Assembly (NCBI GenBank): GCA_903864265.1
Contig: CAIPFN010000080.1
Span: 18,150 to 82,149, forward strand
Direction: 5' to 3'
Length of the DNA stretch: 64,000 bases
From: an uncultured Bacteroidales bacterium
Lineage (GTDB): Bacteria; Bacteroidota; Bacteroidia; Bacteroidales; UBA4417
Shown here: positions 1 through 64,000 of the stretch, piece after piece
How positions within the stretch are numbered: the first letter of the stretch is position 1
How the letters are laid out: each line of letters begins with the position of its first letter
The notes under the pieces: generated by a model
What the model saw: only the letters and a program-made list of their open reading frames with translations
Database searches by the model: none
What the model was told of the DNA's origin: nothing
Translations under genes and position numbers: made by a program

Positions 1-450
1 ACCAGGCTGGAGGCCGCGCTTCATAAAGTGAAAGAATACAAACAAACCGATGCCGCCAATGTGGCAGCTATAGGATACTGCTTCGGCGGTTCGGTGGTAC
101 TTAACTCCGCCAAGCTGGGTGCCGACCTCAAGGCCGTGGTAAGTTTTCACGGGGGACTCAAGGGTGTACCCGCCGATAAAAATCTGCTGAAAGCACAAAT
201 ACTGGTTTGCCACGGTGCCGCCGATAAATTTGTTCCTCAGCAGGATGTGGATGCATTTAAGCATGCCATGGACTCTATAGGTGCCGGCTACACTTTCAAA
301 GCTTACGCCGACGCTACCCACGCCTTTACCAATCCCGACGCTACACGTATAGGCAAGCAATTCAGCATGCCTATCGAATACAATGCCGCTGCCGATAAAG
401 CTTCCTGGAGCGATATGCAGAAATTCCTGGCCGGTATTTTTAAGAAATAG
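1..450 (+). CDS. dienelactone hydrolase family protein (5' end outside window)
   Basis: Frame 1 is open from nt 1 to the TAG at 448-450. The product has the Cys-type nucleophile elbow GYCFGG and a C-terminal His region (DATHAF), typical of dienelactone hydrolase / alpha-beta hydrolases. Confidence 0.8.
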   Translation, partial: TRLEAALHKVKEYKQTDAANVAAIGYCFGGSVVLNSAKLGADLKAVVSFHGGLKGVPADKNLLKAQILVCHGAADKFVPQQDVDAFKHAMDSIGAGYTFKAYADATHAFTNPDATRIGKQFSMPIEYNAAADKASWSDMQKFLAGIFKK

Positions 451-551
451 TTAACGAACTTTCCTGTAAGTCAAAACGGAAACGGGATGCAGAAGCTCAT
501 GCTCCTGAACAAAACCACTTTCCGCCCAATAGTAGCGACCTGATTATCGTC

Positions 552-621
552 AAGGTGTCTGTACACCCTTGGATGCAGACATATCCGAAGGATTGGCTGC
601 AGGCAAGGGGTGTCTGACACC
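552..621. repeat. REP-like pair of short palindromes (GGTGTCTGTACACC ... GGTGTCTGACACC)
   Basis: 554-567 has a GGTGT/ACACC stem with a 4-nt loop. 609-621 is a GGTGTC-T-GACACC palindrome. The same two cores in the same order build the tandem array at 62229-63168. Confidence 0.8.
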
Positions 622-627
622 GGACGA

Positions 628-683
628 TGGAAAATGTCGGATGTGGGATGTCGGATGTGGGATGTCGGATGTGGGATGTGGAA
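628..683 (+). repeat. heptanucleotide tandem array (GGATGTS)n, about 8 units
   Basis: Direct reading gives TGTCGGA TGTGGGA alternating with an exact period of 7 and no indels. Confidence 0.95.
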
Positions 684-688
684 TCTAC

Positions 689-900
689 CCTCTTCTCCTT
701 GTCCCCCTTTCTCCTTGTCCCCTTGTCTCAAATCAATCCAATCAATCTCTTCAATCTCTTCAATCCTATCTCACACTACCCTATCTTCCAATCCATCACT
801 ATCCTCTTCTCCTTGTCCCCTTGTCTCAAATCAATCCCATCAATCTCCTCAATCTCTTCAATCCCATCTCACACTACCCTAACCTCCAATCCATCACTAT
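689..900 (+). repeat. G-poor CT/CA-rich tract made of two tandem units (689-802 and 803-900)
   Basis: Unit 2 repeats unit 1 (cctcttctccttgtcccc...ccaatccatcactat) minus a 16-nt internal duplication. It shares a 24-nt identical string (831-854) with the reverse complement of 45094-45117. Confidence 0.9.
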
Positions 901-932
901 TCACTATTCACTATTCACTTTTCACTATTCAC
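895..932 (+). repeat. heptanucleotide tandem array (CACTATT)n, 5 units
   Basis: Exact period of 7. On the minus strand it reads TGA ATAGTGA..., so the Omp28-like gene stop codon (931-929) is part of the array. Confidence 0.95.
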
Positions 933-1843
933 TGTCTTACAGCAGTTTCCGCTGCCTGCAATACTTCCTTGGTATCAATATCATAAACAAAGGCTACCAC
1001 ATGGCAGTTTTTAGGAACCATGGCATTGGGATTAAAACCGGTAAAATGAACCTGGAAAGTATTGATAACAGGAGCTGAAGAGGTATTGTCTTTCGACAGA
1101 ACCGGCGTGCCCCAGGTGCCATTCACTGCGCCGCGCATCACATGCATATGCACATAATCGAGTATATAGGGCGTGGTGCCTACCGTAGCATCGCCATTGT
1201 ACTGCGCCTGAACAATGCTGTCCTCGGTAAGCACTACCGAGAGATTTAATCCGCGGCCGGTAAGGGATTCGGGGAAACTTGTTTTTACATGCACGCACAA
1301 CTTATCATCGGCAGCACTGTATTCGGTAATCAGCTGTAAATCCATCAGAGGGGCTTCGGTCAACGCGCTCTTAACGCCATCGGCCCAGGCCGAGGGTTTG
1401 GCTACCTGCTTGTTTTCGGGATATCCCTTGCGGCACACCATGCCATTGGGATTACCGAGATTACCTACTTTAAAGAAGTCGTCCCAGGCTGTGCCTTGCG
1501 CGGTACGGAAATCGTAATTCCATACCGGGTCGCCGGCATTCACATTGGCAAACCAGCCTGCATGAACGGCTATCACTACCAATGAGTCTTTGTACTGTTC
1601 TTTCAGGTCGCGGGCAATAAGCCCGGCCCTGGGGCAATTAGGGCAGGTATGCCCGGTATAGTCTTCGAGCAGTACATGTTTAAAATGGGCCGTCACAGCC
1701 GGAAATTCCGGAACGGGGCAGGCCGCGGTATCCACCGGCGCATTGCGGATTACATAGGGGGCATCCACTTTATCGCAGGAAACAAGCAGAAACAAAGCCG
1801 CTGCTGCCAGAAGTAAGGAATTCAGATATTTTGAGTTTGTCAT
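929..1843 (-). CDS. Omp28-related outer-membrane lipoprotein, thioredoxin-like with CPNC motif
   Basis: Lipoprotein signal (LLLAAAALFLLVSC|DK). The segment LLEDYTGHTCPNCPRAG resembles the EEFTG-x-x-C-x-x-CP region of the Omp28-related family. Confidence 0.7.
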   Translation of the reverse strand: MTNSKYLNSLLLAAAALFLLVSCDKVDAPYVIRNAPVDTAACPVPEFPAVTAHFKHVLLEDYTGHTCPNCPRAGLIARDLKEQYKDSLVVIAVHAGWFANVNAGDPVWNYDFRTAQGTAWDDFFKVGNLGNPNGMVCRKGYPENKQVAKPSAWADGVKSALTEAPLMDLQLITEYSAADDKLCVHVKTSFPESLTGRGLNLSVVLTEDSIVQAQYNGDATVGTTPYILDYVHMHVMRGAVNGTWGTPVLSKDNTSSAPVINTFQVHFTGFNPNAMVPKNCHVVAFVYDIDTKEVLQAAETAVRQ

Positions 1844-1855
1844 GGAGTATTCTAT

Positions 1856-3535
1856 TTAAAAACTTGTGGTGATACTAACCGAGAAACCGTTCGAAGCCGG
1901 AACAACCCGGCAAACTCCGCCTACGCATACCACACCTGCACGCTGCTTGCCGTACGAAAGCTGTACGCGGTTTGCGTTGTTGTTATAGGCAACGGCAACA
2001 AGAGGGTAATGAAAACGGCGACCGCTGTCGTCGTTGCCATAATTCCACTGGTCGGCAAAGCTGACAAACCAGGTAGGCGCCACCGTGTATTCGAGCAGGC
2101 CCATCATCCAGTTTCCTTCATCCTGTTTGGAAAGCAAAGCCTGGGTTTCGAGGCGTAAGGCTTTGGAAGGGGTGATTTTATAGGTCATGTCGGCAATAAA
2201 AATATGGGCATGTATCATCGAAAGGCCCTGGGCATCGAGGTCGTTGGTAATAGCGTAGATGTTGTAATCCTCGTGCATATACGTGACCTGCATTTTGAAG
2301 CTTTTATTGAACTTATGCCCTATCTCTACATTCAGGTCGCGGAAATATTTGGTATCCCCAATTTTGAAAAACGGGGAGGTATAACCCAGCGTTCCCTTGA
2401 TGGTATCGCCCACGAAGTCCTTCACAATGGAGTTGATAGCCGAACAGGTAACGGCAATGTCGGTTCCGTATTTACCGCCCAGCCAGGTATTTTTCTTTAT
2501 TTTATAATTGAGCTGCCCGCTTATTCCCATTTCGCTGTTGGGTTGGGTTGCGTATGGATACACAGCAGCCAGGGTATAGGTTTGCTGTTTGGTAATGGCG
2601 GGCAGGTAGTTGATATCAAGTACTTTTTCTTCACCGGTACGTTTCGACTTGAACATCATATTGTCGAGGCGCTTGGCTTGTATGAGTATGCCCAGGCCTT
2701 TCTGGTTGTATGAAACATTCAGCAGCAGGGCTTCGCCTTTTTTATAGATGTAGTTGTTCTGTTCGTTCGGATCGTTCATTTTCTGAACGTATTCGGCTCC
2801 CAGGCCAAAATTGCCGTAGCTAAGGTTAAACCTACCGGCCCCGGAGGCTACATTTAAAGGCAGTACCAGCTCTTCCTGTTTTGCGTTGTATACCAGTTCG
2901 TTTGCTTCGTATTTGCTCACGAAACTTCCCCCCAGTTGCAGGCGCAACTTGCTGTTTTCGAGGGAAGGTATTAAGTCGTTGAGGTTTACATCGGCATCGC
3001 CACCGCGTACTATGCCCGGGCCATAGTCCCAGAAATAGCGCTGTACGCCGTAAATGCCTTTCAACTCAATACCTTTCACCGGGGTGAATTTCACCCTGAT
3101 GCCATTGAGGGCATTATCGTAACCCAGGTTATGTTCCTCGTAAGTGCGGAATATCATGCCGCTGCCAAACTGATCGTAAATATGCCCGGCCGTAACCTGG
3201 AACTGCCCGGTTTTATAGTCCACAAACCAGTAGGGAACTCCTGTGCCTTTATACCGCGGATCGTAGCCGTTTACGGGATTGAGGTAGGTTTCGTAACGCA
3301 GTCCCGCATTGAAATTACCGGAGGTATACGTTATGTTGGTCCAGCTGTTCATCAGCATTTTCTCGCCCACGGGGAAGGCCCTGATAGCCGAATCGACCAT
3401 ATAGTATTGCGCGTCGAGTTGAAAATTTCCGTTTACCTGGCTTCCAAGGGGACTGCCCTGTGCAAAAAGCAAGGCCGGACTCAGGCAAAACAGCGCAGCC
3501 ACGAAAGTTGCGAAAGAAAGTATTTTTGTTTTCAA
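1856..3535 (-). CDS. outer-membrane beta-barrel protein of unknown function (possibly DUF6029-like)
   Basis: The track ORF runs to 3721, but only the in-frame TTG at 3535 gives a signal peptide (MKTKILSFATFVAALFCLSPALLFAQ). The protein has alternating beta-strand character and ends in ...SITTSF (C-terminal Phe), typical of OM barrels. The family name is from memory and is not verified. Confidence 0.65.
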   Translation of the reverse strand: MKTKILSFATFVAALFCLSPALLFAQGSPLGSQVNGNFQLDAQYYMVDSAIRAFPVGEKMLMNSWTNITYTSGNFNAGLRYETYLNPVNGYDPRYKGTGVPYWFVDYKTGQFQVTAGHIYDQFGSGMIFRTYEEHNLGYDNALNGIRVKFTPVKGIELKGIYGVQRYFWDYGPGIVRGGDADVNLNDLIPSLENSKLRLQLGGSFVSKYEANELVYNAKQEELVLPLNVASGAGRFNLSYGNFGLGAEYVQKMNDPNEQNNYIYKKGEALLLNVSYNQKGLGILIQAKRLDNMMFKSKRTGEEKVLDINYLPAITKQQTYTLAAVYPYATQPNSEMGISGQLNYKIKKNTWLGGKYGTDIAVTCSAINSIVKDFVGDTIKGTLGYTSPFFKIGDTKYFRDLNVEIGHKFNKSFKMQVTYMHEDYNIYAITNDLDAQGLSMIHAHIFIADMTYKITPSKALRLETQALLSKQDEGNWMMGLLEYTVAPTWFVSFADQWNYGNDDSGRRFHYPLVAVAYNNNANRVQLSYGKQRAGVVCVGGVCRVVPASNGFSVSITTSF

Positions 3536-3793
3536 GTTACAGAATTTTGATTTGTGACAGGCCGAAAGCTTCGGCAAATCTACATATTTTCTTTTATAAA
3601 AAAACCTCCCGACAAATCGTAATCCGCTGATTACATTTTTTATCAGGAGGTTAAGCCGGTCTGCGGTCAAATCAGCAGGATAAACTGCTTTCTGCGCCGG
3701 GACCTGAGCGTTTACAGCCATTTAGACCGTATAAACAGATAAAAAATCCGCAGCTGAAAAGGCTGATTAAAGCGCTGAATAGTTCAGGTAGTT

Positions 3794-4324
3794 TTAATGT
3801 GTAGCTGCGGCTTCTGCATTCACTTTGCGCACCTCGTTGATCAGGTCAAGCTCGGCGCCTTCGCTGAAACTGGTATGCTGCCAGACGATTTCGCCCTTTC
3901 CGTTCACGATAAAGGTATGGGGAACGGCATTTACATTCATGGCGCGCTTGAAGTCGGCATTCTGGTCGAGCAGTATGTCGTAATTCCAGCCCTTGCCGTT
4001 TACCAGGGTTTTAACCTGTGCCGTGGAGCGGGAGTCGTCGATGGAAACGGCATACACCTTTACGCCGGTTTCTTTCTGCCAGTCGTCGTACACGTCGGCA
4101 ATGGCGGTGAGTTCCTTCACGCAGGGTTTGCACCAGGTGGCCCAGAAACTGATAATAAAGGGTTTGCCGTCGTTAAAGAGCTTGTCGGTATTCACTTTTG
4201 AGCCTTTCATGTCGGTGACCGTCACATTGGGCAGTTTAAAAAGTACTTTGGCCGTTGCCGGTTCCTGGGCCAGCAGGCTTGTTCCGGATACGATGAGCAA
4301 TGCAACAAGAAGGAGGGTTTTCAT
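3794..4324 (-). CDS. TlpA/ResA-like thiol:disulfide oxidoreductase (thioredoxin fold)
   Basis: Signal peptide plus the FWATWCKPCVKE active-site CxxC motif. Confidence 0.85.
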   Translation of the reverse strand: MKTLLLVALLIVSGTSLLAQEPATAKVLFKLPNVTVTDMKGSKVNTDKLFNDGKPFIISFWATWCKPCVKELTAIADVYDDWQKETGVKVYAVSIDDSRSTAQVKTLVNGKGWNYDILLDQNADFKRAMNVNAVPHTFIVNGKGEIVWQHTSFSEGAELDLINEVRKVNAEAAATH

Positions 4325-4353
4325 ATTTGAAGCGTAGGGTTAAGGTTTCTGAA

Positions 4354-5340
4354 TTATTTCTGGGGGCAATAAACTTCGAGAATTTTACTTTCCATAAGAG
4401 GAACAATACGGATGTTTTCCATAATGGCAGGGATAAGCATCACTTCACCGGCTTTCAGGGATTCCTGTCCGCCTTCGTATTCTACAGTGCATTTGCCTTC
4501 GGCGCATTGCAGTATCACGAACGAATCGAGGCCGCTGTAGTCTTTGATTACAGGAACATCGAAATGGATCAGGCTGGTATTGAAATAGGTGCTTTCGACT
4601 ACCGGAACGGTTTTGTTGATTTCGTGCGGGTACTCCGACTTATACACATCCTGTTTAGCGAAATCGAGAGCAGCCAGGGCCAGGTCGGTATGCAGTTCCC
4701 GGGAGACGCCATGGGCATCCACGCGGTCGAAATCGTAGATGCGGTAGGTAAGGTCGCTGCTTTGCTGAATTTCGAAGATCAGCAGGCCGGGGCCAATAGC
4801 ATGCACCCTGCCGGCGGGAATATAATAAACATCGCCTTTCTGAACCTTTTCATAGTTCATGATTTCTTTGATGCTTCCGTTACGGAGATGTGAAAGGTAC
4901 AAAGGAGCCGACATGGCCTGGTTAAAGCCGCTGATCAGTTCGGCACCGGGTTCGGCAGCAGCCACATACCACATTTCGGTTTTACCCGAATCGTCGTGCC
5001 TGCTTTGGGCGAGCGTATCGTCGGGATGTACCTGTATGGAAAGCCAGTCGCTGGCATTCAGTATCTTGATCAGCAAAGGGAATTGGGTGCCGTATTTTTC
5101 GAAAACAGCTTCACCCACCAGGTCGCCCATATAAATATCGATCAGCTCATCCAGCTGGTTTTCGGCCAGGAAGCCGTTATTCACCACGCTGATTTCATCA
5201 CCGTATCCTGACAGCACCCAGGCTTCGCCGCAATTGGCAAGCGGGGCGTAGTCCATTCCGAAAACCGTATGTATTTTATCGCCTCCCCAGATTTTTTCTT
5301 TGAAAACGGGGTTGAATTTCAGGGGATATAATTCGTTCAT
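4354..5340 (-). CDS. manA: type I mannose-6-phosphate isomerase
   Basis: N-terminus LYPLKFNPVFKEKIWGG and the metal-site context SIQVHPDD are typical of class I PMI in Bacteroidota. Confidence 0.85.
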   Translation of the reverse strand: MNELYPLKFNPVFKEKIWGGDKIHTVFGMDYAPLANCGEAWVLSGYGDEISVVNNGFLAENQLDELIDIYMGDLVGEAVFEKYGTQFPLLIKILNASDWLSIQVHPDDTLAQSRHDDSGKTEMWYVAAAEPGAELISGFNQAMSAPLYLSHLRNGSIKEIMNYEKVQKGDVYYIPAGRVHAIGPGLLIFEIQQSSDLTYRIYDFDRVDAHGVSRELHTDLALAALDFAKQDVYKSEYPHEINKTVPVVESTYFNTSLIHFDVPVIKDYSGLDSFVILQCAEGKCTVEYEGGQESLKAGEVMLIPAIMENIRIVPLMESKILEVYCPQK

Positions 5341-5686
5341 GGATTTTTATTTTTAGATGTAAGGGAAGGGAGAAGTGCGAAGGGGGAAAATATGGATTGA
5401 CTTTTATGTTCAGTTTCAGGTTAAACTCTCCGTCAGGCCTGCAGCTAAAAAGGCTGATTGCTGTATTTGGTATTCAGGCTGTTCTTTATTTGAATTCCGG
5501 AGTCGAATCATTCACAACACACTACTCACCACTCTCTCTGTCAGTCATTTAAAATAAACCACAGTTGCATTCCAACTCCCAAAAGTACAATATTATCCAT
5601 TTCCGGCAACGGTGGAGGAGCAATCCTTCGAAGGAAAAATTTCGAAGCCCGGAAAGGAGTACTTTTGCAGGTTCAAAATAAACCCT

Positions 5687-6544
5687 ATGAGCGGGAACCC
5701 CGAGAAACCTTTACGCAAACCCGGCTGGCTGAAAATCAGCCTTCCGAAGGGCGATAACTTCCTTCAGGTGAAAGGCATACTCGAAGTAAAGGGTTTGCAT
5801 ACTATCTGCTCCAGCGGCAAATGCCCCAATATGGGCGAATGCTGGAATGCCGGCACGGCTACCTTTATGATCCTTGGCGACATCTGCACCCGGAGCTGTA
5901 AATTCTGCGCCACCCGTACCGGGAAACCTTTACCTGTGGATGTGGACGAGCCGGGGAAAATTGCCGATTCGGTCAGGCTTCTGAACCTGAAACATGTGGT
6001 TGTCACTTCCGTTGACCGGGATGATTTACCCGATGGAGGAGCAGCCATCTGGGCAGAAACAGTCAGGAAAGTGAAAGAAATGAACCCCGGTATTACCATT
6101 GAAACCCTTGTTCCCGACTTTTGCGGAAATGCGGCTCAGCTTCAGCAGCTTATTGATGCTGCCCCGGATATTATTTCGCATAACCTCGAAACGGTCCGCC
6201 GCCTGACACCCCGGGTACGCAGCGCCGCTCAGTATGATCGCAGCCTGGAAGTGCTGCGGCAAATTGCTGCTTCGGGTCTGAAAGCCAAATCGGGCATCAT
6301 GCTTGGCCTGGGCGAAACCGAAGCCGAAGTGCTGGAAACTATGGATGATTTGCGGAAGGTGAACTGTGGTATTCTTACCATAGGGCAGTACCTGCAACCT
6401 TCGAAAGCACACCTTGAAGTGGCTGAATATATACACCCTGAGCAGTTTGAAAAATACAGGCTAGCCGGGTTGGAGAAAGGATTCAGGCATGTGGAAAGCA
6501 AACCTCTGGTAAGGAGTAGTTATCATGCAGAGAAACATGTTTGA
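5687..6544 (+). CDS. lipA: lipoyl synthase
   Basis: Radical-SAM CxxxCxxC (CTRSCKFC) plus the auxiliary-cluster Cys region (CPNMGEC). The ATG at 5687 gives a normal length of about 285 aa. The track start at 5612 is a GTG extension. Confidence 0.95.
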   Translation: MSGNPEKPLRKPGWLKISLPKGDNFLQVKGILEVKGLHTICSSGKCPNMGECWNAGTATFMILGDICTRSCKFCATRTGKPLPVDVDEPGKIADSVRLLNLKHVVVTSVDRDDLPDGGAAIWAETVRKVKEMNPGITIETLVPDFCGNAAQLQQLIDAAPDIISHNLETVRRLTPRVRSAAQYDRSLEVLRQIAASGLKAKSGIMLGLGETEAEVLETMDDLRKVNCGILTIGQYLQPSKAHLEVAEYIHPEQFEKYRLAGLEKGFRHVESKPLVRSSYHAEKHV

Positions 6545-6590
6545 TGTGGGATGTGGAATGTCGGATGTCGGATGTATGATTTCGGATGTT
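6542..6590 (+). repeat. heptanucleotide array (GGATGTS)n, 7 units
   Basis: TGATGTG GGATGTG GAATGTC GGATGTC GGATGTA TGATTTC GGATGTT. The first three bases are the lipA TGA stop codon. Confidence 0.95.
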
Positions 6591-6707
6591 TCATGAAATT
6601 AGATACTCCCGATAAATATGATGATCAATATTATAGCTTTTCTGCTTGTTCAACCAGACGATTCCTTGGTACGTTCTCATTCTTCCTGCCGCTAACCAAA
6701 ATAATAA

Positions 6708-7430
6708 ATGAAAGTAATTTTCAAGGATCTGGGTTTAATGCCCTACCAGCAAGCCTGGGATTACCAGGAGAAACTTCTCGGTGAGATCATTCACCAGAAA
6801 CTGGAATTTCAGAAACGTCCTTCCATTCAACAGGAATTCACTGATAACTACCTGCTGTTTGTTGAGCATCCGCATGTTTTCACCCTGGGAAAAAGCGGCT
6901 CGGAGGCGAACCTGCTGGCGAACCTGGTTCAGCTACAGGCTAAAAATGCCGAATTTATCACCACTAACCGGGGAGGTGATATCACCTATCACGGTCCGGG
7001 ACAAATTGTGGGTTACCCCATACTGAACCTTGATTATTTTGCGAAAGGTATACGCGACTATATTGATAAACTGGAAGAAGCCATTATCCTTTGCCTGAAT
7101 CATTATGGAATTGAAGGTTCCCGGTTCCCGGGCGCCACGGGGGTATGGCTCGACACCGCGGTGGCCGCGAAAACGCGGAAAATCTGTGCCATGGGGGTTC
7201 GGGTAAGCCGCGGAGTAAGCATGCATGGCTTTGCTTTTAATGTTAACACCGATTTGTCGTACTTTAGCCTCATCAATCCCTGTGGCTTCAACGATAAAAA
7301 GGTAACTTCGCTGCAGGCTGAAACAGGCCGTGAAATGGATACAGAAGAAGTTAAAGCGATATTGAAAGAAAAAATCTCGGAGGTTTTCGGAATGGAATTA
7401 GACTTATCCACCCCAAAAACACACCATTAA
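6708..7430 (+). CDS. lipB: lipoyl(octanoyl) transferase
   Basis: Motifs HPHVFTLGKSG, RGGDITYHGPGQ and KICAMGVRV (catalytic Cys/Lys region) are present. Confidence 0.95.
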   Translation: MKVIFKDLGLMPYQQAWDYQEKLLGEIIHQKLEFQKRPSIQQEFTDNYLLFVEHPHVFTLGKSGSEANLLANLVQLQAKNAEFITTNRGGDITYHGPGQIVGYPILNLDYFAKGIRDYIDKLEEAIILCLNHYGIEGSRFPGATGVWLDTAVAAKTRKICAMGVRVSRGVSMHGFAFNVNTDLSYFSLINPCGFNDKKVTSLQAETGREMDTEEVKAILKEKISEVFGMELDLSTPKTHH

Positions 7431-7442
7431 TCTTTATTCCTA

Positions 7443-7515
7443 CATCACACATCCGAAATCCGAAATCCGAAATCCGACATCCGACATCCGACATCCGACA
7501 TCCCACATCCGACAT
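7443..7515 (-). repeat. heptanucleotide array (GGATGTS / GGATTTC)n in inverted orientation, 10 units
   Basis: The plus strand reads CATCACA CATCCGA (AATCCGA)x3 (CATCCGA)x3 CATCCCA CATCCGA with an exact period of 7. It starts 13 nt after the lipB stop and ends 18 nt before the LOG start. Confidence 0.95.
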
Positions 7516-7532
7516 TAATAAAATCACACAAC

Positions 7533-8138
7533 ATGACTCCCATCAAATCCATCTGCGTCTTCTGTGGCTCCAGTGCCGGAAGCCGTGAAGAATACACCGT
7601 AAAAGCCCGCGACCTGGGACTGCTGTTGGTTGAAAAAGGAATTACGCTGGTGTACGGCGGCAGCAATGTCGGCATCATGCACGTGATTGCCGATACCATG
7701 ATGCAGGCCGGCGGGAAAGTGATCGGCGTGATGCCGCATAATCTCATCGAGCGCGAAGTGGCACATAAAGCCATAACCGAATTCCATGTGGTGGAAACCA
7801 TGGCCGAACGCAAGGCGGTTATGGATACCCTTTCGGATGCTTTTATCGCCATGCCCGGGGGAATCGGCACCCTCGACGAACTTTTCGAGGTGATGAGCTG
7901 GAACCAGCTTGAACTGATTACCAAACCGGTAGCCTTATTCAATGTGCTGGGTTATTATGATCAGCTGATCTCCTTTCTTGACCACTCAGTTGATCAGCGT
8001 TTTGTAAAGCCCGAACACCGGATTAACCTGATAGCCGAAAGCGATGAGAATATTCTTCTCGAAAAGATAATGAACTATAAACCGGTGAAAGTGGATGGAG
8101 GAAAATGGATTAAGGAATTGAGGGATAATTCATTCTGA
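7533..8138 (+). CDS. LOG family protein (TIGR00730-type, cytokinin riboside 5'-monophosphate phosphoribohydrolase-like)
   Basis: ICVFCGSS, GGSNVGIMH and PGGIGTLDE motifs are present. Confidence 0.9.
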   Translation: MTPIKSICVFCGSSAGSREEYTVKARDLGLLLVEKGITLVYGGSNVGIMHVIADTMMQAGGKVIGVMPHNLIEREVAHKAITEFHVVETMAERKAVMDTLSDAFIAMPGGIGTLDELFEVMSWNQLELITKPVALFNVLGYYDQLISFLDHSVDQRFVKPEHRINLIAESDENILLEKIMNYKPVKVDGGKWIKELRDNSF

Positions 8139-8282
8139 TGGCTGATGGGCCAGAGGTTTTAATCAGGCATTTCCGGCACTTTTTCATTTCGAAAAAACCT
8201 TGCCTACCCTGTAATTTCGTAATTTTAAGTCTATCAGATTTCAGCTGAATTCTGTTTCCCCCAACTAAAATAATTTGAAATT

Positions 8283-8611
8283 ATGGAAGCCGTTAAATTA
8301 TATGATAACAAGAAAATACGTTCGGTCTGGGATGCTGAACAGGAGAAATGGTTTTTCTCGATCGTTGATATAATTGAAGCACTAACCGATAGCAATAACC
8401 CACAGGTATATTGGCGGGTTCTTAAAAAACGGCTTCTTGCCGAAGGAAACGAAACCGTTACAAATTGTAACGCTTTGAAAATGCAAGCACCTGATGGGAA
8501 TATGCGTTGAACCTACACAGACCGCCCCCGAAAATACTGGAGCGATTTAAAATCAAAATTAAAAAAGAAGACAGCGAGTTGTCCGAAAAAATCGGACAAC
8601 TGAAAATGTAA
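8283..8611 (+). pseudogene. decayed Bro-N-like (phage antirepressor N-terminal type) gene remnant
   Basis: The 75-aa ORF (KKIRSVWDAEQEKWFFSIVDIIEAL...) ends at an in-frame TGA (8508-8510). The same frame continues with TYTDRPRKYWSDLKSKLKK. A shift at the A6 run (8561-8566) is then needed to read EDSELSEKIGQLKM up to the TAA at 8609-8611. The expected C-terminal part is absent. Confidence 0.6.
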
Positions 8612-8720
8612 ACAGAAGCACAAACAAAAAAACATCGTCGGTCCGCTGAATGCAAAAACATTGAAAGAAAGTAAAAAGGTAAAAAGACTCAAATAATCTT
8701 TGGAATTAAATTAAAAATAC

Positions 8721-9287
8721 ATGCTCATCATAGGAATTACCGGAACATTAGGCGCAGGAAAAGGAACCATTGTAGATTACCTGGTACAGGAAAAAGGCTT
8801 CGTGCACTTTTCGGTTCGCGGATTCATAACCGAAGAAATTGTACGGCAGGGATTGCCTGTGAACCGCGACAGCATGGTTACCGTTGCCAATAAGCTGCGT
8901 GCCGGGAATTCGCCCTCCTACATTATCGACCAGCTATACGAACAGGCACTGATTACAGGGAAAAACTGCATTATCGAGAGCATACGAACTCCCGGCGAGG
9001 TACAATCGCTGGTCGAAAAAGGCAATTTCGTGCTTTTTGCCGTGGATGCCGACCCTATGCTGCGTTACGATCGTATTGTGATGCGCAATTCCGAAACCGA
9101 CCGGATATCATTTGCCACTTTCATCGAAAACGAGGAGCGCGAAATGCAATCGGACGATCCGAACAAACAGAATATCGGGAAATGCATTGAGAAAGCTGAT
9201 TGTATTTTCTATAATAACTCTTCAGTAAAGGATTTACATAAGCGTGTTGAAGCAGAACTGGCGGAGTTAAACATCGGCCTTGGTTAA
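8721..9287 (+). CDS. P-loop nucleotide/nucleoside kinase family protein (dephospho-CoA kinase / dNMP kinase-like)
   Basis: N-terminal Walker A (IGITGTLGAGKGT) and a small ~188-aa kinase-like architecture. The substrate is not determinable from sequence. Confidence 0.6.
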   Translation: MLIIGITGTLGAGKGTIVDYLVQEKGFVHFSVRGFITEEIVRQGLPVNRDSMVTVANKLRAGNSPSYIIDQLYEQALITGKNCIIESIRTPGEVQSLVEKGNFVLFAVDADPMLRYDRIVMRNSETDRISFATFIENEEREMQSDDPNKQNIGKCIEKADCIFYNNSSVKDLHKRVEAELAELNIGLG

Positions 9288-9501
9288 AACTATATACTGG
9301 TTTTCCGACCCGGCCTAAAATATATGTCCGTTTTGTATTAGCACACAGCGATTCAATTCTATTACGGGAAGATCACCTGTAACCAGGCTATAGCAACAGC
9401 GTCCTGTGCATTTACGCCCCAGCTTTCTATAAACAAAAGAGGCTTACGCTGGCTCAAAATGCCACAACTTCAAACTATTTAGAATAGTACAAAGATCAAT
9501 T

Positions 9502-9801
9502 TCAGGCTTTTATACGTCTCGTCAGATCTCTGGCTCCGTGATGTACCATTAAAATTTGCAATTCTTCTTTACTGACAATTTGATATATGATCCGATAATT
9601 CCCTTCAACAATTTCCCGGATTTTAGGGTCATTTATTTCTTCAACAATTTTACCAATTTCGATTTGCTTCTTCAAAGCTTCAGTTCGGGACCGGATACGC
9701 TCCACTTGAAATTTGGCATATCGTTTCGAATCAAAAGAGATATAATCATAAATCTCTTTCAAATCATTCCTGGCAGCCGCTAACCAGACTATTCGAACCA
9801 T
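9502..9801 (-). CDS. type II toxin, RelE/ParE family
   Basis: 99 aa. The pattern IVWLAAARNDLKEIYDYI...YRIIYQI...ILMVHHGARD is typical of ParE/RelE plasmid-stabilisation toxins. It overlaps the upstream small ORF by 13 nt. Confidence 0.8.
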   Translation of the reverse strand: MVRIVWLAAARNDLKEIYDYISFDSKRYAKFQVERIRSRTEALKKQIEIGKIVEEINDPKIREIVEGNYRIIYQIVSKEELQILMVHHGARDLTRRIKA

Positions 9802-9971
9802 TCTCCCATTTCTGCTTTAAGTTCTTCTTCTGTAATAGTTTCACCAATTTTTGATTGCTCAATTCTATTCTCCAATTTCTCAACAAAAATCAACCTATCA
9901 ATGAGTTCATCGATCGACATTTCATCCGGAAATTGCTCAATGTGCTTTTTTAGCTTTTCTTTGGTTATCAT
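9789..9971 (-). CDS. putative antitoxin (small acidic addiction-module component)
   Basis: A 60-aa acidic ORF lies immediately upstream of the toxin gene and overlaps it, which is classical antitoxin-toxin order. Confidence 0.65.
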   Translation of the reverse strand: MITKEKLKKHIEQFPDEMSIDELIDRLIFVEKLENRIEQSKIGETITEEELKAEMGEWFE

Positions 9972-10116
9972 TGTTCAATAATATAAAGCTAAGGTACAGG
10001 TTTTAAACTGGTTTTTCTTAAAAATCAGGATTCACTAATTTGTTATTTCGGATCCATCTTGTCAATCAGCAGAATATCTGCAAAAAGAAATTGAGGTTTC
10101 ATAAGTAACCTCTTAA

Positions 10117-10158
10117 CATCCCACATCTGACATCCCACATCTGACATCCCACATCCTA
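10117..10158 (-). repeat. heptanucleotide array (GGATGTG/GGATGTC-type), 6 units
   Basis: The plus strand reads CATCCCA CATCTGA x3. The last unit, CATCCTA, contains the TAG stop (10158-10156) of the dCMP deaminase gene. Confidence 0.95.
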
Positions 10159-10704
10159 TTTCCCTGTTTCGGCGGGATCTATATTATCTACCAGTTGTTT
10201 GGCATATTGAAGCACTTCCTCGTTTACATACAGCAGTTCGATTCCGGCCTGGATAAACATTTCTTCCGATTCGGAACCTGAATGGTATTTGAACTCGCAC
10301 ACCACGCGTTCGATGCCACAGTTGATGATGAGCATGGCACAGGTACGGCAGGGCGTCATCCGGCAGTAAAGGGTGCTTCCCTGCAAAGGGATGCCTAACC
10401 TGGCAGCCTGGCAAATAGCATTTTGCTCGGCATGAACCGTGCGTACGCAGTGGTTGGTTACCTTTCCGTCCTCATGGGTCATCTGTTTAAAGAGGTGGCC
10501 TACCTCGTCGCAATGCGGTAATCCTACCGGTGACCCTACATAGCCTGTAACCAGTATCTGTTTATTCCTTGCAATTACGCATCCACTCCGGCCACGATCG
10601 CAGGTGGCACGTTTGGCGATGGTACGGGCCACTTCCATAAAGTATTCATCCCAGGTAGGGCGTATATAGGGCACTTCAGTATCTTCTGCCATAGTCATGA
10701 TCAT
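10156..10704 (-). CDS. deoxycytidylate (dCMP) deaminase, ComEB type
   Basis: Zinc motifs HAEQNAI and PCRTCAML (HxE ... PCxxC) of the cytidine/deoxycytidylate deaminase fold. Confidence 0.9.
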   Translation of the reverse strand: MIMTMAEDTEVPYIRPTWDEYFMEVARTIAKRATCDRGRSGCVIARNKQILVTGYVGSPVGLPHCDEVGHLFKQMTHEDGKVTNHCVRTVHAEQNAICQAARLGIPLQGSTLYCRMTPCRTCAMLIINCGIERVVCEFKYHSGSESEEMFIQAGIELLYVNEEVLQYAKQLVDNIDPAETGK

Positions 10705-10922
10705 TTTATAGAATGTTTTAGAATCCTTAGTCAGCCAAATTACTTGATTTTTTTCAATTTCCTGTAAATCAAATCATCAATGTTTTTAAATTCAATATGA
10801 GCAGGAGCGTAACATTTATATAAGCAGAAAGCTGCGCCCCGGATCTAAGATAAATAAAGTCCGGTTCCCGCCCGAATACCTTTTAATTGGAAAATGCTGC
10901 TTGAACGATATTCAGCGAAAAA

Positions 10923-12644
10923 TTACTGTCCGTTGTCTTTTACCCTCAATTTACTATGCTTCACCCCGTAAAGGAAATAAAGCACCAGCCCTATCACTAG
11001 CCAGATCACGAAACGCATCCAGTTGGTGATGCCCAGTTCACTCATCAGGTACAAATTGGTGAGCAGCCCGAGCACAGGTATGAGTGACCACTGCCTGATA
11101 ACGGCATACACGGTGGTGATAACGGCCACTATCATAAATACATACATCGGCAGCTGGTTGTGAAACCCCTTGGCCATATGGCCTGTGCCATTCAGCAATC
11201 CCGGAAGAAAACCGGGATTTGAAAACCAAACCAGAGCCAGCACGGCAATCCACATTGGGAGCAGGTACCTGCGGCTATTGGCATAGGGCACATTAAACCC
11301 TTTTTTATCGGCGCTTTGGTTTCCACGAGGATGTAAAATCAGCACACCACCCGAAACCAATATGAAAGCAAAGAGAGTACCTATGCTGGTCAGATCCGTT
11401 ACTTCGGTAAGGTTAAGGAAGAGAGCGGGAATGGCAACCAGAAATCCGGTTACAATAGTGGCAAATGCCGGGGTCCTGTATTTTTTGTGAAGCTTCGAGA
11501 ATCTGGGCGGCAGTAAGCCATCGCGGCTCATGCTCATCCATATGCGGGGCTGCCCGACCTGGAAAACCAGTAAAACTCCAGCCATGGCAATCACGGCACC
11601 CAGGGCAATAAAACCTGAAAGACGGGTAAGATGCAAGGTTTCGAAGGCAAAGGCAAGGGGATCGGCCACACCCAGTTTGCCGAAAGGCACCATGCCGGTA
11701 AGTACCAGACTGATGGCGACATACAGCACAGTGGTGATAATAAGGGCATAAATCATGGAACGTGGCAGGTCGCGGCGGGGATTACGACACTCTTCGGCAG
11801 TAGTGGATATGGCATCGAAGCCGATATAGGCAAAGAAAACTCCTGAAACGCCCTTCAGCACACCACCTATACCATTCGGTGCAAAGGGGCTCCAGTTCGC
11901 CGGATCAATATAAAAGGATCCCACGGCAATAACCATTAGCAATATCCCGATTTTGATCAGTACCATAATGTTACCGGCCATTTTGGTTTCGTAAATGCCT
12001 TTATAGACCAGCCAGGTGATAAAAACCACAATTCCCAGGGCCGGGATATTGGCGATTAGTCGGATGCTTCCAAAATGCGGTGCCGTCATCCAGGCATCAT
12101 ATGCATTCCTCAGTCCCGAATCCAGGTTAGCTTCCATAACTCCTGAACGGAGTTGTTCGCTTGCCAGTTTAAACCCTTTGGCGGCACTCAGGTAATCGAT
12201 GGCCAGGTATTCGGGAATATGAATATGCAGCCCGTTGAATAATCCAACAAAATAGCCCGACCACGAAATGGCCACGGCAATGTTCCCTATGGCATATTCC
12301 ATAATCAGGTCCCAGCCTATGATCCATGCTATCAGTTCTCCGAAACTCGCGTAGGCATAGGTGTAGGCGCTTCCGCTTATGGGAATGGCCGAAGCAAACT
12401 CGGCATAGCACATGGCCGATAGCCCGCAGGCTATGGCTGTAAACACGAATAACAAGGATACGGCCGGGCCTCCGCTGGCGGCAGCATTACCAATGGTGCT
12501 GAATATCCCGGCACCGATAATGGCGGCAATTCCCATGGCGGTGAGATCCCTCACCCCCAGCCGGCGCTTCATCAAATCAGGATTACCCTCGTCGGCGTGA
12601 CGAAGGATCATTTCGATAGACTTTTTCCTGAAAAGGTTTTGCAT
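10923..12644 (-). CDS. amino acid permease (APC superfamily)
   Basis: 573 aa with about 12-14 hydrophobic segments. The N-terminal region LKRRLGVRDLTAMGIAAIIGAGIF is typical of APC/cationic amino acid transporters. Confidence 0.85.
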   Translation of the reverse strand: MQNLFRKKSIEMILRHADEGNPDLMKRRLGVRDLTAMGIAAIIGAGIFSTIGNAAASGGPAVSLLFVFTAIACGLSAMCYAEFASAIPISGSAYTYAYASFGELIAWIIGWDLIMEYAIGNIAVAISWSGYFVGLFNGLHIHIPEYLAIDYLSAAKGFKLASEQLRSGVMEANLDSGLRNAYDAWMTAPHFGSIRLIANIPALGIVVFITWLVYKGIYETKMAGNIMVLIKIGILLMVIAVGSFYIDPANWSPFAPNGIGGVLKGVSGVFFAYIGFDAISTTAEECRNPRRDLPRSMIYALIITTVLYVAISLVLTGMVPFGKLGVADPLAFAFETLHLTRLSGFIALGAVIAMAGVLLVFQVGQPRIWMSMSRDGLLPPRFSKLHKKYRTPAFATIVTGFLVAIPALFLNLTEVTDLTSIGTLFAFILVSGGVLILHPRGNQSADKKGFNVPYANSRRYLLPMWIAVLALVWFSNPGFLPGLLNGTGHMAKGFHNQLPMYVFMIVAVITTVYAVIRQWSLIPVLGLLTNLYLMSELGITNWMRFVIWLVIGLVLYFLYGVKHSKLRVKDNGQ

Positions 12645-12785
12645 CGTTCAGAATTACCGGCGTAAATGTAAGGAATAGAAGTTTAAGGAGCCATTGAAAA
12701 GAAAATTAATAGCAATAAGCGTTGCTACCATCACGGTTTTTACTGCTTACATGCCGTACCGCCTTCAGGAGACAAACGATATTTA

Positions 12786-12816
12786 AACCTGGCAGGTCAC
12801 AGTGGCCTGCCAGGTT
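12786..12816 (-). terminator. perfect 11-bp stem hairpin downstream of the TonB-dependent receptor gene
   Basis: AACCTGGCAGG-(9 nt)-CCTGCCAGGTT lies 85 nt after the receptor stop. It is followed on the minus strand by TTTAAATAT, which is only weakly U-rich. Confidence 0.5.
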
Positions 12817-12900
12817 ATAAATTTGAATACATTAACCGGTATAAGGATCAGTGATTTGCCGGTAAAACCGGGAAATAGTTCAGGAAGATTCCTGTATACA

Positions 12901-15570
12901 TCAGAATTTAAACCCAAGTTTGGCAAAGTACAAAGCGCCACTGAATCCCATTTGAACGCTGTCCCATATTCCGCCCGATTCGGTGAGTGCCGGGTCGTGC
13001 TTGTCGGGATACGTGTTCATGATATTAACTCCGCCAATAGTTAGAGTCATATTTTTCAGGTTGTAGCCGACTGACAAATCCAATGTAACCTTCGGCATAT
13101 AGGTATCCAGCTCGTTAGCATCCACCACATTATCGCCGTTATCATTCCAGTTGATAAGTTCCACTTTTCCGAACCGGGTGAGTTTTAGGTTGGAAAAGAA
13201 ATTTCCCCTGGAATAATCAATCCCGCAGTTAAACTTGCTTTTGGGTGCTGATGCCAGCAAAAAGTATTTCTCGCGAAGCCCGAAATAAGTACTCTCTTTC
13301 CCCTGCAGTTTCTGATTGGTATAGATCTTATCAATAACCATGTTGTTGAAGTTTCCGGCGAAGGAAAATTTAAGCGTTTGATGTGCTGTAAGAAGCAGCG
13401 AGTATGAAAGTATGGCGTCAGCCCCTTTGGAGGTTGTATTCACAGCATTGGTAAAAAACTGGGCGGCACCAATGTTCAGCCTGGCGAGTTCGTTCCCGAT
13501 GACGTTGTCGTCGCTGTAAAACGAACCCGTAAGCACTATGCGGTCTTTAATGCGCACATAATAAGCATCCACCGTCAACGACAAGGATTTAACTTTGGCG
13601 GTAAAACCAAGGCCGGCATTAACCGAGACTTCCTGTTTTAAATCGGGTATACCCAACGCCCGGCTGATAGGGCTGTTATTTTTGGCGATAATTTTGTCAA
13701 TGGCCTGTCCGGCTACAATGTCGGTGAATGTAGTATTGAAATACATCTGTGCCAGCGAAGGTGCCCTGAATCCTGAACTAACGGAGCCACGCAGCGAAAG
13801 GGCATTTGAAATTTTATAGCGGGCAGCGAATTTGCCGTTTAACGTTTTGCCGAAATCGCTATAGCGTTCAAAACGCCCGGCGCCACTCAGAGTGAATTTA
13901 TCCGTAACGTCCAGGTCCAGATCAATATAGGAGCCGAAGTTGCTGCGCGATTCCTTTAACTCGTTGCCAGGCTGAAAACCGGGAAACCCCTGTGAGCCAC
14001 CGGGCCGGAAGGTGGTATCGATACTTGTTATGCCTCCTTCGTTATTCCTGGTAGTATCGATAGCAAATACCGGGTGTCCGTAAGTTTTATACGAACCTTC
14101 TTCTCCGGCTACTATCTGGTAGGTTTCGATGCGGTGTTCAACGCCAAAGGCAAAGTTCAATCCTTTAGCTACTGCAGGGAAAAGACGGGATAAATCCAGG
14201 GAAGTAGTATTCTGGGCCAGTGAAAAACCACCTGCATCAAAACGGGTAGGCGATTTGTCTAAAAGGGAGGCATTCAGGGTATTGTCGACCATGTAATGAA
14301 AATTGTTGGCTCCGAAGGTGTTGTTGGCATCTAATTTAAAGCCGCCTATCAGCGTTTTCATGCCCACCGAAAGCGATTTGTCAGTTATCACCGATTGAAT
14401 CTGGGGGTCGAATCCATTAGGGTATATTTCCAGTACATTACGCTCTTCATTGGCGGCACGGCTAAAAGCAAAGGCATCGGTGAACCTGTAATTGTAGCCG
14501 CCGAACATGTATATTTCCGTCTTTTTACCGGCATTAAAGGAGGAATTGAAATAGGTGGCAAAGCTTTCGGAGGCTGCGTCGCCGAATTTGTTCCGGTAAA
14601 CATCATATTTCGAAGGGTCGGCACGGCGGAAAGTATGGTCAAGGTTAGCGTAGTCAAGAGTCATGTTCACAAATCCTTTTTCGCCGAGTTTAGTGCCAAA
14701 ATTCCCGTTGAATTGGGTATACTGCCCATCCGTTTTTTTGCTTTCCTTCAGCACATCATATTTGCCTGCGGGAGCTGAATTCCGGGCACCGGTGGTATAG
14801 CTCCCGGTAAATTCGTCGGCAGTTGATTTTAGCACAATATTGATTACGCCGGCTATGGCATCCGAACCGTATTGGGCAGCCGCTCCGTCCCTTAAAATTT
14901 CAATACGATCGATAGCTGAGATGGGAATGGCATTTAAATCGGTACCGGTATTGCCTCTGCCACGCGATCCGAAAATATTGATAAGCGACGATTGGTGCCT
15001 GCGTTTCCCGTTAATTAATACCAGGGTTTGGTCTGGACCAAGACCCCGCAGGGTGGCCGGGTCAATGTGGTCGGCACCATCGGCTCCGGATTGTTTGTTG
15101 GAATTGAAAGAGGGGGCCACATACTGAAGCATCTGGTTCACGTCGGGCTGGCCAAGGGTAGTGAGTAAGCGGGATACTTCAATAATGTCGACCGGAACAA
15201 CGCTTTCAACAGCTGTGCGGTTGGGCCGGCGCGAACCTACAATCTCAACCATGTCCAGCAAATTGTTACTGATGAGCGCTACGTTTAATTCCTTTTGTTT
15301 GCCTACGACAATTTCCTGGCTAACCAGGCCTACAAAACTGAATGCTAATACAGCGGTTTCATCTTTGCAGTTTATGGAATAATTGCCGTCAGAGTCGGTA
15401 AATAGTCCATTTGTGGTTCCTTTTTCATAGACGCTGACCCCGGGAAGGGCTTGCTTCTGTTCGTTAGTCACTTTACCCTTGATCACATTCTGCGATGATA
15501 AAGCAGTTACAGTAAAAACCAAGGCAAGGCATATTAAAAGTCTTTTCATAAATTTAGTATTTACGTTCAT
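12901..15570 (-). CDS. TonB-dependent receptor with N-terminal CarboxypepD_reg-like domain
   Basis: Signal peptide, a carboxypeptidase-regulatory-like segment (VIKGKVTNE...PGVSVYEKGT...TDSDGNYSI), a plug region (IEILRDGAAAQYGSDAIAGVINI) and a C-terminal barrel ending in F. The start may be the Met at 15549. Confidence 0.9.
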   Translation of the reverse strand: MNVNTKFMKRLLICLALVFTVTALSSQNVIKGKVTNEQKQALPGVSVYEKGTTNGLFTDSDGNYSINCKDETAVLAFSFVGLVSQEIVVGKQKELNVALISNNLLDMVEIVGSRRPNRTAVESVVPVDIIEVSRLLTTLGQPDVNQMLQYVAPSFNSNKQSGADGADHIDPATLRGLGPDQTLVLINGKRRHQSSLINIFGSRGRGNTGTDLNAIPISAIDRIEILRDGAAAQYGSDAIAGVINIVLKSTADEFTGSYTTGARNSAPAGKYDVLKESKKTDGQYTQFNGNFGTKLGEKGFVNMTLDYANLDHTFRRADPSKYDVYRNKFGDAASESFATYFNSSFNAGKKTEIYMFGGYNYRFTDAFAFSRAANEERNVLEIYPNGFDPQIQSVITDKSLSVGMKTLIGGFKLDANNTFGANNFHYMVDNTLNASLLDKSPTRFDAGGFSLAQNTTSLDLSRLFPAVAKGLNFAFGVEHRIETYQIVAGEEGSYKTYGHPVFAIDTTRNNEGGITSIDTTFRPGGSQGFPGFQPGNELKESRSNFGSYIDLDLDVTDKFTLSGAGRFERYSDFGKTLNGKFAARYKISNALSLRGSVSSGFRAPSLAQMYFNTTFTDIVAGQAIDKIIAKNNSPISRALGIPDLKQEVSVNAGLGFTAKVKSLSLTVDAYYVRIKDRIVLTGSFYSDDNVIGNELARLNIGAAQFFTNAVNTTSKGADAILSYSLLLTAHQTLKFSFAGNFNNMVIDKIYTNQKLQGKESTYFGLREKYFLLASAPKSKFNCGIDYSRGNFFSNLKLTRFGKVELINWNDNGDNVVDANELDTYMPKVTLDLSVGYNLKNMTLTIGGVNIMNTYPDKHDPALTESGGIWDSVQMGFSGALYFAKLGFKF

Positions 15571-15815
15571 ACTCTGTTGGTTGACTATATCAAATATATG
15601 TATATTAATCGATATATCGGTTTTTTCTTTGAAAATACATGAAAACTGGCTGGGATAAAGAAGATTATTCCTTCAAATAGTCTGCAAGAGAGGTGATTAT
15701 GAAAGAGATAAAAACAAAAAAAAGCATCATGTGATTGACGCTTTTTTTTTAAATATTCCGCAAAGGGAGCCCTTTTCGGGGGGGGGCTAAGCCCACATTT
15801 TCGTGGGAAATATCG

Positions 15816-16364
15816 CTATAAAGGATTAATAGTGACCTGGATTCCGCTTTCAAGCAGCATCTGAATTGACCCTGAGGGTATGGGGCCGCTCAGGTCACCA
15901 TAAACATTCAGGACAAATGGACCGTTAATATTGGAGGCTAGATCCAGATTTTTAACAACAAAGTCTATACTTCTTGAGGAGGGGCTGATGGCCTGTGTAG
16001 TTGCAACTTCTACAGGAGCCCCGTTAGCAGGAGTAACCGTAATGCGGGCGGAGTTTATCCAGCCAAGTGTAACCCAATCGGGTGAAACCACGTTTAAGCG
16101 AAGCTGGTAAAAGCTTACCGCGCCTAACAATCCGCTGTTGGCTCCTACTATACTGTCAAGATTAGCCGAATACGATTGAGTGAACAGTACCTGTTCTGTT
16201 TTCAGGTGCGACAATGAATCAACCGAAAAGTAACGATCGGGTAGTTTATACTTTACTTTGAACTGCGTTGCTTGCTTCACTTTATCGCAGGAGGGTAAAG
16301 AGAAAAATGTAAGTCCTGCTACCAGCAGAAGGACTAGGGTGATCCAGGCTGTTTTAGCTTTCAT
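15816..16364 (-). CDS. hypothetical lipoprotein
   Basis: Lipobox (LTFFSLPSC|DK). I recognise no family. Confidence 0.6.
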   Translation of the reverse strand: MKAKTAWITLVLLLVAGLTFFSLPSCDKVKQATQFKVKYKLPDRYFSVDSLSHLKTEQVLFTQSYSANLDSIVGANSGLLGAVSFYQLRLNVVSPDWVTLGWINSARITVTPANGAPVEVATTQAISPSSRSIDFVVKNLDLASNINGPFVLNVYGDLSGPIPSGSIQMLLESGIQVTINPL

Positions 16365-16933
16365 AATGTTAGTATTAGATTATAACCAATGAACTTTTTT
16401 TTTTGAGACCCAGGCTTCAGAGTATTAAACGCATAAACCTGGTTAAAGTTGTTGCCGGATAATATCTGATGATGATAATACTGTACCTTATTAATACACT
16501 TCAGCTCATTTTGTAATAGCCGGCCATAAAAAAAAGCAGAAATATTTAAAATATTTTACTGAACCCGCCTTTGGGGTGAAAAATATATCTTCTATAGCTC
16601 TCAGGTGATTATGCAAATACTTCGATGGTATATGGCTAAAGCGTTTACTGTCGGAGCAGGTTGGGCCGATAAAGTTTTGTGATCCATCATTTTTCCCTTG
16701 ATCTTATAGGAAGAAACTGGTGTTTTTACGCTGTGAAGCAACAATTATTTCGACTTATTGAGGATATTTTCAGGAGAAAAAAATCTTCTCTACTCATTCC
16801 ACAACCTATTTGAGTATGTTAAAACCTGACCATCAGGCAGATATATGTCGATGGTAATTAGCGCATACTTTTTTCTGCCTCATTGCGTTTACTATGCAGT
16901 AAAGTTACATTTTTGTATCATAAAACTAAATCT

Positions 16934-17752
16934 ATGTACACCCGCAAAATCAGCCTTCTCTTTATGCTTTTTGCTGCAGCAATCATTATGGTTGCCGGTT
17001 GTAAGAAGGACTCTGTCAAAGTAAATACAGTTAATGACACTTCAGTAGAACAAAGCAGTATACTGGCCGAACAGACTTTCAACGACATTGGTAATTACTC
17101 CGTGTCGGCCATGTCAGCCGGTAAAAGCATGATGAGCCCCGATGCCGGTTGCCTTCAGGTATCCTTCGATTTAACGGCCTTGCCGTATAAACTGGTTCTC
17201 GATTTTGGTGCCACCAACTGCAAGTGTGAAGACGGGCTTTACCGCCGCGGAAAAATTATTGTTTCCTGTGCAGGTGCTTTCGGTGATTCCCTGACTACCT
17301 TAACTACTACGTTCGAAAATTTCTATGTCAGTGATAACGAGATCAACGGCACACGCTCACTTAAAAACAAAGGGCATAATGCTGCAGGGCATTTAAACTG
17401 GGATGTTGCCGTTGACGGGTCCATTGTACTGGCCGCGGGTGGCGGAACCATCTATTACCAGGCTTCGCACAATAGCGAAATGACTGAAGGCGAATATACC
17501 CCTGCCTTTAGCGATAACGTATTCTCTGTCAGCGGGAGTGCAAGCGGAACAGCTGTAACGGGCCAGGCTTTTGCATCTCAGATCACAACCCCACTGATCA
17601 GCAAGTTGAGTTGTGCTTATTTTGTCAGCGGGGTGGTTGAAATAACACCCGCCACCGGAGCCGTCCGCATATTGAATTGTGGAAACGGCGAATGTGATAA
17701 CATCGCGACTATAACTGTGAATGGCGTTCCCATCACTTTTATACTCCCCTAA
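16934..17752 (+). CDS. hypothetical lipoprotein
   Basis: The ATG at 16934 gives MYTRKISLLFMLFAAAIIMVAGC|KKD (lipobox). The track start at 16883 adds a non-signal extension. Confidence 0.6.
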   Translation: MYTRKISLLFMLFAAAIIMVAGCKKDSVKVNTVNDTSVEQSSILAEQTFNDIGNYSVSAMSAGKSMMSPDAGCLQVSFDLTALPYKLVLDFGATNCKCEDGLYRRGKIIVSCAGAFGDSLTTLTTTFENFYVSDNEINGTRSLKNKGHNAAGHLNWDVAVDGSIVLAAGGGTIYYQASHNSEMTEGEYTPAFSDNVFSVSGSASGTAVTGQAFASQITTPLISKLSCAYFVSGVVEITPATGAVRILNCGNGECDNIATITVNGVPITFILP

Positions 17753-17775
17753 GAATATCGGAAAGGATTTGTTGG

Positions 17776-17808
17776 AAAAACAGGGCTCTGCAGGTCCTGT
17801 TTTTTTTA
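17776..17808. terminator. bidirectional intrinsic terminator between the lipoprotein gene and dxs
   Basis: AAAAA-CAGGGCTCTGCAGGTCCTG-TTTTTTTT. The stem is AACAGG/CCTGTT with wobble extensions. It has a T-run on the plus strand and a T5 run on the minus strand, and it overlaps the dxs TAA (17808-17806). Confidence 0.7.
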
Positions 17809-19710
17809 TGCTGACAGGAAGAGTTTTACTGCACTCACAATGCCTTCCATGTCGATTCCGCAATCGTGCTGCAGTTCTTCTATGGTCCCGTGTTCAACAA
17901 AACGATCGGGAATTCCAAGGTGATGAATAGCCGCCTGGTGAAACCCTGCTGCATTGGCGAATTCGGTAACCGCGCTGCCCAGGCCTCCGATGACAGATCC
18001 GTCCTCCAGTGTTATCACCCTGGTGAAATGTTTAAATACTTCGTTTAGCAGTTCTTCATCCAGGGGTTTCAGGAATCGAATGTCGTAAAGGGCAGCGTCA
18101 ATATTCATTGAAGCCAGAACCATGCAGGCTTCCAGGGCAGTGTTGCCCAGAGGGCCAATGCTAATGATAGCCAGGTCTTTTCCTTGCCTTATCATCCGGC
18201 CTTTGCCCAGGGGGAGGGCCGTAAAAGGAGTCTTCCAGATGGGCATGACTCCCCTGCCACGGGGATACCGTATGGCAAAAGGGCCCATACCCTCAAGTTG
18301 TGCCGTGTACATCATGTTGCGAAGTTCTTCCTCATTCATTGGTGAACAAATGGTGAGGTTGGGAATAGGCCTAAGGTATGCCAAATCGTAAACGCCATGA
18401 TGGGTAGCGCCGTCTTCGCCTACCAGGCCGCCGCGGTCGAGGCAGAAAACAACCTGCAGGTTCTGAAGAGCCACATCATGAATCAGCTGGTCGTAGGCGC
18501 GCTGCATAAAACTTGAATAAATATTGCAGAAAGGTATCAGCCCACTGGCGGCCATGCCTGCCGAAAAGGTTACGGCATGCTGTTCGGCTATGCCAACGTC
18601 AAAAGCACGTTCAGGCATTTTTGCCATCATCAGGTTCAGCGAGCAGCCGGTAGGCATGGCGGGTGTTACGCCTACGATTTTGTCGTTCATTTCGGCCAGT
18701 TCGATGATGGTCTTTCCAAAAACAACCTGGTATTTGGGCGCCTGGTTTTTGCAATGGGTTTCCTTTAATTCACCGGTTTCCATATCGAAAATACCGGGAG
18801 CGTGAAATAGAGTCTGGTCGCGTTCGGCTTTTTCATAGCCTTTGCCTTTCACCGTGATCACATGCAGCAGTTTAGGTCCGGGAATATTCTGCAGGTCCCG
18901 CATCAGGTGCACCAACTTCACCACATCATGCCCGTCGACAGGCCCGAAATACCTGAATCCAAAGGCTTCAAACAGGTTACTTTCCTTGAGAAGGGTTGCT
19001 TTCACTGCATTGCTGATTTGTTTGACAACGGCACGGGAATTGGCGCCGTAACGGGTTTTCCCGCCCATCAGCCACCATACTTTGTCCTTCAGCTTATTAT
19101 AGGCCCTCGAAGTGGTAATCACGGTAAGGTAACGTGAAAGTCCGCCTACATTTTTATCAATGGCGATCCCGTTGTCGTTCAGGATCACCAGCAGGTTTGC
19201 TTTCGACACCCCGGCATTGTTGAGGGCTTCCATGGCCATACCGGCAGTCATGGAGCCGTCGCCGATTACGGCGATATGCTGTTGGTTCTTGCGGCCCAGC
19301 AAACCTGCCGCCACGGCCATGCCAAGTGCGGCCGAAATACTGGTGGAGGAGTGGCCGGTGCCAAAGGCATCATATTCGCTCTCCGAAATCCTGGGAAAGC
19401 CGCTAATGCCCCCGTAGGTGCGGTTCGTATAAAAAATGTCCTTACGGCCGGTAAGTATTTTATGCGCATAAGCCTGGTGGCCTACATCCCAGATGAGTTT
19501 ATCGTCGGGGGTATGGAATGCGTAATGTATGGCTGCCGTAAGCTCAACCACGCCCAGACTGGCACCCAGGTGGCCCGGATTCCGCGAAATGACTTCGAGT
19601 ATAAACTGTCGCACTTCCCTGCACAATTGCGGCAGCTCATCAACCGGAAGTTGACGCAGATCGGCCGGTGAATTGATGTTTGATAACAAGGTGCCCTGTG
19701 CGGGTGTCAT
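17806..19710 (-). CDS. dxs: 1-deoxy-D-xylulose-5-phosphate synthase
   Basis: Full-length match to the Dxs architecture (GHLGASLG, GDGSMTAGMAMEALN TPP motif, transketolase C-terminal half). The ATG at 19710 (MTPAQGTLLSNINSPADLRQL) is the plausible start. The track start at 19797 is a TTG extension. Confidence 0.95.
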   Translation of the reverse strand: MTPAQGTLLSNINSPADLRQLPVDELPQLCREVRQFILEVISRNPGHLGASLGVVELTAAIHYAFHTPDDKLIWDVGHQAYAHKILTGRKDIFYTNRTYGGISGFPRISESEYDAFGTGHSSTSISAALGMAVAAGLLGRKNQQHIAVIGDGSMTAGMAMEALNNAGVSKANLLVILNDNGIAIDKNVGGLSRYLTVITTSRAYNKLKDKVWWLMGGKTRYGANSRAVVKQISNAVKATLLKESNLFEAFGFRYFGPVDGHDVVKLVHLMRDLQNIPGPKLLHVITVKGKGYEKAERDQTLFHAPGIFDMETGELKETHCKNQAPKYQVVFGKTIIELAEMNDKIVGVTPAMPTGCSLNLMMAKMPERAFDVGIAEQHAVTFSAGMAASGLIPFCNIYSSFMQRAYDQLIHDVALQNLQVVFCLDRGGLVGEDGATHHGVYDLAYLRPIPNLTICSPMNEEELRNMMYTAQLEGMGPFAIRYPRGRGVMPIWKTPFTALPLGKGRMIRQGKDLAIISIGPLGNTALEACMVLASMNIDAALYDIRFLKPLDEELLNEVFKHFTRVITLEDGSVIGGLGSAVTEFANAAGFHQAAIHHLGIPDRFVEHGTIEELQHDCGIDMEGIVSAVKLFLSA

Positions 19711-19896
19711 AATCCGGAATTTGGAGTGTAAAAGTAAGATTTTCCACCTTAACGTGGCCCGGCCGCGGATATTATCGTGATCAGGAAGTGATAACAAAAA
19801 ACCGGGATGTGTACTACAAGCACGGTTCTTTGAAATTCAATCAGTTATAACTCAGGGAAACAACATGAGCCGGGACATACAGGCAGGCAATCGCCT

Positions 19897-20220
19897 CTAA
19901 AGAAATCCCAGTTCCAGCATTCCTGATTCGCTGATCATGTTCCGGTCCCAGGGAGGCTCGAAGGTGAGCGTGATTTTGGCATCGGTAACGCCTTCCACTT
20001 CTTTCACCCTTTCGTGCAATTCAATAGGCAGGCTTTCGGCTACCGGGCAATTGGGAGCGGTTAACGTCATTTTGACATGAGCCACAAAATCATCATCTAT
20101 CAGGATGGAATAGATCAGCCCCAGGTCATAGATATTTACAGGAATTTCAGGGTCATATATGGTTTTAATTACCTGGACAATTCTTTCGGAGAGTATATCT
20201 TTTTCGATTTGCTTGTACAT
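19897..20220 (-). CDS. SUF-system Fe-S assembly protein, DUF59/SufT-like
   Basis: 107 aa with DPEIPVNIYDLGLIY and TLTAPNCPVAE motifs of the MIP18/DUF59 family. It is the last gene of the suf cluster. Confidence 0.85.
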   Translation of the reverse strand: MYKQIEKDILSERIVQVIKTIYDPEIPVNIYDLGLIYSILIDDDFVAHVKMTLTAPNCPVAESLPIELHERVKEVEGVTDAKITLTFEPPWDRNMISESGMLELGFL

Positions 20221-20307
20221 TTGAGGAAGTGTATTAGGGATTCCGGTTGAGGTGATGGTTCTGTGTTAAAAGCCGAACCGCTGGATGTTTGTTCAGGTTT
20301 CCCCGGA

Positions 20308-20736
20308 TTAACTATTCTTTTCCTTTACCTGGTAAGCGAAAGCATACAGTTTAATTTGTTTTACCATCGAAAGCAGGCCATTGCTACGGGTAGGGGAGAG
20401 GTGCTCCCTGAGCCCGATTTTATCCAGGAAATCGGTTTCGGCTTCCACAATTTCGGTGGGCGTATGACCGGAAAATACCCGGATAAGCAGAAACGCTATC
20501 CCCTTGGTAATAACAGCATCACTATCAGCTGTAAAATAAATCAAACCGTCTCTGTATTCGGAACTCAGCCATACTCTCGACTGGCAGCCTACGATCAGGT
20601 TAGAATCATTTTTCTGGGTCTCATCAATCAAAGGAACCGAGCGGCCCATTTCGATCAGGTAATTGTATTTATCCATCCAGTCGTCGAACTGGCTAAACTC
20701 ATTGATTATCTGGTCAATAGTTTCATTAATTGTCAT
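20308..20736 (-). CDS. sufE: SufE-like cysteine desulfuration protein
   Basis: MTINETIDQIINEFSQFDDWMDKYNYLIEMG is a typical Bacteroidota SufE N-terminus, and the conserved Cys context (VGCQSRVW) is present. Start taken at the ATG at 20736. Confidence 0.85.
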   Translation of the reverse strand: MTINETIDQIINEFSQFDDWMDKYNYLIEMGRSVPLIDETQKNDSNLIVGCQSRVWLSSEYRDGLIYFTADSDAVITKGIAFLLIRVFSGHTPTEIVEAETDFLDKIGLREHLSPTRSNGLLSMVKQIKLYAFAYQVKEKNS

Positions 20737-20890
20737 CTTGCCAAATGTGTTTAAATAATGTAGAAAATGCACTTCCATATTTCAGCATGCCGGTATACAG
20801 ATTCCGTATCCTGAATGGCTTTAATCTCCGAACACCTTATTAAACCGGTGTTATTCCGGAAGCCCTTTTTAGGTCAGCCCTACAGTGTGT

Positions 20891-22126
20891 TTAAGCGAAA
20901 AGCGTTTTCACCTGCTGAATGCCAGCAAGCATTTTGTCGATTTCGCCCCTGGTGTTGTAAAAGGCCATTGAGGCGCGCAAGGTACCATTTATTCCTAAAA
21001 CATTCATCAAAGGCTGGGTACAATGATTCCCGGTACGTACGGCTATTCCCAGGTGATCCAGTATAGTGCCCGCATCAAAGAAATGAATCCCGTCAATCAC
21101 AAACGAAATGATGGCAGCTTTTTGTGCCGGACTGCCTATGATTCGGACCCCTTCCATCTGCTGCAGCCTTTGGGTGGCATAGCTCAGCAGATCATTTTCC
21201 TGGGTTTTGATGAAATCCCACCCCAGCATGTTGAGATAATCAATAGCAGCGCCCAGCCCCATGACATCGGCAACATTAGGCGTTCCGGCCTCAAATTTAT
21301 ATGGAATTTCGTTATAGGTAGTCTTTTCAAAAGTAACTTTATCAATCATCTCGCCACCGAGCTGGTAGGGCTGCATTTGTTCGAGCCACGAAGTTTTGCC
21401 GTACAGGCCGCCAATCCCCATAGGGCCATACATTTTATGCGACGAAAAGGCGTAAAAGTCGCAACCGGAGTCCTGAACATCCACCGGACCATGCGAGAGT
21501 CCCTGGGCGCCATCAACAAACACAGGTATATTCATGCCATGTGCCATCCCGACAATCTCCCTGATGGGGTTTATGGTCCCCAGCGCATTGGAAATATGAC
21601 TGATAGCAATCATTTTGGTGCGTTCATTCATCAGGCCAGCGAGTACTTCCTTGTTCAGCTCGCCTTCGGGCGTAACAGGAATAACTTTCAGATGAGCCCC
21701 TTTGCGCTCGCAGGCGGCCTGCCAGGGAACAATATTGGAATGATGATCCAGGGCCGAGACCAGGATTTCATCCCCGGCTTTCAGGAAGGTTTCCCCGTAC
21801 GACCAGGCCACCAGGTTTATGGCTTCGGTAGCTCCGCGGGTAAAGATGATTTCATTCGGACTGCCGGCATTTACAAATGCAGCCACCTTTTTGCGGGTGT
21901 CCTCGAAAGCCGCGGTAGCCTGCTGGCTTAGGTAATGCACACCACGGTGTACATTGGCATTGTCGTTACGGTAGTAATTGCTGATGGCATCAATTACTGA
22001 ATTGGGTTTCTGAGTAGTGGCAGCATTGTCGAAGTACACAAGTGGTTTCCCATAGATACTCCTCGACAGTATCGGAAAGTCGTTCCGTACTGATTGGATT
22101 TTTTCTTCTGAAATTTCGATCATCAC
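20891..22126 (-). CDS. sufS: cysteine desulfurase, SufS family
   Basis: PLP lysine context SSHKMYGP and catalytic Cys context RTGNHCTQP. It lies within the suf operon. Confidence 0.95.
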   Translation of the reverse strand: MMIEISEEKIQSVRNDFPILSRSIYGKPLVYFDNAATTQKPNSVIDAISNYYRNDNANVHRGVHYLSQQATAAFEDTRKKVAAFVNAGSPNEIIFTRGATEAINLVAWSYGETFLKAGDEILVSALDHHSNIVPWQAACERKGAHLKVIPVTPEGELNKEVLAGLMNERTKMIAISHISNALGTINPIREIVGMAHGMNIPVFVDGAQGLSHGPVDVQDSGCDFYAFSSHKMYGPMGIGGLYGKTSWLEQMQPYQLGGEMIDKVTFEKTTYNEIPYKFEAGTPNVADVMGLGAAIDYLNMLGWDFIKTQENDLLSYATQRLQQMEGVRIIGSPAQKAAIISFVIDGIHFFDAGTILDHLGIAVRTGNHCTQPLMNVLGINGTLRASMAFYNTRGEIDKMLAGIQQVKTLFA

Positions 22127-22135
22127 CCTTGAGTA

Positions 22136-23557
22136 TCAGACTTTAGACAGATCAATTTTGAATTCAACTTTCTGATGCTCGTGTGTGCTGCAATTCAGCA
22201 CGCATTGTTCGCATTGGGAGAGTTCGCCGCGGAGGCGCTTTTTTACCATGTCGTCCATGCGCAAACGCAATTCGGGAATGGAGATCTTGTTGATGACATC
22301 AGCAGCAAAAGCATACATCAGCAATATTTTGGCATTGGCTTCGCTGATCCCACGCGAACGTATATAAAATAAGGCTTCGGCATCCAGCTGCCCTATGGTT
22401 GCCCCATGGCTGCATTTTACGTCGTCGGCATATATTTCGAGGAATGGCTTGGTGTCGATACTGGCTTTATCGGTGAGCAGTATATTCTTATTCGTTTGAA
22501 AGGCATTGGTTTTCTGAGCATCGCGATGAACCTTGATATGCCCGTTAAACACCCCGCTGGCATGATCGTCGAGTACGCCTTTGAAAAGTTCGCGGCTCTC
22601 GCACTCGGGAGCCGCATGATTTATATACACCTGATTATCGATATGCTGATAACGGTCCATCAGGTAAAGGCCATAAACGTCAGCACTGCAATGGGCTCCG
22701 CTCATGGTTACATGCGACAGGTTACGTATCATTCCCCCGTTCAGGCTGATGGCGTTGGTGGATAAGCTGCTGCCTTCGTCCTGCTGAAAATACATGGAAT
22801 TGATCAGCGTGGTATGGTCGTCCTTGTTTTGCAGCTTATAGTGATCCAGCGTCGAATTTCGCCCGATTTTTACCTCGGTCACGGTGTTCACAAAGGTGAC
22901 ATCGTGATTGATGGAATCGTCGCATTGCACCAGTCTAAGGTGGCTGTTTTCGCCTAGTATAACCAGATTCCTGGTATTGAGAAACAGGTTCTGTTTGAAA
23001 TCGGTGATGTTAACCATCTGAATATTCTGCTCCACCGTCACATTATCGGGGATGTAAATAAATATCCCGTCCTGCGACATGGCCGTGTTCAGGGCTGTCA
23101 GGCTCTCGGCCTCATCGTCGGCATAGCGGCCATAGTGCTGGTTAATCAACTCAGGGTATTTACTGAAGGCTGCCGAAAGACTTCCTATAATCATCCCATT
23201 GGGATACACCTGCAACAGTTTTTTCCGGTCGGCATACCATCCATTGAGTTGCGATACCAGCAAAGTTTCGAAATGCGGAACATCGCATTTGAATATGGCA
23301 TCAATATCCAGTTCGGCCGAAGGGGGTTCAGGCAAAGTATGATATTCGTGATTCAGGGCGCGCGAAAGGTCGGTGCCGCGCCAGCGTTCGAGAGCCGCAT
23401 GAGGAAACCCGGCTTTGGCAAATAAATCAAAAGCCTTTGCCCGTTTCCCGGCCACAAAAGGAGTGTCATTCCGGCTGATTTCCTGCTGCCGGGCAGCAAA
23501 AACCGCTTTGAGATATTCCTTTAGGTCGTATATAATTGGAACTATTCCTGCTTCCAT
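22136..23557 (-). CDS. sufD: Fe-S cluster assembly protein SufD
   Basis: Positioned between sufC and sufS. The C-terminal beta-helix region (PFLEIYADDVKCSHGATIGQLD) is characteristic of SufB/D. Confidence 0.9.
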   Translation of the reverse strand: MEAGIVPIIYDLKEYLKAVFAARQQEISRNDTPFVAGKRAKAFDLFAKAGFPHAALERWRGTDLSRALNHEYHTLPEPPSAELDIDAIFKCDVPHFETLLVSQLNGWYADRKKLLQVYPNGMIIGSLSAAFSKYPELINQHYGRYADDEAESLTALNTAMSQDGIFIYIPDNVTVEQNIQMVNITDFKQNLFLNTRNLVILGENSHLRLVQCDDSINHDVTFVNTVTEVKIGRNSTLDHYKLQNKDDHTTLINSMYFQQDEGSSLSTNAISLNGGMIRNLSHVTMSGAHCSADVYGLYLMDRYQHIDNQVYINHAAPECESRELFKGVLDDHASGVFNGHIKVHRDAQKTNAFQTNKNILLTDKASIDTKPFLEIYADDVKCSHGATIGQLDAEALFYIRSRGISEANAKILLMYAFAADVINKISIPELRLRMDDMVKKRLRGELSQCEQCVLNCSTHEHQKVEFKIDLSKV

Positions 23558-23586
23558 AATTGGTTTCTGTGTTTGATTTCCTGAAA

Positions 23587-24333
23587 TCAGGATTCATTTC
23601 TTATCCATTCGTATCCTTTTTCCTCCAGTTGTAAAGCGAGCTCTTTGCCTCCTGATTTCACAATGCGGCCATCGAAAAGCACATGCACCACATCGGGAAC
23701 AATATACTCGAGCAGGCGCTGGTAGTGGGTAATGACAATGGTAGCATTGTCGGGACGGCGAAGTTTATTTACCCCGGTGGCCACAATTCGCAAAGCGTCA
23801 ATATCAAGGCCTGAGTCGGTTTCGTCGAGTATAGCCAGTGATGGTTCAAGCATGGCCATCTGGAAGATTTCATTTTTTTTCTTCTCCCCTCCAGAGAAGC
23901 CTTCATTCACCGAGCGGCTGGCCAGTTTTTCCTGCAATTCCAGCATTTTCTTTTTCTCTTCCATTCGGGCCAGGAACTCGGTAGCAGGCACCGGGTCGAG
24001 GCCGTGGTACTTGCGCTGTTCGTTGATAGCGGTACGAAGAAAATTGGTTATCGAAACACCGGGAATTTCAACCGGGTACTGGAAGCCGAGAAATAAGCCT
24101 TCGCAGGCACGCTCTTCGGCAGATAACTGCAGTATATTTCGTCCCTTGAAAATAATTTCGCCTTCGGTAACTTCGTAGCCCTCACGGCCGGCTATCACAT
24201 AAGCCAAAGTGCTTTTACCGGTGCCGTTCGGACCCATAATAGCATGTACCTCTCCGGCGTTTACCTCGAGGTTAATCCCTTTTAAAATCTCTTTTCCTTT
24301 AATGGATACTTTCAGATTTCGTATACTTAACAT
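23587..24333 (-). CDS. sufC: Fe-S cluster assembly ATPase SufC
   Basis: Walker A GPNGTGKST, ABC signature FSGGEKKK and Walker B ILDETDSGLD. Confidence 0.95.
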   Translation of the reverse strand: MLSIRNLKVSIKGKEILKGINLEVNAGEVHAIMGPNGTGKSTLAYVIAGREGYEVTEGEIIFKGRNILQLSAEERACEGLFLGFQYPVEIPGVSITNFLRTAINEQRKYHGLDPVPATEFLARMEEKKKMLELQEKLASRSVNEGFSGGEKKKNEIFQMAMLEPSLAILDETDSGLDIDALRIVATGVNKLRRPDNATIVITHYQRLLEYIVPDVVHVLFDGRIVKSGGKELALQLEEKGYEWIRNES

Positions 24334-24369
24334 GTGTAGAATATTGTGGTGTGTTTAGTTGCTTTTTTA

Positions 24370-24398
24370 GTTCCGGGTTCCGGAGTTCCGGGTTCCGG
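24370..24398 (-). repeat. heptanucleotide array (CCGGAAC)n, 4 units, in the sufB-sufC spacer
   Basis: The plus strand reads GTTCCGG GTTCCGG A GTTCCGG GTTCCGG. It is the reverse complement of the CCGGAAC module at 44682-44709. Confidence 0.9.
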
Positions 24399-24440
24399 CA
24401 ATTGCAGTCATGCCCTTTAAGGCTAATTTCTTATTTAGTA

Positions 24441-24520
24441 TCCAACATCCGACATCCAACATCCAACATCGCAGATCAAACTTCGCAGATCCGACATCCG
24501 ACATCGCAGATCCGACATCA
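24441..24520 (-). repeat. heptanucleotide array (GGATGTY / GATCTGC variants), 11 units, directly after the sufB stop
   Basis: Minus strand: TAA TGA TGTCGGA TCTGCGA TGTCGGA TGTCGGA TCTGCGA AGTTTGA TCTGCGA TGTTGGA TGTTGGA TGTCGGA TGTTGGA. The period is exactly 7 throughout. Confidence 0.95.
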
Positions 24521-25969
24521 TTAACCCACGCTTCCCTCGAGGCTGATGGCTAAAAGCTTTTGTGCTTCAACGGCAAATTCCATTGGTAAATGCATCAGTA
24601 CTTCCTTGGCATATCCATTCACGATCAGGCCTATGGCGCTTTCGGAACTGATACCGCGTTGCTTGCAATAGAAAAGCTGGTCGTCCGAAATTTTGGAGGT
24701 GGTAGCTTCGTGTTCAATGATGGAGGTATGGTTTTCGGCTTTGATATACGGATAGGTGTGAGCCCCGCATTTATCGCCCAGCAGCAGCGAATCGCACTGG
24801 GAGAAATTACGGGCATTTTCAGCCCTCTTGATCACCTTAACAAGCCCCCGGTAGCTGTTGTTGCTTTGCCCGGCCGAAATGCCTTTTGAAATAATGGTGC
24901 TTTTGGTATTCTTGCCCAGGTGTATCATTTTCGAACCGGTGTCGGCCTGCTGGAAATTGTTGGTTACCGCCACCGAATAAAATTCGCCCACCGAATTATC
25001 ACCCATCAGCACCACGCTGGGATATTTCCAGGTGATTGCCGATCCGGTTTCCACCTGGGTCCAGGATATTTTGGAGTGACTTCCCTTACAGATACCTCGT
25101 TTTGTAACAAAGTTATAAATACCGCCTTCGCCTTTTTTATTGCCGGGGTACCAGTTTTGAACGGTGCTGTATTTAACTTCGGCATCCTTCATGGCTACAA
25201 TCTCCACGATGGCGGCATGCAGCTGGTTTTCGTCACGCATAGGAGCCGTACATCCTTCCATATAGCTCACATAAGCACCTTCGTCGGCTACAATCAGGGT
25301 ACGTTCGAACTGACCGGTATTTGCCGCATTGATGCGGAAATAGGTCGATAATTCAACCGGGCAGCGCACTCCTTTGGGGATATAACAGAACGAGCCATCG
25401 CTGAAAACAGCGGAATTGAGTGCGGCAAAGAAGTTATCGTTGCTTGGCACCACGCTGCCCATATATTGTTTAACCAGTTCCGGGTGATTCTGTACCGCAT
25501 CGCTGAAGGAACAAAAAATCACTCCATATTTTGAAAGCACATCCGTAAAAGTAGTTTTGACCGATACGCTGTCGATTACTGCATCAACGGCTACCCCGCT
25601 CAGTTTTTTCTGCTCCTCGAGCGATATGCCCAGCTTATTGAAGGTCTCAATCAGTTCAGGATCCACTTCATCAAGGCTGCTGAGTTCTTTTTTACGTTTA
25701 GGAGCGGCATAATATATAATATCCTGGTACCTGATAGGCGGGTGATGAAGATGGGCCCAGGAAGGCTCGGTAAGCGTAAGCCAGTGGCGATAAGCGCTGA
25801 GCCTGAACTCAAGCATCCAGCCCGGCTCATTCTTTTTGGCCGATATAAACCTCACCGTATCCTCACTCAGCCCCACCAGGGCCATATCCATCTCGATGTC
25901 GGTATAAAAGCCATACTTGTAATCGCTGTTGGTTACTTCTTCCAGTATATTATTCTGATCTTTTTCCAT
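24521..25969 (-). CDS. sufB: Fe-S cluster assembly scaffold SufB
   Basis: 482 aa with highly conserved SufB blocks ([41 protein letters not shown]). Confidence 0.97.
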
Positions 25970-26022
25970 TTGCTAATGATGTTCAGGCCCTTATTTATCT
26001 TTGGTTTAAATAAACTTAGCGG

Positions 26023-26030
26023 CAAAGTTA
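26023..26030 (-). promoter_or_regulatory. candidate Bacteroidota -7 promoter box (TAACTTTG) upstream of sufB
   Basis: Matches the TAnnTTTG consensus of Bacteroides-type sigma-A promoters, 54 nt upstream of the sufB ATG. I see no clear -33 TTTG. Confidence 0.3.
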
Positions 26031-26376
26031 GTAATAATAAAAGTATTGCAATACCTCAATTCACAGTTCCCTGAGTAAAAAAACAAGTGTGACAATGAAA
26101 TGTTTATTTATTTCGGAAAATGAATACTGAATTTGAAGCGGACAGGGATCCCCCGAAATTTCTTTTGGAAGAAAAGATGACTTTTAACCACAAACGCCAG
26201 GCGATAAGGAGCAAACAAGGAGGGCCTAAATAAACTTCACGGAATTGATTCTGCCTGATGTTTTTGAGGGTTGAAATCCAATAAGGGCATCGCCAGGGAT
26301 GGCAGGAAGAATGTCGTTGGAAAATAAATCCCGGTGGAGCCCGGGGTAATCTATGCCTCCGTGGGAAAGAAAACCT

Positions 26377-26384
26377 TAATTTTG
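26377..26384 (+). promoter_or_regulatory. candidate -7 promoter box (TAATTTTG) upstream of thiL
   Basis: Matches TAnnTTTG, 16 nt before the thiL ATG, which would imply a very short leader. Confidence 0.3.
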
Positions 26385-26400
26385 CGGCAAATAACCTCAC

Positions 26401-27456
26401 ATGACCGATCCAACACCCGGCAAACGCACCGAACTTTCGTCCTTAGGCGAATTCGGACTTATCAGGCACCTTACCGAAGCCTTTGTTAACGAGCAACCCT
26501 CCACTATTAAAGGCATAGGCGACGATGCTGCCGTGATTGACTACGGTGATAAAGTTACCCTGGTATCCACCGATCTTCTGGTCGAAGGGGTGCATTTTGA
26601 CCTGGCTTATATGCCTTTGCGGCACCTGGGATATAAATGTGCCACCGTCAATTTCTCGGATATAGTAGCCATGAACGGCACGCCCAGGCAGCTCTTTGTA
26701 GGAATATCGGTTTCGAACCGCTTTCCGGTCGAAGCGCTTGACGAAATATACCAGGGCATACGGCTGGCCTGCGAACGCTATCATGTGGACCTGGCCGGGG
26801 GCGATACCACCTCTTCGGTTCATGGACTGTTTTTATCGCTTACCGTTACCGGAGAGGCGGATAAACAGGATGTTATATACCGCAATACGGCAAAAGAAAA
26901 TGACCTTGTATGTGTGAGCGGCGACCTGGGCAGTGCCTACATGGGATTGCTGTTGCTCGAACGCGAAAAGAAAGTTTACCAGGACGACCCCGATATGCAG
27001 CCCGACCTGGCGGGATACGATTATATACTCGAAAGGCAATTGAAACCCGAGCCCAGAACCGATATTATTGAATTGCTGAAAAGCGTTGGCGTAAAACCCA
27101 CCGCCATGATTGATATTTCCGACGGGCTGGCATCCGAAATCCTTCATATTTGCGAGGACTCGGGCCTGGGCTGCAGAATTTTTGAGGATAAAATCCCTCT
27201 CGATGCCATGACCATCGCTGCCGCCGAAGAATTCAACATTCAGCCGGTGACTGCAGCCATGAACGGGGGTGAAGATTACGAGCTGTTGTTTACCATCAAC
27301 ATGAACGATTTCGAGAAAGTGAAAAACCTCGAAGGCATCAGCATCATCGGACATATGGCTGAGCCGAATGCCGGTGTTTTTCTGGCTACCAACAATGGCC
27401 CTTTAATCCAGATTGAAGCCATGGGCTGGAACCATATGCGGGATGAAGAAGAGTAG
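26401..27456 (+). CDS. thiL: thiamine-monophosphate kinase
   Basis: GEFGLIRHL and IGDDAAVI N-terminal motifs with an AIR-synthase-related fold (PurM-like). Confidence 0.9.
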   Translation: MTDPTPGKRTELSSLGEFGLIRHLTEAFVNEQPSTIKGIGDDAAVIDYGDKVTLVSTDLLVEGVHFDLAYMPLRHLGYKCATVNFSDIVAMNGTPRQLFVGISVSNRFPVEALDEIYQGIRLACERYHVDLAGGDTTSSVHGLFLSLTVTGEADKQDVIYRNTAKENDLVCVSGDLGSAYMGLLLLEREKKVYQDDPDMQPDLAGYDYILERQLKPEPRTDIIELLKSVGVKPTAMIDISDGLASEILHICEDSGLGCRIFEDKIPLDAMTIAAAEEFNIQPVTAAMNGGEDYELLFTINMNDFEKVKNLEGISIIGHMAEPNAGVFLATNNGPLIQIEAMGWNHMRDEEE

Positions 27457-27547
27457 GTAAAATGAACCCGGCCTTTCCGGACCAGCCTTAACGACCAGCA
27501 TCTAACTCTGAATCGATTATATCCCTTTTTAACTCCTGATTCAAATA

Positions 27548-29362
27548 TTGGCCAAACATTCCTTACATATCGAAAATATAGTCCGCGACCTGCCCGACAG
27601 TCCCGGAGTGTACCAGTATTACGATAAGGAAGGGACAATCCTGTATGTAGGCAAGGCCAAAAACCTGAAAAAGAGGGTTTCGTCCTATTTCAGGCGCGAC
27701 GAGTCACTGGTAGGCAAAGTGAGAGTGCTGGTTCAGAAAATTGCCGACATCCGGATACTGGTAGTGGATACCGAACTGGACGCCCTGCTTCTGGAAAACA
27801 ACCTGATTAAAAAATACCAGCCTCGCTACAACGTGATGCTGAAGGACGATAAAACCTATCCCTGGATCTGCATTAAAAAAGAAGCTTTTCCCCGTATTTT
27901 CCCCACCCGCAATCGCATCAGCGACGGCTCCGACTACTTCGGCCCTTATGCCTCGGGCAAAATGATGCATATGCTGCTCGATCTGATCCGGCAGCTGTAC
28001 CAAATCCGCACCTGCAGCCTTAACCTGAGTGCCGCCAATATACGTACCGGCAAGTATAAGATCTGTCTCGAATATCATATTAACAATTGCCTGGGCCCCT
28101 GCGAGGGTCTGCAGACCGAAGATGATTACGGGCAATCGCTGCAGGAAATCAGGAATATTCTACGTGGAAATATCTCATCCGTAAGGCAGCACCTTACAGC
28201 GATGATGAAAGCGTATGCCGATACCTATGAGTTTGAAAAAGCACATATTGTAAAGGAGAAAATTGAATTGCTCGACCGCTACCAGAGTAAATCGTCGATT
28301 GTGAGTCCCTCGATTCACAATATCGATATTTTCTCGTACGTTGACGAACCCACGGCTGCCTATATCAATTTTATGAAAGTGATAAGCGGGAGTATCATAC
28401 AGGCTCATACCGTTGAAATCAGGAAAAAGCTGGATGAAACGCCCGAAGAATTGCTGTTGCTTGCCATTATTGAGTTACGCGAACGTTTCGATTCGGATGC
28501 GCCCGAAATCATAGTCCCCTTTAAGCCGGATGTAGAGTTCCCCGGCGTTTCCTATACCATGCCCGTGCGGGGCGAGAAGAAAAAGCTGCTCGAACTCTCC
28601 GAACGCAACGCCAGGTATTACCAGCTGGAAAAGCATAAACAACTGGAACATGTTGACCCCGAGCGCCACACCACCCGCATCATGGAACAGATGCAGAAAG
28701 ATCTCCGGCTGAAGGAGCACCCGCTGAGGATCGATTGCTTCGATAATTCCAACATACAGGGCTCCTACCCCGTTGCAGCCATGGTGGTTTTCGTCAACGG
28801 CAGGCCCGATAAAAAAGAATACCGCCATTTCAACATCAAAACCGTGGAAGGGCCGAATGACTTTGCCTCTATGGAAGAGGTGATATACCGCCGATACAAA
28901 CGCGTGATCGACGAAAACCAGCCTTTGCCCCAGCTTATTGTGGTTGACGGTGGCAAGGGGCAACTCAGTTCGGCCATGGAAAGTATTGACAAGCTGGGAT
29001 TGCACGGCAAAGTGGCTGTGATAGGCATAGCCAAAAAACTGGAAGAAATATATTATCCCGGCGATTCACTGCCACTCTATATCGATAAAAAATCGGAGAC
29101 CCTGCGCATCATACAGCAGTTGCGCGACGAAGCCCACCGTTTCGGTATTACCCATCATCGCAAGCGGCGCGAAAAAGGAACTATCAAAACCGAGCTGACT
29201 GAAATTGCCGGCGTGGGCGAATCCACCTCTACCCTGCTGCTGCGTAAATTCAGGTCGGTAAAAGGCATAAAGACTGCCACCCTGGCGGAAATACAGGAAG
29301 CAGCCGGGCTGGCAAAAGGGAAAATAGTATTTGATTATTTTCATCCCGGGAAAACTGAATAA
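27548..29362 (+). CDS. uvrC: excinuclease ABC subunit C
   Basis: GIY-YIG domain (PGVYQYYDKEGTILYVGKAKNLKKRVSSYF), UVR domain, Endo-V-like domain and C-terminal HhH. It has a TTG start at 27548 and no upstream ATG in frame. Confidence 0.95.
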   Translation: MAKHSLHIENIVRDLPDSPGVYQYYDKEGTILYVGKAKNLKKRVSSYFRRDESLVGKVRVLVQKIADIRILVVDTELDALLLENNLIKKYQPRYNVMLKDDKTYPWICIKKEAFPRIFPTRNRISDGSDYFGPYASGKMMHMLLDLIRQLYQIRTCSLNLSAANIRTGKYKICLEYHINNCLGPCEGLQTEDDYGQSLQEIRNILRGNISSVRQHLTAMMKAYADTYEFEKAHIVKEKIELLDRYQSKSSIVSPSIHNIDIFSYVDEPTAAYINFMKVISGSIIQAHTVEIRKKLDETPEELLLLAIIELRERFDSDAPEIIVPFKPDVEFPGVSYTMPVRGEKKKLLELSERNARYYQLEKHKQLEHVDPERHTTRIMEQMQKDLRLKEHPLRIDCFDNSNIQGSYPVAAMVVFVNGRPDKKEYRHFNIKTVEGPNDFASMEEVIYRRYKRVIDENQPLPQLIVVDGGKGQLSSAMESIDKLGLHGKVAVIGIAKKLEEIYYPGDSLPLYIDKKSETLRIIQQLRDEAHRFGITHHRKRREKGTIKTELTEIAGVGESTSTLLLRKFRSVKGIKTATLAEIQEAAGLAKGKIVFDYFHPGKTE

Positions 29363-29472
29363 TCGGCTCACATTCATTTTCGGGGCATGCTCCTGTGATA
29401 AAGCAGGTTATAAAATTGCCTGGCTAAATTGATATTTTCATCTATCAAGACGGACACAAGGAGGGTGATTGG

Positions 29473-30105
29473 TCATTTCGCAAGTTTAGCTTTTATCATT
29501 TCGATAAAGTTATCAGAAACTGACGGTTGTTGTAAGTCAGAGATGTCATATTTATCAGGTGTGAATAGTTCCATAAGCTTATCCAGTTCTATTTCAGGTT
29601 TGAATTTATTGAATTCAATAGCATCTGCTTTAGCGTTATAAAAAGCGGCTACTCTTAATAAATACTTAAATACCCTGAATAAGATCTGAACCAGAAAAAC
29701 GAGCAGTACCGAAGAACCGATTCTGATAGTCAGGCTTGTTGAAAGATAATTCTGGTCATTGACCGATGCAGCAATAGGTGGGAAAACAAGAAGGTAAAAG
29801 CTTACTAATATAATAAGAATTGTAAAGAAGAAAATTGTTACCGAAATATTGTTGAACAACACTGCTCTGTACCTGATTTTCTCAACTAATGATTCAATAG
29901 ATAAATTCGCATCATATTCGTGGTTGTCATATATAATAAGGGGTATCATCCCGAAAGGTATTACCAGTAAAAGTCCCGCAATTATTCCTATAAATGTAAA
30001 ATAGGACAGGATTTTGCTCTGGTGATCATCCGTGAGCAGGTAGTAATTTGTCAGTATTGCAATTACCGAAACCCCTAACAGGATTAAGCCGATTGTTTTT
30101 TTCAT
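29473..30105 (-). CDS. hypothetical integral membrane protein (about 4 TM helices)
   Basis: Four long hydrophobic segments and a charged C-terminal tail. It lies in a visibly A+T-rich stretch, and I recognise no family. Confidence 0.55.
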   Translation of the reverse strand: MKKTIGLILLGVSVIAILTNYYLLTDDHQSKILSYFTFIGIIAGLLLVIPFGMIPLIIYDNHEYDANLSIESLVEKIRYRAVLFNNISVTIFFFTILIILVSFYLLVFPPIAASVNDQNYLSTSLTIRIGSSVLLVFLVQILFRVFKYLLRVAAFYNAKADAIEFNKFKPEIELDKLMELFTPDKYDISDLQQPSVSDNFIEMIKAKLAK

Positions 30106-30303
30106 TTTTTAGAAAGATTTTAAAAATAAACAACCATTATTTACGTCGTCCTGACATATGTCTAATCAGGTGTAATTAGTTGACATTTCTTATTCCAGCG
30201 ACAAGTCATCTGCACTTCTGAGCATATAACAATATTCTTTTTCATAAGTTCATTCTATTGTGATTCAATTCAGTAAGACGAAATATACTTTTTCCCGGCC
30301 CAT

Positions 30304-30334
30304 TAAAAAAAGCCACCAGAGTTCCTGATGGCTT
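30304..30334 (-). terminator. intrinsic terminator after the tandem C25 peptidase genes
   Basis: Minus strand: AAGCCATCAG-GAACT-CTGGTGGCTT, a 10-bp stem with one G-U pair, running into a T7 tract. It starts about 23 nt after the stop at 30357. Confidence 0.75.
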
Positions 30335-30356
30335 AATCAAAATCAGTAATACGTCT

Positions 30357-33300
30357 CTACCTGCTGACAACCACTTTTGTCATTATTTGATGCTTATCCG
30401 CTGTGATGGTTGCGACATAGATTCCTTCGGGCAGGCCGCTCAGGTTGAGCAAATACACATGGGAAGCCTCAATCCGGTTGATTTGCAACACTGATTTTCC
30501 CTGAGCATTGGTAAGTACCAGGCTAGCTGAACCTGATAAATCGCCAAAATCAACCGATGTGAAATCTGTAGCCGGGTTGGGATATATATTAACCTCTTTA
30601 TTCAGGTTGTTTTTGATCCCCGTACAATACTCAACGCCGACATAATTATCTTTCACCAGAGTATCACTGAATGTGCCGTTTGAAACAACAAGGGAAGCCT
30701 CAAACAGGCCTGGAGCGGCGTAGGTAACAATTGGGTTGGGCTCGTTACTGCTTTCGGGCATACCACCCGGGAATGTCCATGCCCATGATGAGGTTCCGGG
30801 AGTAGAGTAATCGGTGAAAGTTACCGAGCCGCCATCGCAGATATGAATGGGATTGCCCATAAAGTTGGCGGTATAGGGTGATGAGAGTATTCCAAAGAAT
30901 TCAATAATCCGCTTCATATATTCATCCCGGGTCGAAGGCGTTTCCCCGTTAACCAGGCCGCCAAACTCGAAGGCGGAAGCAATGGTGCGATATGTACCGG
31001 CATCATAAGCAACTGCAGTGATGTAAAGAGGAGCGTTATTCTTGAACAGGGTAAATGCCGGGGTAAGCGGTGAAATATGGTCAATAAAATCCTTATCCCC
31101 ATTGTAGGTGAAACTCAGTCCCTCGGCGAATTGACCTGCCTGTCCGGTTTCAATGCTTAAATCGCTGCCTCCGTCCATGACACCGTTTGTCTTAAACTTT
31201 GGATGAACAGCAGTTTTTGGATCGAGAAACCAGGTATCGCCCCCTTCCATGTATAAGCGGCCTCCGGCCTCAACAAAAGCAGCAAGTTTTTGACCTTCGT
31301 TGGTGCTGAGTACATGTTTATTCGTGCCCACACCCAGGCACACAAACAAAGTGGAATAACCGCTTACATCTGCCGGCATTACTGTTTTATATTCTGTAAA
31401 AACGTTGTTTGCAATCAATGAGGACTTAATAGAAGGCCCTGAATTGTGATTTCCATCCAGGTCTATCACTGTCACCGGAATTTGACCTACAACCAGGTTA
31501 AAATTTGCCAGAGTCTGCAAACCCATTTCAGCTGTCATCAGGAAAGTAACAGGAATAAATTGCCCGGTTGGGGTATTTATGTCGGCCAGCATGGTGAAAG
31601 TGCGCGTTGCCGATTCCCCGGCAGAAAGATTCCCGTAATTCTGCAAGGGCGACGAAAGCAGTGATAGATATGGATCGTTAAAGGAAATTTGTCCTTCAGT
31701 ATTAAGAGTTGAAGAGCTGCCGGTGTTCTTAATGCTTACTGAAACATTAAAAGTTTCGCCCGGATCGGCTTTGCCATTGCCGTTTCCTGTTTGGGAGTCA
31801 TCAATAGTGAACAATGTATAATTGAGTACACCTGCATGAGCTGTAACGCTAAAATTGCCTGACCATACATCGTTTCCTGATATAGCCGTGTAATGGAAAG
31901 GAACTACATGCAGATCGGGAATTTCATTTGCCAGTGATAAGCTGAAACTGTTTACCATGGCAACAGTATCGTGTGCAGGAATTGAGGCGTATACATCCGT
32001 AGAATCAAGCATTGTTACAAAAGGATCAGAGGTGGTTATGTGTACTGCCACATTATCAGCACCCAGAACGCCAATATTTGCAAATGCCACATCCATAAAT
32101 ACCGTTTCGCCATAATCAGCCTGGCCATTATTGTTAAATGCAGCGTCAGTGATTATATTGCCATTGTAAATCAGGTAAGGGCCATTGTTTGGAATTACCG
32201 CAAGGTCAGCCAGGTAAGGGATATAATTATATGCTGTAAGTACAAGTTGAACGGTATCGGGGGTTACAAATGCGGGGAAATTTAATGTTACAACCCCATT
32301 ACTCACATACCCGGAAGTTATAAACTGCTTGTCAATACTCAAGGCTGCCAATGCTCCCTCAACCGGGGAGCTAACCACTAAGGAAGTGCTTCCCATGAAG
32401 ACCTGGTTCTCATGAGTGGCAGTAATAGTTTCCGGCATAGCAGTTCGGACCATAACAGATGGATCGCCGAAAATGGTCCAGGTATCCGTCATTTCATCTC
32501 CGGCGGTGCCATAGGTTTCATTCATTTTATAGCAACCGTTCATCGATATACCGCCGAAAGTGTGTTTGATATTTGTAGGATAGGCTTCGACCAGTATATC
32601 ATCCATTTCATCCTGTCCATCCATAGGCGGATTCCAGCTTTGATTGATTGTCGACATTAATGTAGCCACTGCGCCGGTAGGACCGTTGGCGTTTTTAGCT
32701 CTCAGCCAGGATTCGGCAAAGCAGGTACCACCTGAAAAATTGCCATTTACGCAGGCAACGCTGAAAATAAAGGGCCACATGTGGTTATTGGAAAGGTTGT
32801 TCACGTTGGTGCTTGAAAAACCGGTTGTTCCCCATGAGATATCACTGCCATGCCCCACATAATTTATAACTGACCTGCCGGCATTTACTTCTGTTGTAAC
32901 ATTGGCCGGTGTCGGATTCCCGGGCTGATCTTCGCCTCCCTGTGCCCCATCGTACAATTCAGCAACTGATGCATAGGTATATCCCATCAAATCGTTGCGT
33001 ATATTACGCATATGCTCATAGTCCATCTCGTTGTCATCGCCCGGACCCTGATCCGAACCTATGCCAACACCCTTGTCGAACCATGCGGTTGAGGTTAATG
33101 GCTGTTTTTCATATTCGAGAGTACGCTGTACCATGGTGTTCACTTGTTCAACCGTTTCGGCCGAAAAACGACCCACAAAAATATCAGGATAGTGATCGTT
33201 CCCGACCAGGTAACCGTAAGCATTATCTGAAGGCCCCCCGATACTTCCTGTTGTGTTTGTAGGCACCTGAGGTGCATCGCCTACTAATAGGAGGAATGTC

Positions 33301-34187
33301 AGCCCGTAATTATTATAATACGTTTCGACATATGTTTTGATCGCGGCTGCAGTAGTACCGACAGTTGCAACATCCACCATTTCGGTCCTTATTCCCATGC
33401 TGTTTTTCCAGTCAGCAAAAGGCTGCATAGCCTGCATATAGCTTCCATAGCTGATGATAAGCATCCGGCCATAGTCGTTGAGTGGCGTATAATCGTACGA
33501 TGTAGTGTTCAGGAACACATTGCTGTATGCCTGGCTGAAATCCGCGTCGATCCGGGTTGGCATCTGGTTACGGGTGATCGTATTGTAGCCTGTATTACCT
33601 GATACTTTCAGTTTCAGCGTAATGTCGGTATACACCCTGAGCACTTTTGTTACCGGGTTATACTGAAAAGGATAAGCAATAACCGTCTGTCCACGGTAAT
33701 CGCGAAGGATAAAAGGATCGCGCAAGCCCGATTGCGGTCCGGGATAAAATTTATTTTCGTCGTACACTCTGCCATATTCAAAAGGCACTGAAGCCGGATC
33801 TATATCACGGGTCAGGTTTCCTTTGGAAGGAGCAATTTCCATGTCCGTATATTCGACAAACGAAGATGAAACCACTTCCACATCCATCATAGCCATGTCG
33901 GGAATAATGACCGATGCAGTCATTTTTGGCATATCCGGCGCATTTTTATCCAGCATTGGGGTAGCATTACCTAATGAAATAGTGTAAGCACTTCCCCTTG
34001 AGGTTTTTACTTCGTTCAGGAAAAATCCATCGAGTTTGAAATGGATCACCGAGGTGGAAATATCGGAGGAAATCAATGCAGCTGAAGCATCAACTGCCTG
34101 CAGCGAACGGATAGGTTTCCATTCACCCGCATGTGATGTTGCTGAAATGAAAATAAGTAGGATCAGGGAAGAAATATAATGTTTCAT
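30357..34187 (-). CDS. peptidase C25 (gingipain family) with PKD-like domain and T9SS C-terminal sorting domain
   Basis: Signal peptide. The catalytic His/Cys contexts closely resemble gingipain (INYVGHGS ... PFIFSVACVNGNF). A PKD-like segment (FTDYSTPGTSSWAWTFPGG) and a T9SS CTD (VNIYPNPATDF ... TKVVVSR) follow. Confidence 0.9.
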   Translation of the reverse strand: MKHYISSLILLIFISATSHAGEWKPIRSLQAVDASAALISSDISTSVIHFKLDGFFLNEVKTSRGSAYTISLGNATPMLDKNAPDMPKMTASVIIPDMAMMDVEVVSSSFVEYTDMEIAPSKGNLTRDIDPASVPFEYGRVYDENKFYPGPQSGLRDPFILRDYRGQTVIAYPFQYNPVTKVLRVYTDITLKLKVSGNTGYNTITRNQMPTRIDADFSQAYSNVFLNTTSYDYTPLNDYGRMLIISYGSYMQAMQPFADWKNSMGIRTEMVDVATVGTTAAAIKTYVETYYNNYGLTFLLLVGDAPQVPTNTTGSIGGPSDNAYGYLVGNDHYPDIFVGRFSAETVEQVNTMVQRTLEYEKQPLTSTAWFDKGVGIGSDQGPGDDNEMDYEHMRNIRNDLMGYTYASVAELYDGAQGGEDQPGNPTPANVTTEVNAGRSVINYVGHGSDISWGTTGFSSTNVNNLSNNHMWPFIFSVACVNGNFSGGTCFAESWLRAKNANGPTGAVATLMSTINQSWNPPMDGQDEMDDILVEAYPTNIKHTFGGISMNGCYKMNETYGTAGDEMTDTWTIFGDPSVMVRTAMPETITATHENQVFMGSTSLVVSSPVEGALAALSIDKQFITSGYVSNGVVTLNFPAFVTPDTVQLVLTAYNYIPYLADLAVIPNNGPYLIYNGNIITDAAFNNNGQADYGETVFMDVAFANIGVLGADNVAVHITTSDPFVTMLDSTDVYASIPAHDTVAMVNSFSLSLANEIPDLHVVPFHYTAISGNDVWSGNFSVTAHAGVLNYTLFTIDDSQTGNGNGKADPGETFNVSVSIKNTGSSSTLNTEGQISFNDPYLSLLSSPLQNYGNLSAGESATRTFTMLADINTPTGQFIPVTFLMTAEMGLQTLANFNLVVGQIPVTVIDLDGNHNSGPSIKSSLIANNVFTEYKTVMPADVSGYSTLFVCLGVGTNKHVLSTNEGQKLAAFVEAGGRLYMEGGDTWFLDPKTAVHPKFKTNGVMDGGSDLSIETGQAGQFAEGLSFTYNGDKDFIDHISPLTPAFTLFKNNAPLYITAVAYDAGTYRTIASAFEFGGLVNGETPSTRDEYMKRIIEFFGILSSPYTANFMGNPIHICDGGSVTFTDYSTPGTSSWAWTFPGGMPESSNEPNPIVTYAAPGLFEASLVVSNGTFSDTLVKDNYVGVEYCTGIKNNLNKEVNIYPNPATDFTSVDFGDLSGSASLVLTNAQGKSVLQINRIEASHVYLLNLSGLPEGIYVATITADKHQIMTKVVVSR

Positions 34188-34220
34188 ATTTGACTTTTTA
34201 TTGTATTAGGTCACGCGAAA

Positions 34221-37200
34221 TCAATTATTTTTAACAACTTTGGAAAACCGCACTTTATCCCCTGCGAAAATTTTGCATAAATAGATGCCGGCAGGCAGAT
34301 GGCTTCCGTCGAAAACAGCCTGGTGATTTCCGGCAGTTTTTTTACCCGCTTCAATCGTTCCTACTTCACTGCCCAGAGAGTTATATATAACTATTTTAAC
34401 CTGGACGGTTGATCTCACGCTAAAATCAATATATAATTTGCCGCTAAAAGGATTTGGGTAAACTGCCAACTCATTTGGGTTGCCTGCAGCTATACCTGTA
34501 AATCCGAACAAGACTTCATTTGATGCATCCGACTGGCACCCGGCAGCACTGCTGGCAACCACGTGATAATATCCGGTGTGTGCAGGGTAATAGGTCGGGG
34601 CAGTAGCACCGGCAATGGGGCCCTCGCTGTTATACCACTGGTTCCCTCCGCTTGCCGAAGAAATAAGGTGATCATTTGCCATGCTTACCGTAGGCGTAGT
34701 TGGCGCATGTTCCACATTAACGGTTATATTGCCGGTGGCTGTAAAAAACGTACTGGATACCAGTACATTGTAAGTGGTAGTTTCGCCGGGCGTGGCCAGG
34801 GGATTAAAGACAGCCGGATTGCTGAGGGTGGCGGAAGGGGTCCAGTTATAGCTGTAAACACCGGTTCCCCCGCTGGCAAAAATATAAAGCTGCGATGGAC
34901 TGCCGGCACATACGGTGCCCGGAACCGCCAGGGCGTTCACGGCCAGCTGCCCGCTAAGCGTCGGGCTGAAAGGCGGAAATTGAATATAGTCAATCCAGGC
35001 GGCATCCTGCCCCGACAGGGTGGCGTCGTCTTTTTCGTACGTCCAGCTGAAACGATGGCTTCCGGCCGGAACAGCATAGCTTACTTTTGCCCAGTCCTTG
35101 TTTCCGCTCCAGCTGCCCAGTTCATTTCCGTCGAGATAAAACCGGAGGAAATCGTAACCGTTTTCGGAAGATACCTTGCGATAGAACGAAATCGTATCGT
35201 TGCAAAGTACCTGTCCATCGATGTACATTTCGCTTTGCTGCGAATTGTTGATGCCTCCCGATACTGCCCCGAACTGGCCTTCGAATTTAGTGGAAGAACT
35301 TATTTTCCAGGGCTTGGCTCCTTTCATATGCCAGTTGTATTTCAGGAAGTTGCCGCTTTCAAAATCTTCAACCTGGGCTCCTATGCCCGGGTTGAGACTG
35401 CTGACCGAATTGTACGGGCCGGCTGCAGCCGTGACATATATTGAAAAAGTACTGCCGGGAATGGCGTCGGGGCTAACAGTAAAACTGAAAGTGGCGCTTG
35501 CTGTTTCTCCCGCGGCGAGTGGTCCTAGGTTTACTGGAGTTGCATTGGCTGTGACAGAATTACCAAAAACAAATAGCTGGGATATGATTTCTGTGGAGGT
35601 ACAATGGCCGGTATTGGTAGTAGGTACTGTTAAATAAATGGTTTCTCCCGGGTCGATCTGCCCGTTGCCATTGCCTGCCGTGGCATCATCGAGGGTGATG
35701 GTTCCGTTAACCAGCTTTGGAGCGTAAATAACCAGGCTGAATCCCGAATTAAAAGTATTGGTATCGGCTGTAGTGCTTATGGTAAAGCTGGCAGTGTGCA
35801 TATCGGGCACATAGTCGTTCACCTGGATAGTAAAAGCATTGGCAGCCGCTGCGGATCCGTTGCTGGAAATGAGTGGCCAGGTATGAGTGTTGACAGGTAT
35901 TGACACAAAGGCATCCGTGCTGCTGAGTGTCGAAACGGCATTTGCGGCGTCGGAGTTGCCGAAGTTTTTATACGAAAGGTCAACACTGAGGGGCTCGGCA
36001 AATTCAGGCAGCTGGTTGTTGTTGCCGCCATTGTCATTCACCTGGTAATTATCAAGCACCAGGTAGGGTCCCTGTGGTGAAGCTACCATCACGCTGTCAA
36101 TATAAGGTTGCCGGTTCTGTTTGGTAATAACCATACTGGCAAAACCTGTTTCGGTGAAAGGGAGTAACGAAACCGAGGCAAGCCCGTTTTGATCCGCTTC
36201 GGCTACACCATGCAGTACGTTGTTTTTGCTGATGGCAACATAGGCATAAGGTTCGGTGTGTACATCGAACACCGGCGTGCCAAGCGGGAGTAAGGGCATA
36301 TAATCCACCACCATGGCCGGCGGAACTGAGTAATACACCATAGTCGAAGGATCGCCCATCAGGCAATAGATTTCCCAATAATATTGTTTCATGCCTGAAT
36401 TGGATTCCTGAACAGCCAGGTTTCCGGCAAAAATCATCTGATCCATGCTACTGTACCATTCGCTTAAGGGTTCACCGTGATCGTGAAAAGTGCGGTCATA
36501 TGCACCCAGGCCCGTCGTTTCGTAGGTTGGGTTCGAAACAATTTGTCCGTTCCCTACGCCCCACCAGTAGTCTTCGTCCCAGTAACTGAAATCCGAAGCC
36601 CCTATGTAGCCCAGGGCGCCTTTGTTTTCGGCCCTGAGCATTACTTCTCCGAAGGTATTCTGGTCGTACGAATTGGTCTGGCAGCAGTTTCCCACCATCA
36701 GGCAGTATTTGCCGGCATTTTGCAGGTTGGCCACATCTGCTATGGTAAAGGAAGGATCGGCCCAGCCGTCGGGACTGCCGTGAGCCGTATAGTTGGCGTA
36801 TGAAACCCCGTTGCTCACGTTGGTATGTATGTTCTGGGCATAATTGGCTCCGCCGGGTTCGGGCTGAAGATAGGTATGCGATGTTAAATTGTGTTCGGCG
36901 TTAAAGTAATACTGGGTGCCATAGTTGATCTGCCCGTTACCCCAGGTGAGCTGGTGGGAAGCATCGGCACCGGCAGCCATCACCACTTCGTTGAGGAAAG
37001 AAGGGTCGGGCATAAGGTATTGTTCGTACTGCAGGGTTTTGTTGATCTGGGGCAGCAATTCGGCAACTGTATTGGCCGAGAACCTGCCATAGTAAACTTC
37101 GGGCAGGAAATCGCCGGTATATTCACAATAATACAAGTCGGTAACATGAGCCCCGCAGTTGTAAGCCGGTATCTGTGCCACATCGCCCACAAACAGCACA

Positions 37201-38144
37201 AAGGTAGGAGCCGGGTCAGCCGCTGTGGCGGAAGTATACAGGTTCTGAAGATAAGCCTTTATGGAAGTGAAGCTTGCGCCCACGGCAGCATCATCGGTAT
37301 AGGCTTCTATGACCGTAAAGCCGCGTTTGGTCTTCCATCGGATAAACGGCTGAAGCGCATCGTGAAACATGGGGTCTGATACGATCACATATTTCACGGG
37401 GACACTCGAAATGGTATCCATCATGCTGCGTACAGGCTTATAGTTGAGTACGTTGCGGAACACGCTGTTGAAGAAAAGAGATTGGGTTTTGGCTTTGATT
37501 TCATTGGTTTTAGCCAGGTCGGCCCCGGCAAAATTAATCTCCACCACCAGGTTGTTATATACCCTGATGGTATTGGTGACCGGGTTGTATTCAACAGGCG
37601 AAATCACCAGGTTGGCAAGTTGCACGCTGCGCAGGTATCCGGATACTTCCACGCGGGCCAGGGCCTCGCCGTAAAAGCTATTGGTTTCGTAAAGCTGCTG
37701 GTTGTATGCAAATGGTTCTTTTTTGATACCACTTTTGGTTTGAGGATACTGGGCAGGAAACAGCTTCCGGGTGATTCCGAAATCGGATAGCTTATATTCT
37801 TTCAGCTCATAGCTTATCACTTTTACCTCGGGCGTTGCCCCGGCCGGGATTTCAATCAGTTTGCTGAGAACCGGCAACTGGGGCGCTCCCGGGCTGTTGG
37901 TTTTTGAATAGGATTGTGCCAGCAATTCAACAAATTCGCCTTTTTCGGTATTCAGCCAGAGTGTATTAAAACGGCTGATGGTATTCGAAACCTGCAGGCG
38001 ATTAAATGTGTTTTCGATCACAATCGTACTGTTGCTGCCCGAAGCATTCAGGATGAGATCGTTGGCAGCATAGAGTCTGGACCCGGCGAAAAGAAAAAAT
38101 ACCAATATCAGGCAGGATATTTTAAGCTGTATAGCTGCTTTCAT
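34221..38144 (-). CDS. peptidase C25 family protein with lectin/MAM-like insert and T9SS C-terminal sorting domain
   Basis: Signal peptide, a propeptide-like N-terminus, His/Cys contexts YANYTAHGS ... LMVGNCCQTN, and a T9SS CTD (LAVYPNPFSGKLYIDF ... FSKVVKNN). Confidence 0.85.
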   Translation of the reverse strand: MKAAIQLKISCLILVFFLFAGSRLYAANDLILNASGSNSTIVIENTFNRLQVSNTISRFNTLWLNTEKGEFVELLAQSYSKTNSPGAPQLPVLSKLIEIPAGATPEVKVISYELKEYKLSDFGITRKLFPAQYPQTKSGIKKEPFAYNQQLYETNSFYGEALARVEVSGYLRSVQLANLVISPVEYNPVTNTIRVYNNLVVEINFAGADLAKTNEIKAKTQSLFFNSVFRNVLNYKPVRSMMDTISSVPVKYVIVSDPMFHDALQPFIRWKTKRGFTVIEAYTDDAAVGASFTSIKAYLQNLYTSATAADPAPTFVLFVGDVAQIPAYNCGAHVTDLYYCEYTGDFLPEVYYGRFSANTVAELLPQINKTLQYEQYLMPDPSFLNEVVMAAGADASHQLTWGNGQINYGTQYYFNAEHNLTSHTYLQPEPGGANYAQNIHTNVSNGVSYANYTAHGSPDGWADPSFTIADVANLQNAGKYCLMVGNCCQTNSYDQNTFGEVMLRAENKGALGYIGASDFSYWDEDYWWGVGNGQIVSNPTYETTGLGAYDRTFHDHGEPLSEWYSSMDQMIFAGNLAVQESNSGMKQYYWEIYCLMGDPSTMVYYSVPPAMVVDYMPLLPLGTPVFDVHTEPYAYVAISKNNVLHGVAEADQNGLASVSLLPFTETGFASMVITKQNRQPYIDSVMVASPQGPYLVLDNYQVNDNGGNNNQLPEFAEPLSVDLSYKNFGNSDAANAVSTLSSTDAFVSIPVNTHTWPLISSNGSAAAANAFTIQVNDYVPDMHTASFTISTTADTNTFNSGFSLVIYAPKLVNGTITLDDATAGNGNGQIDPGETIYLTVPTTNTGHCTSTEIISQLFVFGNSVTANATPVNLGPLAAGETASATFSFTVSPDAIPGSTFSIYVTAAAGPYNSVSSLNPGIGAQVEDFESGNFLKYNWHMKGAKPWKISSSTKFEGQFGAVSGGINNSQQSEMYIDGQVLCNDTISFYRKVSSENGYDFLRFYLDGNELGSWSGNKDWAKVSYAVPAGSHRFSWTYEKDDATLSGQDAAWIDYIQFPPFSPTLSGQLAVNALAVPGTVCAGSPSQLYIFASGGTGVYSYNWTPSATLSNPAVFNPLATPGETTTYNVLVSSTFFTATGNITVNVEHAPTTPTVSMANDHLISSASGGNQWYNSEGPIAGATAPTYYPAHTGYYHVVASSAAGCQSDASNEVLFGFTGIAAGNPNELAVYPNPFSGKLYIDFSVRSTVQVKIVIYNSLGSEVGTIEAGKKTAGNHQAVFDGSHLPAGIYLCKIFAGDKVRFSKVVKNN

Positions 38145-38183
38145 GCGGACGTATGTTTAAAGGAATTAGCTGTTTAAGAATTA

Positions 38184-38191
38184 CAAAGTTA
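38184..38191 (-). promoter_or_regulatory. candidate -7 promoter box (TAACTTTG) upstream of the first C25 gene
   Basis: Matches TAnnTTTG 40 nt upstream of the ATG at 38144, downstream of the hairpin at 38284-38304. Confidence 0.3.
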
Positions 38192-38283
38192 TAGATTTAT
38201 CGATGCCGTATAGAAAATATTTCTGCATCAGTACACTAAAAATCAAGGATTAATCAGGCGAATGTAATGCGAAATCAGGTATG

Positions 38284-38304
38284 GCAGCAGGCCCTCCCTG
38301 CTGC
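38284..38304 (-). terminator. perfect 8-bp hairpin after the FtsX-like permease gene
   Basis: GCAGCAGG-CCCTC-CCTGCTGC lies 18 nt after the stop at 38322. The U-tract is weak. Confidence 0.4.
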
Positions 38305-38321
38305 AGGTATTGAAGCGGGAA

Positions 38322-39545
38322 TTAAAGGGATTTCCGCAGGCTCAGCGTAATCCGTTTTACCGGTATCCAGGCAGCGGCAGTTCCTATGAGTCCTATGGTT
38401 ACAAAAACATACAGGAAATCGGTAGCGATCAGTTTTATAGGGTACGCGCTTATAATAAATGATCCTCCGCCCTGCAGTTTGATGAGTCCGAATTTCTGCT
38501 GGATAACGCATACCAGCAGCCCGAGAATAAGCCCGGCAAAGGCGCCGGTAAGGGTTATGAGTAAGCCTTCGAAAAAGAAGATTTTTTTAATCACGCCATC
38601 CCTGGCACCCAGGCTGCGCAGTATGCCAATGTCCTTCTGCTTGTCGAGAATGAGCATGGTCAGCGATCCTATCACATTGAACGAAGCCACAATCAGGATA
38701 AAGGTAAGTATCAGGAATACAGCCCATTTTTCGGATTTCATGATTTTATACAACACTTCCTGCTGCTGGAAACGGTTTTGAATCCGGAACTTAGGACCGG
38801 CAATACCGGCAATTTTTTCCTGTACGTTTTCGGCATCCGCTCCTTTTGCCAGCCTGATTTCCACACCGGTAAGTTCATCGGTATAATCGAGCAAACGGCG
38901 CGCAAAGCGCAGGGGTACCAGCATATATTTATCGTCGAAATCCTGCTGAACCGAAAAGATGGCTACCGGCCTGATAAACTCGCTCGAAAAGGATTCCTGT
39001 GGCAGGCCGGTAATGCTTCCTTTCCGCTTGGGGATATACACCGAAATGAGGTTGTCGGGGGCTTTCATATCCAGGTCGAGGAAGTAGGCTATACCATAAC
39101 CCGGTATGGCAAAGTCGAGGCTATCTTCCTGCAGCACCATTTTGCCGGTTACCAGTAAGGAGTCGATAGGGCTTTTTTCCTGGTAGCTCGAATCTACCCC
39201 TTTGATGGTGGCCAGGAATTGTCTCTTTTTGTAATACAGCAGGGCGTTTTCTTCCACCACTTCGGTGTAACTGATTACGGAGGGCAAGGCACGGATTTTA
39301 TCCGCATTTATATCGCTGGCATGGAAAGTTTTTCCCTGTAAAACCGTTACTTCAATATCGGGGTCAAAAACCGAGAACAGCGAAACCACCACCGATTCGA
39401 AGCCGTTGAAAACACTCAGCACTATAATCAGAGCGGCCGTTCCCACCGCTACACCCACCATCGAAATACCCGAGATCAGGTTGATGATGTTGTGCGATTT
39501 CTTCGAAATCAGGTAGCGGCGCGCAATAAAAAAGGGGAGGTTCAA
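38322..39545 (-). CDS. FtsX-like ABC transporter permease (LolC/LolE type)
   Basis: N-terminus MNLPFFIARRYLISKK, a large periplasmic loop and a C-terminal FtsX 3-TM bundle. Confidence 0.85.
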   Translation of the reverse strand: MNLPFFIARRYLISKKSHNIINLISGISMVGVAVGTAALIIVLSVFNGFESVVVSLFSVFDPDIEVTVLQGKTFHASDINADKIRALPSVISYTEVVEENALLYYKKRQFLATIKGVDSSYQEKSPIDSLLVTGKMVLQEDSLDFAIPGYGIAYFLDLDMKAPDNLISVYIPKRKGSITGLPQESFSSEFIRPVAIFSVQQDFDDKYMLVPLRFARRLLDYTDELTGVEIRLAKGADAENVQEKIAGIAGPKFRIQNRFQQQEVLYKIMKSEKWAVFLILTFILIVASFNVIGSLTMLILDKQKDIGILRSLGARDGVIKKIFFFEGLLITLTGAFAGLILGLLVCVIQQKFGLIKLQGGGSFIISAYPIKLIATDFLYVFVTIGLIGTAAAWIPVKRITLSLRKSL

Positions 39546-39784
39546 AATGAAAACGCTTAGGGTTGCTGCAAAAATACTGTATTATACTTAGTATGGGATA
39601 AAATATCATTTAATAAAAGAGCTATGACCCGGGTCCCGGGTGCCCTTTTCGCCTCCGGGGTTCCTGCTGAAAATTCAAATTTACCATTTGGATTTGGGGA
39701 TTTGACCCCAGGGAAGATTATCCTCCGGAGATCAGCATGGCCCTCCTTTCACCCAGGAGGTGATTTAATCAGATTAGGAAGGTT

Positions 39785-40507
39785 CTACTTCAGGATTACC
39801 CAGTTATTCAGCGTATCGGAACTTACAAATGTATCGCCGCTGCACATGAGGGGATTTGCATCCCTGACAGCCTTTGGAATTATCAATTCCTCGCGATTAC
39901 CAACACCGCGGTTTTGATATTGGGTAAAAACGGCATCGGTAAGTACATCGAAATAGGATACCATTCTTCCCTGCCGGGTCGGATCGTTCACAATGACTGA
40001 AATATCCGACATGGTTTGTGATCCTATATGCGTCCCCAACTGAGTGCCTGCCGTTACCTTTTCGTCAATAGTATATTGTTTTAAAGTTTGGATATGAAAT
40101 ATGGAAAACCGGAAAGCCGGATACTGATCGGAGTCCATCTCGATTTTAGTCCCTGCCCATTCCTCTTCAACGCGGGTGATTTTGCCGGTAACTGGTGCAT
40201 AGATTTTTACAGTAGTCCAATCCAGGCTGCTTTTAGGCTCAAAATAATGTTTCATGCTGCGGCAGTGTTCAAAAGCATCGGAATAGTCATGCCCCTCCGA
40301 TGACCTGAATCTGGAAACGCGGTAAATTTTATCGAGATCTATATAGTTCGTCGAAACGAACTTCGGGATGCCATCCTTATCAATATCCCATATATCAGTA
40401 TTAACCGGAGGACTATTCTCGCTGTCCTTATGGCAGGCGGTTAGGCTGAGCATAAATGGAATGAAAGCCAGCAGGAAAATCCCTGAAACAAGACTGAGCT
40501 TTTTCAT
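39785..40507 (-). CDS. hypothetical lipoprotein
   Basis: The ATG at 40507 gives MKKLSLVSGIFLLAFIPFMLSLTAC|HKD. The track start at 40534 is a TTG. Confidence 0.6.
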   Translation of the reverse strand: MKKLSLVSGIFLLAFIPFMLSLTACHKDSENSPPVNTDIWDIDKDGIPKFVSTNYIDLDKIYRVSRFRSSEGHDYSDAFEHCRSMKHYFEPKSSLDWTTVKIYAPVTGKITRVEEEWAGTKIEMDSDQYPAFRFSIFHIQTLKQYTIDEKVTAGTQLGTHIGSQTMSDISVIVNDPTRQGRMVSYFDVLTDAVFTQYQNRGVGNREELIIPKAVRDANPLMCSGDTFVSSDTLNNWVILK

Positions 40508-40784
40508 TTTGGTAAGGTTTTTACTTTTTGACAAAACTGTTACTTGCCGGGTTCCGTTGACTCTTTTGGTTTTCGCGAAGGATTCCCTTTCGGCGCGGAG
40601 TTAAGAAGGATAGAAAAAGCCAAAGAACCAACTCGGTATTATGGAATTCCCTGTCTATAAAGTTAATACAATTTGGGAAGAAATCAAAGAGGTATCGGGG
40701 AATGTTTTTAAGAGAGAAGTTTAAGCTGATAACCGGTGCCGGCACCATTTACAGTAAAACGGGGAAAGCAGGAAAGAATGATTT

Positions 40785-41000
40785 GTGAAAATGTTTGAAA
40801 CAGATGATTATAACAGGTTCAGGCGTGCCGGCAGGCAGCCTGTAGAGCTTTGGCTCAAAAAGGTTATGGCTCAAAAGTTAAAAACGATTCATCAAAACCC
40901 GATAGTGGAAGACCTGGTATTTAGAGCAGAAGATTATGTCCATAGCAGCGCAATTGAGTATGCGGGCGTGAAAGGAATATTGTATATATTTGACGAATAA
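40785..41000 (+). pseudogene. C-terminal remnant of a RAYT / IS200-like (Y1) transposase
   Basis: QPVELWLKKVMAQKLKTIHQNPIVEDLVFRAEDYVHSSAIEYAG matches the conserved C-terminal block (...ELW....QK..YIH.NPV...V...EDY.YSSA..Y) of REP-associated tyrosine transposase-like proteins. The HUH/Tyr catalytic part is missing, and only frame-shifted traces lie upstream (about 40700-40784). Confidence 0.65.
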
Positions 41001-41101
41001 TAATGAAAGGGGCCGGGAGGCACGGATTACAGATCCGCAACAGCTGTGGGAGAAACAGAAACCTGGGCGCAATGAAATAGTTATTTAACTCCTATATAGA
41101 T

Positions 41102-41818
41102 ATGAAGTACATTTTAGTGATTATTTTGTTTTTTATTGCCTTTGAAGGGCAAACGCAGGAAGCCCAGGTTCACAAGAAGAGGATGAACATCAGGAGGCAC
41201 TTCAAAAATTTGTCGGTTCAGCAGATCAATGATCTGAAAAACGGAGTTTTGATTGTGAGGCTCTATACGAAAAACAGTACAATTTCGGCGTTAAGGAAAA
41301 ATGGAAACAATAAGCAGGCTCATGAAATTGAACGGAAACAATTCGAAACGAATCAGGAAATAGTAAATGCTTTCAGGCAAGGTTTTGACTTTTGCCCGTT
41401 ATACTTTTTTTACAGTGATTATTCGGCAAATGTTATTGAGCAACAGTTTGGCAGGTTTCCTTTTTTAAATGACAGTCTGGTACCGGATTCAACCATCATA
41501 TTAAAAACCCGGAATTTTCTGACTGCCGATTTTGGCACAATCGACCAGGATACAAGCATGCGTTTCGATGGTTATTATTATGATTACGGAGAACATGGAT
41601 TAGAGAAAAGATCAAAATATTACGGGGGTTCCAATATGGGATTCGGGGCTTTGGTTTTGCGCAGCGACAAATTGGTTCAGCTTCACAAGCCTTTTCCGTA
41701 CTATGTCAGAACCTATAAATCGTTGCCATTCTCAGCCAACTCAAAAAATGTTGTAAAGAAAATGAATCACAAACTCGAGCGGTTTTATAAACGAAAGCAA
41801 CGGAAAACAATAGGATAA
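41102..41818 (+). CDS. hypothetical secreted protein
   Basis: Signal peptide (MKYILVIILFFIAFEGQTQ). It is basic and A+T-rich, and I recognise no family. Confidence 0.55.
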   Translation: MKYILVIILFFIAFEGQTQEAQVHKKRMNIRRHFKNLSVQQINDLKNGVLIVRLYTKNSTISALRKNGNNKQAHEIERKQFETNQEIVNAFRQGFDFCPLYFFYSDYSANVIEQQFGRFPFLNDSLVPDSTIILKTRNFLTADFGTIDQDTSMRFDGYYYDYGEHGLEKRSKYYGGSNMGFGALVLRSDKLVQLHKPFPYYVRTYKSLPFSANSKNVVKKMNHKLERFYKRKQRKTIG

Positions 41819-42093
41819 ATCATTTGAACCTGTAGGTGCGGATTGCGTCTTTACGAATCGATCTCAACAGCAAACCATTGATAATCTGTGCTGGTACCAT
41901 TTACCGTGCAACAGTGAAAGCAGCATAAAGTGGGAAGTAGAATAGTTTGAAGCAGAAGCCGGAAACAGGTTCTGGCAAGCCGTAAACCAGCCTGTGGAGC
42001 TCTGAAGCCATGCCGTTATTCAAAAAACTAAATAGTATTCCTTCATTTCCCGGTGCAGGCTTGCCTCTTTAGGTTGCCTGCCCTCCCCTTTGC

Positions 42094-43734
42094 TTATTTC
42101 CCTGCCTTAATCAGCGGTATACCAATGGTGCCATTGGGTTCCTGTATATGGATCAGGCTACTGATGGTAGGGGCAATATCTTCGACATACACCTCGGTAT
42201 TGGATTCGCCGGCTTTAATATTCCAGCCATAAAAAATCAGGGGTACATGGGTGTCATAATCGAAAGCGGTACCGTGCGAAGTTCCGGCATAATATCCGCC
42301 AGTAAGATATCCTATGGTGAGATCAAATACCAGGTCGCCCGAGCGATATGGATTAAAGCCGTTTAACGCGAAGGTGTTCATGCTGCGGGTAGGCATTTTC
42401 GAATTAAAATCTTCTTTGGATGAGATCATATTCATCTGAGGAAACGAATTTCTCAGGTAACTAATCAGAACGGTATTCAGCACATGCAGGTCCAGCTTTT
42501 TGTTTTCCAGTATCGTATGGTTTAGATAGATCTGGTTATCCTCAACAGTTTCAATAATATCGCCGAAACCAAAATGCCTGCTGCAATATGTTTTAAGAGA
42601 ATCGGCCACCACTTTGCTGTCGAGGTTGCCTGTCGGCAGATGGTTTTCCTTCAGGTAAGCGGCATTGGGTTTCACGGCATGGTCGGCAGTAAGGAAAAGC
42701 AGGTAGTTCCCTTTTCCCACGCTATTATCCAGTGTTTGGAGCAGTAAGGCGATCTGTTTATCGAGCCTTACATAGGTATCCATCACTTCCACCGAATTAG
42801 GTCCAAAAGCATGGCCTACATAATCGGTCGACGAAAATGAAACGGCCAGCATATCGGTATACTGCCCTTGTCCCGGCTTTTCGTTTTTGATCAGTTCCGT
42901 TACAAATCCGGCCAGCAGGTCATTTCCAAAAGGCGTGGTCCGTATCAGTTCGAGGCGGGTGGCCGCATCTAGTTTTTCGAATGAATGTGGGAAAGTGGTT
43001 GTGCCTTCTTTAAAAACATCCACTTCTCCGGCCCCTTTGTCGGGCATGGAAGTGGTATAATCCGATTCGGGCAGGGATAAGGGCCATCCGTTGGACATCA
43101 GTTTGGACGGTTCCTTCCGGCTGTTGAATTGGCTAACCCACCCGGGCAAGGTTTTGGTGTAATAGGACGATGTGATAAAATTCCCCGATTTCCCGTCGTA
43201 CCAGTATGCGGCATTGGCCATGTGCCCGCCGGGCAGTATAGCGGCCCTGTCCTTGATGGACACCGAGAAAACCCTCGACAGGCCGTTATCCGACATGCGC
43301 AGTTCGTCGCCTATGGTCGAAGCCAGCAGCCTGTCGGGCGACATCTGCCCTGAAGCGTTTTCGGCGCCTATGGTTTGGTGCGTGGAATCACTGGTGCAGT
43401 AAACCGTTTTTTTAAGGGTTTTATCGTACCAATCGTTCGATATGATGCCATGGAAATAAGGCGTGGAACCCGTATAAATACTCGTATGCCCCGGACCTGT
43501 ATAAGTTGGAATGTAATTATACTGTGCGTAGGTAAAATTCATGCCTTCTTTCATCAGCCGTTTAAAACCATTTTCCGAATACTGATCATAATAGCGGTAC
43601 AGGTAGTCAAAACGCATCTGGTCAACCACAATACCCACCACCAGTTTAGGTTTCAGCTGTACCTTTTTGTCCTGAGCCATCATAATCCGGGAGCCCAGTA
43701 CCAGACAAATAATCAATAAGGCGATACGTTTCAT
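42094..43734 (-). CDS. pafA: alkaline phosphatase, PafA family (nucleotide pyrophosphatase/phosphodiesterase fold)
   Basis: 546 aa. The motifs VVGIVVDQMRFDYLYRY, PTYTGPGHTSIYTG (catalytic Thr region) and HGIISNDWYD match Bacteroidota PafA. Confidence 0.85.
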   Translation of the reverse strand: MKRIALLIICLVLGSRIMMAQDKKVQLKPKLVVGIVVDQMRFDYLYRYYDQYSENGFKRLMKEGMNFTYAQYNYIPTYTGPGHTSIYTGSTPYFHGIISNDWYDKTLKKTVYCTSDSTHQTIGAENASGQMSPDRLLASTIGDELRMSDNGLSRVFSVSIKDRAAILPGGHMANAAYWYDGKSGNFITSSYYTKTLPGWVSQFNSRKEPSKLMSNGWPLSLPESDYTTSMPDKGAGEVDVFKEGTTTFPHSFEKLDAATRLELIRTTPFGNDLLAGFVTELIKNEKPGQGQYTDMLAVSFSSTDYVGHAFGPNSVEVMDTYVRLDKQIALLLQTLDNSVGKGNYLLFLTADHAVKPNAAYLKENHLPTGNLDSKVVADSLKTYCSRHFGFGDIIETVEDNQIYLNHTILENKKLDLHVLNTVLISYLRNSFPQMNMISSKEDFNSKMPTRSMNTFALNGFNPYRSGDLVFDLTIGYLTGGYYAGTSHGTAFDYDTHVPLIFYGWNIKAGESNTEVYVEDIAPTISSLIHIQEPNGTIGIPLIKAGK

Positions 43735-43752
43735 GCTATAAGGTTTTATTGA

Positions 43753-44559
43753 TTATTTCCAGGCTTTCACTACCAGCCCGGTTCCGGTTTTATGGGTCAG
43801 GGTGGCATCGAAATAATTCAATACCAGACAAAGTGGGAAGGTGATGATGTAATAAAAAGGCAGAATAATAAAAAGGAGTTTCGTTTTACCCAGTGCCAGT
43901 ATAGGGTATTTCATCGAGAGGCGCCAGCTTAATTGCCCGGGTTTACCATACTGGTAGCGGGCTTCGGTGCGGCTGAAGCCGGCAAGCCGGAGTTTCTCCT
44001 GTATTTCGCTGATGTTGTACCCGTCGCGCACATGTTCGTCGATAAACGATTCTTCCTCGTGTTCGTGAACATCGCTGCCGCCCTGGTCCGAAGGGGTCGA
44101 AATCAGCACCATGCCGCCGGGTTGAAGGGAAGCATAAAAATTACGGAATACGGCAACGTCCTCCAGTATATGTTCCATCACATCCACCGAGAGGATGAGG
44201 TTATAAGCCGAAGCATCCGTAAAGGCCGTCAGGTCGGCATTGGCAAAGCTTACATTTTTCCTGCCTATGCGGCTGAAAAAGGCGTTGCAGTCAGCAATCT
44301 GTTCGTCTTTTACATCCACGCCCCTGATTTTCCAATCCGGATGTTTGGATGACATATAGAAATCGTATTGTCCGAAACCCGAGCCTGCATCCAGGATGGA
44401 AGCGTTTTTGGGTGCCGACAGGGCCCATTGTTTCACTTCGCGCCTCACATGCCACGAACGCAGCAGGAGTAAATCGAGCAGGCGGTAAAACACTTTTCTT
44501 AAAAACGGAGTGCTGTTGAAAACACTGCCCAGCGAACGTTTGATAGGATCGTACTGCAT
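43753..44559 (-). CDS. class I SAM-dependent methyltransferase with C-terminal membrane segment
   Basis: SAM motif I ILDAGSGFGQY and a hydrophobic C-terminal region. It lies 18 nt upstream of pafA. Confidence 0.75.
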   Translation of the reverse strand: MQYDPIKRSLGSVFNSTPFLRKVFYRLLDLLLLRSWHVRREVKQWALSAPKNASILDAGSGFGQYDFYMSSKHPDWKIRGVDVKDEQIADCNAFFSRIGRKNVSFANADLTAFTDASAYNLILSVDVMEHILEDVAVFRNFYASLQPGGMVLISTPSDQGGSDVHEHEEESFIDEHVRDGYNISEIQEKLRLAGFSRTEARYQYGKPGQLSWRLSMKYPILALGKTKLLFIILPFYYIITFPLCLVLNYFDATLTHKTGTGLVVKAWK

Positions 44560-44611
44560 ATTGAATTCAGGAGGTAACTATGTGAAACGGGAAATGCTTG
44601 CCTTTTGATAA

Positions 44612-44709
44612 TGTGGGATGTGGGATGTTTGATGTGGGATGTGGGAACCCGGCACCTGGCACTTGGAACCTGGCACTTGGTACCCGGAACCCGGAACCCG
44701 GAACCCGGA
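44612..44709 (+). repeat. 14 contiguous heptamers: (TGTGGGA)x5 fused in phase to (ACCYGGN)x9 ending in (ACCCGGA)x4
   Basis: Direct count from 44612 shows the period-7 register is unbroken across the switch of motif family at 44646/44647. Confidence 0.95.
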
Positions 44710-44723
44710 ACATCTTCTTCTTT

Positions 44724-45062
44724 CTAGCCTTTGAGCAGGTTGTCGATATTTTCGATATAATCGAGGGAATCGTCAATAAAAAAATCGAGCTCGGGGATGG
44801 ATCGCACCTGGTTGTGGATACGGTTGCCCAGTTTAAGCCGGATCTCTTTCCGGTGTTCTTTAATCAGGGCCAGTAACTCCGGCTTAGGGGTTTTCCCGAA
44901 AAGGCTGATATAAACTTTAGCCAGGAAAAGGTCGGGGGAGATGTGTACCTTGGTAACCGTAATCATATTGCCCGTGAATACATCGCGGCCCATGGCCTGG
45001 AATATTTCGCCCATATCCTTCTGGAGCAGTCGTTCTATTTTTTGCTGACGTGTTGTTTGCAT
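44724..45062 (-). CDS. rbfA: ribosome-binding factor A
   Basis: MQTTRQQKIERLLQKDMGEIF...ITVTKVHISPDLFLAKVYISLF is a canonical RbfA N-terminus. The track ORF start at 45137 runs into the repeat tract and is rejected. Confidence 0.9.
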   Translation of the reverse strand: MQTTRQQKIERLLQKDMGEIFQAMGRDVFTGNMITVTKVHISPDLFLAKVYISLFGKTPKPELLALIKEHRKEIRLKLGNRIHNQVRSIPELDFFIDDSLDYIENIDNLLKG

Positions 45063-45090
45063 GGCGCAAAGGTAAGGATTTATTGGAATA

Positions 45091-45200
45091 GGTGATTGAG
45101 GAGATTGATGGGATTGAGGAGATTGAGGGGGCGACAAGGGGACAAGGGGAGATTGATGGGATTGATGCGATTGAGGAGATTGATGGAGACAAGGTGAGGA
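45091..45200 (-). repeat. C-poor (plus strand) GATTGAKGR / GGGACAAGG low-complexity tract, homologous to 689-900 in reverse orientation
   Basis: The reverse complement contains ccccttgtccccttgtc and tcaatcccatcaatctcctcaatc. The latter is a 24-nt identity with 831-854. Confidence 0.9.
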
Positions 45201-45272
45201 TTGATGGATTTGAAGGGAGATTGCAATGTATTATACGGCATGACGGTTATCGATTTCATCGTCTGATTATTC

Positions 45273-45321
45273 CACATCCCACATCATACATCCCACATCA
45301 TACATCCGACATCCTAGATCT
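45273..45321 (-). repeat. heptanucleotide array (GGATGTG/GGATGTA-type), 6-7 units, right after the GT2 stop codon
   Basis: Minus strand: TAG GAGATC TAGGATG TCGGATG TATGATG TGGGATG TATGATG TGGGATG TGG. Confidence 0.95.
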
Positions 45322-45322
45322 C

Positions 45323-46147
45323 CTAAAGTCCTGACTCAATATCCCGGCAATATTCCCTCATGGTTTCCAGGCTCCATTTATCCTCGTTCGAGATAATGTT
45401 ATCCTTGTCGGCAAAGGGAGCACGGGTTGATTTGGAGGTTAAGCGGATGTAATGATGTATGAACACTCCCAGTGCCATATGAACAGGCTTGATGTCATTA
45501 TGTTCGATATTTCTTTTCTTCGAGCGTATGTACAAATCAAAGTCAGCGCCTTGGATGCGCTCATCCCAGAGGCCTATTTTGGCCAGGGCCTCTCGCCGCA
45601 TCATCACGGTATTCCCCACGAAACCTTCCTTCACGGCAAGCCCGAATTTTTCGAAGCGTTTGTTGGCGAAGCGTTCCCAGTTCCCGTACATCAGCCGGTG
45701 CATGAGCTTTAGGTTAAAGGTGCTGAAGCCAAATACGGCGAGAGGATTTTTTACCTTCAGCCATCGGCGCTTTATAGCTTTGGAGCTCACGGCATCTTCC
45801 AGCATTTCGATGCCCACGGGGGTGATTACATCCAGGCCAGCGGCATCGGCGGCATCGAGCATGCGTTTGTCCCAGTCGGGTGAAACGATAATATCGTTAT
45901 TGATAAAAACGAAAGTATCATATTTTGCTTTGGCGATTCCCTGGTTCTGGCATACAGGGTAGGAATAGTTTAGCTCATTTTCAATCACCACAGCGCCCAC
46001 CGACTTGAAAAATTCCCGGCTTCCATCCGTGCTCTTATTGTCAATAATGATAAGTTCGAAAGGATGAAACGTATATTTCCGGAGGGATTGCCAGAATATC
46101 CGGTTCATCGGCAATCCGTTATGCACTGCGGTTATGATGCTGATCAT
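45323..46147 (-). CDS. glycosyltransferase family 2
   Basis: ISIITAVHNG ... ELIIIDNKSTDGS ... FINNDI (DxD-like) is typical of GT-A fold GT2 enzymes. Confidence 0.85.
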   Translation of the reverse strand: MISIITAVHNGLPMNRIFWQSLRKYTFHPFELIIIDNKSTDGSREFFKSVGAVVIENELNYSYPVCQNQGIAKAKYDTFVFINNDIIVSPDWDKRMLDAADAAGLDVITPVGIEMLEDAVSSKAIKRRWLKVKNPLAVFGFSTFNLKLMHRLMYGNWERFANKRFEKFGLAVKEGFVGNTVMMRREALAKIGLWDERIQGADFDLYIRSKKRNIEHNDIKPVHMALGVFIHHYIRLTSKSTRAPFADKDNIISNEDKWSLETMREYCRDIESGL

Positions 46148-46247
46148 CGGGAGGCTGAATTTGAGAATGCAAAGTAACGAATAAACAGCGATAGAAATTA
46201 ATTGCTAATTTAGCCGCTTCGTTTGTAAATGCCCTAAATACCTAATT

Positions 46248-48074
46248 GTGAAGATATATTTCCGCTTGCTGGCTTTCGCTAAGCCATACAGGAACTACAT
46301 TCCCGAGTACATATTGTATGTTATCCCTTCCATTATTTTCGGAGCGCTCAATTTTACGCTTCTCATGCCTTTGCTGGATGTGCTTTTTAACGTGGATGCC
46401 AAAGCTACGGTAACGCAGTTGCCTGCGTTCTCGATGTCAATGAATTATATTAAGCTTTTCTTTCAATACTATTATTTTGAAGTGGCTGTGGCTCACGGTA
46501 AATTTGCTGCCCTCGAAGTTATTTGCGGCATCATCACGGCAAGTGTTTTCCTGGCCAACTTTTTCCGCTATATGTCGCAGCGCGTGTTAACCCGCATGCG
46601 CACCTGGGTGGTGTACCGGCTTAAAAAATCGCTTTTCAATAAGCTGAGCACCTTGCATATGGGATTTTTTCACCGCCAGCAAAAAGGGAATATACTGTCC
46701 ATCATGTCGACCGATGTGCACGAAATCGAGAATTCTATTGTTAGTTCCGTGCAGGTGCTGTTCCGCGACCCCCTCACTATACTGGTGTATATTATACTGC
46801 TCTTTGGCATGTCGCTGAAACTCACGCTTTTTACCATAGTATTCTTCCCTGCGGCGGCTTCATTGATTGCAGGCATCTCCAAAAAACTAAGGAAAAGCGC
46901 CACCAGCAGCCAGAGTCTCCTGGGCCGGCTGCTGAATGTAACGGATGAAACCATCTCGGGAGCACGTATCATTAAAGCGTTTACGGCACAGGCCTTCGTT
47001 CAGTCAAAATTCAACGTGCACAACGAATCGTACCGTAAAGTCCAGAAATCGATGGTGAACCGCCGCGAAATGGCGGGCCCCCTTTCGGAATTCCTGGGCG
47101 TGTTGGTTATAATCTCAGTCATGGTTTATGGGGGACGGCTGGTGCTGAACCAGCAATCCGACCTCTCGGCCAGCGGATTTGTAACCTATATTATTCTGTA
47201 TACCCAGCTGATTGCACCCATAAAAAATATCTCCACGGCGGTAACCAACATACAGCGCGGCCTTGCTGCCGGCGAACGGGTGCTGGCTATAATCGATACC
47301 GAAAATGAAGTGGTCGACAAAGCGGATGCAGGTACGCTGGCTTCATTCGAAAAGCAAATAGAGTTCCGCAATACCACGTTTGCCTATAATACCGAAGAAG
47401 TATTAAAGGACATTTCGTTCACCATCCCTAAAGGCAGGATGGTTGCCATTGTAGGACAAAGCGGGGCAGGGAAGTCGACTGCCGCCGACCTGCTTTGCCG
47501 GTTTTATGATCCTCAGATTGGAGGGGTGTGGATTGATGGTTCCGATATCAGGGACTATACCCTCGAAAGCCTGCGCAGGCAGATGGGAATCGTAACCCAG
47601 GAAGCCATACTTTTCAACGACACCGTGTTCAACAATATAGCTTTCGGGATAGAAAATGCAGAGGAGAAAGATGTGATTTTTGCCGCTCAGGTGGCCAACG
47701 CCCATGAATTTATCACGCAGATGGAAGAGGGTTATCAGACCAACATCGGCGACCGCGGCTCGCGCCTCTCAGGCGGACAACGTCAACGCATCAGTATCGC
47801 CAGGGCGGTATTGAAGAACCCGCCGATTTTGATCCTCGACGAAGCCACATCTTCCCTGGATACCGAAAGCGAGAAACTGGTGCAGGATGCCATTCAGAAG
47901 CTGATGCTGAACCGCACTTCACTGGTTATTGCGCACCGCCTTTCGACCATACAGTATGCCGACGAAATCATTGTACTGAATGCGGGGCAGATCGTGCAAC
48001 GCGGAACCCACCAGGAATTGATTTCTCAGAAAGGAATTTATAAAAAGCTGTGCGACATGCAGTCGTTTGCTTAA
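46248..48074 (+). CDS. ABC transporter, fused permease/ATPase (MsbA-like exporter)
   Basis: A six-TM type I exporter domain followed by Walker A GQSGAGKST, signature LSGGQRQR and Walker B ILILDEATS. It has a GTG start. Confidence 0.9.
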   Translation: MKIYFRLLAFAKPYRNYIPEYILYVIPSIIFGALNFTLLMPLLDVLFNVDAKATVTQLPAFSMSMNYIKLFFQYYYFEVAVAHGKFAALEVICGIITASVFLANFFRYMSQRVLTRMRTWVVYRLKKSLFNKLSTLHMGFFHRQQKGNILSIMSTDVHEIENSIVSSVQVLFRDPLTILVYIILLFGMSLKLTLFTIVFFPAAASLIAGISKKLRKSATSSQSLLGRLLNVTDETISGARIIKAFTAQAFVQSKFNVHNESYRKVQKSMVNRREMAGPLSEFLGVLVIISVMVYGGRLVLNQQSDLSASGFVTYIILYTQLIAPIKNISTAVTNIQRGLAAGERVLAIIDTENEVVDKADAGTLASFEKQIEFRNTTFAYNTEEVLKDISFTIPKGRMVAIVGQSGAGKSTAADLLCRFYDPQIGGVWIDGSDIRDYTLESLRRQMGIVTQEAILFNDTVFNNIAFGIENAEEKDVIFAAQVANAHEFITQMEEGYQTNIGDRGSRLSGGQRQRISIARAVLKNPPILILDEATSSLDTESEKLVQDAIQKLMLNRTSLVIAHRLSTIQYADEIIVLNAGQIVQRGTHQELISQKGIYKKLCDMQSFA

Positions 48075-48125
48075 TGCCATATAGCGAAAAACCAACAGCT
48101 AACTTCTCCCGCATTGTGAAATGGC

Positions 48126-49076
48126 ATGAAATTAAGAAATAATATACCTATGAAAGCCATTAAATATCTGACATTTGGTTTAGCCTTTTTACTCCTTACA
48201 GGTATATTAAGCAGTTTCCTGAAAACAGAAAACAAAATCGATTTTGTTTATCCCGATGGAAATTCAAAAGCCCTCATTATGAGTTATGATGATGGTACTG
48301 TGGATGATGTGAGACTTACCCGCTTATTTGATGAAAATAAAATTATAGGAACATTCAATCTGAATTCCGGGCTGCTTGGAACTACCCAGGTATGGCCACA
48401 AAAGAATGCCGATACACTCGTTTATAAATATTTGCCCAAAGATTCATTGCCCGCCATATATAAAAATCATGAAATTGCAGCACACAGCTTAACCCACAAG
48501 GATTTCAAAAACCTGAGCGATAAGGAGATTCTGCAGGAAGTTGAAACCGACATCGCAAACCTGAATAAGCTTACAAAACGGAAGATCCGGAGCCTGGCTT
48601 ATCCTTTCGGGAATTCGAGCGCTCATATTGCTCAATTAATCAGCAAAACCGGCCTTACCAATGCACGAATCGTCGGCGACACATACACCTTCAATTTGCC
48701 CGATACTTTTTTGTTGTGGCGCCCCACTTGTCACGACAGCAAAGCATTGGGATTGTTAAATAGTTATTTATCTCTCAAAAGTAATAAACTCACTGTTTTC
48801 CTGGTCTGGGGGCATTCGTGGGAGTTTAAAGATGCGAAAAGATGGAATGATTTCAATAAATTTTGCAGGGAAGCAGGCAATAGGAAAGATATCTGGTATG
48901 TAGGATGCGGAGAATTTATTGAATACCAGTTAACCTTGAAAAATTTAAAAATTAAAGATGGTGTAGTTGCAAATCCCAAAGGCAATAAAGAAGTCTGGTT
49001 CAAACAGGATGGTTTAATAAAAGTCCTCAAACCAGGTAACAGGATGGAGGCTCACATAAATCAGGTCACAAAATAG
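48126..49076 (+). CDS. polysaccharide deacetylase (NodB homology) family protein
   Basis: MSYDDGTVDD (metal-binding Asp pair) and AAHSLTHKDF (His motif), with a signal/anchor segment. The start could be the ATG at 48150. Confidence 0.75.
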   Translation: MKLRNNIPMKAIKYLTFGLAFLLLTGILSSFLKTENKIDFVYPDGNSKALIMSYDDGTVDDVRLTRLFDENKIIGTFNLNSGLLGTTQVWPQKNADTLVYKYLPKDSLPAIYKNHEIAAHSLTHKDFKNLSDKEILQEVETDIANLNKLTKRKIRSLAYPFGNSSAHIAQLISKTGLTNARIVGDTYTFNLPDTFLLWRPTCHDSKALGLLNSYLSLKSNKLTVFLVWGHSWEFKDAKRWNDFNKFCREAGNRKDIWYVGCGEFIEYQLTLKNLKIKDGVVANPKGNKEVWFKQDGLIKVLKPGNRMEAHINQVTK

Positions 49077-49181
49077 AAGGTGAGGGCCGTCGGGATGTTT
49101 TGAATTAGCACCTGATAACGAATGATCTGACTGGAAATAGAATGTTGCCAAAAAGACAGAAACTGATTATAAAATCATTTT

Positions 49182-50384
49182 ATGACAAACACCTTAAGTG
49201 TAAAAATAAAATCTCTGGCTGCCGAATTTGCTCCTGGTATTATCCATATTCGCAGGCATTTGCACTCCCGCCCCGAATTATCGGAACTCGAGTTCCATAC
49301 GGCTGATTTTATCTGTGCCACCCTCGACAGTTATGGAATTCCGTATGTCCGGAATGTGGGAGGAAACGGTATTGTAGCAAAAATTGAAGGCCGGCAGCCT
49401 CAGTCATCCACACTCGCCCTGCGGGCCGATATGGATGCCCTTCCAATTCATGAGCTGAATGCCTGTGATTATAAATCGCTGAATCCCGGCGTGATGCATG
49501 CCTGCGGGCACGATGTTCACATGGCATCATTGCTGGGAGCATCCAGGATACTGAATGAATTAAAAAATGAATTCGAAGGCACCATCAGGCTAATTTTTCA
49601 GCCTTCGGAGGAGAAATTCCCCGGAGGAGCCCTGGCCATGATAAAGGACGGAGTACTCAATAACCCGGTTCCCGGGCGCATTTACGGACAGCATGTATTG
49701 CCTACTCTCGAAGCCGGGAAAGTAGGTTTCAAACCCGGCCGGTATATGGCTTCAACGGATGAAATTTATCTGACCGTCAGAGGCCGTGGTGGCCATGCCG
49801 CCACTCCCGAACTGAATACGGATACCGTTCTGATAGCGTCCCATATTATTGTTGCCATGCAGCAGGTTGTAAGCCGCTCGGCCCCTCCGGGCATTCCTAC
49901 TGTACTCTCTTTCGGGCGGGTGATTGCCGACGGGCGTACCAATATCATTCCTTCGGAAGTGAAAATCGACGGTACCTTCCGTACTTTCGACGAAACCTGG
50001 CGTGCCCTGGCCCATGAAAAAATTACCGCCCTGGCCACGGGACTGGCTGCAAGCATGGGCGGCAGCTGCGAGGTGTTTATCGACAAGGGTTACCCTTTCC
50101 TGGTAAACGACGACCTGGCAACCTCCGAAGCCAGGGCTTTGGCACAGGAATTCCTGGGTGCCGGAAATGTAGTGGATCTTGAACAACGCATGACAGCCGA
50201 AGATTTCGCCTACTATTCACAGCTTATCCCGGCCTGTTTCTATCGCCTGGGGGTCAAAGATCCTTCCTGGGAAGGCATACGTAACCTCCATACCCCGGAG
50301 TTTGATGCCGACGAGCGCAGCCTCGAAACCGGTATGGGACTGATGGCCTGGCTTGCCCTGAACCAATTAAAACCCTGGCAATGA
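49182..50384 (+). CDS. M20 family amidohydrolase (N-acyl-amino-acid amidohydrolase-like)
   Basis: LRADMDALP, MHACGHDVH and the dimerisation-domain layout of the M20D/ILR1-like family. Confidence 0.85.
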   Translation: MTNTLSVKIKSLAAEFAPGIIHIRRHLHSRPELSELEFHTADFICATLDSYGIPYVRNVGGNGIVAKIEGRQPQSSTLALRADMDALPIHELNACDYKSLNPGVMHACGHDVHMASLLGASRILNELKNEFEGTIRLIFQPSEEKFPGGALAMIKDGVLNNPVPGRIYGQHVLPTLEAGKVGFKPGRYMASTDEIYLTVRGRGGHAATPELNTDTVLIASHIIVAMQQVVSRSAPPGIPTVLSFGRVIADGRTNIIPSEVKIDGTFRTFDETWRALAHEKITALATGLAASMGGSCEVFIDKGYPFLVNDDLATSEARALAQEFLGAGNVVDLEQRMTAEDFAYYSQLIPACFYRLGVKDPSWEGIRNLHTPEFDADERSLETGMGLMAWLALNQLKPWQ

Positions 50385-51472
50385 AAGTAAACGGGAAACA
50401 TTACCGCACCATCTGGATGAACAATAAAACGGGGGTGGTCAGCATGATCGACCAGAATGAACTGCCCTTTGCCTTTATAATTCATGAAGCCTGCGGATAC
50501 CGTGATACCTGTCATGCCATTGTGAGCATGATTACCCGGGGAGCCGGGGCTATAGGGGCAGCGGCGGGATTTGCCATGGCACAGGCTTTCTGCGAAGGGA
50601 TAAGGGATGAGAAGCCGGCAAGGCGGGAGCAGAAGGGCGAGGGCTATAGCCCCGAACAACTCGCATTTTTCGAACGTGCCCGTAAGTCCATCGAAGCCAC
50701 CCGACCCACAGCCCGCAATCTTTTTTATGCTACCGAAAGGGTGTACCAGGCAGGCCTGGTAAGCGCCGAAGCCGCCTTACAGCAAGCTCAAGCCCTTGCC
50801 GATGAAAACCTGGAGGATGCACGAAAAATCGGTGAATACGGCAGCAGCCTGATCCTCAACGGCAGCCGGATATTAACCCATTGCAACGCCGGCTGGCTTG
50901 GGTTTGTGGATTACGGCAGCGCACTGGCACCGGTATATATTGCAAAAGAACAAGGCAAAGAGTGTTTCGTGTATGCCGACGAAACACGTCCCCGAAACCA
51001 GGGCGCCCGTCTTACCGCCTGGGAACTTCAAAATGAAGGTATTCCGCATCGCATAGTTCCCGACAACGCAGGTGCTCACCTGATGAGCCGCGGAATGATA
51101 GATTTTGTTATCGTGGGTGCCGACCGTATTGCCGCCAACGGCGATACCGCCAATAAAATCGGGACTTTTGAAAAGGCCATAGTAGCTAAGGAATTTGGAA
51201 TACCCTTTTATGTGGCTGTGCCGTTTTCAACCATAGATTTTAGCCTTACGGATGGAACTCAAATTCCCATTGAGGAACGCAGCGAAGATGAAGTGCTCAG
51301 CTATTCGGGGCCGGATGCAGAAGGCATAATCCGGACTATACGGATGGCTTCGCCCGGCTCGCATGCCCTGAACCCCGCCTTTGATGTTACTCCCACCCGG
51401 TTTATTACGGGATTTATAACGGAAAAGGGGATAATACAAGCGGATGAGCTTCTGAAATGGAAGACTTCTTAA
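50381..51472 (+). CDS. mtnA: S-methyl-5-thioribose-1-phosphate isomerase (eIF-2B alpha/beta/delta-like)
   Basis: ILTHCNAG, ETRPRNQGARLTAWEL, VGADRIAANGDTANKIGT and NPAFDVTP motifs. It overlaps the M20 gene by ATGA. Confidence 0.85.
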   Translation: MKVNGKHYRTIWMNNKTGVVSMIDQNELPFAFIIHEACGYRDTCHAIVSMITRGAGAIGAAAGFAMAQAFCEGIRDEKPARREQKGEGYSPEQLAFFERARKSIEATRPTARNLFYATERVYQAGLVSAEAALQQAQALADENLEDARKIGEYGSSLILNGSRILTHCNAGWLGFVDYGSALAPVYIAKEQGKECFVYADETRPRNQGARLTAWELQNEGIPHRIVPDNAGAHLMSRGMIDFVIVGADRIAANGDTANKIGTFEKAIVAKEFGIPFYVAVPFSTIDFSLTDGTQIPIEERSEDEVLSYSGPDAEGIIRTIRMASPGSHALNPAFDVTPTRFITGFITEKGIIQADELLKWKTS

Positions 51473-51521
51473 ATATAACGTATACCCTATCGCTATTCCC
51501 GAATGTTCAAAGCAAATTAAA

Positions 51522-52100
51522 ATGGAAGCAAACACCTGCAACTGGCCCGGCACCGATATGCTGATGATCGCCTACCACGATACCGAATGGGGGGTTCCCC
51601 TTCATGATGACTGGAAATTATTTGAATTTATGCTGCTCGATGCGTTCCAGGCCGGTTTGAGCTGGAAAACCATACTTCATCGCCGCGAAGGCTTCAGGCA
51701 AGCATTCGACGGTTTTGAAATTGAAAAAATAGCTGCCTACCAGGAGGATAAAATCCAGCAACTGATGCAGGATACGCGAATCATCCGCAATCAATCGAAA
51801 ATCCGTTCGTCGGTGACCAACGCACAGGCATTCCTGAAAATTCAGAAGGAATTCGGCACCTTCGACCGGTACATCTGGCAATTTACGGGAGGGACTACCC
51901 TATACAGCAACCTGACAGAACTTTCGCAAATTCCTGCCCGCTCTCCCGAATCGGATGCCATGAGCAAAGACCTGATCAGGAGAGGATTTAAATTCGTGGG
52001 TTCAACTATTTGTTACGCGTTTATGCAGGCGTCTGGAATGGTGAACGACCACCTGCTCTGTTGCTCCCGGCATCCGGCTAACCAACAGAAAATGAGCTAG
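51522..52100 (+). CDS. tag: DNA-3-methyladenine glycosylase I
   Basis: CNWPG...YHDTEWGVP...FEFMLLDAFQAGLSW and the C-terminal zinc ligand context. Confidence 0.9.
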   Translation: MEANTCNWPGTDMLMIAYHDTEWGVPLHDDWKLFEFMLLDAFQAGLSWKTILHRREGFRQAFDGFEIEKIAAYQEDKIQQLMQDTRIIRNQSKIRSSVTNAQAFLKIQKEFGTFDRYIWQFTGGTTLYSNLTELSQIPARSPESDAMSKDLIRRGFKFVGSTICYAFMQASGMVNDHLLCCSRHPANQQKMS

Positions 52101-52126
52101 AATTTTAATTAAAAAAGGCAAATTAT

Positions 52127-52828
52127 TTATTTATCCTTTATGCAACGGACTGAAAATCCTAATTTCTTAGATCCGGAGATTCGGCTTACAGCAGCAGTAT
52201 TATATTTCAAACACTCGTGCCAGGCCTCGGATGCCAAACTCCCGGTGGTACTCCACCACCATCCGTATTTGCTGTTTAAGTAGAATAGGCCATTCGTATA
52301 ATGGCTGCCTGCCGGTAGAGCCGTAAAACCGGTGCTGTTATCGGCCCCTGTATTGGGCGAAACCCAATGAGCTGTGCCCGATTCTTTTAATTTGCCGCCA
52401 GCTATGCTGTCACCTCCCAGGAATGTGATCAGGGCGGACCATTCGGCATCGGTTGGCACATGCCAGCCCGTGGGACACAACCTGCTGTCGCTGGCGGCAT
52501 ACCAGTTATACAAAGCCCCATAGTTGGCTTTATTGGTAAAGTCGTTATTGTACCAGCAAAAGGCCGGAGTGGTTAACCCGCCCCAGGCAGAGTTATCCGT
52601 TACATTGGTTATGGGCGTTTTTGACGCATCGTTGTAATGGGTGGTTTTAAGATCCTCAGTCAGCCAGGTTTGAGTGCCTATGGTTACGGTATGGTATACA
52701 TTGCCGTCAGCGTCGGTAACCGTGGCCGATGAGCCCGTGCTGTCATCTTTTTTACAACTGTTTAAAAAGAGTACGATAAGCCCTGTAATGAATAAAGGGT
52801 AGATCCAGGTACTACTTATCTTTTTCAT
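52127..52828 (-). CDS. FISUMP-domain lipoprotein (Fibrobacter succinogenes major paralogous domain)
   Basis: Lipobox (LFLNSC|KKDD). The motifs DADGNVYHTVTIGTQTWLTEDL, GALYNWYAA and CPTGWHVPTDAEW are hallmark FISUMP motifs. Confidence 0.85.
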   Translation of the reverse strand: MKKISSTWIYPLFITGLIVLFLNSCKKDDSTGSSATVTDADGNVYHTVTIGTQTWLTEDLKTTHYNDASKTPITNVTDNSAWGGLTTPAFCWYNNDFTNKANYGALYNWYAASDSRLCPTGWHVPTDAEWSALITFLGGDSIAGGKLKESGTAHWVSPNTGADNSTGFTALPAGSHYTNGLFYLNSKYGWWWSTTGSLASEAWHECLKYNTAAVSRISGSKKLGFSVRCIKDK

Positions 52829-52969
52829 AGTTATTTAGTGTTTATTGGTTAGTTTTTACGATTTACTGTTTTGGATTTGTTACTGCGTTCATATTGTTAA
52901 TTCAGTATTCTTCAGGTACATTTTTGAATGAAAGATCATAATCAATTACAGTGGCATTTTTTTAGTTCT

Positions 52970-54547
52970 TTATTGAATAACTATTTTCTGAGAACCAATA
53001 ATCCGAGTATCTCTATTTACTTTTATAAAATAGATTCCCGGTGATTGATGGTTCAAATCAATCGTATTTACGGCATTTATGGCTTCTTGCTTATGGATTA
53101 AAGCTCCGGAATTATTATATACTTCAATACAACTGTTGTGAATTGAAGGGGGAAGAACAACTTCAAAAGTGCCATAAGAAGGATTTGAATAAACCTTTAA
53201 GTTTTGGTTACTGCATTCCTTAATACCCGATGAGTGTTTTTCGGTATAGCGGCACAACTGGTAATCGGCAAAATAGCCATAGGCAGCCTTATAATAAATC
53301 GCATTGTTAAAAGGTACCCAGGCTTCCCAGGGATAAAATACATCTACCCCATTGGAAGATGGTTTGGGGCATACGATTCCGGCAGCAGTGCCATGCGAAG
53401 CAAATAATTCTGCGGCTTTCGAAATGGAATCATATCCTGTCATGATCAGCCTGTTTTGAAAGGCGTATAATTTATCGGGATGAAGTCCATGGGCGAAATT
53501 GGTAACTTTGGTTGTTCCTGCCGTTATGCCGTCGCTTACCCATAATTGAATAGTCGCTGTTAGCGAATCATGACCACTCATATACAGCTTGTTGCTAAAA
53601 ACAGCCATTGACTGTGGCAGAAATCCGGAATAAGTACGGGGAGTATAATCTGTTTTAACCGCTATGGTGCCTGTTGTTGTGCCATCAGTTGACCAGAGCT
53701 GATACAATGAGCCCTTGTCGAGACCCATTAAAAACAGTTTTGAATTGAAGGGCGTAAACGTGCCTGGCGAAAGCCCGATGTCACCCGGATTAATATTCGT
53801 AACTTTCGAGGTGGCTGCGGTAGTTCCATCGGTAACCCAAAGTTGTAATCCGCTTGCATTGTCGATGGCGCTGAAATAGACTTTATCGTTATAGGCTGTG
53901 AACCCGGATGAATTTGCGCCATATTGTGAGGCAATCTCCTTAAGTTTCATGATTCCCGCTGCTGTGCCATCCGAAACCCATGGCACAGCATAGGATCCTT
54001 CGACTACGTATGCGCTGAAATAGATCTTTCCACCACATACAGTCATATTTGAAATATACGACCCACCTGATGGATTGATTGCTTTAACCAGCCTTGTGCC
54101 AATTGAAGTTCTATCTGTTTGCCATAGCTGATCCTTAACCGGATTTGAATTTGTAGTATCGCCTGCGAAATAAATTTTATTGTTCATCACCACATTGTTG
54201 GCAGCACTTATAGTTATTTTTTTAATCAATGAAGTACCGGTTGTAGTCCCATCACTTTTCCAGAGTTGATGGAAATTATTGAAAACCAGGAGGTTGTTTA
54301 TCATTGTCAGGTGCCGGAGCGAAGGATAATGTTGTATGGAATCAATTTGTTTCACAACGCTTACCCCGGCTTCAGTACCATCAGTAAACATTAATTTGTC
54401 AACATACTGCTGGTCATCAGTACCTAAAAAATAAAGTTTACTGTTAAACACGGTGAGGTTGCTGGGGTTAAGTCCATTAGATCCATAATAATTGATTTCG
54501 GTTATCTTTTCAACCTGTTGTGATCTCACTGCTGTTGAGATGAACAT
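52970..54547 (-). CDS. ELWxxDGT-repeat protein with T9SS C-terminal sorting domain (signal peptide apparently disrupted)
   Basis: Seven repeats of LW(K/V/S)(S/T)DGT.(A/T)GT... and a CTD (LKVYSNPSYGTFEV...GIYFIKV...KIVIQ). The N-terminus MFISTAVRSQQ is only the tail of a signal peptide. See the finding at 54545-54576. Confidence 0.8.
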   Translation of the reverse strand: MFISTAVRSQQVEKITEINYYGSNGLNPSNLTVFNSKLYFLGTDDQQYVDKLMFTDGTEAGVSVVKQIDSIQHYPSLRHLTMINNLLVFNNFHQLWKSDGTTTGTSLIKKITISAANNVVMNNKIYFAGDTTNSNPVKDQLWQTDRTSIGTRLVKAINPSGGSYISNMTVCGGKIYFSAYVVEGSYAVPWVSDGTAAGIMKLKEIASQYGANSSGFTAYNDKVYFSAIDNASGLQLWVTDGTTAATSKVTNINPGDIGLSPGTFTPFNSKLFLMGLDKGSLYQLWSTDGTTTGTIAVKTDYTPRTYSGFLPQSMAVFSNKLYMSGHDSLTATIQLWVSDGITAGTTKVTNFAHGLHPDKLYAFQNRLIMTGYDSISKAAELFASHGTAAGIVCPKPSSNGVDVFYPWEAWVPFNNAIYYKAAYGYFADYQLCRYTEKHSSGIKECSNQNLKVYSNPSYGTFEVVLPPSIHNSCIEVYNNSGALIHKQEAINAVNTIDLNHQSPGIYFIKVNRDTRIIGSQKIVIQ

Positions 54548-54636
54548 CAGGAAAATAAAGAGAAAACTGTTTTCATGATTTCTTGTTTTTAGATGGTCTG
54601 TTCACGAAAACTGTTTCTGTTTTTTAGTCATCAGGA

Positions 54637-55947
54637 TTAGATTCCTGATCGATTAAGTGGTGATGCGCTATTTATCAGCATCATTTTCTTCACCTCGTTA
54701 TAAGTGCCTATTTGTAGTTTGCTGAAGTACATCCCACTGTTGCATCCGGCAGCGTTCCATTCAATGGAATACTCTCCGGCAGGCTTTCTCTCATTCACCA
54801 GATTTGCAACTTCGGTCCCCAGCAAATCAACTATCTTTAAGGAAACCTGGCCTGGCTGTATAACTTTATACTTAATGGTGGTAGTGGCAGTAAATGGATT
54901 GGGATAATTCTGAACGATGCCGGGAACGTCCGGATTTGCTTTTTTTTGTACTTCCTTTGTTGATAAAAGTACACCGCCTTCTTTATAGACCGATACTCCA
55001 TTCGAAGTCGTCCCTATCCACTTATTATCTAAACTGTCAATCGCTATTGTAACAACAGTAGTCTCCGGTAATCCCGAATTTTGAGGAGTAAAGACCGTCC
55101 AGTTTGTATCATCAAATTTTGCAAGTCCGGAATAGGTTCCTATCCACTTATTTCCTGATTCGTCTATCGCCATTGAGATTATACTATTGTCGGGAAGACC
55201 GGAATTTGAGGTGTTGTATACAGTCCAGGTAGTACCATCAAATTTGGCGATCCCTCCATGACTGGTTCCAATCCACTTATTTCCAGCAGCGTCAAAGGTT
55301 ATTGTGGTAACATTGTCATCGGTCAATCCCGTATTCGAACTAGTATAAACAGTCCAGCTTGAGTCGCTGTTTGATCTGGCAAGTCCGGCACCTGTCCCAA
55401 CCCACAAAATCCCTGAACTATCTATCACAACTGACCAGACATAATTAGAAGGAAAGCCCGAATTCCAGATATCATAAACCTTCCAGTTTATATTTCCATC
55501 AAATCGGGCAAGCCCTCCACTGTAAGTGCCGATCCATTTATTTCCTAAACCGTCCACGGCTATTGAAGTAACAATATGCCAGGGCAGACCCGAAGTAGGA
55601 TAATCGTATACCGTCCAGCTTGTTCCGCCATCAAACTTAGCAAGACCCAGGTTTGTACCTATCCATTTAATCCCTGTACCTTCTTCTATAGTTATTGTAG
55701 TTACATTGTCGTAGGGTAAGCCCGAATTGGCATGGTTGTATACTGTCCAGCTTGTGTCGGCCAGTTTGGCAACCCCTCCGGCACCGGTTCCAATCCACTT
55801 ATTCCCGGAAGCATCAATGGTTATTGCACTAACATAATAATTAGGCAAGCCCGAATTTGCGGTATTATAATATATCCACTCAGGAGTTTGTGCATAGAGA
55901 GCACAGAAAGAAACCAGAGTATTGATAAGCAGTAAGAATGTTTTCAT
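54637..55947 (-). CDS. two-component-regulator-propeller (Reg_prop) repeat protein with T9SS C-terminal sorting domain
   Basis: Signal peptide, at least 8 repeats of NKWIGT..GLAKFDG..WTVY and a CTD (VQNYPNPFTATTTIKY...GMYFSKL). Confidence 0.85.
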   Translation of the reverse strand: MKTFLLLINTLVSFCALYAQTPEWIYYNTANSGLPNYYVSAITIDASGNKWIGTGAGGVAKLADTSWTVYNHANSGLPYDNVTTITIEEGTGIKWIGTNLGLAKFDGGTSWTVYDYPTSGLPWHIVTSIAVDGLGNKWIGTYSGGLARFDGNINWKVYDIWNSGFPSNYVWSVVIDSSGILWVGTGAGLARSNSDSSWTVYTSSNTGLTDDNVTTITFDAAGNKWIGTSHGGIAKFDGTTWTVYNTSNSGLPDNSIISMAIDESGNKWIGTYSGLAKFDDTNWTVFTPQNSGLPETTVVTIAIDSLDNKWIGTTSNGVSVYKEGGVLLSTKEVQKKANPDVPGIVQNYPNPFTATTTIKYKVIQPGQVSLKIVDLLGTEVANLVNERKPAGEYSIEWNAAGCNSGMYFSKLQIGTYNEVKKMMLINSASPLNRSGI

Positions 55948-56062
55948 AATGTTTCCTCTTTTTTTTTACTGGTTTAATTGGATTTTACTTTTATGCTTTG
56001 TGTTTGCTATCAATTTGATCAAGAGGGATTTTCAAATGCGCGCAACTGATTTTTCAATTAAA

Positions 56063-57283
56063 TTAGTCCTTCAGGCAACGAACGGAAAACCCATTCCTGA
56101 AACCATATGAGCTTCGGGCAACATAGTTACTATGGCTGTACAAACCTCTGTCCCAGACATTGTTGGCGTCGCTCAGGGTGGAGCTCCACCAGAAAGCATA
56201 AAAAGTATAGTAGTAATACACTCCTTCAACGGTGCGGCATCCAGCCGGTACGGCTGTAAAATGGGATGCATTTTGTTTGGCTGGATAATCGGGATTGCCT
56301 ACTGCGCCTACAACAATAGACGGATCCCAAAGTGCTGACGCTGCCAGAGATTTGGCGTATTTATTTCCTGCTGTAGTACCATCAAAATTGAAGGCATTAA
56401 AAGTAAGGTAGGTTTCCAGTTCCGTCCATTCGTCTTCGGAAGGTACATGCCAGCCTTTTGGGCATAACTTGCCGGTATTTACTGCATACCAGTTATACAA
56501 TCCGCCACATATGGGACCATAGTTGCCGGCATCATTTTTATACCAGCAAAAGGCAGGTGTGGTTAGGGCAGCCCAGTCGGTGCCCAGAGTTACTAAAGGA
56601 ATATCAGTGCCATCATTGAATTTGGTCGTTTTGAGGTTTTCTAACATCCAGGTTTGTGTGCCAATCGTAATGGTTTGATAAACGTTTCCATCGGCATCAG
56701 TTACGGTTAAGGGTATGGGAGCGGTAACATTAATAGTTACGGTTTTACTTGTTGTATTATAATTCGCCAAATCAGCCGGTGTAAAATCAACTTTCAGATT
56801 CTGATTGGCTCCCTCATTTAATTTTGTCCCTTCAGCAGGCGTATAAACAAATGTGCCAGCTACGTCGGCAGTGGCATTTAATTGTGTGGAACTAAGCAAG
56901 GTACCAAAACTAATGTCTGTCGGATTGGCCCAGCTTAGTACCGGGTCCTTTTTGGCAAGCACATTAATCTTTACTGTTTTACTCACCGGATTGTAATGTG
57001 ATGCATCCGTTGGAGTGAATGCCACTTCCAGTTCCTTGTTCATACCTGTAGTCAGGGCCGTTCCTATATCAGGGGTATACACAAAAGAGCCTGCTACATC
57101 AGCTGTGGCATTTAACTGGCTTATACTTAAAAGAGTTCCGGCTGTGATATCAGCCGGGCTGGCCCATGTGATAACCGGATCCTTCTTCGTGATAGTTTCA
57201 TCCTTTTTACAACTGAATGCAATAAATAATACCAGTCCCGTCAAAATTAAGGGGTGACTAAGCTGCCTTTTCAAATTTTTCAT
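56063..57283 (-). CDS. FISUMP-domain lipoprotein with two N-terminal Ig-like repeats
   Basis: Lipobox (LFIAFSC|KKDE), a duplicated ~95-aa module (DPV(I/L)(T/S)WA.P.DI..GTLLS..QLNATADVAG(S/T)FVYTP) and a C-terminal FISUMP domain (DADGNVYQTITIGTQTWMLENL, CPKGWHVPSEDEW). Confidence 0.85.
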   Translation of the reverse strand: MKNLKRQLSHPLILTGLVLFIAFSCKKDETITKKDPVITWASPADITAGTLLSISQLNATADVAGSFVYTPDIGTALTTGMNKELEVAFTPTDASHYNPVSKTVKINVLAKKDPVLSWANPTDISFGTLLSSTQLNATADVAGTFVYTPAEGTKLNEGANQNLKVDFTPADLANYNTTSKTVTINVTAPIPLTVTDADGNVYQTITIGTQTWMLENLKTTKFNDGTDIPLVTLGTDWAALTTPAFCWYKNDAGNYGPICGGLYNWYAVNTGKLCPKGWHVPSEDEWTELETYLTFNAFNFDGTTAGNKYAKSLAASALWDPSIVVGAVGNPDYPAKQNASHFTAVPAGCRTVEGVYYYYTFYAFWWSSTLSDANNVWDRGLYSHSNYVARSSYGFRNGFSVRCLKD

Positions 57284-57768
57284 AATTATTGGTTTTGGTT
57301 TAATAACATTTATTGATAGTTGGTTTTGATTGATTCAGATTGATATCGGCAATCCATTGAAATGAATGCTTTAGCGGGCAAGGACTACGGGAACTTATTC
57401 AATTGGGAGATGTGGCAGGAGACAAGGAAGTGCACTCAGCCGGCAGGTAAAGTAGTGATAACAGACTAATTCTGTTATGTTTGAGTTTCAAATATGTGTA
57501 AATACAAGTAATATTTTTGAGCACCGGGAAGTGTGATATTTTGAAACTATAAACAAAGAACGATTTGAGGGTTAGGCTCTGTTTTTAAGATTCCGGAACT
57601 CATCTGATTCCGATTTTCACCGTAAATTTACTTCAGCCTGCAGAAATGGCGAAGATGTATTACACTTCAGGTAGAAATTGATGGACAACACGACTGATAT
57701 TCTTGATGTACTAAAAATCAATCCGTTGAAAAATGATGTAAATTGCAGTTGTTTTAATTGAAACTTCT

Positions 57769-58818
57769 ATGAGCCGGAAAATCACAGGTATGGAGTTCGG
57801 GATATATCTGCTTTTGTGGATTGTTCTGACTTTTTTTCTGTTATACCTGATCTTTGATTATCATGCGCCTTTTGTACAGCAATTTGTTGCCACACTGGTT
57901 GTTACAGGTTTTACCGCACTACCGGCTTACACCTCAGCCAAAATACTGGTCCCGAAGTTTCTGTACCATAAAAAAATTAAAATATTTATTGCCTTATTAT
58001 TGCTGATTGCCATTGTCAATACAATGCTAACTTATTTGATAGCCGGAGCATTTTATTTTTCACTGAGTGGGAAATCCATATTCAGGAGCATTGCCATTAT
58101 TCAGGTTGTTTCTTTGTCCTTTTTTATCATAAATTGTATTGTAATCGCAGTGAGCAGTGCAATTCAGATTATTATCGATCGCTTTGGCATGGAACAGCAC
58201 TTGCATGAAGTCGAAAATGAAAAAGTTAGCACAGAACTTGCCTTTCTGCGGGCTCAGGTAAATCCGCATTTTCTTTTTAATGTGCTGAATACTATCTACT
58301 TTCAGATTCAAAAGGAAAACAGTGAAGCCCGGAATTCGGTCGAGAAACTTTCGGAGATGCTGCGCTATCAACTGTATGAATGTACTTCCGATATGATTGA
58401 TATTTCGAAGGAACTGGCTTATATCGAAAATTATGTGGCTGTTCAGCAGCTTAGGATGGAAACCGGTACCGACCTGCAGTTGAAGATTCCTTCTGATATT
58501 GGCACATTTAAAATCGCCCCGCTTCTAATCCTTCCTCTGGTTGAAAACGCATTTAAATACATATCCAATTTTAAGGAACCGGCACATAACAAGCTTTATA
58601 TTGACATTCATACGGAGCAGGATTCACAATTTGTTGTTAAAGTATTAAATACATACAATTCGCTGGATCATACCGGGCAAATGCCCCATTCGAACGGACT
58701 TGGACTGCAGAATTTTGAGCGAAGGCTGGAATTGTTATATCCCGGTAAGCATACCATTGTCCGGAAACGTACAGAAAACACCTATGAAACAACCCTGAAA
58801 ATCCAATATCATGATTAA
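57769..58818 (+). CDS. sensor histidine kinase, LytS/YehU-type (His_kinase + HATPase)
   Basis: A multi-TM N-terminus followed by LRAQVNPHFLFNVLNTIY (LytS-type phosphoacceptor box) and an ATPase region. Confidence 0.85.
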   Translation: MSRKITGMEFGIYLLLWIVLTFFLLYLIFDYHAPFVQQFVATLVVTGFTALPAYTSAKILVPKFLYHKKIKIFIALLLLIAIVNTMLTYLIAGAFYFSLSGKSIFRSIAIIQVVSLSFFIINCIVIAVSSAIQIIIDRFGMEQHLHEVENEKVSTELAFLRAQVNPHFLFNVLNTIYFQIQKENSEARNSVEKLSEMLRYQLYECTSDMIDISKELAYIENYVAVQQLRMETGTDLQLKIPSDIGTFKIAPLLILPLVENAFKYISNFKEPAHNKLYIDIHTEQDSQFVVKVLNTYNSLDHTGQMPHSNGLGLQNFERRLELLYPGKHTIVRKRTENTYETTLKIQYHD

Positions 58819-59515
58819 CTGCCTGGTTGTAGATGACGAACCCATCGCCCGTGAAGGCATGATGGAATATGTAAGACAGGTCGATTATCTGAACGCGGTA
58901 GCCCAGTGTAAAAGTGCGGTCGAGGCCGCGGGTATGCTCCGAAAGAGCAATATTGACCTGATATTTATGGATATACAGATGCCCAAACTCAGCGGCATTG
59001 AGTTCGTAAAAGCATTGGCCGATCCTCCTCTTATCATTTTTACGACGGCCTACTCCGAATATGCTTTGGAAGGCTTTGAGCTGGATGTGGTTGATTACCT
59101 GCTGAAACCCATTTCGTTTGCCCGCTTCCTGAAAGCGGCCGAAAAGGCTCAAAGCTATCTGCACGCCAGGGATAAGGATGTAAGCATAAGTACTGATTTC
59201 TTTTTTATAAAATGCAACGGTAAAATTGAAAAAATAATTATGGCTGATGTTATTTACATCGAAGCCATGGCCAATTATGTCATCATTCATACACGACATA
59301 AAAAGTACATCACTTATCTCACATTCACGGGTATTGCCGGGCAGTTGCCTGCTCAGCTATTTGTGCGTATACACAAATCGTATCTGGTTGCCATTTCGGC
59401 TATTCAAACTATCGATGGCAATGAGGTGATCACGGGATCAATCCGGCTGCCGTTGAGTAAAAACTACAGGAATGAGGTGATGAGCCGTATAGAACCGAAA
59501 CTTTTCAAAAGATGA
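58811..59515 (+). CDS. LytTR-family response regulator
   Basis: A receiver domain (VVDDEPIARE ... DLIFMDIQMP) plus a C-terminal LytTR DNA-binding domain. It overlaps the kinase gene by 8 nt. Confidence 0.9.
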   Translation: MINCLVVDDEPIAREGMMEYVRQVDYLNAVAQCKSAVEAAGMLRKSNIDLIFMDIQMPKLSGIEFVKALADPPLIIFTTAYSEYALEGFELDVVDYLLKPISFARFLKAAEKAQSYLHARDKDVSISTDFFFIKCNGKIEKIIMADVIYIEAMANYVIIHTRHKKYITYLTFTGIAGQLPAQLFVRIHKSYLVAISAIQTIDGNEVITGSIRLPLSKNYRNEVMSRIEPKLFKR

Positions 59516-59541
59516 TGGTCAAACGGAAAGTCCTGACGCGT

Positions 59542-62064
59542 TTATAAAATATATCTGGAGGGTGGCTCAGCGGGTCTTTTGGTCATATGATTCATCACCA
59601 TACGAATCTCCCCGTAACTCACATCCTCTCCCAAAACAGCCTTGGCTTCAGTCAGCGAGGTGTTCTCTGTCCTGACAAAATAGGCCCTGATCATTCCGAT
59701 CTTCTCCAATGGGATTAGCTTTTCAATATCCAGCTCACCGCTGGCCACAAAGCCGGCGAGATGGCCCTCTATGGTTGATGGTGCATAGGCTCTCTGTCGG
59801 GCAATTTCGGAAATGGTTTTTCCTTCCAAAAACAGCTCAAGACTTAATCGCTGCGATTCGCCTTTGGGTTTTTGTTTCGAAACAGGTTTCTCAACCGGTA
59901 ATTCAGCATCCAGTTTGCTTAAATGAGTCAGCTGCAGATATTCCCGTATCATTCCTATAATCTCAACCCCGTATTTCTGAACTTTTTTCTTCCCGAAACC
60001 CTTGATCTCTTTCAACTCAGGGATGGTAACCGGCAGCAGCTCCGCCAGGTCATACATGGTTTTTTGCGGCAGCACCATGTATATTGGAAGATCTTCCTCC
60101 TCAGCCATAGCGTCGCGCCACTCCCTGATCTGCTGTAACAAGGGTGAATCCGATTTGCTGCCCGTCGGACCAGGGATTTTTAATTTTGATTCCGGCTTAA
60201 GCTGTATTTTTTCGATTCCGGCTTTGGCTTTCGCATCCAGGTAAATTTTAACCGTAAACCCGGCAATACATGCTTTAAAACAGGCCGATTTTATGAACGC
60301 TTCCTGGTAAAGTATTTCAAAACTATCCTTCAGCAGCATCCGGATGGCCTTGTTGTCGGTTTCTATATCTGTATTTTGCAGAACACGGCAAATATGCTCA
60401 TCGGTTTTTCCGGCAAAATAGGTACAGGCTTTTTTAATACGTTCCTGCAAAGCTTCATACCCTTCAATCATAGGCTGCGTCAGCAGAAACTGTCCGATCT
60501 GTGGCCTAAACTTATCGGCCACGCCTATCAGTTCCGTATTCATGGCATTATACATGCCGTTAAAGGCTTCGGCCAGAGCAGGCCGCAACACATGGGCATT
60601 TTCCTTAATCAGTTTCTGGCAATGGTAAAAGCGACGCAGAATCAGCGAGAAATCCAGCAACTCGGCCAGCAGGGTCTGCTGATAGGCAATGCGCGAAGCC
60701 AAAAGCTCTTTTTCACCCGGGGGATTCATTTCGGCTTCGTCCGAAAACCCTTTTACACTCACGTCGCTTTTAATACAGGTTTGGGAAATGGGCGAACTCA
60801 ATACCATCCCCTCAAAAGTCTTGCAACGACTCAGCGCCACATATACCTGCCCGTGGGCAAAAGCCGCATTGGCATCGATGATCGCCTTCTCAAAAGTTAG
60901 TCCCTGACTTTTGTGAATGGTAATGGCCCAGGCTAATTTTAAAGGATATTGTATGAATTTACCGATCACCGTTTCGGTGATTGCTTTGGTTTCCTCGTTA
61001 ATGGCGTATTTGTTGTTTTCCCAGGCCAGGGGCTCCACCGGAATAACAGCGTAATCACCATCGCATTTTACATAAATTATATCATCCTCTATACGGGTAA
61101 TTGTTCCTATTTTGCCGTTATAAAACAGCTTTTCGCGCGAAATGTCGTTCTTCACAAACATCACCTGTGCGCCTTTTTTCAGTACCAGGTCGAAATCGGT
61201 GGGGTAAGCGTATTCGGGAAATTCGCCTTCCACCTCCGCCTTAAAATGAAAAGCATGTCCCTTCAGTTGGTTCAGTTTGCTTTCGTTGATGGCATTCGAC
61301 TGGTAGTTGTGCGTGGTGAGGGTAATATAGCCTTCGTCAGTGCCGGGATTAAATCCGGGAATATACCGCTGGTTCAGGTCATCGAGCGACTGCCGGTCAA
61401 TTTTGTTGTCACGCACCTTGTTCAACAGGCTGATAAATACATCATCACTCTGACGGTAGATATGTTTCAGCTCAATGGTGGTGAAGTCGGTTTTTTGCAG
61501 GGCCCGGCTGCCGAAAAAGAAAATGGTGTCGTAATAGGGCCGGAGCATTTCCCATTCGTCGTCTTTGGCCACGGGGGCCAGTTGTTGCAGGTCGCCAATC
61601 ATAAGCAGCTGCACGCCTCCGAAAGGCTTGTAGCGGTCCCTGAATCTGCGCAATACCTCATCAATGGCATCCAGTAAATCGGCCCGCACCATGCTGATTT
61701 CATCAATCACCAGCAGGTCAAGACTTTTCATGATGTTTATCTTCTCGCGGCTGAAACGCTGTGCGCGGTCGAAGGCATTTTTCTGTATTTGAACGCTATC
61801 GCTGTTTGGCCGGGCATCCTGCTCCGGGATATGTGGCCCGAATGCCATCTGGAAAAACGAGTGTATGGTCACCCCACCGGCATTAATGGCCGCCACCCCG
61901 GTTGGAGCAACTACAATCATACGCTTGGGTGAAATGGTTTTCAGGTTGCGTAAAAAGGTAGTCTTGCCGGTTCCCGCTTTCCCGGTCAGGAACAGGTTGG
62001 TATTGGTTTGCTCCACAAAGTCAAACGCCAGTTGAAGTTGCAGATTCGGGATTTCCTGGGTCAT
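59542..62064 (-). CDS. PIF1/RecD-like SF1 helicase with C-terminal HRDC-like and HTH domains
   Basis: Walker A GKAGTGKTT, motif Ia VAPTGVAA, Walker B LVIDEISMV, GDLQQLAPV and TIHKSQGLTF. These are followed by an HRDC-like segment (LLQQIREWRD...VLPQKTMYDL...IKGFGKKKVQKYG) and an HTH-like tail. Confidence 0.85.
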   Translation of the reverse strand: MTQEIPNLQLQLAFDFVEQTNTNLFLTGKAGTGKTTFLRNLKTISPKRMIVVAPTGVAAINAGGVTIHSFFQMAFGPHIPEQDARPNSDSVQIQKNAFDRAQRFSREKINIMKSLDLLVIDEISMVRADLLDAIDEVLRRFRDRYKPFGGVQLLMIGDLQQLAPVAKDDEWEMLRPYYDTIFFFGSRALQKTDFTTIELKHIYRQSDDVFISLLNKVRDNKIDRQSLDDLNQRYIPGFNPGTDEGYITLTTHNYQSNAINESKLNQLKGHAFHFKAEVEGEFPEYAYPTDFDLVLKKGAQVMFVKNDISREKLFYNGKIGTITRIEDDIIYVKCDGDYAVIPVEPLAWENNKYAINEETKAITETVIGKFIQYPLKLAWAITIHKSQGLTFEKAIIDANAAFAHGQVYVALSRCKTFEGMVLSSPISQTCIKSDVSVKGFSDEAEMNPPGEKELLASRIAYQQTLLAELLDFSLILRRFYHCQKLIKENAHVLRPALAEAFNGMYNAMNTELIGVADKFRPQIGQFLLTQPMIEGYEALQERIKKACTYFAGKTDEHICRVLQNTDIETDNKAIRMLLKDSFEILYQEAFIKSACFKACIAGFTVKIYLDAKAKAGIEKIQLKPESKLKIPGPTGSKSDSPLLQQIREWRDAMAEEEDLPIYMVLPQKTMYDLAELLPVTIPELKEIKGFGKKKVQKYGVEIIGMIREYLQLTHLSKLDAELPVEKPVSKQKPKGESQRLSLELFLEGKTISEIARQRAYAPSTIEGHLAGFVASGELDIEKLIPLEKIGMIRAYFVRTENTSLTEAKAVLGEDVSYGEIRMVMNHMTKRPAEPPSRYIL

Positions 62065-62228
62065 TTGAAGCGTTTAGGATAAAATTTGGGGCGATTGGGT
62101 AAATTAAGTGATCAGAGGATGCACAGCATCTTTTGCCGGAATAAACAAGGCAGGGACAAATGCGTTCAAAACTAACTGAGCGAAAATACGAAATTATTCC
62201 GGATGGTCTTTGGGTCAGGGGTTAAAGA

Positions 62229-63168
62229 AATGAGGCAGAATTGGAGACCAGGGTTTTGGTAGGAGTGTGTCTGCACACCTGAGTGCCGGAAAACTCTGAA
62301 CTCAAGCACCATTTAGTTGCACGAAGGGTGTCTGACACACGTATCACGGCATCAGGCAGCCTGCTGTGTGTCTGTACACCTGAGTGCCGGGAAGGCCTGA
62401 ATTCAAGCGCCATTTAGTTGCACGAAGGGTGTCTGACACACGTATCACGGCATCAGGCAGCCTGCTGTGTGTCTGCACACCTGAGTGCCGGAAAACTCTG
62501 AACTCAAGCACCATTTAGTTGCACGAAGGGTGTCTGACACACGGATCACAACAGCATAAGTCAGACCCCAGTGTGTCTGCACACCTGAGTGCCGGGAAAG
62601 CCTGAACTCAAGCACCATTTAGTTGCACGAAGGGTGTCTGACACACGTATCACGGCTTCAGGCAGACATGCTGTGTGTCTGTACACCTGCGTGCGGGGAA
62701 AGCCTGAATTCAAGCACCATTTAGTTGCACGAAGGGTGTCTGACACACGAATCACGGCTTCAGGCAGACATGCTGTGTGTCTGTACACCTGAGTGTTGGG
62801 AAAGATTGAGTTCAAGCACCCTTTAGTTGCACGAAGGGTGTCTGACACACGGATCACGGCATAAAGCAGACCCCAGTGTGTCTGTACACCTGAGTGCGGG
62901 GAAAGCCTGAATTCAAGCACCGTTTAGTTGCACGAAGGGTGTCTGACACACGGATCACGACATAAGGCAGACTTTGGAGTGTTTGTACACCTGAGTGCGG
63001 GGAAAGTCTGAATTCAAGCACCATTTAGTTGCACGAAGGGTGTCTGACACACGGATCACGACATAAGGCAGACCCCAGTGTGCCTGTACACCTGAGTGCC
63101 GGAAAAGTCTGAACTCAAGCACCGTTTAGTTGCACGAAGGGTGTCTGACACACGAATCCGTGTGCACC
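62229..63168. repeat. tandem array of 9 units of 101-104 bp, each with two GTGTCTG-N-ACAC palindromic cores
   Basis: Unit starts are at 62265, 62366, 62467, 62571, 62673, 62775, 62876, 62977 and 63078. About 75 nt of each unit is conserved (GTGTGTCTGYACACCTGAGTGCSGG...CAAGCACCATTTAGTTGCACGAAGGGTGTCTGACACACG), followed by a ~25 nt more variable tail. Confidence 0.95.
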
Positions 63169-63220
63169 TATACCTTGATACCTGGCCTTCTGTTTAGCCT
63201 GGCATCCTCCAACCGCGAAG

Positions 63221-64000
63221 CTACTCAGCCGAATAATAATCCCGCGGAAGCAGATGGTTCAGGTTGGCAATCCCCAGCACGACTATAGCGGTAACTATGG
63301 AAGTATGTTCCTGGTATTCGGGGATGCTTTTGTTATACAGATCGCGTTCGGTGTGCCAGATCTCCCCATAATTGAAATTGTAGCCTTTAGTGTCTTCTGT
63401 CCCGAAGGTCATGGTGGGCACAGCTTCAACGGCAAATGAACCTGCATCCGTCCCGGCGGCAACCTTCGGACGGGGTTTCAATTCACGCTTTTTAAGCGTA
63501 AACGGGAAGTCGGAATTAATGCTGTTCAAGGGTTCACATATTTTCTCCACATCGTCCCACCAGGTTTCGGGCACACTCAGGCTGTTGGCTACGGTAGGCC
63601 CGCCGTCGCGGTTAAACATATTGGAAATATTTTTCAGCTTGTCAGGATTGCGTTTTACCCAGCTCTTCGAGCCCAACAGTCCGAACTCCTCGCCGGCCCA
63701 TAAGCAAACCAGTATGGTCCGTTTGGGTTTCCCGCCGGCTTTCATAATCATCCGGGCCGCTTCCATGGTAGGGGTGGCTCCCGAGCCGTCGTCCACGCCG
63801 CCGGTGCCCACATCATAAGCATCCAGGTGGCCACTCATCAGCACATATTCATCTGGGTATTTTGTACCGGGAATACTCCCGATCACGTTATAATATTTTA
63901 CCGGGCCCGGTTTAAAATGATTGCGGATATCGAATTCGAGGAAGAAATTCCTGCGCTCTTTCGTCATTTGTTCGATGGTGGCATATTGATGTTCGTCCAG
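63221..64000 (-). CDS. M28 family aminopeptidase (N-terminus outside window)
   Basis: The frame stays open through 64000. The metal-ligand contexts SGHLDAYDVGTGGVDDGSG and WAGEEFGLLGS are typical of M28 peptidases. Confidence 0.85.
   Translation of the reverse strand: MDEHQYATIEQMTKERRNFFLEFDIRNHFKPGPVKYYNVIGSIPGTKYPDEYVLMSGHLDAYDVGTGGVDDGSGATPTMEAARMIMKAGGKPKRTILVCLWAGEEFGLLGSKSWVKRNPDKLKNISNMFNRDGGPTVANSLSVPETWWDDVEKICEPLNSINSDFPFTLKKRELKPRPKVAAGTDAGSFAVEAVPTMTFGTEDTKGYNFNYGEIWHTERDLYNKSIPEYQEHTSIVTAIVVLGIANLNHLLPRDYYSAE

Follow-up and report, generated by a model that had tools for sequence, protein, structure and literature searches.

The (GGATGTS)n arrays of the window (the whole stretch of DNA analysed here, 64 kb long) are a new sequence family of a known kind, the bacterial stop-adjacent 7-nt simple-sequence repeats, and GGATGTS is the heptamer unit favoured in the lineage of their host, an uncultured Bacteroidales-like bacterium. 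The arrays are genuine; relatives carry arrays at the same junctions, with turnover of length; and the arrays show polarity and strand-specific folding. As the best explanation, to which we give a probability of about 0.55, we propose LSSR/STRR-like heptanucleotide repeats that are placed at gene junctions, resized by slippage and transcribed, and whose pattern of strand and position would reflect a filter on what an mRNA tolerates. They are a useful example and not a new element type.

Heptanucleotide arrays in the window

Tandem Repeats Finder (TRF) recovers all seven (GGATGTS)n arrays of the first-pass annotation in exact 7-nt register, with 0% indels in their period-7 rows, together with its three companion heptamer arrays (Table 1). 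Units in array 1 alternate strictly between C and G, and arrays 1, 4 and 7 are all built of two heptamers in alternation, a higher-order repeat of 14 nt (match 100%, 100% and 96%, respectively). The full span of array 5 (24440-24519) is listed at period 21. A period scan of the window finds arrays at period 7 only, plus one at period 9, all of them intergenic; the same scan finds no repeat arrays in 30 Markov shuffles of the window. GGATGTS occurs 35 times versus 13.8 +/- 3.5 expected. The G strand of the seven arrays is the plus strand in 3 and the minus strand in 4, while the cumulative GC skew rises across the whole window: array orientation tracks gene direction, not replication strand.

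Table 1. Repeat arrays and associated modules in the window, with TRF rows.
Feature	Positions	Strand	TRF row or remark
Array 1, (GGATGTS)n	628..683	+	634-681, 6.9 copies; period 14
Array 2	6542..6590	+	6543-6589, 6.7 copies
Array 3	7438..7515	- (G-rich strand)	7438-7515, 11.1 copies
Array 4	10116..10158	-	10116-10156, 5.9 copies
Array 5	24440..24520	-	two 4.4-copy period-7 rows, 24440-24470 and 24489-24519
Array 6	44611..44646	+ (G-rich strand)	5.1 copies
Array 7	45272..45321	-	45272-45314, 6.1 copies
Companion (CCGGAAC)4 (GTTCCGG)	24370..24398	-	8% indels in row
Companion (CCGGAAC-like)9.7 (GGAACCC)	44644..44711	+	fused to array 6
Companion (AATAGTG)5.7, Omp28 sense (TCACTAT)	894..933	-	
C-rich 8-/9-nt modules, CCTTGTCC and CAATCTCYT	688..893	+	after array 1; includes a 98-nt duplication
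Same CCTTGTCC/CAATCTCYT C-rich modules	45090..45223	-	after array 7; repeat family D5

Placement at gene ends

The genes that flank the arrays are, by Pfam, lipA, lipB, LOG, dCMP deaminase, sufB/C/D, RbfA, GT2 and Omp28. Four of the seven arrays begin 0-8 nt past a stop codon in sense orientation, as the first-pass annotation had reported. In array 2, a TGATGTG unit opens with the lipA TGA (6542-6544), and the final lipA codons (cATGTTTGA) are already in the register of the array. The dCMP-deaminase TAG (10156-10158) shares one base with GGATGTG, the first unit of array 4. Array 5 lies in the sufB-sufC spacer, within the suf operon, and its GATGTCG starts one base after the sufB TAA (24521-24523). 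For array 7, the GT2 TAG (45323-45325) is 8 nt ahead of the first clean unit. When each array is given a uniform position within its own spacer and a random strand, the probability that at least 4 of 7 are sense and within -3..+8 nt of a stop is 2.3e-4, so the sense-oriented abutment of stop codons is real and beyond chance. A terminator-like hairpin (10112-10093) is found immediately past array 4.

Array 1 does not abut a stop: it directly follows a hairpin element at 555-620, and the nearest upstream stop (DLH-family gene, 450) is 177 nt away. Arrays 3 and 6 are antisense to their neighbours, as had been noted. Array 3, antisense to lipB and LOG, fills most of their 102-nt spacer, leaving 7-12 nt to the lipB stop and 17 nt to the LOG ATG; array 6 is antisense to rbfA and a methyltransferase gene, whose ATG lies 52 nt downstream of the array. 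Among the companions, the CACTATT array does contain the Omp28 TGA (929-931), the (CCGGAAC)4 array is downstream of array 5 with the sufC ATG 36 nt further, and the CCGGAAC-like array is 12 nt from the rbfA stop.

Precedents and strand polarity across phyla

The likeness drawn earlier to the STRR heptamer arrays of heterocystous cyanobacteria is apt. That no equivalent exists in Bacteroidota was overstated, since TAACTGA and "other heptamer direct repeats" are described in five Bacteroidetes (MacGregor 2015, PMC4679880). Nor is the abutment of stop codons unprecedented: the heptameric repeats of Xanthomonas and Nostoc adjoin stop codons on the sense strand and start codons on the antisense strand (Rehm 2015). 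The same pattern of strand and position is published for GGGAATC and GGGGAYT repeats.

In a sample of 120 cross-phylum array loci, 30/52 sense arrays are within 10 nt of an upstream stop or overlap it, versus 3/44 antisense arrays (Fisher p = 8.5e-8). Between tandem genes, arrays with the G strand as top strand lie close to the upstream stop (median distance 5 nt) and far from the next start (median 87.5 nt); antisense arrays lie close to the start (median 16 nt) and far from the stop (median 123 nt). The 22 convergent-gene contexts show no polarity overall (11 vs 11), so tandem genes contribute most of the signal. When the motif is not fixed, the sense strand of stop-abutting arrays has G>C in 57 cases versus 14 (p = 2.7e-7). 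Part of this signal is trivial because stop triplets have no C, and it weakens (18 vs 7, p = 0.043) when units with a stop triplet on one strand or the other are left out. The GATGT core is not special, since the frequency of other GT-rich cores is similar or higher: in viral contigs, x4 arrays of GATGTNN are found at 116 loci, TGTAGNN at 65, and GTGATNN and GTTAGNN at at least 120 each.

The same junctions in relatives

We compared the junctions with those of related genomes (designated L followed by a number). At the lipA TGA, L132 has an orthologous array of ~100 nt with different units. The sufB-sufC spacer, of 187 nt here, is 449 nt in L627 and 807 nt in L631, and in all three the array starts at the sufB TAA in sense orientation. 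After lipA, L620 and L622 carry a (GGGRCGA)n array that is one unit longer in one of them than in the other. At the lipA and sufB stops, arrays persist across roughly genus-level divergence (86% LipA identity), which could equally reflect weak positive selection.

In more distant relatives these arrays are missing. At lipB-LOG, L540, L541, L543 and L622 have a spacer of 3-6 nt versus 102 nt here, and a different array occupies this junction in L623, (CGATGTA)n, and in L133, (TAACGAT)n. The lipA, lipB-LOG and dCMP-deaminase arrays of the window are absent in L133/L134 (84% LipA identity), and in L133 the dCMP-deaminase TAG is identical with no array after it. The proposal that the arrays are neutral DNA expanding until it meets coding constraint is mechanically insufficient, because the units that slippage adds go inside the array, which cannot move towards a stop by this means; the lipB-LOG array sits at a junction of a few nucleotides in relatives.

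Short-read assemblers do break at such arrays, and several of the relatives' contigs stop within the sufB-sufC array. That the arrays are an artefact of assembly or sequencing is nevertheless hardly credible: the same lipA and sufB stops are occupied in independent metagenome assemblies from different samples and pipelines, namely JGI 3300038331 (L132, L630), JGI 3300010965 (L627) and ENA ERZ18648440 (L631), and such arrays also occur in the cultured-isolate genomes of Flavobacterium sp. HBTb2-11-1, Foetidibacter luteolus and Gilvimarinus gilvus.

Predicted RNA folding

The two strands are predicted to fold differently as RNA. G-strand arrays form imperfect hairpins at energies of -1.8 to -27.5 kcal/mol, and z falls below -2.6 for two of them; C-strand arrays range from 0 to -2.6 kcal/mol (z = +1.5). 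Read in tandem, (GGATGTG)n is GGGATGT, a G3N4 architecture like that of the G4-forming GGGAATC of Rehm. A G4-aware energy model does predict a quadruplex for (GGAUGUG)8 and a marginal one for array 6 (-2.0 kcal/mol), and none for 6/7 of the natural arrays, because GGAUGUC has only GG runs and the C/G alternation leaves fewer than four close G3 tracts. The two-tetrad quadruplex suggested earlier is likewise unsupported by this folding. The copy numbers (5-11) differ from the four preferred in Rehm's G4 repeats, and many arrays of relatives (CGATGTA, TGATGTC) have no G runs. On these predictions a G-quadruplex role appears unlikely.

Opposed arrays could also pair with each other, for instance as an RNase III substrate. 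Arrays 2/3, 847 nt apart on either side of lipB, are 81% complementary over 59 nt, and arrays 6/7, on either side of rbfA, are 91% complementary over 34 nt, with predicted duplex energies of -79.9 and -56.8 kcal/mol. Such inverted pairs are expected from the chance occurrence of stop-proximal sense and start-proximal antisense arrays in consecutive spacers, and relatives lack one or both partners. Even with a PIF1-like helicase gene in the window, we regard non-B structure of either sort, quadruplex in DNA or RNA or long-range pairing, as very improbable.

A proposed tolerance filter or a possible functional element

In our preferred explanation, new DNA would bring arrays to gene junctions, at times as mosaics with other 7-9-nt modules, and replication slippage would lengthen, shorten and homogenise them by one- or two-unit steps. 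With steps of whole units the 7-nt register would stay exact, while the order of units and the length drift fast among relatives. The arrays would be transcribed as 3'-UTR or intercistronic RNA, and the rule of strand and position would be a selective filter on mRNA tolerance, with no dedicated function. The G/U-rich strand, with an AUG in each unit and self-pairing, would be excluded just upstream of starts and so survive only beside an upstream stop. The C/A-rich strand, wholly unstructured, would be tolerated and maybe favourable just upstream of starts; as naked RNA right after a stop it would be selected against because it resembles a Rho loading site. Such a filter accounts for the strand found at each position, but less well for the fact that sense arrays start 0-10 nt from the stop and not just anywhere ahead of the next gene's regulatory region.

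The start of sense arrays 0-10 nt from stops, seen in many phyla, speaks for a functional 3'-UTR or intercistronic element. The G/U-rich array might be the platform of a single-strand RNA-binding protein that covers ~7 nt, either of cold-shock, S1 or KH type or a CsrA-like protein that recognises GGA; alternatively, as a semi-structured block, it might delay the ribosome at termination or keep 3' exonucleases out of the coding region upstream. The CsrA SELEX consensus RUACARGGAUGU has GGAUGU as its 3' half; REP elements located ~15 nt or less from a stop codon reportedly stall ribosomes; and to our knowledge CsrA is not typical of Bacteroidota. Csp, S1 and CsrA have all been discussed as candidate binders of heptamer repeats (MacGregor 2015, PMC4679880). 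The recurrence of a single unit family across seven loci, the retention at the lipA and sufB stops and the predicted hairpins also point this way. But close relatives differ at one junction in unit sequence, number and even family, L133/L134 do without three of the arrays, and two of the seven arrays are antisense. The same placement in many unrelated heptamers argues against a single sequence-specific binder. Rfam gives no match to CsrB/Rsm-type or other RNA families, and no RNA-binding protein genes are found in the window. We consider a functional element possible but doubtful.

Composite repeats and possible dispersal

One unit family at seven loci requires copy-and-paste or gene conversion, and we find no mechanism for either. 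The arrays could be parts of a mosaic element, REP/BIME- or MITE-like, that is mobile or dispersed by recombination among junctions. The window does contain a REP-like hairpin family. The segment gained at lipB-LOG is flanked by the 7-nt CATTAAT on each side, which may be chance because ACAT belongs to the unit. The array ends have no conserved terminal sequences or terminal inverted repeats, the 64 kb hold no transposase or REP-associated (RAYT-like) transposase gene, and the differences among relatives at the same junction are typical of slippage in place, so that we judge this origin unlikely, somewhat less so than non-B structure. Also speaking for it are two types of composite, each present at two loci with the same order of modules. 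A GGATGTS array followed by a CCGGAAC array is common to 24370-24520 and 44611-44711. In the other type, array 7 and its C-rich modules (45090-45321) form a second copy of the 628-893 composite, and the two align with 73% column identity.

Heptanucleotide arrays in the window

Tandem Repeats Finder reports all seven GGATGTS arrays (S = C/G) of the first-pass annotation at period 7 with 0% indels, and also the three companion heptamer arrays claimed there. In the Table, we list the arrays with the other features of the window and of its relatives. All seven arrays consist of head-to-tail 7-nt units with whole-unit variation and no indels, and arrays 1, 4 and 7 are reported as 14-nt repeats in which two heptamers alternate. 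An independent period scan of the window finds such arrays at period 7 only, plus one at period 9, and every one of them is intergenic; in 30 Markov shuffles of the window, the same scan finds zero arrays. The GGATGTS motif occurs 35 times in the window (expected 13.8 +/- 3.5). With 7 GGATGTS and 3 other arrays per 64 kb, the window has many dispersed intergenic loci made of few preferred units. These arrays are real and statistically solid, they are documented through comparison with relatives, and they are members of a described class. The GGATGTS family is a new unit in a new lineage, within an already described kind of repeat.

The gene names proposed for the window are backed by Pfam (lipA, lipB, the LOG-family gene that follows lipB, dCMP deaminase, rbfA, the GT2 glycosyltransferase, and the Omp28-like gene), which also backs sufB/C/D/S/E. 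The rest of the genes include T9SS sorting domains, C25 peptidase domains and a TonB-dependent receptor, a content that looks typical of Bacteroidota. Of the near homologues of LipA and SufC, few have a source name, and those few are labelled as MAG proteins of Bacteroidales or Bacteroidota.

Table. Features of the window and of related contigs (L-numbers). Sense means that the G-rich strand of the array is the coding strand of the upstream gene; array coordinates are those of Tandem Repeats Finder.
Feature	Sequence	Coordinates	Orientation	Position
Array 1	window	634-681	sense	nearest upstream stop 177 nt away; behind a strong hairpin element
Array 2	window	6543-6589	sense	a TGATGTG unit opens with the lipA TGA
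Array 3	window	7438-7515	antisense to neighbours	17 nt upstream of next start codon
Array 4	window	10116-10156	sense	dCMP deaminase TAG shares one base with a unit
Array 5	window	24440-24519	sense	sufB TAA, one base, then array
Array 6	window	44611-44646	antisense to neighbours	52 nt upstream of next start codon
Array 7	window	45272-45314	sense	GT2 TAG, 8 nt, then array
Companion array	window	894-933
Companion array, CCGGAAC	window	24370-24398
Companion array	window	44644-44711
Composite, first type	window	628-893	plus
Composite, first type	window	45090-45321	minus
Composite, second type	window	24370-24520
Composite, second type	window	44611-44711
101-nt tandem repeat	window	62265-63158		between PIF1-like helicase and M28 peptidase genes
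Solo 65-nt copy of the 101-nt family	window	555-620		directly upstream of array 1
CATTAAT, two copies	window	7424-7430, 7513-7519		both sides of the array-3 segment
ParE-family toxin gene	window	9502..9801	minus
Putative antitoxin ORF	window	9789..9971		immediately upstream of the toxin gene
lipA-lipB-spacer hairpin	L133	6871-7014		upstream of lipB
(TAACGAT/TAACTGA)n	L133	7741-7844		lipB-LOG spacer, just upstream of LOG start
Sense array, then inverted array	L623	1941-2092		lipB-LOG spacer
Long repeat array	L631	1694-2500		sufB-sufC spacer

Position and strand relative to genes

The first-pass annotation had pointed to arrays starting at stop codons, and this holds for four sense arrays, which lie 0-8 nt from the stops of lipA, dCMP deaminase, sufB and GT2. 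Under a null in which each array takes a uniform position inside its own spacer and a random strand, the probability that at least four of the seven are sense and lie at -3 to +8 nt from a stop is 2.3e-4. Array 5 is presumably transcribed, as it sits inside the compact suf operon, where the adjacent spacers are just 29 and 9 nt.

Two other ways to account for this placement were rejected. The replication strand does not set the orientation of the arrays in the window, where the G strand is plus in three cases and minus in four although the cumulative GC skew rises steadily. The stop codon as a degenerate "unit 0" of the array holds for lipA, dCMP deaminase and some loci from other phyla, but not as a rule; when an array starts 1-10 nt past the stop, the spacer is in most cases unrelated A/T-rich sequence. 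An association of the arrays with intrinsic terminators was also rejected: a terminator-like hairpin follows array 4 only, and the total is 14 compared to 13.5 in shuffled sequence. A search of the whole window with Rfam, CsrB/Rsm-type GGA-repeat sRNAs included, gives zero matches at gathering score. The window also has a ParE-family toxin gene with a putative antitoxin ORF of 60 aa, a pair also found in the relative L133.

Turnover at orthologous junctions in relatives

That the arrays could be an assembly artefact, a concern of the first-pass annotation, is countered by independent assemblies of relatives that carry arrays at the same lipA and sufB stops. In L132 (JGI sample 3300038331; LipA 86% identical), an array of about 100 nt begins at the same lipA TGA, with a unit order unlike that of the window. 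The more distant L133 and L134 (84% LipA identity) have no array after lipA or dCMP deaminase. Two contigs with a different array after lipA, (GGGRCGA)n, are one unit apart (L620 and L622). In relatives whose SufC is 98% identical, the same sufB TAA marks where the array starts, but they have a far longer spacer. It measures 187 nt in the window (array 5, then (CCGGAAC)4), 449 nt in L627 (heptamer units, then period-8 C-rich repeats), and 807 nt in L631 (some 78 heptamer units, with about 230 nt of period-8 C-rich repeats behind them). Thus unit number or order varies at the same junction for sufB-sufC, for lipA in L132, and between L620 and L622. In four other contigs (L628, L629, L630 and L635), the contig start falls within a sufB-sufC repeat array; short-read assemblies thus break there.

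The lipB-LOG spacer is 3-6 nt in L540, L541, L543 and L622 versus 102 nt in the window, where array 3 takes up 73-78 nt of it. In L133, the same spacer has TAACGAT/TAACTGA repeats, and L623 has a different sense array, (CGATGTA)n. From these differences, among relatives at roughly genus-level distance, we conclude that arrays are gained at gene junctions and kept over roughly genus-level times, with a unit family that differs between lineages. Array length and unit order change fast. A metagenome scan with LipB for same-species copies found nothing above 82% identity.

Several observations at these junctions stand by themselves. The array-3 segment, absent from relatives, has the 7-nt sequence CATTAAT on both sides, which could be a target-site duplication, microhomology or chance. 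The sufB-sufC array of L631, like that of L634, has no stop codon in any of the three sense frames over 773 nt, and a gene caller annotated across it a 257-aa protein with no Pfam match; stops then occur in all three frames (TTAACTAATTAG), the last of which ends 16 nt before the sufC ATG. Upstream of lipB, L133, L540, L541, L543, L544 and L625 have a conserved hairpin in the lipA-lipB spacer, without a GGATGTS array, and its arms are built from 8-nt repeats (CCACGGAG, ACACAGAG, ...). In the lipB-LOG spacer of L623, an inverted (AATCGTA)n array comes after a sense (CGATGTA/CGATTTA)n array, and the two could form a hairpin. Similar inverted pairs are present in L009, L024, L028, L041 and L129.

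Composite segments and neighbouring repeats

Some arrays in the window belong to composites of two types. The two composites of the first type, on opposite strands, align with each other. Both have a GGATGTS array ending in GGGATGTGGAAT, then CCTTGTCC and CAATCTCYT modules, in identical order. The second type combines GGATGTS and CCGGAAC arrays, in the same order along the G-rich strand at both loci. Since two composite types recur with their modules in the same order, the sequences point to composite segments having been copied between junctions. We found, however, no conserved termini, and no transposase, RAYT included, in the 64-kb window.

The window also contains a 101-nt unit in 8.8 tandem copies that begins with GTGTCTG(T/C)ACAC (10 matches versus 0.24 expected) and folds as a long hairpin. 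The solo copy of this family next to array 1 has a hairpin of -31.6 kcal/mol (z = -3.8). The family looks like a REP- or MITE-type repeat, and has no Rfam match.

Heptamer arrays across phyla

A scan for four copies of GATGTNN, using one genome per species, finds at least 120 loci. For the 80 of them with listed record titles, the taxonomic split is Bacteroidota 29 (including Saprospiraceae, Chitinophagaceae, Prevotella and Flavobacteriaceae), Verrucomicrobiota/Lentisphaerae 11, Planctomycetota 8, Acidobacteriota 7, Actinomycetota 6, Proteobacteria 5, Desulfobacterota 4, and other groups 10. Both free positions of the unit vary widely. GATGT as a favoured cross-phylum core was rejected, as controls of the same composition reach similar or higher numbers in viral contigs, with 116 loci for GATGT, 65 for TGTAG, and at least 120 each for GTGAT and GTTAG. 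GATGT is not special; therefore, what is widespread is the 7-nt array as such.

Among the genome matches listed, for arrays that follow an ORF of 100 aa or more, 30/52 sense arrays are within 10 nt of the upstream stop or overlap it, compared to 3/44 antisense arrays within 10 nt (Fisher p = 8.5e-8). When every array is turned so that its G-rich strand is on top, the array 5' end is 0-10 nt from a stop in 20 cases and from a start in 10, and the 3' end in 3 and 2 cases, respectively. Between tandem genes, the median distance of sense arrays is 5 nt to the upstream stop versus 87.5 nt to the next start, and that of antisense arrays is 16 nt to the start versus 123 nt to the stop. Divergent contexts are rare (7/105 arrays with genes on both sides), and convergent contexts have no overall polarity (11 vs 11). 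With the motif left free, G exceeds C on the sense strand of heptamer arrays abutting a stop in 57 cases vs 14 (p = 2.7e-7); the G>C excess falls to 18 vs 7 when units with stop triplets on either strand are removed. In 494 kb of Bacteroidota loci unselected for arrays, the 5' end of the G-rich strand is the one nearer a gene in 9 of 11 arrays.

Relation to described repeats

One precedent is the STRR (short tandemly repeated repetitive) sequences of heterocystous cyanobacteria, dispersed intergenic heptamer arrays noted since 1990, often located at gene 3' ends and between cistrons, where different arrays may adjoin. The STRR1-3 units, CCCCAGT, TTGGTCA and CAACAGT, have no sequence relationship to GGATGTS, and the phylum is another one. 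The likeness is in the dispersed intergenic arrays of few preferred heptamers, at gene 3' ends, with different arrays adjoining. A report of STRR in Calothrix PCC 7601 is cited by Rehm et al. 2015 (PMC4692102).

Rehm et al. describe GGGAATC repeats in Xanthomonas and GGGGA(C/T)T repeats in Nostoc PCC 7120 that are about 90% intergenic, dispersed genome-wide, and nearest to the upstream ORF. Sense repeats are at most 50 bp from the stop or overlap it, and antisense repeats are just upstream of ORFs. The repeats are rare between divergent genes, mostly transcribed and housekeeping-associated; their unit number differs between related species at the same junction, and no function was identified (PMC4692102). 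The GGATGTS arrays match this layout, the stop/start polarity, the rarity between divergent genes, the variation in unit number, and the housekeeping genes. They differ in the unit, with GG instead of GGG/GGGG runs in half the units; in having no four-unit preference, with 5-11 units here and up to about 78 in a relative; in that a G-quadruplex is not predicted for most of them; in the Bacteroidales-like host; and in being joined to other 7-9-nt modules as composites. Strand and position follow the same rule, both in the window (four sense arrays at 0-8 nt, two antisense at 17 and 52 nt) and across phyla (30/52 vs 3/44). The cross-phylum sample suggests that the rule of Xanthomonas and Nostoc is general.

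In MacGregor 2015 (PMC4679880), TAACTGA and "other heptamer direct repeats" are reported in Beggiatoaceae, cyanobacteria and five Bacteroidetes (Gramella, Aequorivita, Flexibacter, Paludibacter and Elizabethkingia), with these other heptamers in the same spacers as TAACTGA, relatives lacking repeats at the same junction and contigs that broke in repeats. The GGATGTS arrays share with these being intergenic heptamer direct repeats, the absence from the same junctions of relatives, and the contig breaks. Unit and position differ: TAACTGA has stops in all three frames and, in forward orientation, mostly precedes start codons by a few nt (PMC4679880), whereas GGATGTS is stop-free and located after stop codons. 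The L133 array at LOG does resemble TAACTGA. As summarised in PMC4679880 and PMC4692102, the LSSR(5-11) survey of Mrazek et al. 2007 has heptanucleotides as the most abundant class of long SSR, in free-living bacteria with large genomes, and proposes polymerase slippage as their origin; the survey did not describe this unit or this lineage nor, going by those summaries, a strand/position rule. Further full-text searches gave no other paper tying heptamer repeats to Bacteroidota.

Two other classes are more distant. The REP/BIME elements of enterobacteria are transcribed imperfect palindromes of about 35 nt mobilised by RAYT transposases. GGATGTS arrays are like them in being lineage-specific mosaics of short modules in extragenic space, at gene 3' ends and between cistrons, and are presumably also transcribed; unlike REP/BIME, they are head-to-tail 7-mers that are not palindromic, although their G strands are predicted to form imperfect hairpins, and we see no RAYT in the window. 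Phase-variation SSRs have mostly 1-5-nt units and switch the expression of surface or virulence genes, in whose promoter or 5' coding region they mostly lie. Like the arrays here, they are tandem repeats prone to slippage and differ in unit number, between strains in their case and between relatives here, but the arrays of the window come after the stops of lipA, sufB, dCMP deaminase and GT2.

A possible origin of the polarity

The exact register, the variation by one whole unit or two, and the large length differences at orthologous junctions carry the signature of slippage, which is the probable source of the variation. The predicted folds of RNA from the G strand of the arrays are imperfect G-C/G.U hairpins (-1.8 to -27.5 kcal/mol; z between -3.2 and 0.06), and this RNA has one AUG per unit. 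C-strand RNA is predicted to have no structure (0 to -2.6 kcal/mol, z = +1.5). We propose that arrays would originate at junctions through insertion or copying. Selection would then clear arrays presenting the G/U strand from the stretch immediately before start codons, on account of their spurious AUGs and structure. It would also remove unstructured C-rich arrays from naked RNA directly behind a stop, given their resemblance to Rho loading sites. The polarity that we observe is what would remain after both removals. This filter explains strand and side, and only partly the tight abutment at 0-10 nt, which may reflect tiny ancestral spacers (3-6 nt at lipB-LOG) or spacers filled with regulatory sequence.

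Several other models were rejected. The first-pass annotation had considered arrays that expand until they meet coding constraint; as stated this fails, because slippage adds units within the array and consumes no flanking DNA. A "conveyor belt", in which units are added gene-proximally while the distal ones decay, was rejected: the first two and the last two units score the same (6.23 vs 6.23 of 7), and the equal faint residual similarity at both array flanks also goes against polar growth. The two-tetrad G-quadruplex put forward earlier is not predicted for GGAUGUC. A quadruplex is predicted only marginally, where GGATGTG units are consecutive, and among the natural arrays for array 6 alone; the quadruplex-forming GGGNATC repeats of Rehm et al. 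have a run of at least three G in every unit and a preference for four units, and GGATGTC has only GG, with 5-11 copies per array. A "ribosome relay", re-initiation at the array AUGs with translation through a stop-free array to the next gene, fits L631 and was rejected for the window because in its sufB-sufC spacer a TGA interrupts the array and stops occur about 100 nt ahead of sufC. Complementary array pairs flank lipB and rbfA, with predicted duplexes of -79.9 and -56.8 kcal/mol; most simply, such pairs are a by-product of having stop-proximal and start-proximal arrays in adjacent spacers.

Possible roles and practical consequences

A stronger reading is that heptamer arrays are cross-phylum RNA elements anchored at coding boundaries with an active role, of which GGATGTS would be the Bacteroidales version. 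We consider this unlikely, with a probability of roughly 0.15. If true, a G/U-rich version 0-10 nt after the stop and a C/A-rich version just before the start would both be acting, as spacers managing ribosome release, re-initiation and Rho access between cistrons, or alternatively as platforms on which a protein that binds single-stranded RNA would sit with a footprint of 7 nt. The sufB-sufC layout of L631 (773 nt stop-free, then stops, then the sufC start) fits an active role and is not a demonstration of it.

The window is a clean new case from a phylum with one paper mentioning such repeats, and among its relatives, arrays at the same junctions are gained or lost and change four-fold in length. 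The cross-phylum polarity is the part that merits experimental follow-up, and cultured carriers of arrays exist (Flavobacterium sp. HBTb2-11-1, Foetidibacter luteolus and Gilvimarinus gilvus). In practice, heptamer arrays break short-read assemblies and cause spurious repeat "proteins" in gene calls, as in the case of the 257-aa ORF of a relative.

Follow-up and report, generated by a model that had tools for sequence, protein, structure and literature searches.

The question raised by this locus is whether the two inverted heptamer arrays that enclose the octanoyltransferase gene lipB form a device acting on this gene, either as a DNA switch or as a long-range RNA structure, or whether they belong to something more general. 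In the window, the 64-kb stretch of DNA that was analysed, lipA (lipoyl synthase, radical SAM; 5687-6544), lipB (6708-7430) and a LOG-family gene (7533-8138) lie on the plus strand in a conserved gene order. The identities given to these genes in the preliminary description are upheld by their domain assignments, Radical_SAM, LplA-B_cat and Lysine_decarbox/SLOG, respectively.

The presence of the two arrays was confirmed by Tandem Repeats Finder, which placed them at 6543-6589 (period 7, 6.7 copies) and 7438-7515 (period 7, 11.1 copies), and by unit-by-unit reading. By the latter, the left array (6542-6590) carries its G-rich strand on the plus strand and consists, in order, of the units TGATGTG, GGATGTG, GAATGTC, GGATGTC, GGATGTA, TGATTTC and GGATGTT, the first three bases of which are the lipA stop codon TGA (6542-6544). 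The right array (7441-7517) carries its G-rich strand on the minus strand, reading SACATCC on the plus strand, and has 11 units, three of which are GGATTTC variants. Starting 10 nt past the lipB stop and ending 15 nt short of the LOG ATG, it fills 77 nt, not 70 nt as previously described, of a lipB-LOG spacer whose stated length of 102 nt is correct. Together the arrays make up an inverted repeat whose arms, 847-877 nt apart, are 81% complementary over 59 nt or 88% over 51 nt. The 18-nt perfect inverted match noted before, ATGTCGGATGTCGGATGT at 6558, is exactly the longest one, and the imperfect pairing said to flank it was also recovered. The start of the left array inside the lipA stop codon had escaped the preliminary description, as had five further arrays in the window.

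Pairing of the arms as RNA depends on a shared transcript. A candidate single promoter of lipA-lipB-LOG is TACTTTTG (5660-5667, plus strand), which matches the Bacteroidetes -7 box TAnnTTTG, lies 20 nt upstream of lipA and is the sole such match on the plus strand within 5300-8300. The spacers yielded no predicted terminator, and scans for sigma-70-type promoters and terminators and for the full Bacteroidetes promoter pattern returned nothing exceeding background near the arrays. The single promoter box before lipA, the lack of a predicted terminator and the 3-nt lipB-LOG gap found in most relatives make co-transcription of the three genes plausible. Cofolding of the two arrays in silico, which had been suggested as a check, gave a strong helix: as naked RNA, the duplex has a predicted energy of -80 kcal/mol versus -29 ± 4 kcal/mol for shuffled arms. 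This helix of approximately 50 bp is included in the minimum-energy fold of 6500-7560 and is the dominant long-range helix predicted for the lipA-lipB-LOG RNA, the inverted repeats (51-59 nt arms) forming a long stem around the enclosed segment. The proposed long-range duplex looping out lipB therefore stands in silico; as a device specific to lipB it does not, because the arrays are members of a dispersed family, occupy the standard positions of that family and are missing from relatives, as detailed below. Ribosomes translating lipB would work against the duplex in vivo.

Allowing at most two mismatches, GGATGTSGGATGTS has 42 matches in the window versus 1.15 ± 0.98 in shuffled sequences, an abundance far above chance. 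Seven GGATGTS arrays are present in the window, all of them intergenic. Besides the lipB pair, array A1 (634-687, G-rich on the plus strand) separates convergent genes and precedes further simple-repeat blocks at 688-933, while A4 (10115-10156, minus strand) shares its last base, the G of a TAG stop, with a dCMP deaminase gene (10156-10704, minus strand). Array A5 (24437-24520, minus strand) directly follows the sufB stop (24521-24523) in the sufB-sufC spacer. The remaining two bracket a second gene, rbfA (44724-45062, minus strand), in the same convergent manner. A6 (44609-44643, plus strand), which is C-rich in the sense of the minus-strand genes, lies downstream of rbfA and 49 nt upstream of a methyltransferase start (44559), and A7 (45273-45314, minus strand) lies 8 nt past the stop of a GT2 gene (45323-46147, minus strand). 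The predicted energy of the rbfA array pair is -57 kcal/mol, and rbfA has its own TACCTTTG box, kept in relatives, just before the ATG.

Two convergent brackets among seven arrays, compared with approximately 0.2 convergent adjacent pairs expected by a rough estimate, are somewhat more than independent placement predicts. Moreover, rare unit variants are common to both arms of one bracket, GGATTTC in the lipB pair and GGATGTW-TGATGTG in the rbfA pair, a hint of kinship or co-evolution between the arms instead of independence. The lipA array likewise finds its best match among the seven in the LOG array, a weak signal since A1 matches all arrays about equally. The blocks at 600-940 and 45060-45330 were considered as copies of one duplicated element and rejected, having only unit types in common and 73% column identity. 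Polar array growth, with perfect units at the gene-proximal end, was also rejected, the 5' and 3' halves being equally degenerate (29 versus 34). No conserved non-repeat termini marking a mobile element were found on the arrays, which open with a partial ATGTS and close with a partial GGA. A search of Rfam over the window gave no family match and no rRNA, a search for same-species contigs that could reveal copy-number change or inversion found none, and a literature search by the repeat sequence returned only primer noise.

To place these arrays in a wider context, 132 arrays from 116 sequences (the window and 115 genome loci) were surveyed. The nearer gene lies on the 5' side of the G-rich strand for 59 arrays and on the 3' side for 29 (p = 0.002), at median distances between array and gene of 22 nt on the 5' side versus 94 nt on the 3' side. 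The same bias holds in low-GC genomes (25 versus 8) and when only arrays that lack an inverted partner are counted (47 versus 24), and gene ends within 20 nt of an array number 58 on the 5' side versus 23 on the 3' side. The G-rich strand of GGATGTS arrays is thus sense just past stops or antisense just ahead of starts. Both lipB arrays are found at this standard position, each beside the outer gene, namely at the lipA stop and the LOG start. Among 16 inverted pairs, 15 are convergent, with the G-rich arm first, and only one is divergent. Rho avoidance was considered as the cause of this order and is not supported, solitary C-sense arrays before start codons being common. GGATGTS arrays were found in more than 10 phyla; this spread was not accepted as a sign that the unit is special, since three composition-matched permuted heptamers form perfect 4-unit arrays in viral contigs at least as often (9, 10 and 20 versus 3 for GGATGTS), and the unit sequence is therefore not demonstrably special.

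In relatives with LipB 72-84% identical, the gene order is the same and no GGATGTS arrays are present. Their lipB-LOG gap is usually 3 nt and otherwise 132 nt, in the latter case with a heptamer of another sequence, ATTAACC, directly before the ATG, and their lipA-lipB spacer carries another inverted 8-mer array hairpin. In the stem of this hairpin, the NN of CCACNNAG pairs with the NN of CUNNGUGG and co-varies with it, so some structured element at the lipA-lipB position seems to be maintained. At rbfA, relatives have either no arrays or GGAAGWC arrays. As judged from these sequence comparisons, the GGATGTS arrays at lipB are lineage-specific and of fast turnover, and such turnover points to an origin that is neutral or selfish.

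Taken together, we consider it on balance probable that the lipB arrays are independent members of a dispersed, genome-wide and fast-turnover intergenic GGATGTS family, neither a lipB-specific device nor invertible, with RNase III processing as the likeliest consequence. The family would be of the same kind as the cyanobacterial STRR repeats, the G-rich heptamers of Xanthomonas and Nostoc and the TAACTGA repeats. One member would have settled with its G-rich strand starting at the lipA stop, and the other with its C-rich strand filling a spacer ancestrally of 3 nt and ending just before the LOG start. Since lipA-lipB-LOG is most likely a single transcript, the arrays would anneal in it to the duplex predicted in silico, with lipB looped out. 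RNase III may then cut this duplex, parting the lipA, lipB and LOG segments. Such cleavage of the lipA-lipB-LOG transcript is the likeliest outcome by analogy with the ends of 23S rRNA intervening sequences and with the brackets around PF05635 genes.

Inversion of the enclosed segment of approximately 850 bp, put forward in the preliminary description, has in its favour the 51-59 nt inverted repeats at its borders, and recombination between them would flip lipB. However, DNA inversion is unsupported in that no recombinase gene lies within approximately 6 kb (Pfam scan of all neighbours, 28 to 10704); perfect identity extends over 18 nt at most, and lipB is a housekeeping gene in a conserved gene order. 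Arrays elsewhere, moreover, enclose PF05635 genes in either orientation, an arrangement that does not look like a switch, and we regard inversion as extremely improbable. The stem could instead have been selected as an RNA structure, the lipA-side G-rich arm and the LOG-side C-rich arm forming a functional 'mRNA intervening sequence' that excises or stabilises the lipB segment and sets the lipA:lipB:LOG ratios. The strong predicted duplex at lipB, the same topology at rbfA, the 15:1 convergent bias of inverted pairs, the private unit variants and best match that link the two arms, and the co-varying inverted-array stem kept in the lipA-lipB spacer of relatives are all consistent with it. On the other hand, none of the relatives sampled has the bracket arrangement, each arm abuts the outer gene like solitary arrays elsewhere, three of the seven arrays in the window stand unpaired, and the similarity of the arms is blurred by A1. 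Furthermore, the conserved promoter box of rbfA lies downstream of the upstream arm, so the rbfA pair would meet only in read-through RNA. Selection for such a stem is accordingly rated as rather unlikely.

The arrays might also be cis sites of a post-transcriptional regulon, bound in trans by a protein such as the pentameric four-helix bundle of PF05635 or a GGA binder of the CsrA type, or else by the 30S subunit. In keeping with this, heptamer arrays and PF05635 genes are tightly linked physically in at least five phyla, the related units GGAAGTC, GGAGGTC and GGATGTC recur across unrelated genomes, and the strand polarity of the arrays strictly follows start and stop codons. GGAUGUG is one mismatch off the Shine-Dalgarno sequence GGAGGUG, and GGAUGU fits the CsrA SELEX consensus RUACARGGAUGU. 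Nevertheless, one array in two runs antisense to its adjoining gene, permuted heptamers form 4-unit arrays in viral contigs no less often, and a PF05635 gene is found neither in the window nor beside the Bacteroidales arrays, which makes a trans-acting factor a distinctly poor prospect. Even less probable in our view is that the arrays act on transcription or replication at gene ends as non-B DNA or G-quadruplexes, a role that has been suggested for the heptamers GGGAATC and GGGGAYT. The arrays follow the same position rule as these G4-forming heptamers and contain GGGATGT units where S is G, but most units have only GG, the left array holds a single GGG rather than at least four tracts of at least three G, and ViennaRNA with G-quadruplexes enabled puts none in the minimum-energy structure of either G-rich strand.

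The PF05635 genes deserve separate attention. All four long-range inverted pairs found outside the window (L016, L058, L092 and L104, from four genomes) enclose a small, presumably selfish gene of this 23S rRNA intervening-sequence protein family. Inverted arrays of other heptamers bracket PF05635 genes on cyanobacterial plasmids, and two 50-kb control stretches contained no heptamer arrays besides these. Brackets of this kind occur in Chloroflexota, Planctomycetota, Deinococcota and Cyanobacteria, giving the architecture of a looped-out gene a precedent. In Coxiella, the intervening sequence with PF05635 and heptamer repeats is excised by RNase III (Warrier et al. 2016, PMC4990558). G-arm-first inverted arrays might serve as RNA stems for a selfish cassette, widespread and akin to an intervening sequence, that normally carries PF05635, inserts between co-transcribed genes and is excised by RNase III. 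The arms here would then enclose lipB and rbfA as 'intervening sequences' of operon mRNAs, and processing of these mRNAs would set their expression. If true, this would explain the origin and the cross-phylum spread of STRR-type heptamers. The window has no PF05635 gene, so the cassette link is indirect for this Bacteroidales genome, and we put this idea forward tentatively, as a rather improbable one.

For lipB, the message of our preferred reading, independent members of a dispersed family, is modest: processing of the operon transcript is to be expected rather than a DNA switch. Intergenic heptamer repeats have been known since 1990 (STRR) and are, to our knowledge, still unexplained. The window adds to them a Bacteroidales family obeying the strand and position rule of Xanthomonas and Nostoc, and the link between arrays and PF05635, if general, would unite, through a single mechanism based on RNase III, the heptamer repeats, the intervening sequences of 23S rRNA and a protein family that is abundant yet functionally uncharacterised.

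The closest known systems are the heptamers GGGAATC of Xanthomonas and GGGGAYT of Nostoc, described together with a citation of the cyanobacterial STRR heptamers (Rehm et al. 2015, PMC4692102). Their G-rich strand is sense within 50 bp past a stop or antisense within 50 bp ahead of a start. They lie nearer to the 5'-side gene regardless of its orientation, with some overlapping stop codons, and they vary between close relatives; inverted pairs were noted and the function was left without explanation (PMC4692102). GGATGTS arrays are alike in being dispersed and intergenic, with head-to-tail 7-nt units in at least four copies, non-coding, variable or absent in the spacers of relatives and subject to the same strand and position rule. 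They differ in having mostly GG instead of GGG tracts, no predicted quadruplex, a Bacteroidales host and two pairs in adjacent spacers that enclose whole genes. The TAACTGA direct repeats of Beggiatoaceae, Cyanobacteria and Bacteroidetes, mostly forward and just upstream of starts (MacGregor 2015, PMC4679880), are also intergenic heptamer arrays beside start codons, patchy across phyla and missing from the corresponding spacers of close relatives; their unit is different, and the inverted-pair architecture is not described for them. REP/BIME-type palindromes and invertons share the dispersed inverted repeats in operon spacers, whereas the arms here are simple repeats 850 nt apart rather than a compact palindrome, with no associated transposase or invertase. 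Finally, the S23p/PF05635 23S rRNA intervening sequences of Coxiella and Leptospira resemble the lipB and rbfA brackets in their terminal inverted repeats, long stem and looped-out ORF, and where RNase III cuts the Coxiella element, tandem GACAGAT heptamers vary in copy number among strains (Warrier et al. 2016, PMC4990558). The stems in the window, by contrast, lie in mRNA spacers around lipB and rbfA rather than in 23S rRNA or around PF05635, and their cleavage by RNase III is a prediction.

The preliminary description of lipB as bracketed by inverted heptamer arrays is accurate. In the sequence read (5200-8600), the left array (6542-6590, +) starts directly from the lipA stop TGA (6542-6544) and comprises seven units (TGATGTG, GGATGTG, GAATGTC, GGATGTC, GGATGTA, TGATTTC and GGATGTT). 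The lipB stop (7428-7430) is followed after 10 nt by the right array (7441-7517, -), whose 11 complement units end 15 nt before the LOG ATG (7533). Both arrays were called by Tandem Repeats Finder, and a repeat search returned inverted arms of 59 nt (81%) and 51 nt (88%), with the 18-nt perfect inverted match reported earlier as the longest between them. The identities of lipA (5687-6544), lipB (6708-7430) and LOG (7533-8138), all on the plus strand, were confirmed by Pfam.

The GGATGTS arrays make up a family and are not peculiar to lipB. Allowing up to 2 mismatches, GGATGTSGGATGTS matches 42 times in the window against 1.15 expected, and these matches group into seven arrays, all between ORFs. 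The array between sufB and sufC (24437-24520) begins directly after the sufB stop, and the dCMP-deaminase array (10115-10156) overlaps that gene's stop codon by one base. A further pair (44609-44643, +; 45273-45314, -) brackets rbfA (44724-45062, -) with the same topology as at lipB, the arm reading GGATGTS (G arm) coming first; its second array begins 8 nt after the GT2 gene stop. GGATTTC and TGATGTG variants are shared between the two arms of the lipB and the rbfA bracket, respectively, a similarity that is suggestive but not statistically convincing. Neither decay polarity along the GGATGTS arrays nor conserved unique termini were found.

Neighbouring window spacers hold other short-period repeats, including CCTTGTCC, TCAATCTCY, TCACTAT and GGAACCC. 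Blocks of the first three lie at 688-933 and 45090-45223 in opposite orientations, each adjoining a GGATGTS array, while GGAACCC/GGCACCT arrays occur at 44644-44711 and GTTCCGG at 24370-24398. Each of these other short tandem repeats has its purine- or G-rich strand in the sense direction after a stop codon. A 101-bp tandem repeat (8.8 copies, 88% identity) occupies 62265-63158, and a related single copy (GGTGTCTGTACACC...GGTGTCTGACACC, about 545-625) adjoins the heptamer array at 634-687.

Four perfect GGATGTS units were searched for in 185,579 species genomes, which gave at least 115 loci; the matches listed include Planctomycetota, Bacteroidota, Gammaproteobacteria, Acidobacteriota, Verrucomicrobiota, Chloroflexota, Actinomycetota and others. 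This spread is no proof of a special unit, since three permuted heptamers form perfect four-unit arrays as frequently or more so in viral contigs (9, 10 and 20, versus 3 for GGATGTS). One Bacteroidales MAG (L063:4042-4699) carries five arrays about 152 nt apart, the array here forming part of a higher-order tandem repeat. With ORFs called after array masking, which is crude in high-GC genomes, the closer gene end in the window and the matches listed lay on the 5' side of the GGATGTS strand for 59 arrays and on the 3' side for 29 (n = 88, p = 0.002), at median distances to the gene end of 22 and 94 nt, respectively. In the same set, the corresponding counts of closer neighbours were 25 versus 8 at GC < 0.52, 47 versus 24 for arrays with no inverted partner and 25 versus 6 for low-GC arrays with no partner; stop codons within 20 nt numbered 36 versus 19 and start codons 22 versus 4. 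This bias indicates that arrays lie as sense GGATGTS directly after stops or as sense SACATCC directly before starts. They open with a partial ATGTS unit, and in the after-stop class the stop TGA or TAA replaces the missing GGA. By this rule, the left array goes with the end of lipA and the right array with the start of LOG, lipB merely lying between. The simplest reading of the lipB bracket is a juxtaposition, in adjacent spacers, of one array of the after-stop type and one of the before-start type.

Relatives with LipB of 72-84% identity share the gene order of the window (PMI, lipA, lipB, LOG, AAA_18 kinase), and no GGATGTS arrays were found in them. The lipB-LOG gap is 3 nt in L116-L119, L124, L167 and L168, absent in L170 and L174, and 132-133 nt in L120-L123, which have a hairpin and an ATTAACC-type heptamer array abutting the LOG ATG. 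The relatives' lipA-lipB spacer carries four copies of CCACNNAG directly after the lipA stop and four of CUNNGUGG before lipB. The pair of inverted 8-mer arrays forms a conserved long-range stem (z -4 to -7; L118:9833-10003, L120:4828-5003, L122:7832-8003, L124:9815-10003, L171:2400-2503), absent from the window, whose NN dinucleotides show compensatory co-variation between species (AG:CU, GG:CC, UA:UA). Around rbfA, relatives L256 and L258 have no arrays, and in close relatives long GGAAGWC arrays begin directly at the rbfA stop (L255:1071-1252, L259:378-528 and L260:3339-3641), with contigs L259 (528 nt) and L255 (1,252 nt) stopping inside the array. These differing arrays mark the lipA-lipB, lipB-LOG and rbfA spacers as hot spots of fast array-family replacement, and the same rapid replacement in spacers is reported for Bacteroidetes heptamers (MacGregor 2015, PMC4679880).

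The GGAAGWC unit is one base off GGATGTC and recurs in one Nostoc punctiforme PF05635 cassette; contigs about 530-545 nt long that carry rbfA homologues were met several times, L259 among them. Between LOG and the kinase gene lies a hot spot for insertions (window 8139-8720; L120:6591-7421; L119:1576-1824; L124:11432-11704): relatives have either a Bro-N gene or an unrelated small ORF there, and the window a 75-aa ORF without a Pfam match. At window 9502-9971, a gene for a ParE-family toxin is overlapped by a small ORF upstream of it (putative antitoxin, no Pfam match); some relatives (L122, L124) have the same pair at this place and others lack it.

Cofolding of the lipB arrays as naked RNA predicted a strong duplex of -80 kcal/mol, compared with -29 ± 4 when the arms were shuffled. 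The minimum-energy fold of 6500-7560 includes this helix, and at equilibrium 47 of 59 left-arm bases pair with the right arm, values that reflect thermodynamics only, with which lipB translation would compete. Co-transcription of lipA, lipB and LOG is probable because a single TAnnTTTG box lies upstream (5660), no terminators were predicted in their spacers and the ancestral lipB-LOG junction is 3 nt. In a transcript spanning the bracket, a duplex of about 50 bp should form. The rbfA-bracketing arrays have a predicted pairing of -57 kcal/mol. A TAnnTTTG box, TACCTTTG, precedes the rbfA ATG by a few bases and is also conserved among relatives (window 45063-45085; L256:2975-3000). It suggests a promoter from which the rbfA mRNA would start with no leader or a very short one, so that the upstream arm would share this RNA only via read-through.

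Among the matches listed and the window, opposite-orientation adjacent arrays less than 2 kb apart were convergent (G arm first, on either strand) in 15 cases and divergent in 1. Nine of the pairs form short hairpins (loops of 8-108 nt), and a further six, those at lipB and rbfA included, enclose 400-850 nt. The other four each enclose one small ORF, in all four a PF05635 "23S rRNA-intervening sequence protein" (E 1e-16 to 1e-31). These cassettes, from four genomes in three phyla, occupy spacers from a stop codon to the next gene's start codon (Ardenticatenaceae, L016:1727-2243; Thermaceae, L092:1476-1995) or to a convergent gene's stop codon (Planctomycetota, L058:4806-5369; Phycisphaerales, L104:3085-3639), and no further PF05635 genes were found in the whole set of matches listed. 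In the reverse test, tblastn of one cassette protein against plasmids retrieved cyanobacterial "four helix bundle protein" genes, with inverted arrays on both sides in four of six, on one side only in one and none in one. The arm unit was a heptamer in all three read (GGGTGTR in Calothrix and N. punctiforme, AGGTGAC in Anabaena); the Oscillatoria arms are long. Two 50-kb control stretches are decisive for this link. N. punctiforme pNPUN01 (35 genes) has only five period-7 arrays, flanking its two PF05635 genes (L253:24566-25268 and 27541-28116, the second gene with GGAAGTC/GGAGGTC arms), and Anabaena sp. 90 pANA02 (43 genes) has only four, flanking a stand-alone PF05635 gene inserted between cas6 and cas4 (L254:38113-38940), while its DGR avd gene is without arrays. 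No description of non-rRNA PF05635 genes flanked by inverted heptamer arrays was found in the literature, a weak negative given limited coverage.

Inversion of the lipB segment, proposed earlier, is rejected: no recombinase genes lie between 28 and 10704, no stretch of perfect identity exceeds 18 nt, and lipB itself is a housekeeping gene. No second contig of the source species was found in the collections searched. The proposed long-range RNA structure looping out lipB retains its strong predicted duplex, but not as a lipB-specific device, as the family's arrays lie at the outer gene ends. With moderate confidence, the likely consequence of the bracket is RNA-level processing, favoured by the duplex of about 50 bp together with the RNase III processing of the same architecture in PF05635 cassettes and rRNA intervening sequences; the lipB duplex would be processed by RNase III in like manner. 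The Coxiella 23S intervening sequence encodes a PF05635-family protein; RNase III cuts its terminal inverted repeats, and the tandem heptamers at the cut site vary between strains (Warrier et al. 2016, PMC4990558). The PF05635-heptamer association is the part worth following. In their gene-end rule, the GGATGTS arrays are like the GGGAATC and GGGGAYT repeats, which follow exactly the same positional rule (Rehm et al. 2015, PMC4692102), and they add a new member to the already known class of dispersed intergenic heptamer repeats.

Follow-up and report, generated by a model that had tools for sequence, protein, structure and literature searches.

According to the summaries in PMC4679880 and PMC4692102, Mrázek, Guo & Shah (2007) described heptanucleotide long-SSRs (LSSRs) in prokaryotes, which are ascribed to slippage of the polymerase, a step of ~7 nt being favoured. 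Rehm et al. 2015 (PMC4692102) reported G-rich heptamers, GGGAATC in Xanthomonas and GGGGAYT in Nostoc, that are ~90% intergenic and found on either strand. The G-rich strand of these arrays lies 0-50 bp from a stop codon or overlaps it, their length varies between close relatives, and inverted (convergent) pairs are frequent. MacGregor 2015 (PMC4679880) described TAACTGA heptamers in Beggiatoaceae, Cyanobacteria and some Bacteroidetes, with the cyanobacterial STRR heptamers as a related comparison; spacers in Gramella and Aequorivita hold several heptamer types, and close relatives have short array-free spacers.

Here we analysed the arrays that flank rbfA in a 64,000-nt stretch of DNA from an uncultured Bacteroidales bacterium (contig CAIPFN010000080.1, positions 18,150 to 82,149; hereafter the window). 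These arrays consist of tandem 7-nt units beyond chance, period 7 is over-represented, and their length is polymorphic in whole units. They are a further case of the known heptanucleotide long-SSR class (Mrázek 2007; Rehm 2015; MacGregor 2015). We consider it likely that the rbfA flanks are hypervariable arrays born of slippage, and that the inverted bracket they form around the gene is neither conserved nor co-evolved.

Arrays at rbfA and elsewhere in the window

The features at rbfA are as follows.

43753..44559, - strand: SAM-dependent methyltransferase gene, the downstream neighbour of rbfA
44612..44646, + strand: left array, GGATGTG family; five heptamers (TGTGGGA twice, TGTTTGA, TGTGGGA twice)
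44647..44709, + strand: left array, ACCYGGN block; nine heptamers, abutting and in phase with the TGTGGGA block
44708..44726, - strand: rbfA stop codon and purine-rich stretch TAGAAAGAAGAAGATG
44724..45062, - strand: rbfA, 112 aa (PF02033, E 1e-25)
45067..45074, - strand: TACCTTTG, a TAnnTTTG match 5 nt ahead of the rbfA ATG, kept in all relatives
45075..45232, - strand: C-rich, G-poor sense-strand block of 9-nt (CAATCTCCT-type) and 8-nt (CCCTTGTC) tandem units (TRF)
45273..45321, - strand: right array, seven GGATGTS-family heptamers on the sense strand, beginning 6 nt past the GT2 stop codon
45323..46147, - strand: glycosyltransferase family 2 (GT2) gene, the upstream neighbour of rbfA (PF00535)

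An earlier note on this DNA had counted 14 heptamers on the left that change motif without losing phase, and a register check of 44612-44709 agrees: five TGTGGGA-type units are followed by nine ACCYGGN units (ACCCGGC, ACCTGGC, ACTTGGA, ACCTGGC, ACTTGGT, then ACCCGGA four times), with GG(A) always at positions 5-7. On the rbfA sense (-) strand, 44612-44646 is a G-free, C-rich (CCCACAT)5 tract (C 51%, G 0%, 35 nt) and the ACCYGGN block is of GTTCCGG type. The assignment of the right-hand CACATCC-type units to the inverted family likewise holds, the seven units of 45273-45321 reading CACATCC, CACATCA, TACATCC, CACATCA, TACATCC, GACATCC and TAGATCT in + letters. This right array opens a longer composite of 260 nt, in which the heptamers are followed by a spacer and 8-/9-nt C-rich arrays (45090-45223). 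The 137-aa extension of the rbfA ORF through the repeats is spurious; all homologues begin MQ...

TAnnTTTG is the published Bacteroidetes -7 promoter consensus, from which we infer a promoter role for TACCTTTG. The conservation of this box 5 nt before the ATG suggests that rbfA has its own putative promoter, inside the bracket. Scanning for sigma-70 sites and terminators gave nothing of relevance in the flanks of rbfA and no intrinsic terminators in the array spacers.

Related arrays lie at several other genes of the window.

634..933, + strand: second composite with the rbfA module order; GGATGTS (634-683), then 250 nt of C-rich arrays
6542..6589, + strand: GGATGTS array on the left flank of lipB, overlapping the lipA stop codon
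6708-7430, + strand: lipB
7441..7515, - strand: GGATGTS-family array between lipB and a LOG-family gene (CACATCC/GAAATCC/GACATCC on +)
10116..10156, - strand: GGATGTS array overlapping the deaminase stop codon
24369..24519, - strand: GGATGTY array 1 nt past the sufB stop, a 40-nt spacer and a CCGGAAC array, within the sufBCDS operon

With at most one mismatch, GGATGTNGGATGT has 34 matches in the window against 0.30 expected, a count reached in 0 of 100 shuffles. Only periods 7 and 9 (8 by TRF) form arrays there, TRF also finds perfect 14-nt higher-order repeats, and the irregular string GATGTGGGATGTGGAAT is common to three loci. The C-rich arrays of the second composite comprise CCTTGTCC, TCAATCTCT and TCACTAT. 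Arrays begin at stop codons or overlap them, and none lies in a divergent spacer; those of lipA, sufB, the deaminase gene and GT2 begin 0-6 nt from the stop codon, where relatives read TAGAAGACGG... A terminator-like hairpin at 10112-10093(-) follows the 10116..10156 array. An Rfam scan of the entire window gave 0 matches at the gathering threshold, and the short ORF at ~8286-8513, where locus L219 has a Bro-N gene, had no Pfam match.

Period, register and slippage

That the period itself is maintained, as had been proposed from the left array, is borne out clade-wide, where period 7 dominates while motifs turn over. Among 102 anchored loci (434 kb) picked without regard to arrays, a census found 51 arrays of period 7 against 6 of period 8, 8 of period 9 and at most 1 of each other period. 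The accompanying proposal of replication slippage is also supported, by length differences in whole units. In the sister species (94% RbfA identity), samples L215-217 and L218 have 100% identical rbfA DNA and nonamer arrays that differ by 45 nt, or 5x9. Between the two species unit numbers differ within a conserved architecture, with 7 right-array heptamers in the window and 11 in the sister species, and about 12 and 24 upstream nonamers. Whole-unit polymorphism within one species was thus sampled directly at the nonamer level, and heptamer counts were compared between species.

The single register across motif types is best explained by in-situ divergence of one xxTCCxx array, because TCC holds a constant phase in every downstream unit, the motif change passes through graded hybrid units (TTCCGGG>TTCCCAC>ATCCCAC in the window; GTTCCGC>ATCCCTA>CTCCCTA in the sister species), and relatives carry intermediates (GGAAGCC; mixed GGAAGTC/GGATGTC arrays). 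The ACCYGGN block is kept in the sister species, with 8 units. Among relatives of 80-94%, the rbfA-methyltransferase spacer ranges from ~40 nt and array-free, a state found in many close relatives, to >300 nt, and its units include GGAAGAC, GGAAGTC, GGGAGTC and GGATGTC, mixed in phase in loci L141 and L145. In some relatives a GGAAGAC-type array (TAGAAGACGGAAGTC...) begins at the rbfA stop codon, and the TAGAAAGAAGAAGATG stretch of the window is probably a remnant of such an array.

In our preferred reading the arrays fill the stretch under the weakest constraint, which begins at the stop codon of one gene and runs up to where the promoter or start region of the following gene lies. As the length differences above show, they gain and lose whole units, by slipped-strand mispairing or unequal exchange. 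Judging by the unit series, point-mutated units would be amplified in blocks, giving 14- and 21-nt higher-order periods and graded motif transitions, and such block amplification would keep any two motif types of one array in register. Arrays at different loci of one genome may also exchange sequence, as their common irregular strings suggest, and each genome would therefore acquire a favoured unit: GGATGTS in the window and sister species, GGAAGWC in their cousins. With the GGATGTS family dispersed on both strands, neighbouring spacers would at times carry it in opposite orientation, as at rbfA and lipB. Any phenotypic effect would more likely come from strand composition, with unstructured G-rich and then C-rich/G-poor RNA after the stop, than from pairing between arrays. 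Slippage alone leaves three features unexplained, namely the recurrence of GGATGTN in many phyla, the consistent position of the G-rich strand at stop codons, and the persistence of architecture and composition through 17% divergence of rbfA DNA; these could reflect selection on composition.

The inverted layout and its alternatives

The 15-nt perfect inverted match that the earlier note described across rbfA is present: TGATGTGGGATGTGG lies at 44630 and its reverse complement at 45272, with a direct copy at 6542. The claim that lipB shares this layout also stands, its flanks being GGATGTS (6542-6589) and GACATCC (7441-7515), and the 6542..6589 array has 20 nt in common with 44626-44645, the lipA stop included. 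Inverted partners exist for just 35 nt of the left array, which is 98 nt long. Despite 17% rbfA DNA divergence, both spacers of the sister species retain arrays, period, strand composition and array architecture. Its distal downstream block is (CTCCCTA)n, however, where the window has (CATCCCA)n, and because of this other heptamer the complementarity between upstream and downstream arrays falls, from a longest exact match of 15 nt to 6 nt and from a z of -7.8 to -2.8. An 82% relative has no bracket at lipB (longest match 7 nt, -25 kcal/mol), and the rbfA-flanking arrays each pair better with other arrays in the window than with one another (7-26 nt among all pairs). The notion of a meaningful inverted bracket, acting through DNA inversion or an RNA duplex, is thus supported neither by conservation nor by match quality. 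The nearest relatives do not retain the mirror layout around rbfA and lipB, which is therefore most likely incidental. Spacers with arrays show no significant tendency to be adjacent in the window (P≈0.2); both of its two adjacent array pairs point inward (P≈0.011), an orientation picked post hoc. At 118 independent reference loci, pairs 250-1500 nt apart were inverted in 5-6 cases and direct in 3, mostly of opposite polarity, and there was no significant inverted excess at gene-bracketing distance. Locus L022, a seemingly perfect nested inverted composite, was dropped after proving a palindromic artefact of assembly.

Bacteroidales are known for invertible segments, and both genes are flanked by inverted repeats, perfect over 15-18 nt and imperfect over ~35-50 nt, between which recombination could act as a switch by flipping the segment that holds rbfA (or lipB). 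We give this virtually no credence: the repeats are not conserved in relatives, rbfA and the methyltransferase gene keep one mutual orientation at each of the ~100 related loci examined, no recombinase was found among the ~34 neighbouring ORFs scanned, and inversion would not switch rbfA expression because the putative promoter lies inside the segment. The period was alternatively ascribed to a ligand reading a 7-nt lattice, and a heptamer lattice that some factor recognises or generates, be it a protein, a quadruplex structure or a nicking/restriction enzyme (type IIS or nickase sites GGATG, GAAGAC and GAGTC within the units, which might drive repeat synthesis), would suit the facts that every genome has its own favoured unit, that GGATGTN recurs across many phyla and that a Pif1-family helicase is encoded in the window. 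In addition, (GGGATGT)n could formally fold as G4, and G4 formation in vitro has been reported for related heptamers (PMC4692102). We nevertheless find a lattice factor highly improbable, as no candidate was identified and several unrelated unit types (CCGGAAC, TCACTAT, 8-/9-mers) behave alike. Quadruplex formation, which calls for at least four G3+ tracts joined by short loops in one array, is not a unifying property either, since G3 tracts are missing from most units; in the left array there are 4 GGG tracts with a central loop of 11 nt, the right array 2, and GGATGTC and GGAAGAC units 0. A dispersed MITE-like mobile composite that carries the arrays might explain why the module order GGATGTS, CCTTGTC, TCAATCYC is common to 634-933 and 45330-45063 and why CCGGAAC follows GGATGTS at two loci. 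This is scarcely credible in view of a composite alignment in which repeat units alone are shared and spacers are unrelated, the lack of terminal inverted repeats, target duplications and a nearby transposase, and the orthologous position of arrays between species.

RNase III processes stems of rRNA precursors and 23S IVS elements, and on a GT2-rbfA read-through transcript the arrays might pair as a dsRNA stem around rbfA, from which the enzyme would free or stabilise a monocistronic rbfA mRNA, and likewise at lipB. Cofolding, the check put forward in the earlier note, does predict a strong duplex (-56.8 kcal/mol against -25.8±4.4 for shuffles; -79.4 kcal/mol for the lipB pair), the MFE fold of the 776-nt RNA has a ~50-bp long-range stem closed by the rbfA arrays, and the spacers offer no competing local structure (z +0.96, +0.28). 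Elsewhere, single small genes also sit in inverted GGATGTN brackets, including two PF05635 23S-rRNA-IVS-protein genes (L028, L068). The pairing is not conserved in relatives, however, being gone in the sister species although both arrays remain (6-nt match, z -2.8) and gone at lipB in the 82% relative. This, together with the better fit of the flanking arrays to other arrays, the TAnnTTTG box suggesting transcription of rbfA mainly from inside the bracket, and the mixed polarity and lack of a significant inverted-pair excess in the 118 loci, makes an RNA bracket very unlikely. Composition offers a different route: a G-rich block at the stop codon and then a C-rich/G-poor unstructured block may work at the RNA level, for instance by serving Rho as a rut-like loading site and so closing off the transcription unit upstream before the next promoter, with repeats an easily evolved route to such tracts. 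Rut sites are C-rich, G-poor and unstructured. The sense-strand C-blocks are extreme after GT2 (158 nt, C 41%, G 4%), ORF 28-450 (250 nt, C 40%, G 2%) and rbfA (35 nt, G 0%), and the modules show no structure beyond that of shuffles (z +0.96, +0.28, +2.3), values by which we also rejected local pairing of G- and C-blocks into terminators. Array spacers lack intrinsic terminators, block order and composition are conserved through sequence turnover, the arrays of intra-operon spacers (lipA-lipB, sufB-sufC) are all G-rich or balanced when read on the sense strand, and strand polarity matches that in Xanthomonas and Nostoc (PMC4692102). We still judge such a boundary module unlikely, given that the operon/boundary contrast is anecdotal, at only about 7 spacers, that many close relatives are array-free at the orthologous spacer, that the GGATGTS family has no sense-strand bias (4 G-rich vs 2 C-rich), and that Rho dependence is not readable from sequence. 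Distinctly unlikely is a joint reading, in which the stop-anchored G-block/C-block is a composition-selected transcript-boundary module that evolves fast (a Rho loading site, say) and is built and kept up by slippage in several phyla, and inverted copies add RNase III-type stems around rbfA, lipB and 23S-IVS-protein genes in some genomes.

Relation to known repeat systems

With slippage-born arrays as the preferred reading, the bracket is most likely a coincidence particular to this lineage, arising in a repeat class already known, and thus of little import for rbfA biology. The arrays matter in other respects. They interrupt metagenome assemblies and give rise to false ORFs, among them RbfA calls "extended" at the N terminus, and the rbfA-methyltransferase spacer provides a natural series of array birth, in-phase motif change and whole-unit length change. 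The polarity common to Bacteroidales, Xanthomonas and Nostoc, G-rich at the stop and C-rich/G-poor before the next gene, is an unexplained regularity and a possible termination or boundary signal.

Long-range complementarity around a functional unit recalls the RNase III stems of rRNAs and 23S IVS elements. At rbfA and lipB, however, pairing neither is conserved nor co-varies and co-transcription is doubtful, so that the likeness is geometric only. PF05635 IVS-protein genes of two other phyla (L028, L068) are themselves bracketed by inverted GGATGTN arrays; a literature search found no association between IVS proteins and heptamers. The TAACTGA system shares intergenic heptamer arrays with several types per spacer and contigs that often break inside them, but its unit is different, its sets, short in Beggiatoaceae, for the most part lie immediately ahead of start codons, and the arrays of the window suggest no translational role. 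The Xanthomonas and Nostoc arrays resemble those of the window in placing the G-rich strand at the stop codon, as the lipA, sufB, deaminase and GT2 arrays do. Their inverted pairs, in contrast, lie close within one spacer, whereas those described here are 560-850 bp apart with a gene between; most units here also lack the G3 tracts of canonical quadruplexes, and separate C-rich 7-9-nt arrays follow. As far as the two summaries describe them, the LSSRs of Mrázek and colleagues share with our arrays the head-to-tail 7-nt units, over-representation relative to other periods, intergenic position and patchy distribution across lineages. The present case differs in its host, an uncultured Bacteroidales, in its units (GGATGTS/GGAACCC), and in documenting whole-unit polymorphism and motif turnover directly at one orthologous spacer.

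Paired arrays around rbfA and lipB

The earlier note described rbfA as bracketed by GGATGTG-type heptamer arrays in opposite orientation, and reading 44400-45600 in 7-nt steps confirmed that description. The left array is a run of 14 contiguous heptamers in which GG(A) always occupies unit positions 5-7, the right array consists of seven CACATCC-type units, and the two share a 15-nt perfect inverted match (TGATGTGGGATGTGG at 44630, its reverse complement at 45272). The likeness to lipB is equally real.

GGATGTS arrays and flanked genes in the window
634, plus strand: GGATGTS array
6542-6589, plus strand: GGATGTS array before lipB
6708-7430, plus strand: lipB
7441-7515, minus strand: complementary array after lipB
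10116, minus strand: GGATGTS array
24437, minus strand: GGATGTS array
44612, plus strand: GGATGTS array, five TGTGGGA-type units (one of them TGTTTGA)
directly following, to 44709: nine ACCYGGN units in the same 7-nt cutting
44724-45062, minus strand: rbfA (PF02033, E 1e-25), between GT2 glycosyltransferase and methyltransferase genes
45273, minus strand: GGATGTS array, seven CACATCC-type units

The left array has an inverted partner for only 35 of its 98 nt, TGATGTGGGATGTGG also occurs in direct orientation at 6542, and the right array is the opening part of a 260-nt composite in which heptamers and a spacer are followed by C-rich 9- and 8-nt arrays (45090-45223). The GGATGTS family is far more abundant than expected by chance: GGATGTNGGATGT at up to one mismatch has 34 matches in the 64-kb window against 0.30 expected. 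Its seven arrays occupy seven spacers and are accompanied by CCGGAAC, TCACTAT, CCTTGTCC and TCAATCTCY units; the only array-forming periods in the 64 kb are 7 and 9 (and 8 by TRF).

Gene callers and ORF finders over-extend the RbfA N-terminus through these stop-free arrays, both in the window (44724-45137, minus strand) and in the homologues P0024 (186 aa), P0053 and P0060; such extensions, exemplified by a 137-aa TTG-start ORF (MSPPQSPQSHQSPQSP...), are spurious. In sister-species loci L215-217 the gene calls include a 132-aa antisense "gene" that runs across the arrays.

A longer repeat lies at 62265-63158, where a 101-bp unit forms an 8.8-copy tandem array. Each unit contains a predicted hairpin of ~75 nt closed by GTGTGTCTGYACACC / GGGTGTCTGACACAC (RNA z -2.95), and a single related copy sits at 556-625, immediately ahead of the heptamers at 634. 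None of the 220 other fetched loci contains the 101-bp unit, and it had no Rfam match. Adjoining the 101-bp array is a Pif1-family helicase gene (59542-62064, minus strand; HRDC and HTH_40 domains). Pif1 helicases unwind G-rich structures, and this one may be relevant to a genome rich in G-rich repeats.

The bracket and its alternatives

Cofolding gave strong predicted pairing if both arrays lie on one RNA: the rbfA duplex reaches -56.8 kcal/mol against -25.8±4.4 for shuffles, that at lipB -79.4 kcal/mol, and the MFE fold of the 776-nt RNA from GT2 stop to methyltransferase start includes a long-range closure of ~50 bp. Such pairing is a consequence of the arrays' reverse complementarity and adds no independent evidence. 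On their own, the spacers are unstructured (z +0.96 and +0.28; +2.3 in relative L016), and the folded spacers contain no intrinsic terminators.

The earlier note took the inward-facing arrays to be a meaningful bracket, a reading that our comparisons do not support. When seven arrays were placed at random over the 47 spacers of the window, two or more adjacent pairs arose with P≈0.21 and both adjacent pairs were inverted with P = 0.06; P falls to 0.011 for both pairs being "+ then -", a polarity picked after the data were seen. Across the 21 array pairs the longest shared strings range from 7 to 26 nt, and the flanking arrays find longer matches elsewhere: the rbfA pair has 15 nt in common, but 44612 has 20 nt and 45273 has 18 nt in common with 6542, and the lipB pair has 18 nt, against 26 nt for 634 with 7441. 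A reference-genome scan for four or more GGATGTN units returned at least 118 stretches (loci L017-L134) spanning Verrucomicrobiota, Planctomycetota, Bacteroidota, Acidobacteriota, Chloroflexota and Patescibacteria; among the matches listed, Verrucomicrobiota were most frequent and one archaeon, Methanoregulaceae, appeared. Among the matches listed, same-family neighbours closer than 100 nt were inverted in 13 cases and direct in 3, a hairpin-type arrangement like that of Xanthomonas. Those 250-1500 nt apart were inverted in 6 and direct in 3, the inverted ones mostly of polarity opposite to the window's, again among the matches listed. One of these six, L022 (Patescibacteria contig JAHJJO010000063.1), was rejected as an assembly artefact: it is a perfect palindrome centred at position ~3467 with one 1252-aa ORF on both arms, and resembles a nested inverted array structure.

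The most informative rbfA comparison is with the sister species (P0121; 94% RbfA protein identity, 82.6% rbfA DNA identity; four samples, L215-218). Its upstream spacer has the window's architecture with other unit numbers, namely 11 GGATKTS units from the GT2 stop and then ~24 TCAATCYCN nonamers. Downstream, the GTTCCGG block is kept (8 units) and the distal block is (CTCCCTA)5 against (CATCCCA)5 in the window. Between the rbfA flanks, exact inverted matching extends to at most 6 nt in the sister and 15 nt in the window, with flank-duplex z-scores of -2.8 and -7.8. Position, period and strand composition are kept; the complementarity that defined the bracket is not. The lipB bracket is also absent from an 82% relative (L219), where lipA-lipB-LOG synteny is kept, the spacer repeats are unrelated to the window's, and the flanks have a longest inverted match of 7 nt (duplex -25 kcal/mol, against -76 kcal/mol in the window).

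In L219 the lipA-lipB spacer (2328-2500) has purine-rich CACGGAGAA-type repeats that begin at the stop codon, and ~100 nt further downstream it carries CTCCGTG copies in inverted orientation; this inverted arrangement lies inside one spacer and involves a different unit family. L219 also has a 276-aa Bro-N gene at the position of a 582-nt gap without a long ORF in the window (8139-8720, between a LOG-family and an AAA gene); a 75-aa ORF in the gap had no Pfam match, and the gap may be a decayed gene.

DNA inversion, also proposed, is not supported: rbfA orientation relative to its neighbour was unchanged in all loci read, and no recombinase or transposase was found among ~34 ORFs scanned. A mobile element with a conserved core was rejected, as the composites at 625-935 (plus) and 45330-45063 (minus) share repeat units only and their spacers are unrelated; Rfam gave 0 matches. 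We also set aside G-quadruplex formation as a unifying property, most units being without G3 tracts.

Register, slippage and exchange

The earlier note read the 7-nt register kept across two motif families as a sign of slippage or of a ligand reading a 7-nt lattice. The favoured period and slippage in whole units are supported; the lattice is not. On the sense strand the window's downstream array runs from four TTCCGGG units to TGCCGGG, TTCCCAC and ATCCCAC, and the sister's from GTTCCGG to GTTCCGC, ATCCCTA and CTCCCTA. In both, TCC (GGA on the opposite strand) holds a fixed phase in all units and hybrid units connect the two motif types. Because of this shared phase, these hybrids and the mixed or intermediate units of relatives, the best reading of the two "families" is that they are segments of a single array that have diverged, an array that would change through point mutations and amplification of whole units; the perfect 14-nt higher-order repeats that TRF detects at three loci fit this reading. 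Descent from one array would preserve register automatically, making a lattice reader unnecessary.

Whole-unit change is visible within the sister species, where the nonamer array of L218 lacks exactly 45 nt (5x9) relative to L215-217 and rbfA DNA is 100% identical, a whole-unit length polymorphism. Clade-wide, period 7 is the favoured one: loci chosen without regard to arrays (434 kb) contain 51 arrays of period 7, against 6 of period 8, 8 of period 9 and at most one of each other period. This excess agrees with the generalization, as summarized in later accounts, that among long SSRs over-representation is strongest for heptamers, a pattern put down to polymerase slippage (Mrázek 2007, via PMC4679880, PMC4692102).

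Irregular strings common to several loci point to sequence exchange between arrays at different loci, a process that would account for the different favoured unit of each genome. The string GATGTGGGATGTGGAAT occurs at 668 and 6543 and, reverse-complemented, at 45269; the 20-nt ATGTTTGATGTGGGATGTGG is common to 6536-6557 and 44626-44645. The copy of ATGTTTGATGTGGGATGTGG at 6542 contains the last lipA codons and TGA stop, so that either the C-terminus and stop of lipA derive from array sequence or the string was copied from one locus to another.

Strand polarity and known heptamer systems

All seven GGATGTS arrays lie in spacers containing a gene 3' end, and divergent spacers contain none of the seven. 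For four arrays (lipA, sufB, deaminase, GT2), which overlap the stop codon or start 0-6 nt from it, the sense strand with respect to the upstream gene is the G-rich one; for two, those following lipB and rbfA, it is the C-rich one. In spacers with both kinds of block, a G-rich block precedes a long block that is rich in C and poor in G (158 nt, C 41%, G 4% after GT2; 250 nt, C 40%, G 2% after ORF 28-450). One array-bearing spacer lies inside the sufBCDS operon, and downstream of one array lies a terminator-like hairpin.

Reading ~100 related rbfA loci, with RbfA homologues from uncultured Bacteroidales, showed the rbfA-methyltransferase spacer to be hypervariable in 80-94% relatives, from array-free and ~35-50 nt (L001-3, L140, L142/144, L150/151, L154/156, L160) to more than 300 nt (L016). 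Arrays, where present, begin at the rbfA stop codon (TAGAAGACGGAAGTC...) with sense-strand GGAAGAC, GGAAGTC, GGGAGTC or GGATGTC heptamers, mixed within one in-phase array in L141 and L145, or with GGAAGCC units in L149, and a C-rich CGCCCYT/CCTTGTC block follows the G-rich heptamers. The most interesting residue of the analysis is that this polarity and composition are conserved, with G-rich sequence at the stop codon and C-rich, G-poor sequence after it; they could mark a composition-selected boundary or Rho-loading module, a reading to which we give a low probability. TAYCTTTG is kept ~5 nt before the rbfA ATG in every relative and matches the Bacteroidetes -7 promoter consensus, TAnnTTTG, which suggests that rbfA is served by a promoter of its own, located between the upstream arrays and the gene.

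In the fetched loci, tblastn detected four genes for PF05635 (23S rRNA intervening-sequence proteins), and all four directly abut heptamer arrays:
L028, 7267-7789: PF05635 gene
L068, 1689-2247: PF05635 gene
L057, 7713-7998: PF05635 gene
L016, 24-427: PF05635 gene
Inverted arrays of GGATGTN type lie on both sides of two of these genes (L028 and L068; Verrucomicrobiota, Chloroflexota); our literature search found no paper on this association.

The closest class for the window's arrays is that of heptanucleotide long SSRs, and among studied examples the closest come from Xanthomonas (GGGAATC) and Nostoc (GGGGAYT). Those G-rich heptamer arrays are ~90% intergenic, occur on either strand, have their G-rich strand within 0-50 bp of a stop codon or overlapping it, differ in length between relatives and frequently form inverted pairs (PMC4692102). 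Several heptamer types within one Bacteroidetes spacer, short and array-free in close relatives, were described by MacGregor 2015 (PMC4679880). The window's arrays are a new member of this class, new both in lineage and in unit family, and the rbfA spacer adds a well-resolved evolutionary series at a single spacer.

Follow-up and report, generated by a model that had tools for sequence, protein, structure and literature searches.

The spacer between two genes of an uncultured Bacteroidales bacterium is for the most part filled by a tandem array of repeats whose ends can pair with one another, and the locus raises the question of what kind of element such an array is. The original prediction, which was made from the 64-kb stretch of DNA analysed here (the window), proposed either a REP/BIME-like cluster or an array of structured RNAs, and set CRISPR aside. 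From the analysis below, the array is probably a BIME-like cluster composed of REP-type palindromes, in which a unit consisting of a palindrome doublet and a linker of ~25 nt has been reiterated nine times head-to-tail and partly homogenised. The homology of the arms, their association with RAYT genes in relatives, the tandem habit of the palindrome family and the absence of the array from orthologous spacers are all directly documented, and together they carry this reading.

Tandem Repeats Finder reported a single strong tandem array, at 62265–63158 (period 101, 8.8 copies, 88% matches, score 1302). Searches with the arm sequences and an alignment of the units resolved this array, on the plus strand, into nine units that all run head-to-tail, starting at 62265, 62366, 62467, 62571, 62673, 62775, 62876, 62977 and 63078, with periods of 101, 101, 104, 102, 102, 101, 101 and 101 nt. 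The nine units and the spacings of the original prediction were recovered in this way, and the array itself stood, whereas its proposed start at 62229 did not, since the first unit begins only 36 nt downstream of this position. Every unit has a 5′ arm (L), GTGTGTCTG(C/T)ACACC, and a 3′ arm (R), GGTGTCTGACACAC. For unit 1 (62265–62365, 101 nt) the L arm occupies 62265–62279, the R arm 62326–62340 and the tail 62341–62365. The same arm searches and alignment delimit units 2 (62366–62466, 101 nt), 4 (62571–62672, 102 nt), 5 (62673–62774, 102 nt) and 7 (62876–62976, 101 nt). The tail is most divergent in unit 3 (62467–62570, 104 nt), where it contains a 3-nt insertion, and the head is most divergent in unit 6 (62775–62875, 101 nt; 87–92% identity to the other heads). 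Unit 8 (62977–63077, 101 nt) has a degenerate L arm, GAGTGTTTGTACACC, and unit 9 (63078–63153, 76 nt) consists of a head only, with the L arm GTGTGCCTGTACACC and an R arm that closes the array, after which unique flanking sequence begins. The R arm GCACGAAGGGTGTCTGACACAC is exact in nine of nine units and the L arm GTGTGTCTGYACACCTGAGTGC was found with 0–2 mismatches, while both arms had no occurrence in 100 dinucleotide-preserving shuffles. Along the array, L and R variants alternate over 18 arms, and the linkers alternate between 47 nt, which is the separation of the L arm GTGTGTCTGYACACC from the R arm GGTGTCTGACACAC within a unit, and ~25 nt. Within each arm there is a near-perfect palindrome of 11–12 bp, GTGTCTG(C)ACAC, at 18 sites in the array; because every arm is itself palindromic, alternating orientation is not strictly scorable.

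The array lies in a spacer of 1156 nt (62065–63220), in agreement with the 1.16-kb gap described earlier between an M28 peptidase gene and a gene for a PIF1-like helicase on the same strand. Both genes are on the minus strand: the peptidase gene is represented by its 3′ part (63221–64000, running past 64000; Pfam PF04389, E 1.9e-29), and the helicase gene (59542–62064) encodes 840 aa with HRDC and HTH_40 domains (Pfam PF05970, PF00570 and PF14493). A distance of 62 nt separates the peptidase stop codon from the array downstream of it, and the helicase start codon follows 200 nt beyond the array. On the plus strand the arms come in the order L, R and are antisense to both flanking genes. A protein-coding array was rejected, since the reading frame is not kept over periods of 101, 102 and 104 nt, and the ORFs within the array are short artefacts of the repeat frame. 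With CRISPR arrays the locus shares regularly spaced, partly palindromic repeats. However, its would-be spacers, the tails, are related to one another (54–100% identity, two of them identical), which is why the claim that this is not a CRISPR array holds; the repeat, moreover, would be 76 nt long, and the larger ORFs annotated in the window are unrelated to CRISPR.

Alignment of the nine units showed that they differ at 32 of 105 columns, in a consistent mosaic, with the variable sites concentrated at positions 22–37, at position 47 and in the ~25-nt tail. Columns 48–77 form a block, TTTAGTTGCACGAAGGGTGTCTGACACACG (62312–62341 in the unit 1 copy), which is invariant in all nine units and which includes the R arm and its CGAAGG half-loop. 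Set against random placement of the 32 variable columns, an invariant run of 30 nt has a permutation p of 5e-5, and outside this block the units have diverged by up to 13%; the block is among the remaining oddities of the array. The identical heads of units 1 and 3 and the identical tails of units 1 and 2, which had been noticed before, were both seen in the alignment. The clean super-period of ~202 bp that had been read from them was not, as similarities of heads and tails are discordant: units 1 and 3 have tails that are only 56% alike, and units 1 and 2 have heads that are 91% alike. This disagreement points to exchange between units, through conversion or unequal crossover, and not to a simple 202-bp super-period. 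Separately, a 16-nt identity was observed between the unit interior and 25800–25815 of the window; it does not extend and was taken as chance.

To place the arms among related sequences, one genome per GTDB species was scanned for two arms 30–55 nt apart. This yielded 24 loci, all of them in Lentimicrobiaceae or in unclassified Bacteroidales MAGs. In all, 34 full copies of a basic element were collected from about 29 loci in at least 14 MAGs, and all of these are located at gene ends or between genes. The consensus of the 34 copies is an element of ~30 nt (30–32), A-GTGTCTGCACAC-CCGMAGG-GTGTCTGACAC-T, with the apex CC-GCA/GAA-GG and the preceding context (T/A)(T/A)(T/A)A. Of these copies, 26 have A at position −1, and T and A prevail at positions −2 to −4; an A/T-rich TTTA precedes the element, which starts with GTGT; a conserved 5′ GT[AG]G (or CGTC) foot was absent from the 34 copies. 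Folded as single-stranded DNA, the consensus reaches −10 kcal/mol (z −4.1), and in some copies the apical stem is preserved by compensatory changes (ACACGC/GCGTGT, ACACTC/GAGTGT and ACAGC/GCTGT). In 19 of 27 clusters, a stop codon is found ≤12 nt outside or ≤27 nt inside the cluster; at inverted copies, the upstream ORF continues across 27 nt of the element and ends with a TAA on its far side, and between convergent genes several clusters take the form of inverted pairs. Tandem reiteration of half-elements or whole elements is very frequent, with periods of 19, 20, 22, 26, 28, 29, 32, 41 and 43 nt. The density of arms is low, at ~1 non-RAYT cluster per 85 kb in the protein-anchored loci of RAYT-bearing relatives, and the 64-kb window contains two arm loci.

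The array unit and the family elements share exact identities of 16–17 nt, which cover the arms and the loop-proximal bases (GTGTCTGCACACCTGA and CGAAGGGTGTCTGACAC), and these identities show the array arms, as judged from sequence, to be members of a palindrome family that is dispersed in Lentimicrobiaceae-like Bacteroidales. The unit differs from the basic element in the unique 47-nt interior between its arms, and no identity to family elements was found for the unit's 39-nt interior or its tail. Neither the genome scan, which returned single-match loci only, nor the metagenome scan revealed the 101-nt unit a second time. The latter, run with GCACGAAGGGTGTCTGACAC, gave one match (L025), on a high-GC contig that is unrelated and is therefore regarded as a chance match. 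A viral scan for arms 3–30 nt apart, a gap that suits the basic element and not the array unit with its 47-nt gap, gave 0 matches, and a literature search for the arm sequences returned chance primer matches only.

The second arm locus in the window, at 554–621 on the plus strand, agrees with the solo copy of the arm pair that had been reported. It is a REP doublet that resembles a REPIN in forming a long hairpin, with the arms GGTGTCTGTACACC and GGTGTCTGACACC separated by 41 nt and an apical ATCC-GAA-GGAT mini-hairpin. As single-stranded DNA it folds to −21.8 kcal/mol (z −6.27; 0 of 200 shuffles were equally good), and this near-perfect long hairpin is much better than those of the array units.

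A screen of small ORFs beside the clusters pointed to a partner protein. At L020:3310–3894, a 194-aa protein gave a borderline match to Pfam Y1_Tnp (22.8 bits) and a match to NCBIfam NF047646, the REP-associated tyrosine transposase (E 1.5e-13; 50.8 bits, which is below the equivalog cut-off of 80). In this protein the HuH motif reads NHFHF and the Tyr motif reads YLHQNP, and its gene is flanked by an element in plus orientation ~235 nt upstream and by two inverted elements 23 nt downstream. A protein search found >3000 homologues, mostly of ~193 aa, several of which carry the JGI name 'REP element-mobilizing transposase RayT'. In 27 homologues, NHFHF and Y[LVI]HQNP show no or almost no variation. 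A PDB search with the single RAYT sequence gave no significant match; a profile of 27 members had a single PDB match, E. coli TnpA_REP 4er8 (E 7.4e-4), in which the HuH and Tyr motifs were aligned. Three further homologues, L029 (GCA_038204995.1), L030/L031 and L032/L033, are flanked alike, with palindromes of one orientation upstream and of the other downstream. As these three loci were fetched by protein identity, they were not ascertained through the repeat. A half-element array (28 nt × 7) directly follows the RAYT gene of L029, and an array of 19 nt × 7 precedes that of L032.

RAYT genes flanked by inverted palindromes were found, in sum, in four independent Bacteroidales loci (L020, L029, L030/31 and L032/33). 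The check suggested alongside the original prediction, namely whether intact RAYTs are flanked by the same palindromes, has a positive answer in these relatives, and the proposed link between a REP/BIME-like cluster and RAYTs is upheld: the arms of the array are the motifs that flank RAYT genes in the four related loci, and tandem reiteration of these motifs is common in the palindrome family. Judging by its motifs and genomic neighbourhood, the family's cognate enzyme is a HuH/Tyr (Y1) transposase of ~193 aa, of the RAYT/TnpA_REP type. By its layout, a RAYT gene placed between inverted palindromes is the REPtron arrangement, which was reportedly described by Ton-Hoang et al. It is also described by Quentin et al. 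(PMC6006769) and by Nunvar et al. (PMC2817692).

Comparison with known systems shows where this family agrees with the classical cases and where it departs from them. Like the REP/BIME sequences of Enterobacteria and Pseudomonas, it consists of short imperfect palindromes dispersed at gene ends, and as in a REPtron, the RAYT gene lies between inverted palindromes; as in BIMEs, two REP variants are joined by linkers that are long and short in turn, and the whole is repeated in tandem. REP copies typically number >100 per genome and are dispersed and extragenic, and BIME-2 of E. coli reaches up to about 12 REPs. The present elements differ from REP/BIME sequences in that they have no GT[AG]G or CGTC tag, with an A/T-rich TTTA before the element instead, in that the arms of the array doublet are parted by a unique 47-nt interior, and in that the host belongs to a Bacteroidales lineage and not to the Enterobacteria or Pseudomonas. 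In contrast to classical BIMEs, the array has a long unit (101 nt), and its units all run head-to-tail instead of strictly alternating in orientation. Large REP clusters have been described as dimers reiterated in tandem together with flanking DNA (Di Nocera et al., PMC3733652).

REPINs are REP doublets that form long hairpins (Bertels & Rainey 2011, PMC3116915), and both the solo copy at 554–621 and each head of the array correspond to them in having two inverted REP-like arms around a spacer and in being capable of folding as a single long hairpin. In contrast to REPINs, however, each arm is here itself palindromic, by which the distinction between direct and inverted orientation is blurred, and the spacer is unpaired in the array unit whereas that of the solo copy is paired. 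The closest counterpart on the protein side is the Bacteroidetes-dominated RAYT subclass 2.6 (NH[LIV]H and YIH[QN]NP), which has atypical flanking structures that lack GT[AG]G and recur elsewhere in the genome (PMC6006769). This subclass (Quentin et al. 2018; group 5 of Bertels et al. 2017) shares the host phylum with the present family and has a comparable HuH motif (NHxH; here NHFH) and a comparable Tyr motif (YIH[QN]NP-like; here Y[LVI]HQNP). Its flanking structures without GT[AG]G (PMC6006769) are alike by description, and the length of ~193 aa and NHFH would suit subclass 2.4 as well. Since the GT[AG]G foot is absent from the REPs of both subclass 2.6 and class 3 (Quentin et al., PMC6006769), it defines the canonical classes and not all RAYT-associated palindromes.

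The orthologous site was then compared between relatives. Helicase orthologues 73–79% identical to that of the window were found in partly conserved local synteny (aldehyde dehydrogenase, M28 peptidase, helicase, LytTR response regulator and histidine kinase). Upstream of the helicase orthologue, the spacer measures 191 nt (L026) and 178 nt (P0003 contig), versus 1156 nt in the window; in L034 it contains a small gene and reaches 450 nt, and in L035 it reaches 600 nt. No arms were found in the orthologous spacers that were readable, three of the four. L034 and L035 share contigs with the RAYT loci L029 and L030, which means that even relatives bearing REPs are without an array at this site; the helicase orthologue that shares its contig with the RAYT of L029 is 75% identical to that of the window. 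Because the syntenic relatives have no array and short spacers, the array is, by this comparison, lineage-specific.

The other proposal of the original prediction was an array of structured RNAs. In that case each unit of ~100 nt would be transcribed, possibly from the plus strand and antisense to the flanking genes, and would form a functional stem-loop such as an sRNA or a protein sponge. This reading derives some support from folding. As RNA, the arms form a 76-nt hairpin with z −2.7 on the plus strand and z −2.6 on the minus strand; four of six substitutions in predicted pairs are compatible with G-U pairing on the plus strand, an inner position pair (26/31) varies between A-T, G-C and G-T, and the 30-nt block does not vary across units. 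The predicted stem-loop of ~76 nt per unit nevertheless stood only as far as the pairing of its arms: the structure is held by the arms alone (17–23 pairs), the ~33-nt interior being essentially unstructured, and as single-stranded DNA the 76-nt head folds to −11.7 kcal/mol with z −1.26. The Rfam and RNAalifold checks proposed for the array turned out negative. Over the whole window Rfam gave no match at the gathering score, and over 62000–63300 a search at E ≤ 10 brought up nothing but noise; among the nine units, 0 of 23 RNAalifold pairs showed a change on both sides, with a covariation term of −0.17 kcal/mol, and the 4:1 wobble bias is not significant. A scan for sigma-70 promoters and intrinsic terminators, which does not cover Bacteroidetes promoters, found none inside the array. 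In addition, the arms are the sole parts conserved beyond this genome, where they are DNA motifs that flank a transposase gene. With no Rfam match, no compensatory change and folding marginally above that of shuffled sequences, the array of structured RNAs is unsupported, and we regard it as very unlikely.

Some features would also suit a platform of duplex DNA, such as a centromere, iterons or an operator array, where a dimeric protein independent of any transposase would bind the 18 palindromes. Each arm is nearly a perfect palindrome and has the size that dimeric HTH proteins bind, the spacing of the sites is regular, and genes for LytTR response regulators adjoin family members at L003, L009, L020 and L032 and are present in the window at 58811–59515. 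However, LytTR systems are very numerous in Bacteroidota, so that such adjacency is expected by chance, and the consistent partner of the family is the RAYT gene. The elements also lie at the 3′ ends of unrelated genes and not in promoters, partition or replication genes are absent nearby, and the compensatory changes keep the hairpin while its sequence changes, which favours a folded single strand over a fixed duplex site; a binding platform of this kind is highly improbable. Equally little probability attaches to the notion that the unit is real and the nine-copy array in part an artefact of assembly, with the copy number or the order of the units wrong. The window does come from a metagenome-assembled contig, its relatives are all MAGs, and short-read assemblers have difficulty with 0.9-kb repeats that are 88% identical. 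On the other side, the mosaic of differences among the units provides unique paths through the array, unique flanks join it to both genes in the syntenic order of the relatives, and comparable REP-derived tandem arrays are present in independent assemblies.

For the BIME-like cluster, a course of events can be proposed by analogy with E. coli TnpA_REP and the IS200/IS605 enzymes, whereby single-stranded DNA at replication forks would let the palindromes form hairpins, which a RAYT would bind, cut and rejoin there. Growth and homogenisation of the cluster could, again by analogy, have come about through slippage, unequal crossover, gene conversion between units or the RAYT itself. With enterobacterial BIMEs as the model, effects on the host are plausible: the array may attenuate transcription that reads through from the peptidase into the helicase gene, and may likewise protect the 3′ end of the upstream mRNA or bind nucleoid proteins. 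That the array is a selected, working element and not inert amplified REP DNA seems unlikely to us. If it were one, the 30-nt block could, given its invariance, be the recognition and cleavage site of a non-GTAG RAYT, and the array could serve as a multi-copy substrate or donor for the dispersal of REPs; alternatively, its plus strand could be transcribed into a multi-hairpin RNA.

These results assign a concrete sequence family, described by its consensus, its A/T-rich flank, its placement near stop codons and its tendency to tandem reiteration, to the 'atypical' REPs that accompany RAYTs of Bacteroidota and have been little characterised. One lineage has expanded a doublet of this family into a 0.9-kb cluster, which is unusually large and is built of an unusually long unit. 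The finding opens no new category of biology, as this is a known kind of selfish or structural DNA. It is of use for annotation, where arrays of this type may otherwise be miscalled as ORFs, CRISPRs or RNA genes, and it provides a candidate REP/RAYT pair for biochemistry that is both non-proteobacterial and non-GTAG.

An intact RAYT gene was not found within the 64-kb window. The dead RAYT-like gene proposed at 40785–41000 proved to be, at most, a weak relic of ~30 aa from the region of the Tyr motif (…KTIHQNPIVEDLV…YVHSS…; 40878–40973, plus strand), located in a 71-aa ORF at 40785–41000, and the position of the catalytic Tyr is occupied by Thr. This possible relic is the best tblastn match in the window for all four RAYT queries (E 0.016–0.16), with a pairwise E of 2e-5 and an E of 0.1 to NCBIfam REP_Tyr_transpos. 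Pfam had no matches to the 71-aa ORF or to the neighbouring small ORFs, and L or R arms were not found near the relic. The Thr-bearing relic, the invariant block, the lack of a GT[AG]G foot and the TTTA and stop-codon context are odd, yet they stay within the REP/RAYT framework. The abutment of stop codons beside TTTA/TAAA could conceivably reflect a target-site rule like the TTAC of IS608; to our knowledge, such a rule has not been described for RAYTs. As a further observation, the window and the MAG clade have in common, along with the palindrome family, heptamer arrays of the GATGTSG type.

The placement of stop codons relative to the REP-like palindromes was noted for both orientations of the element, at four loci from related Bacteroidales MAGs (L001 7727-7877, L003 4516-4599, L010 6289-6435 and L017 4566-4736). 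Where the gene upstream of a palindrome was in the opposite orientation to it, its ORF ran 27 nt through the element and ended at a TAA beside the L arm, and the last ~9 codons of such a gene are therefore REP-encoded. Where the palindrome was in direct orientation, its first G was abutted or overlapped by the stop codon (TA|G). Taken together, these placements suggest that the palindrome inserts beside TTA/TAA.

Tandem arrays of half-palindromes were found directly adjoining the gene for the REP-associated tyrosine transposase (RAYT) at two loci, with seven copies of a 28-nt unit (GCTGTGTGCAGACACCCTTCGGGAGGCC) at L029 10589-10828 and seven copies of a 19-nt unit (TGAATGGTGTCAGCACACC) at L032 9753-9885. 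LytTR-type response-regulator genes were recurrent neighbours of palindrome clusters or of the RAYT gene (L003 1318-2028 and 3803-4516, L009 5957-6706, L020 3997-4743, L032 10697-11452 and window 58811-59515), an adjacency that is probably due to chance because such systems are numerous in Bacteroidota.

Besides the palindromes, a second simple-repeat family abuts stop codons, namely heptanucleotide tandem arrays of (GATGTSG)n and its relatives. In the window these lie at 626-681, 894-933, 6543-6589, 7438-7515, 10116-10156, 24440-24519, 44611-44646 and 45272-45314, 0-8 nt from ORF stops (929, 6544, 7430, 10156, 24521 and 45323). The same heptamers were present in Bacteroidales MAG loci (L003 85-138, L004 2290-2405, with 16.6 copies, and L014 867-912). 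Heptamer arrays also adjoin two composite simple-repeat blocks, at window 688-933 (including two copies of a 98-nt unit at 709-900) and 45090-45314 (with 9-, 18- and 48-nt units at 45090-45223). These blocks are apparent mutual reverse complements (…CCTTGTCTC…CAATC… versus …GATTG…GAGACAAGG…) and may represent a further dispersed intergenic repeat family.

A 16-nt exact match to the interior of the nine-unit array's repeat, AGCCTGAACTCAAGCA, was located at window 25800-25815, within an ORF at 24521-25969, with no similarity beyond these 16 nt. Finally, a tandem array of ~12.6 copies of a 21-nt unit (GGTCGTGTACGTTGC…), unrelated in sequence to the arms, was located at L021 2663-2944, with a palindrome doublet ~220 nt upstream.
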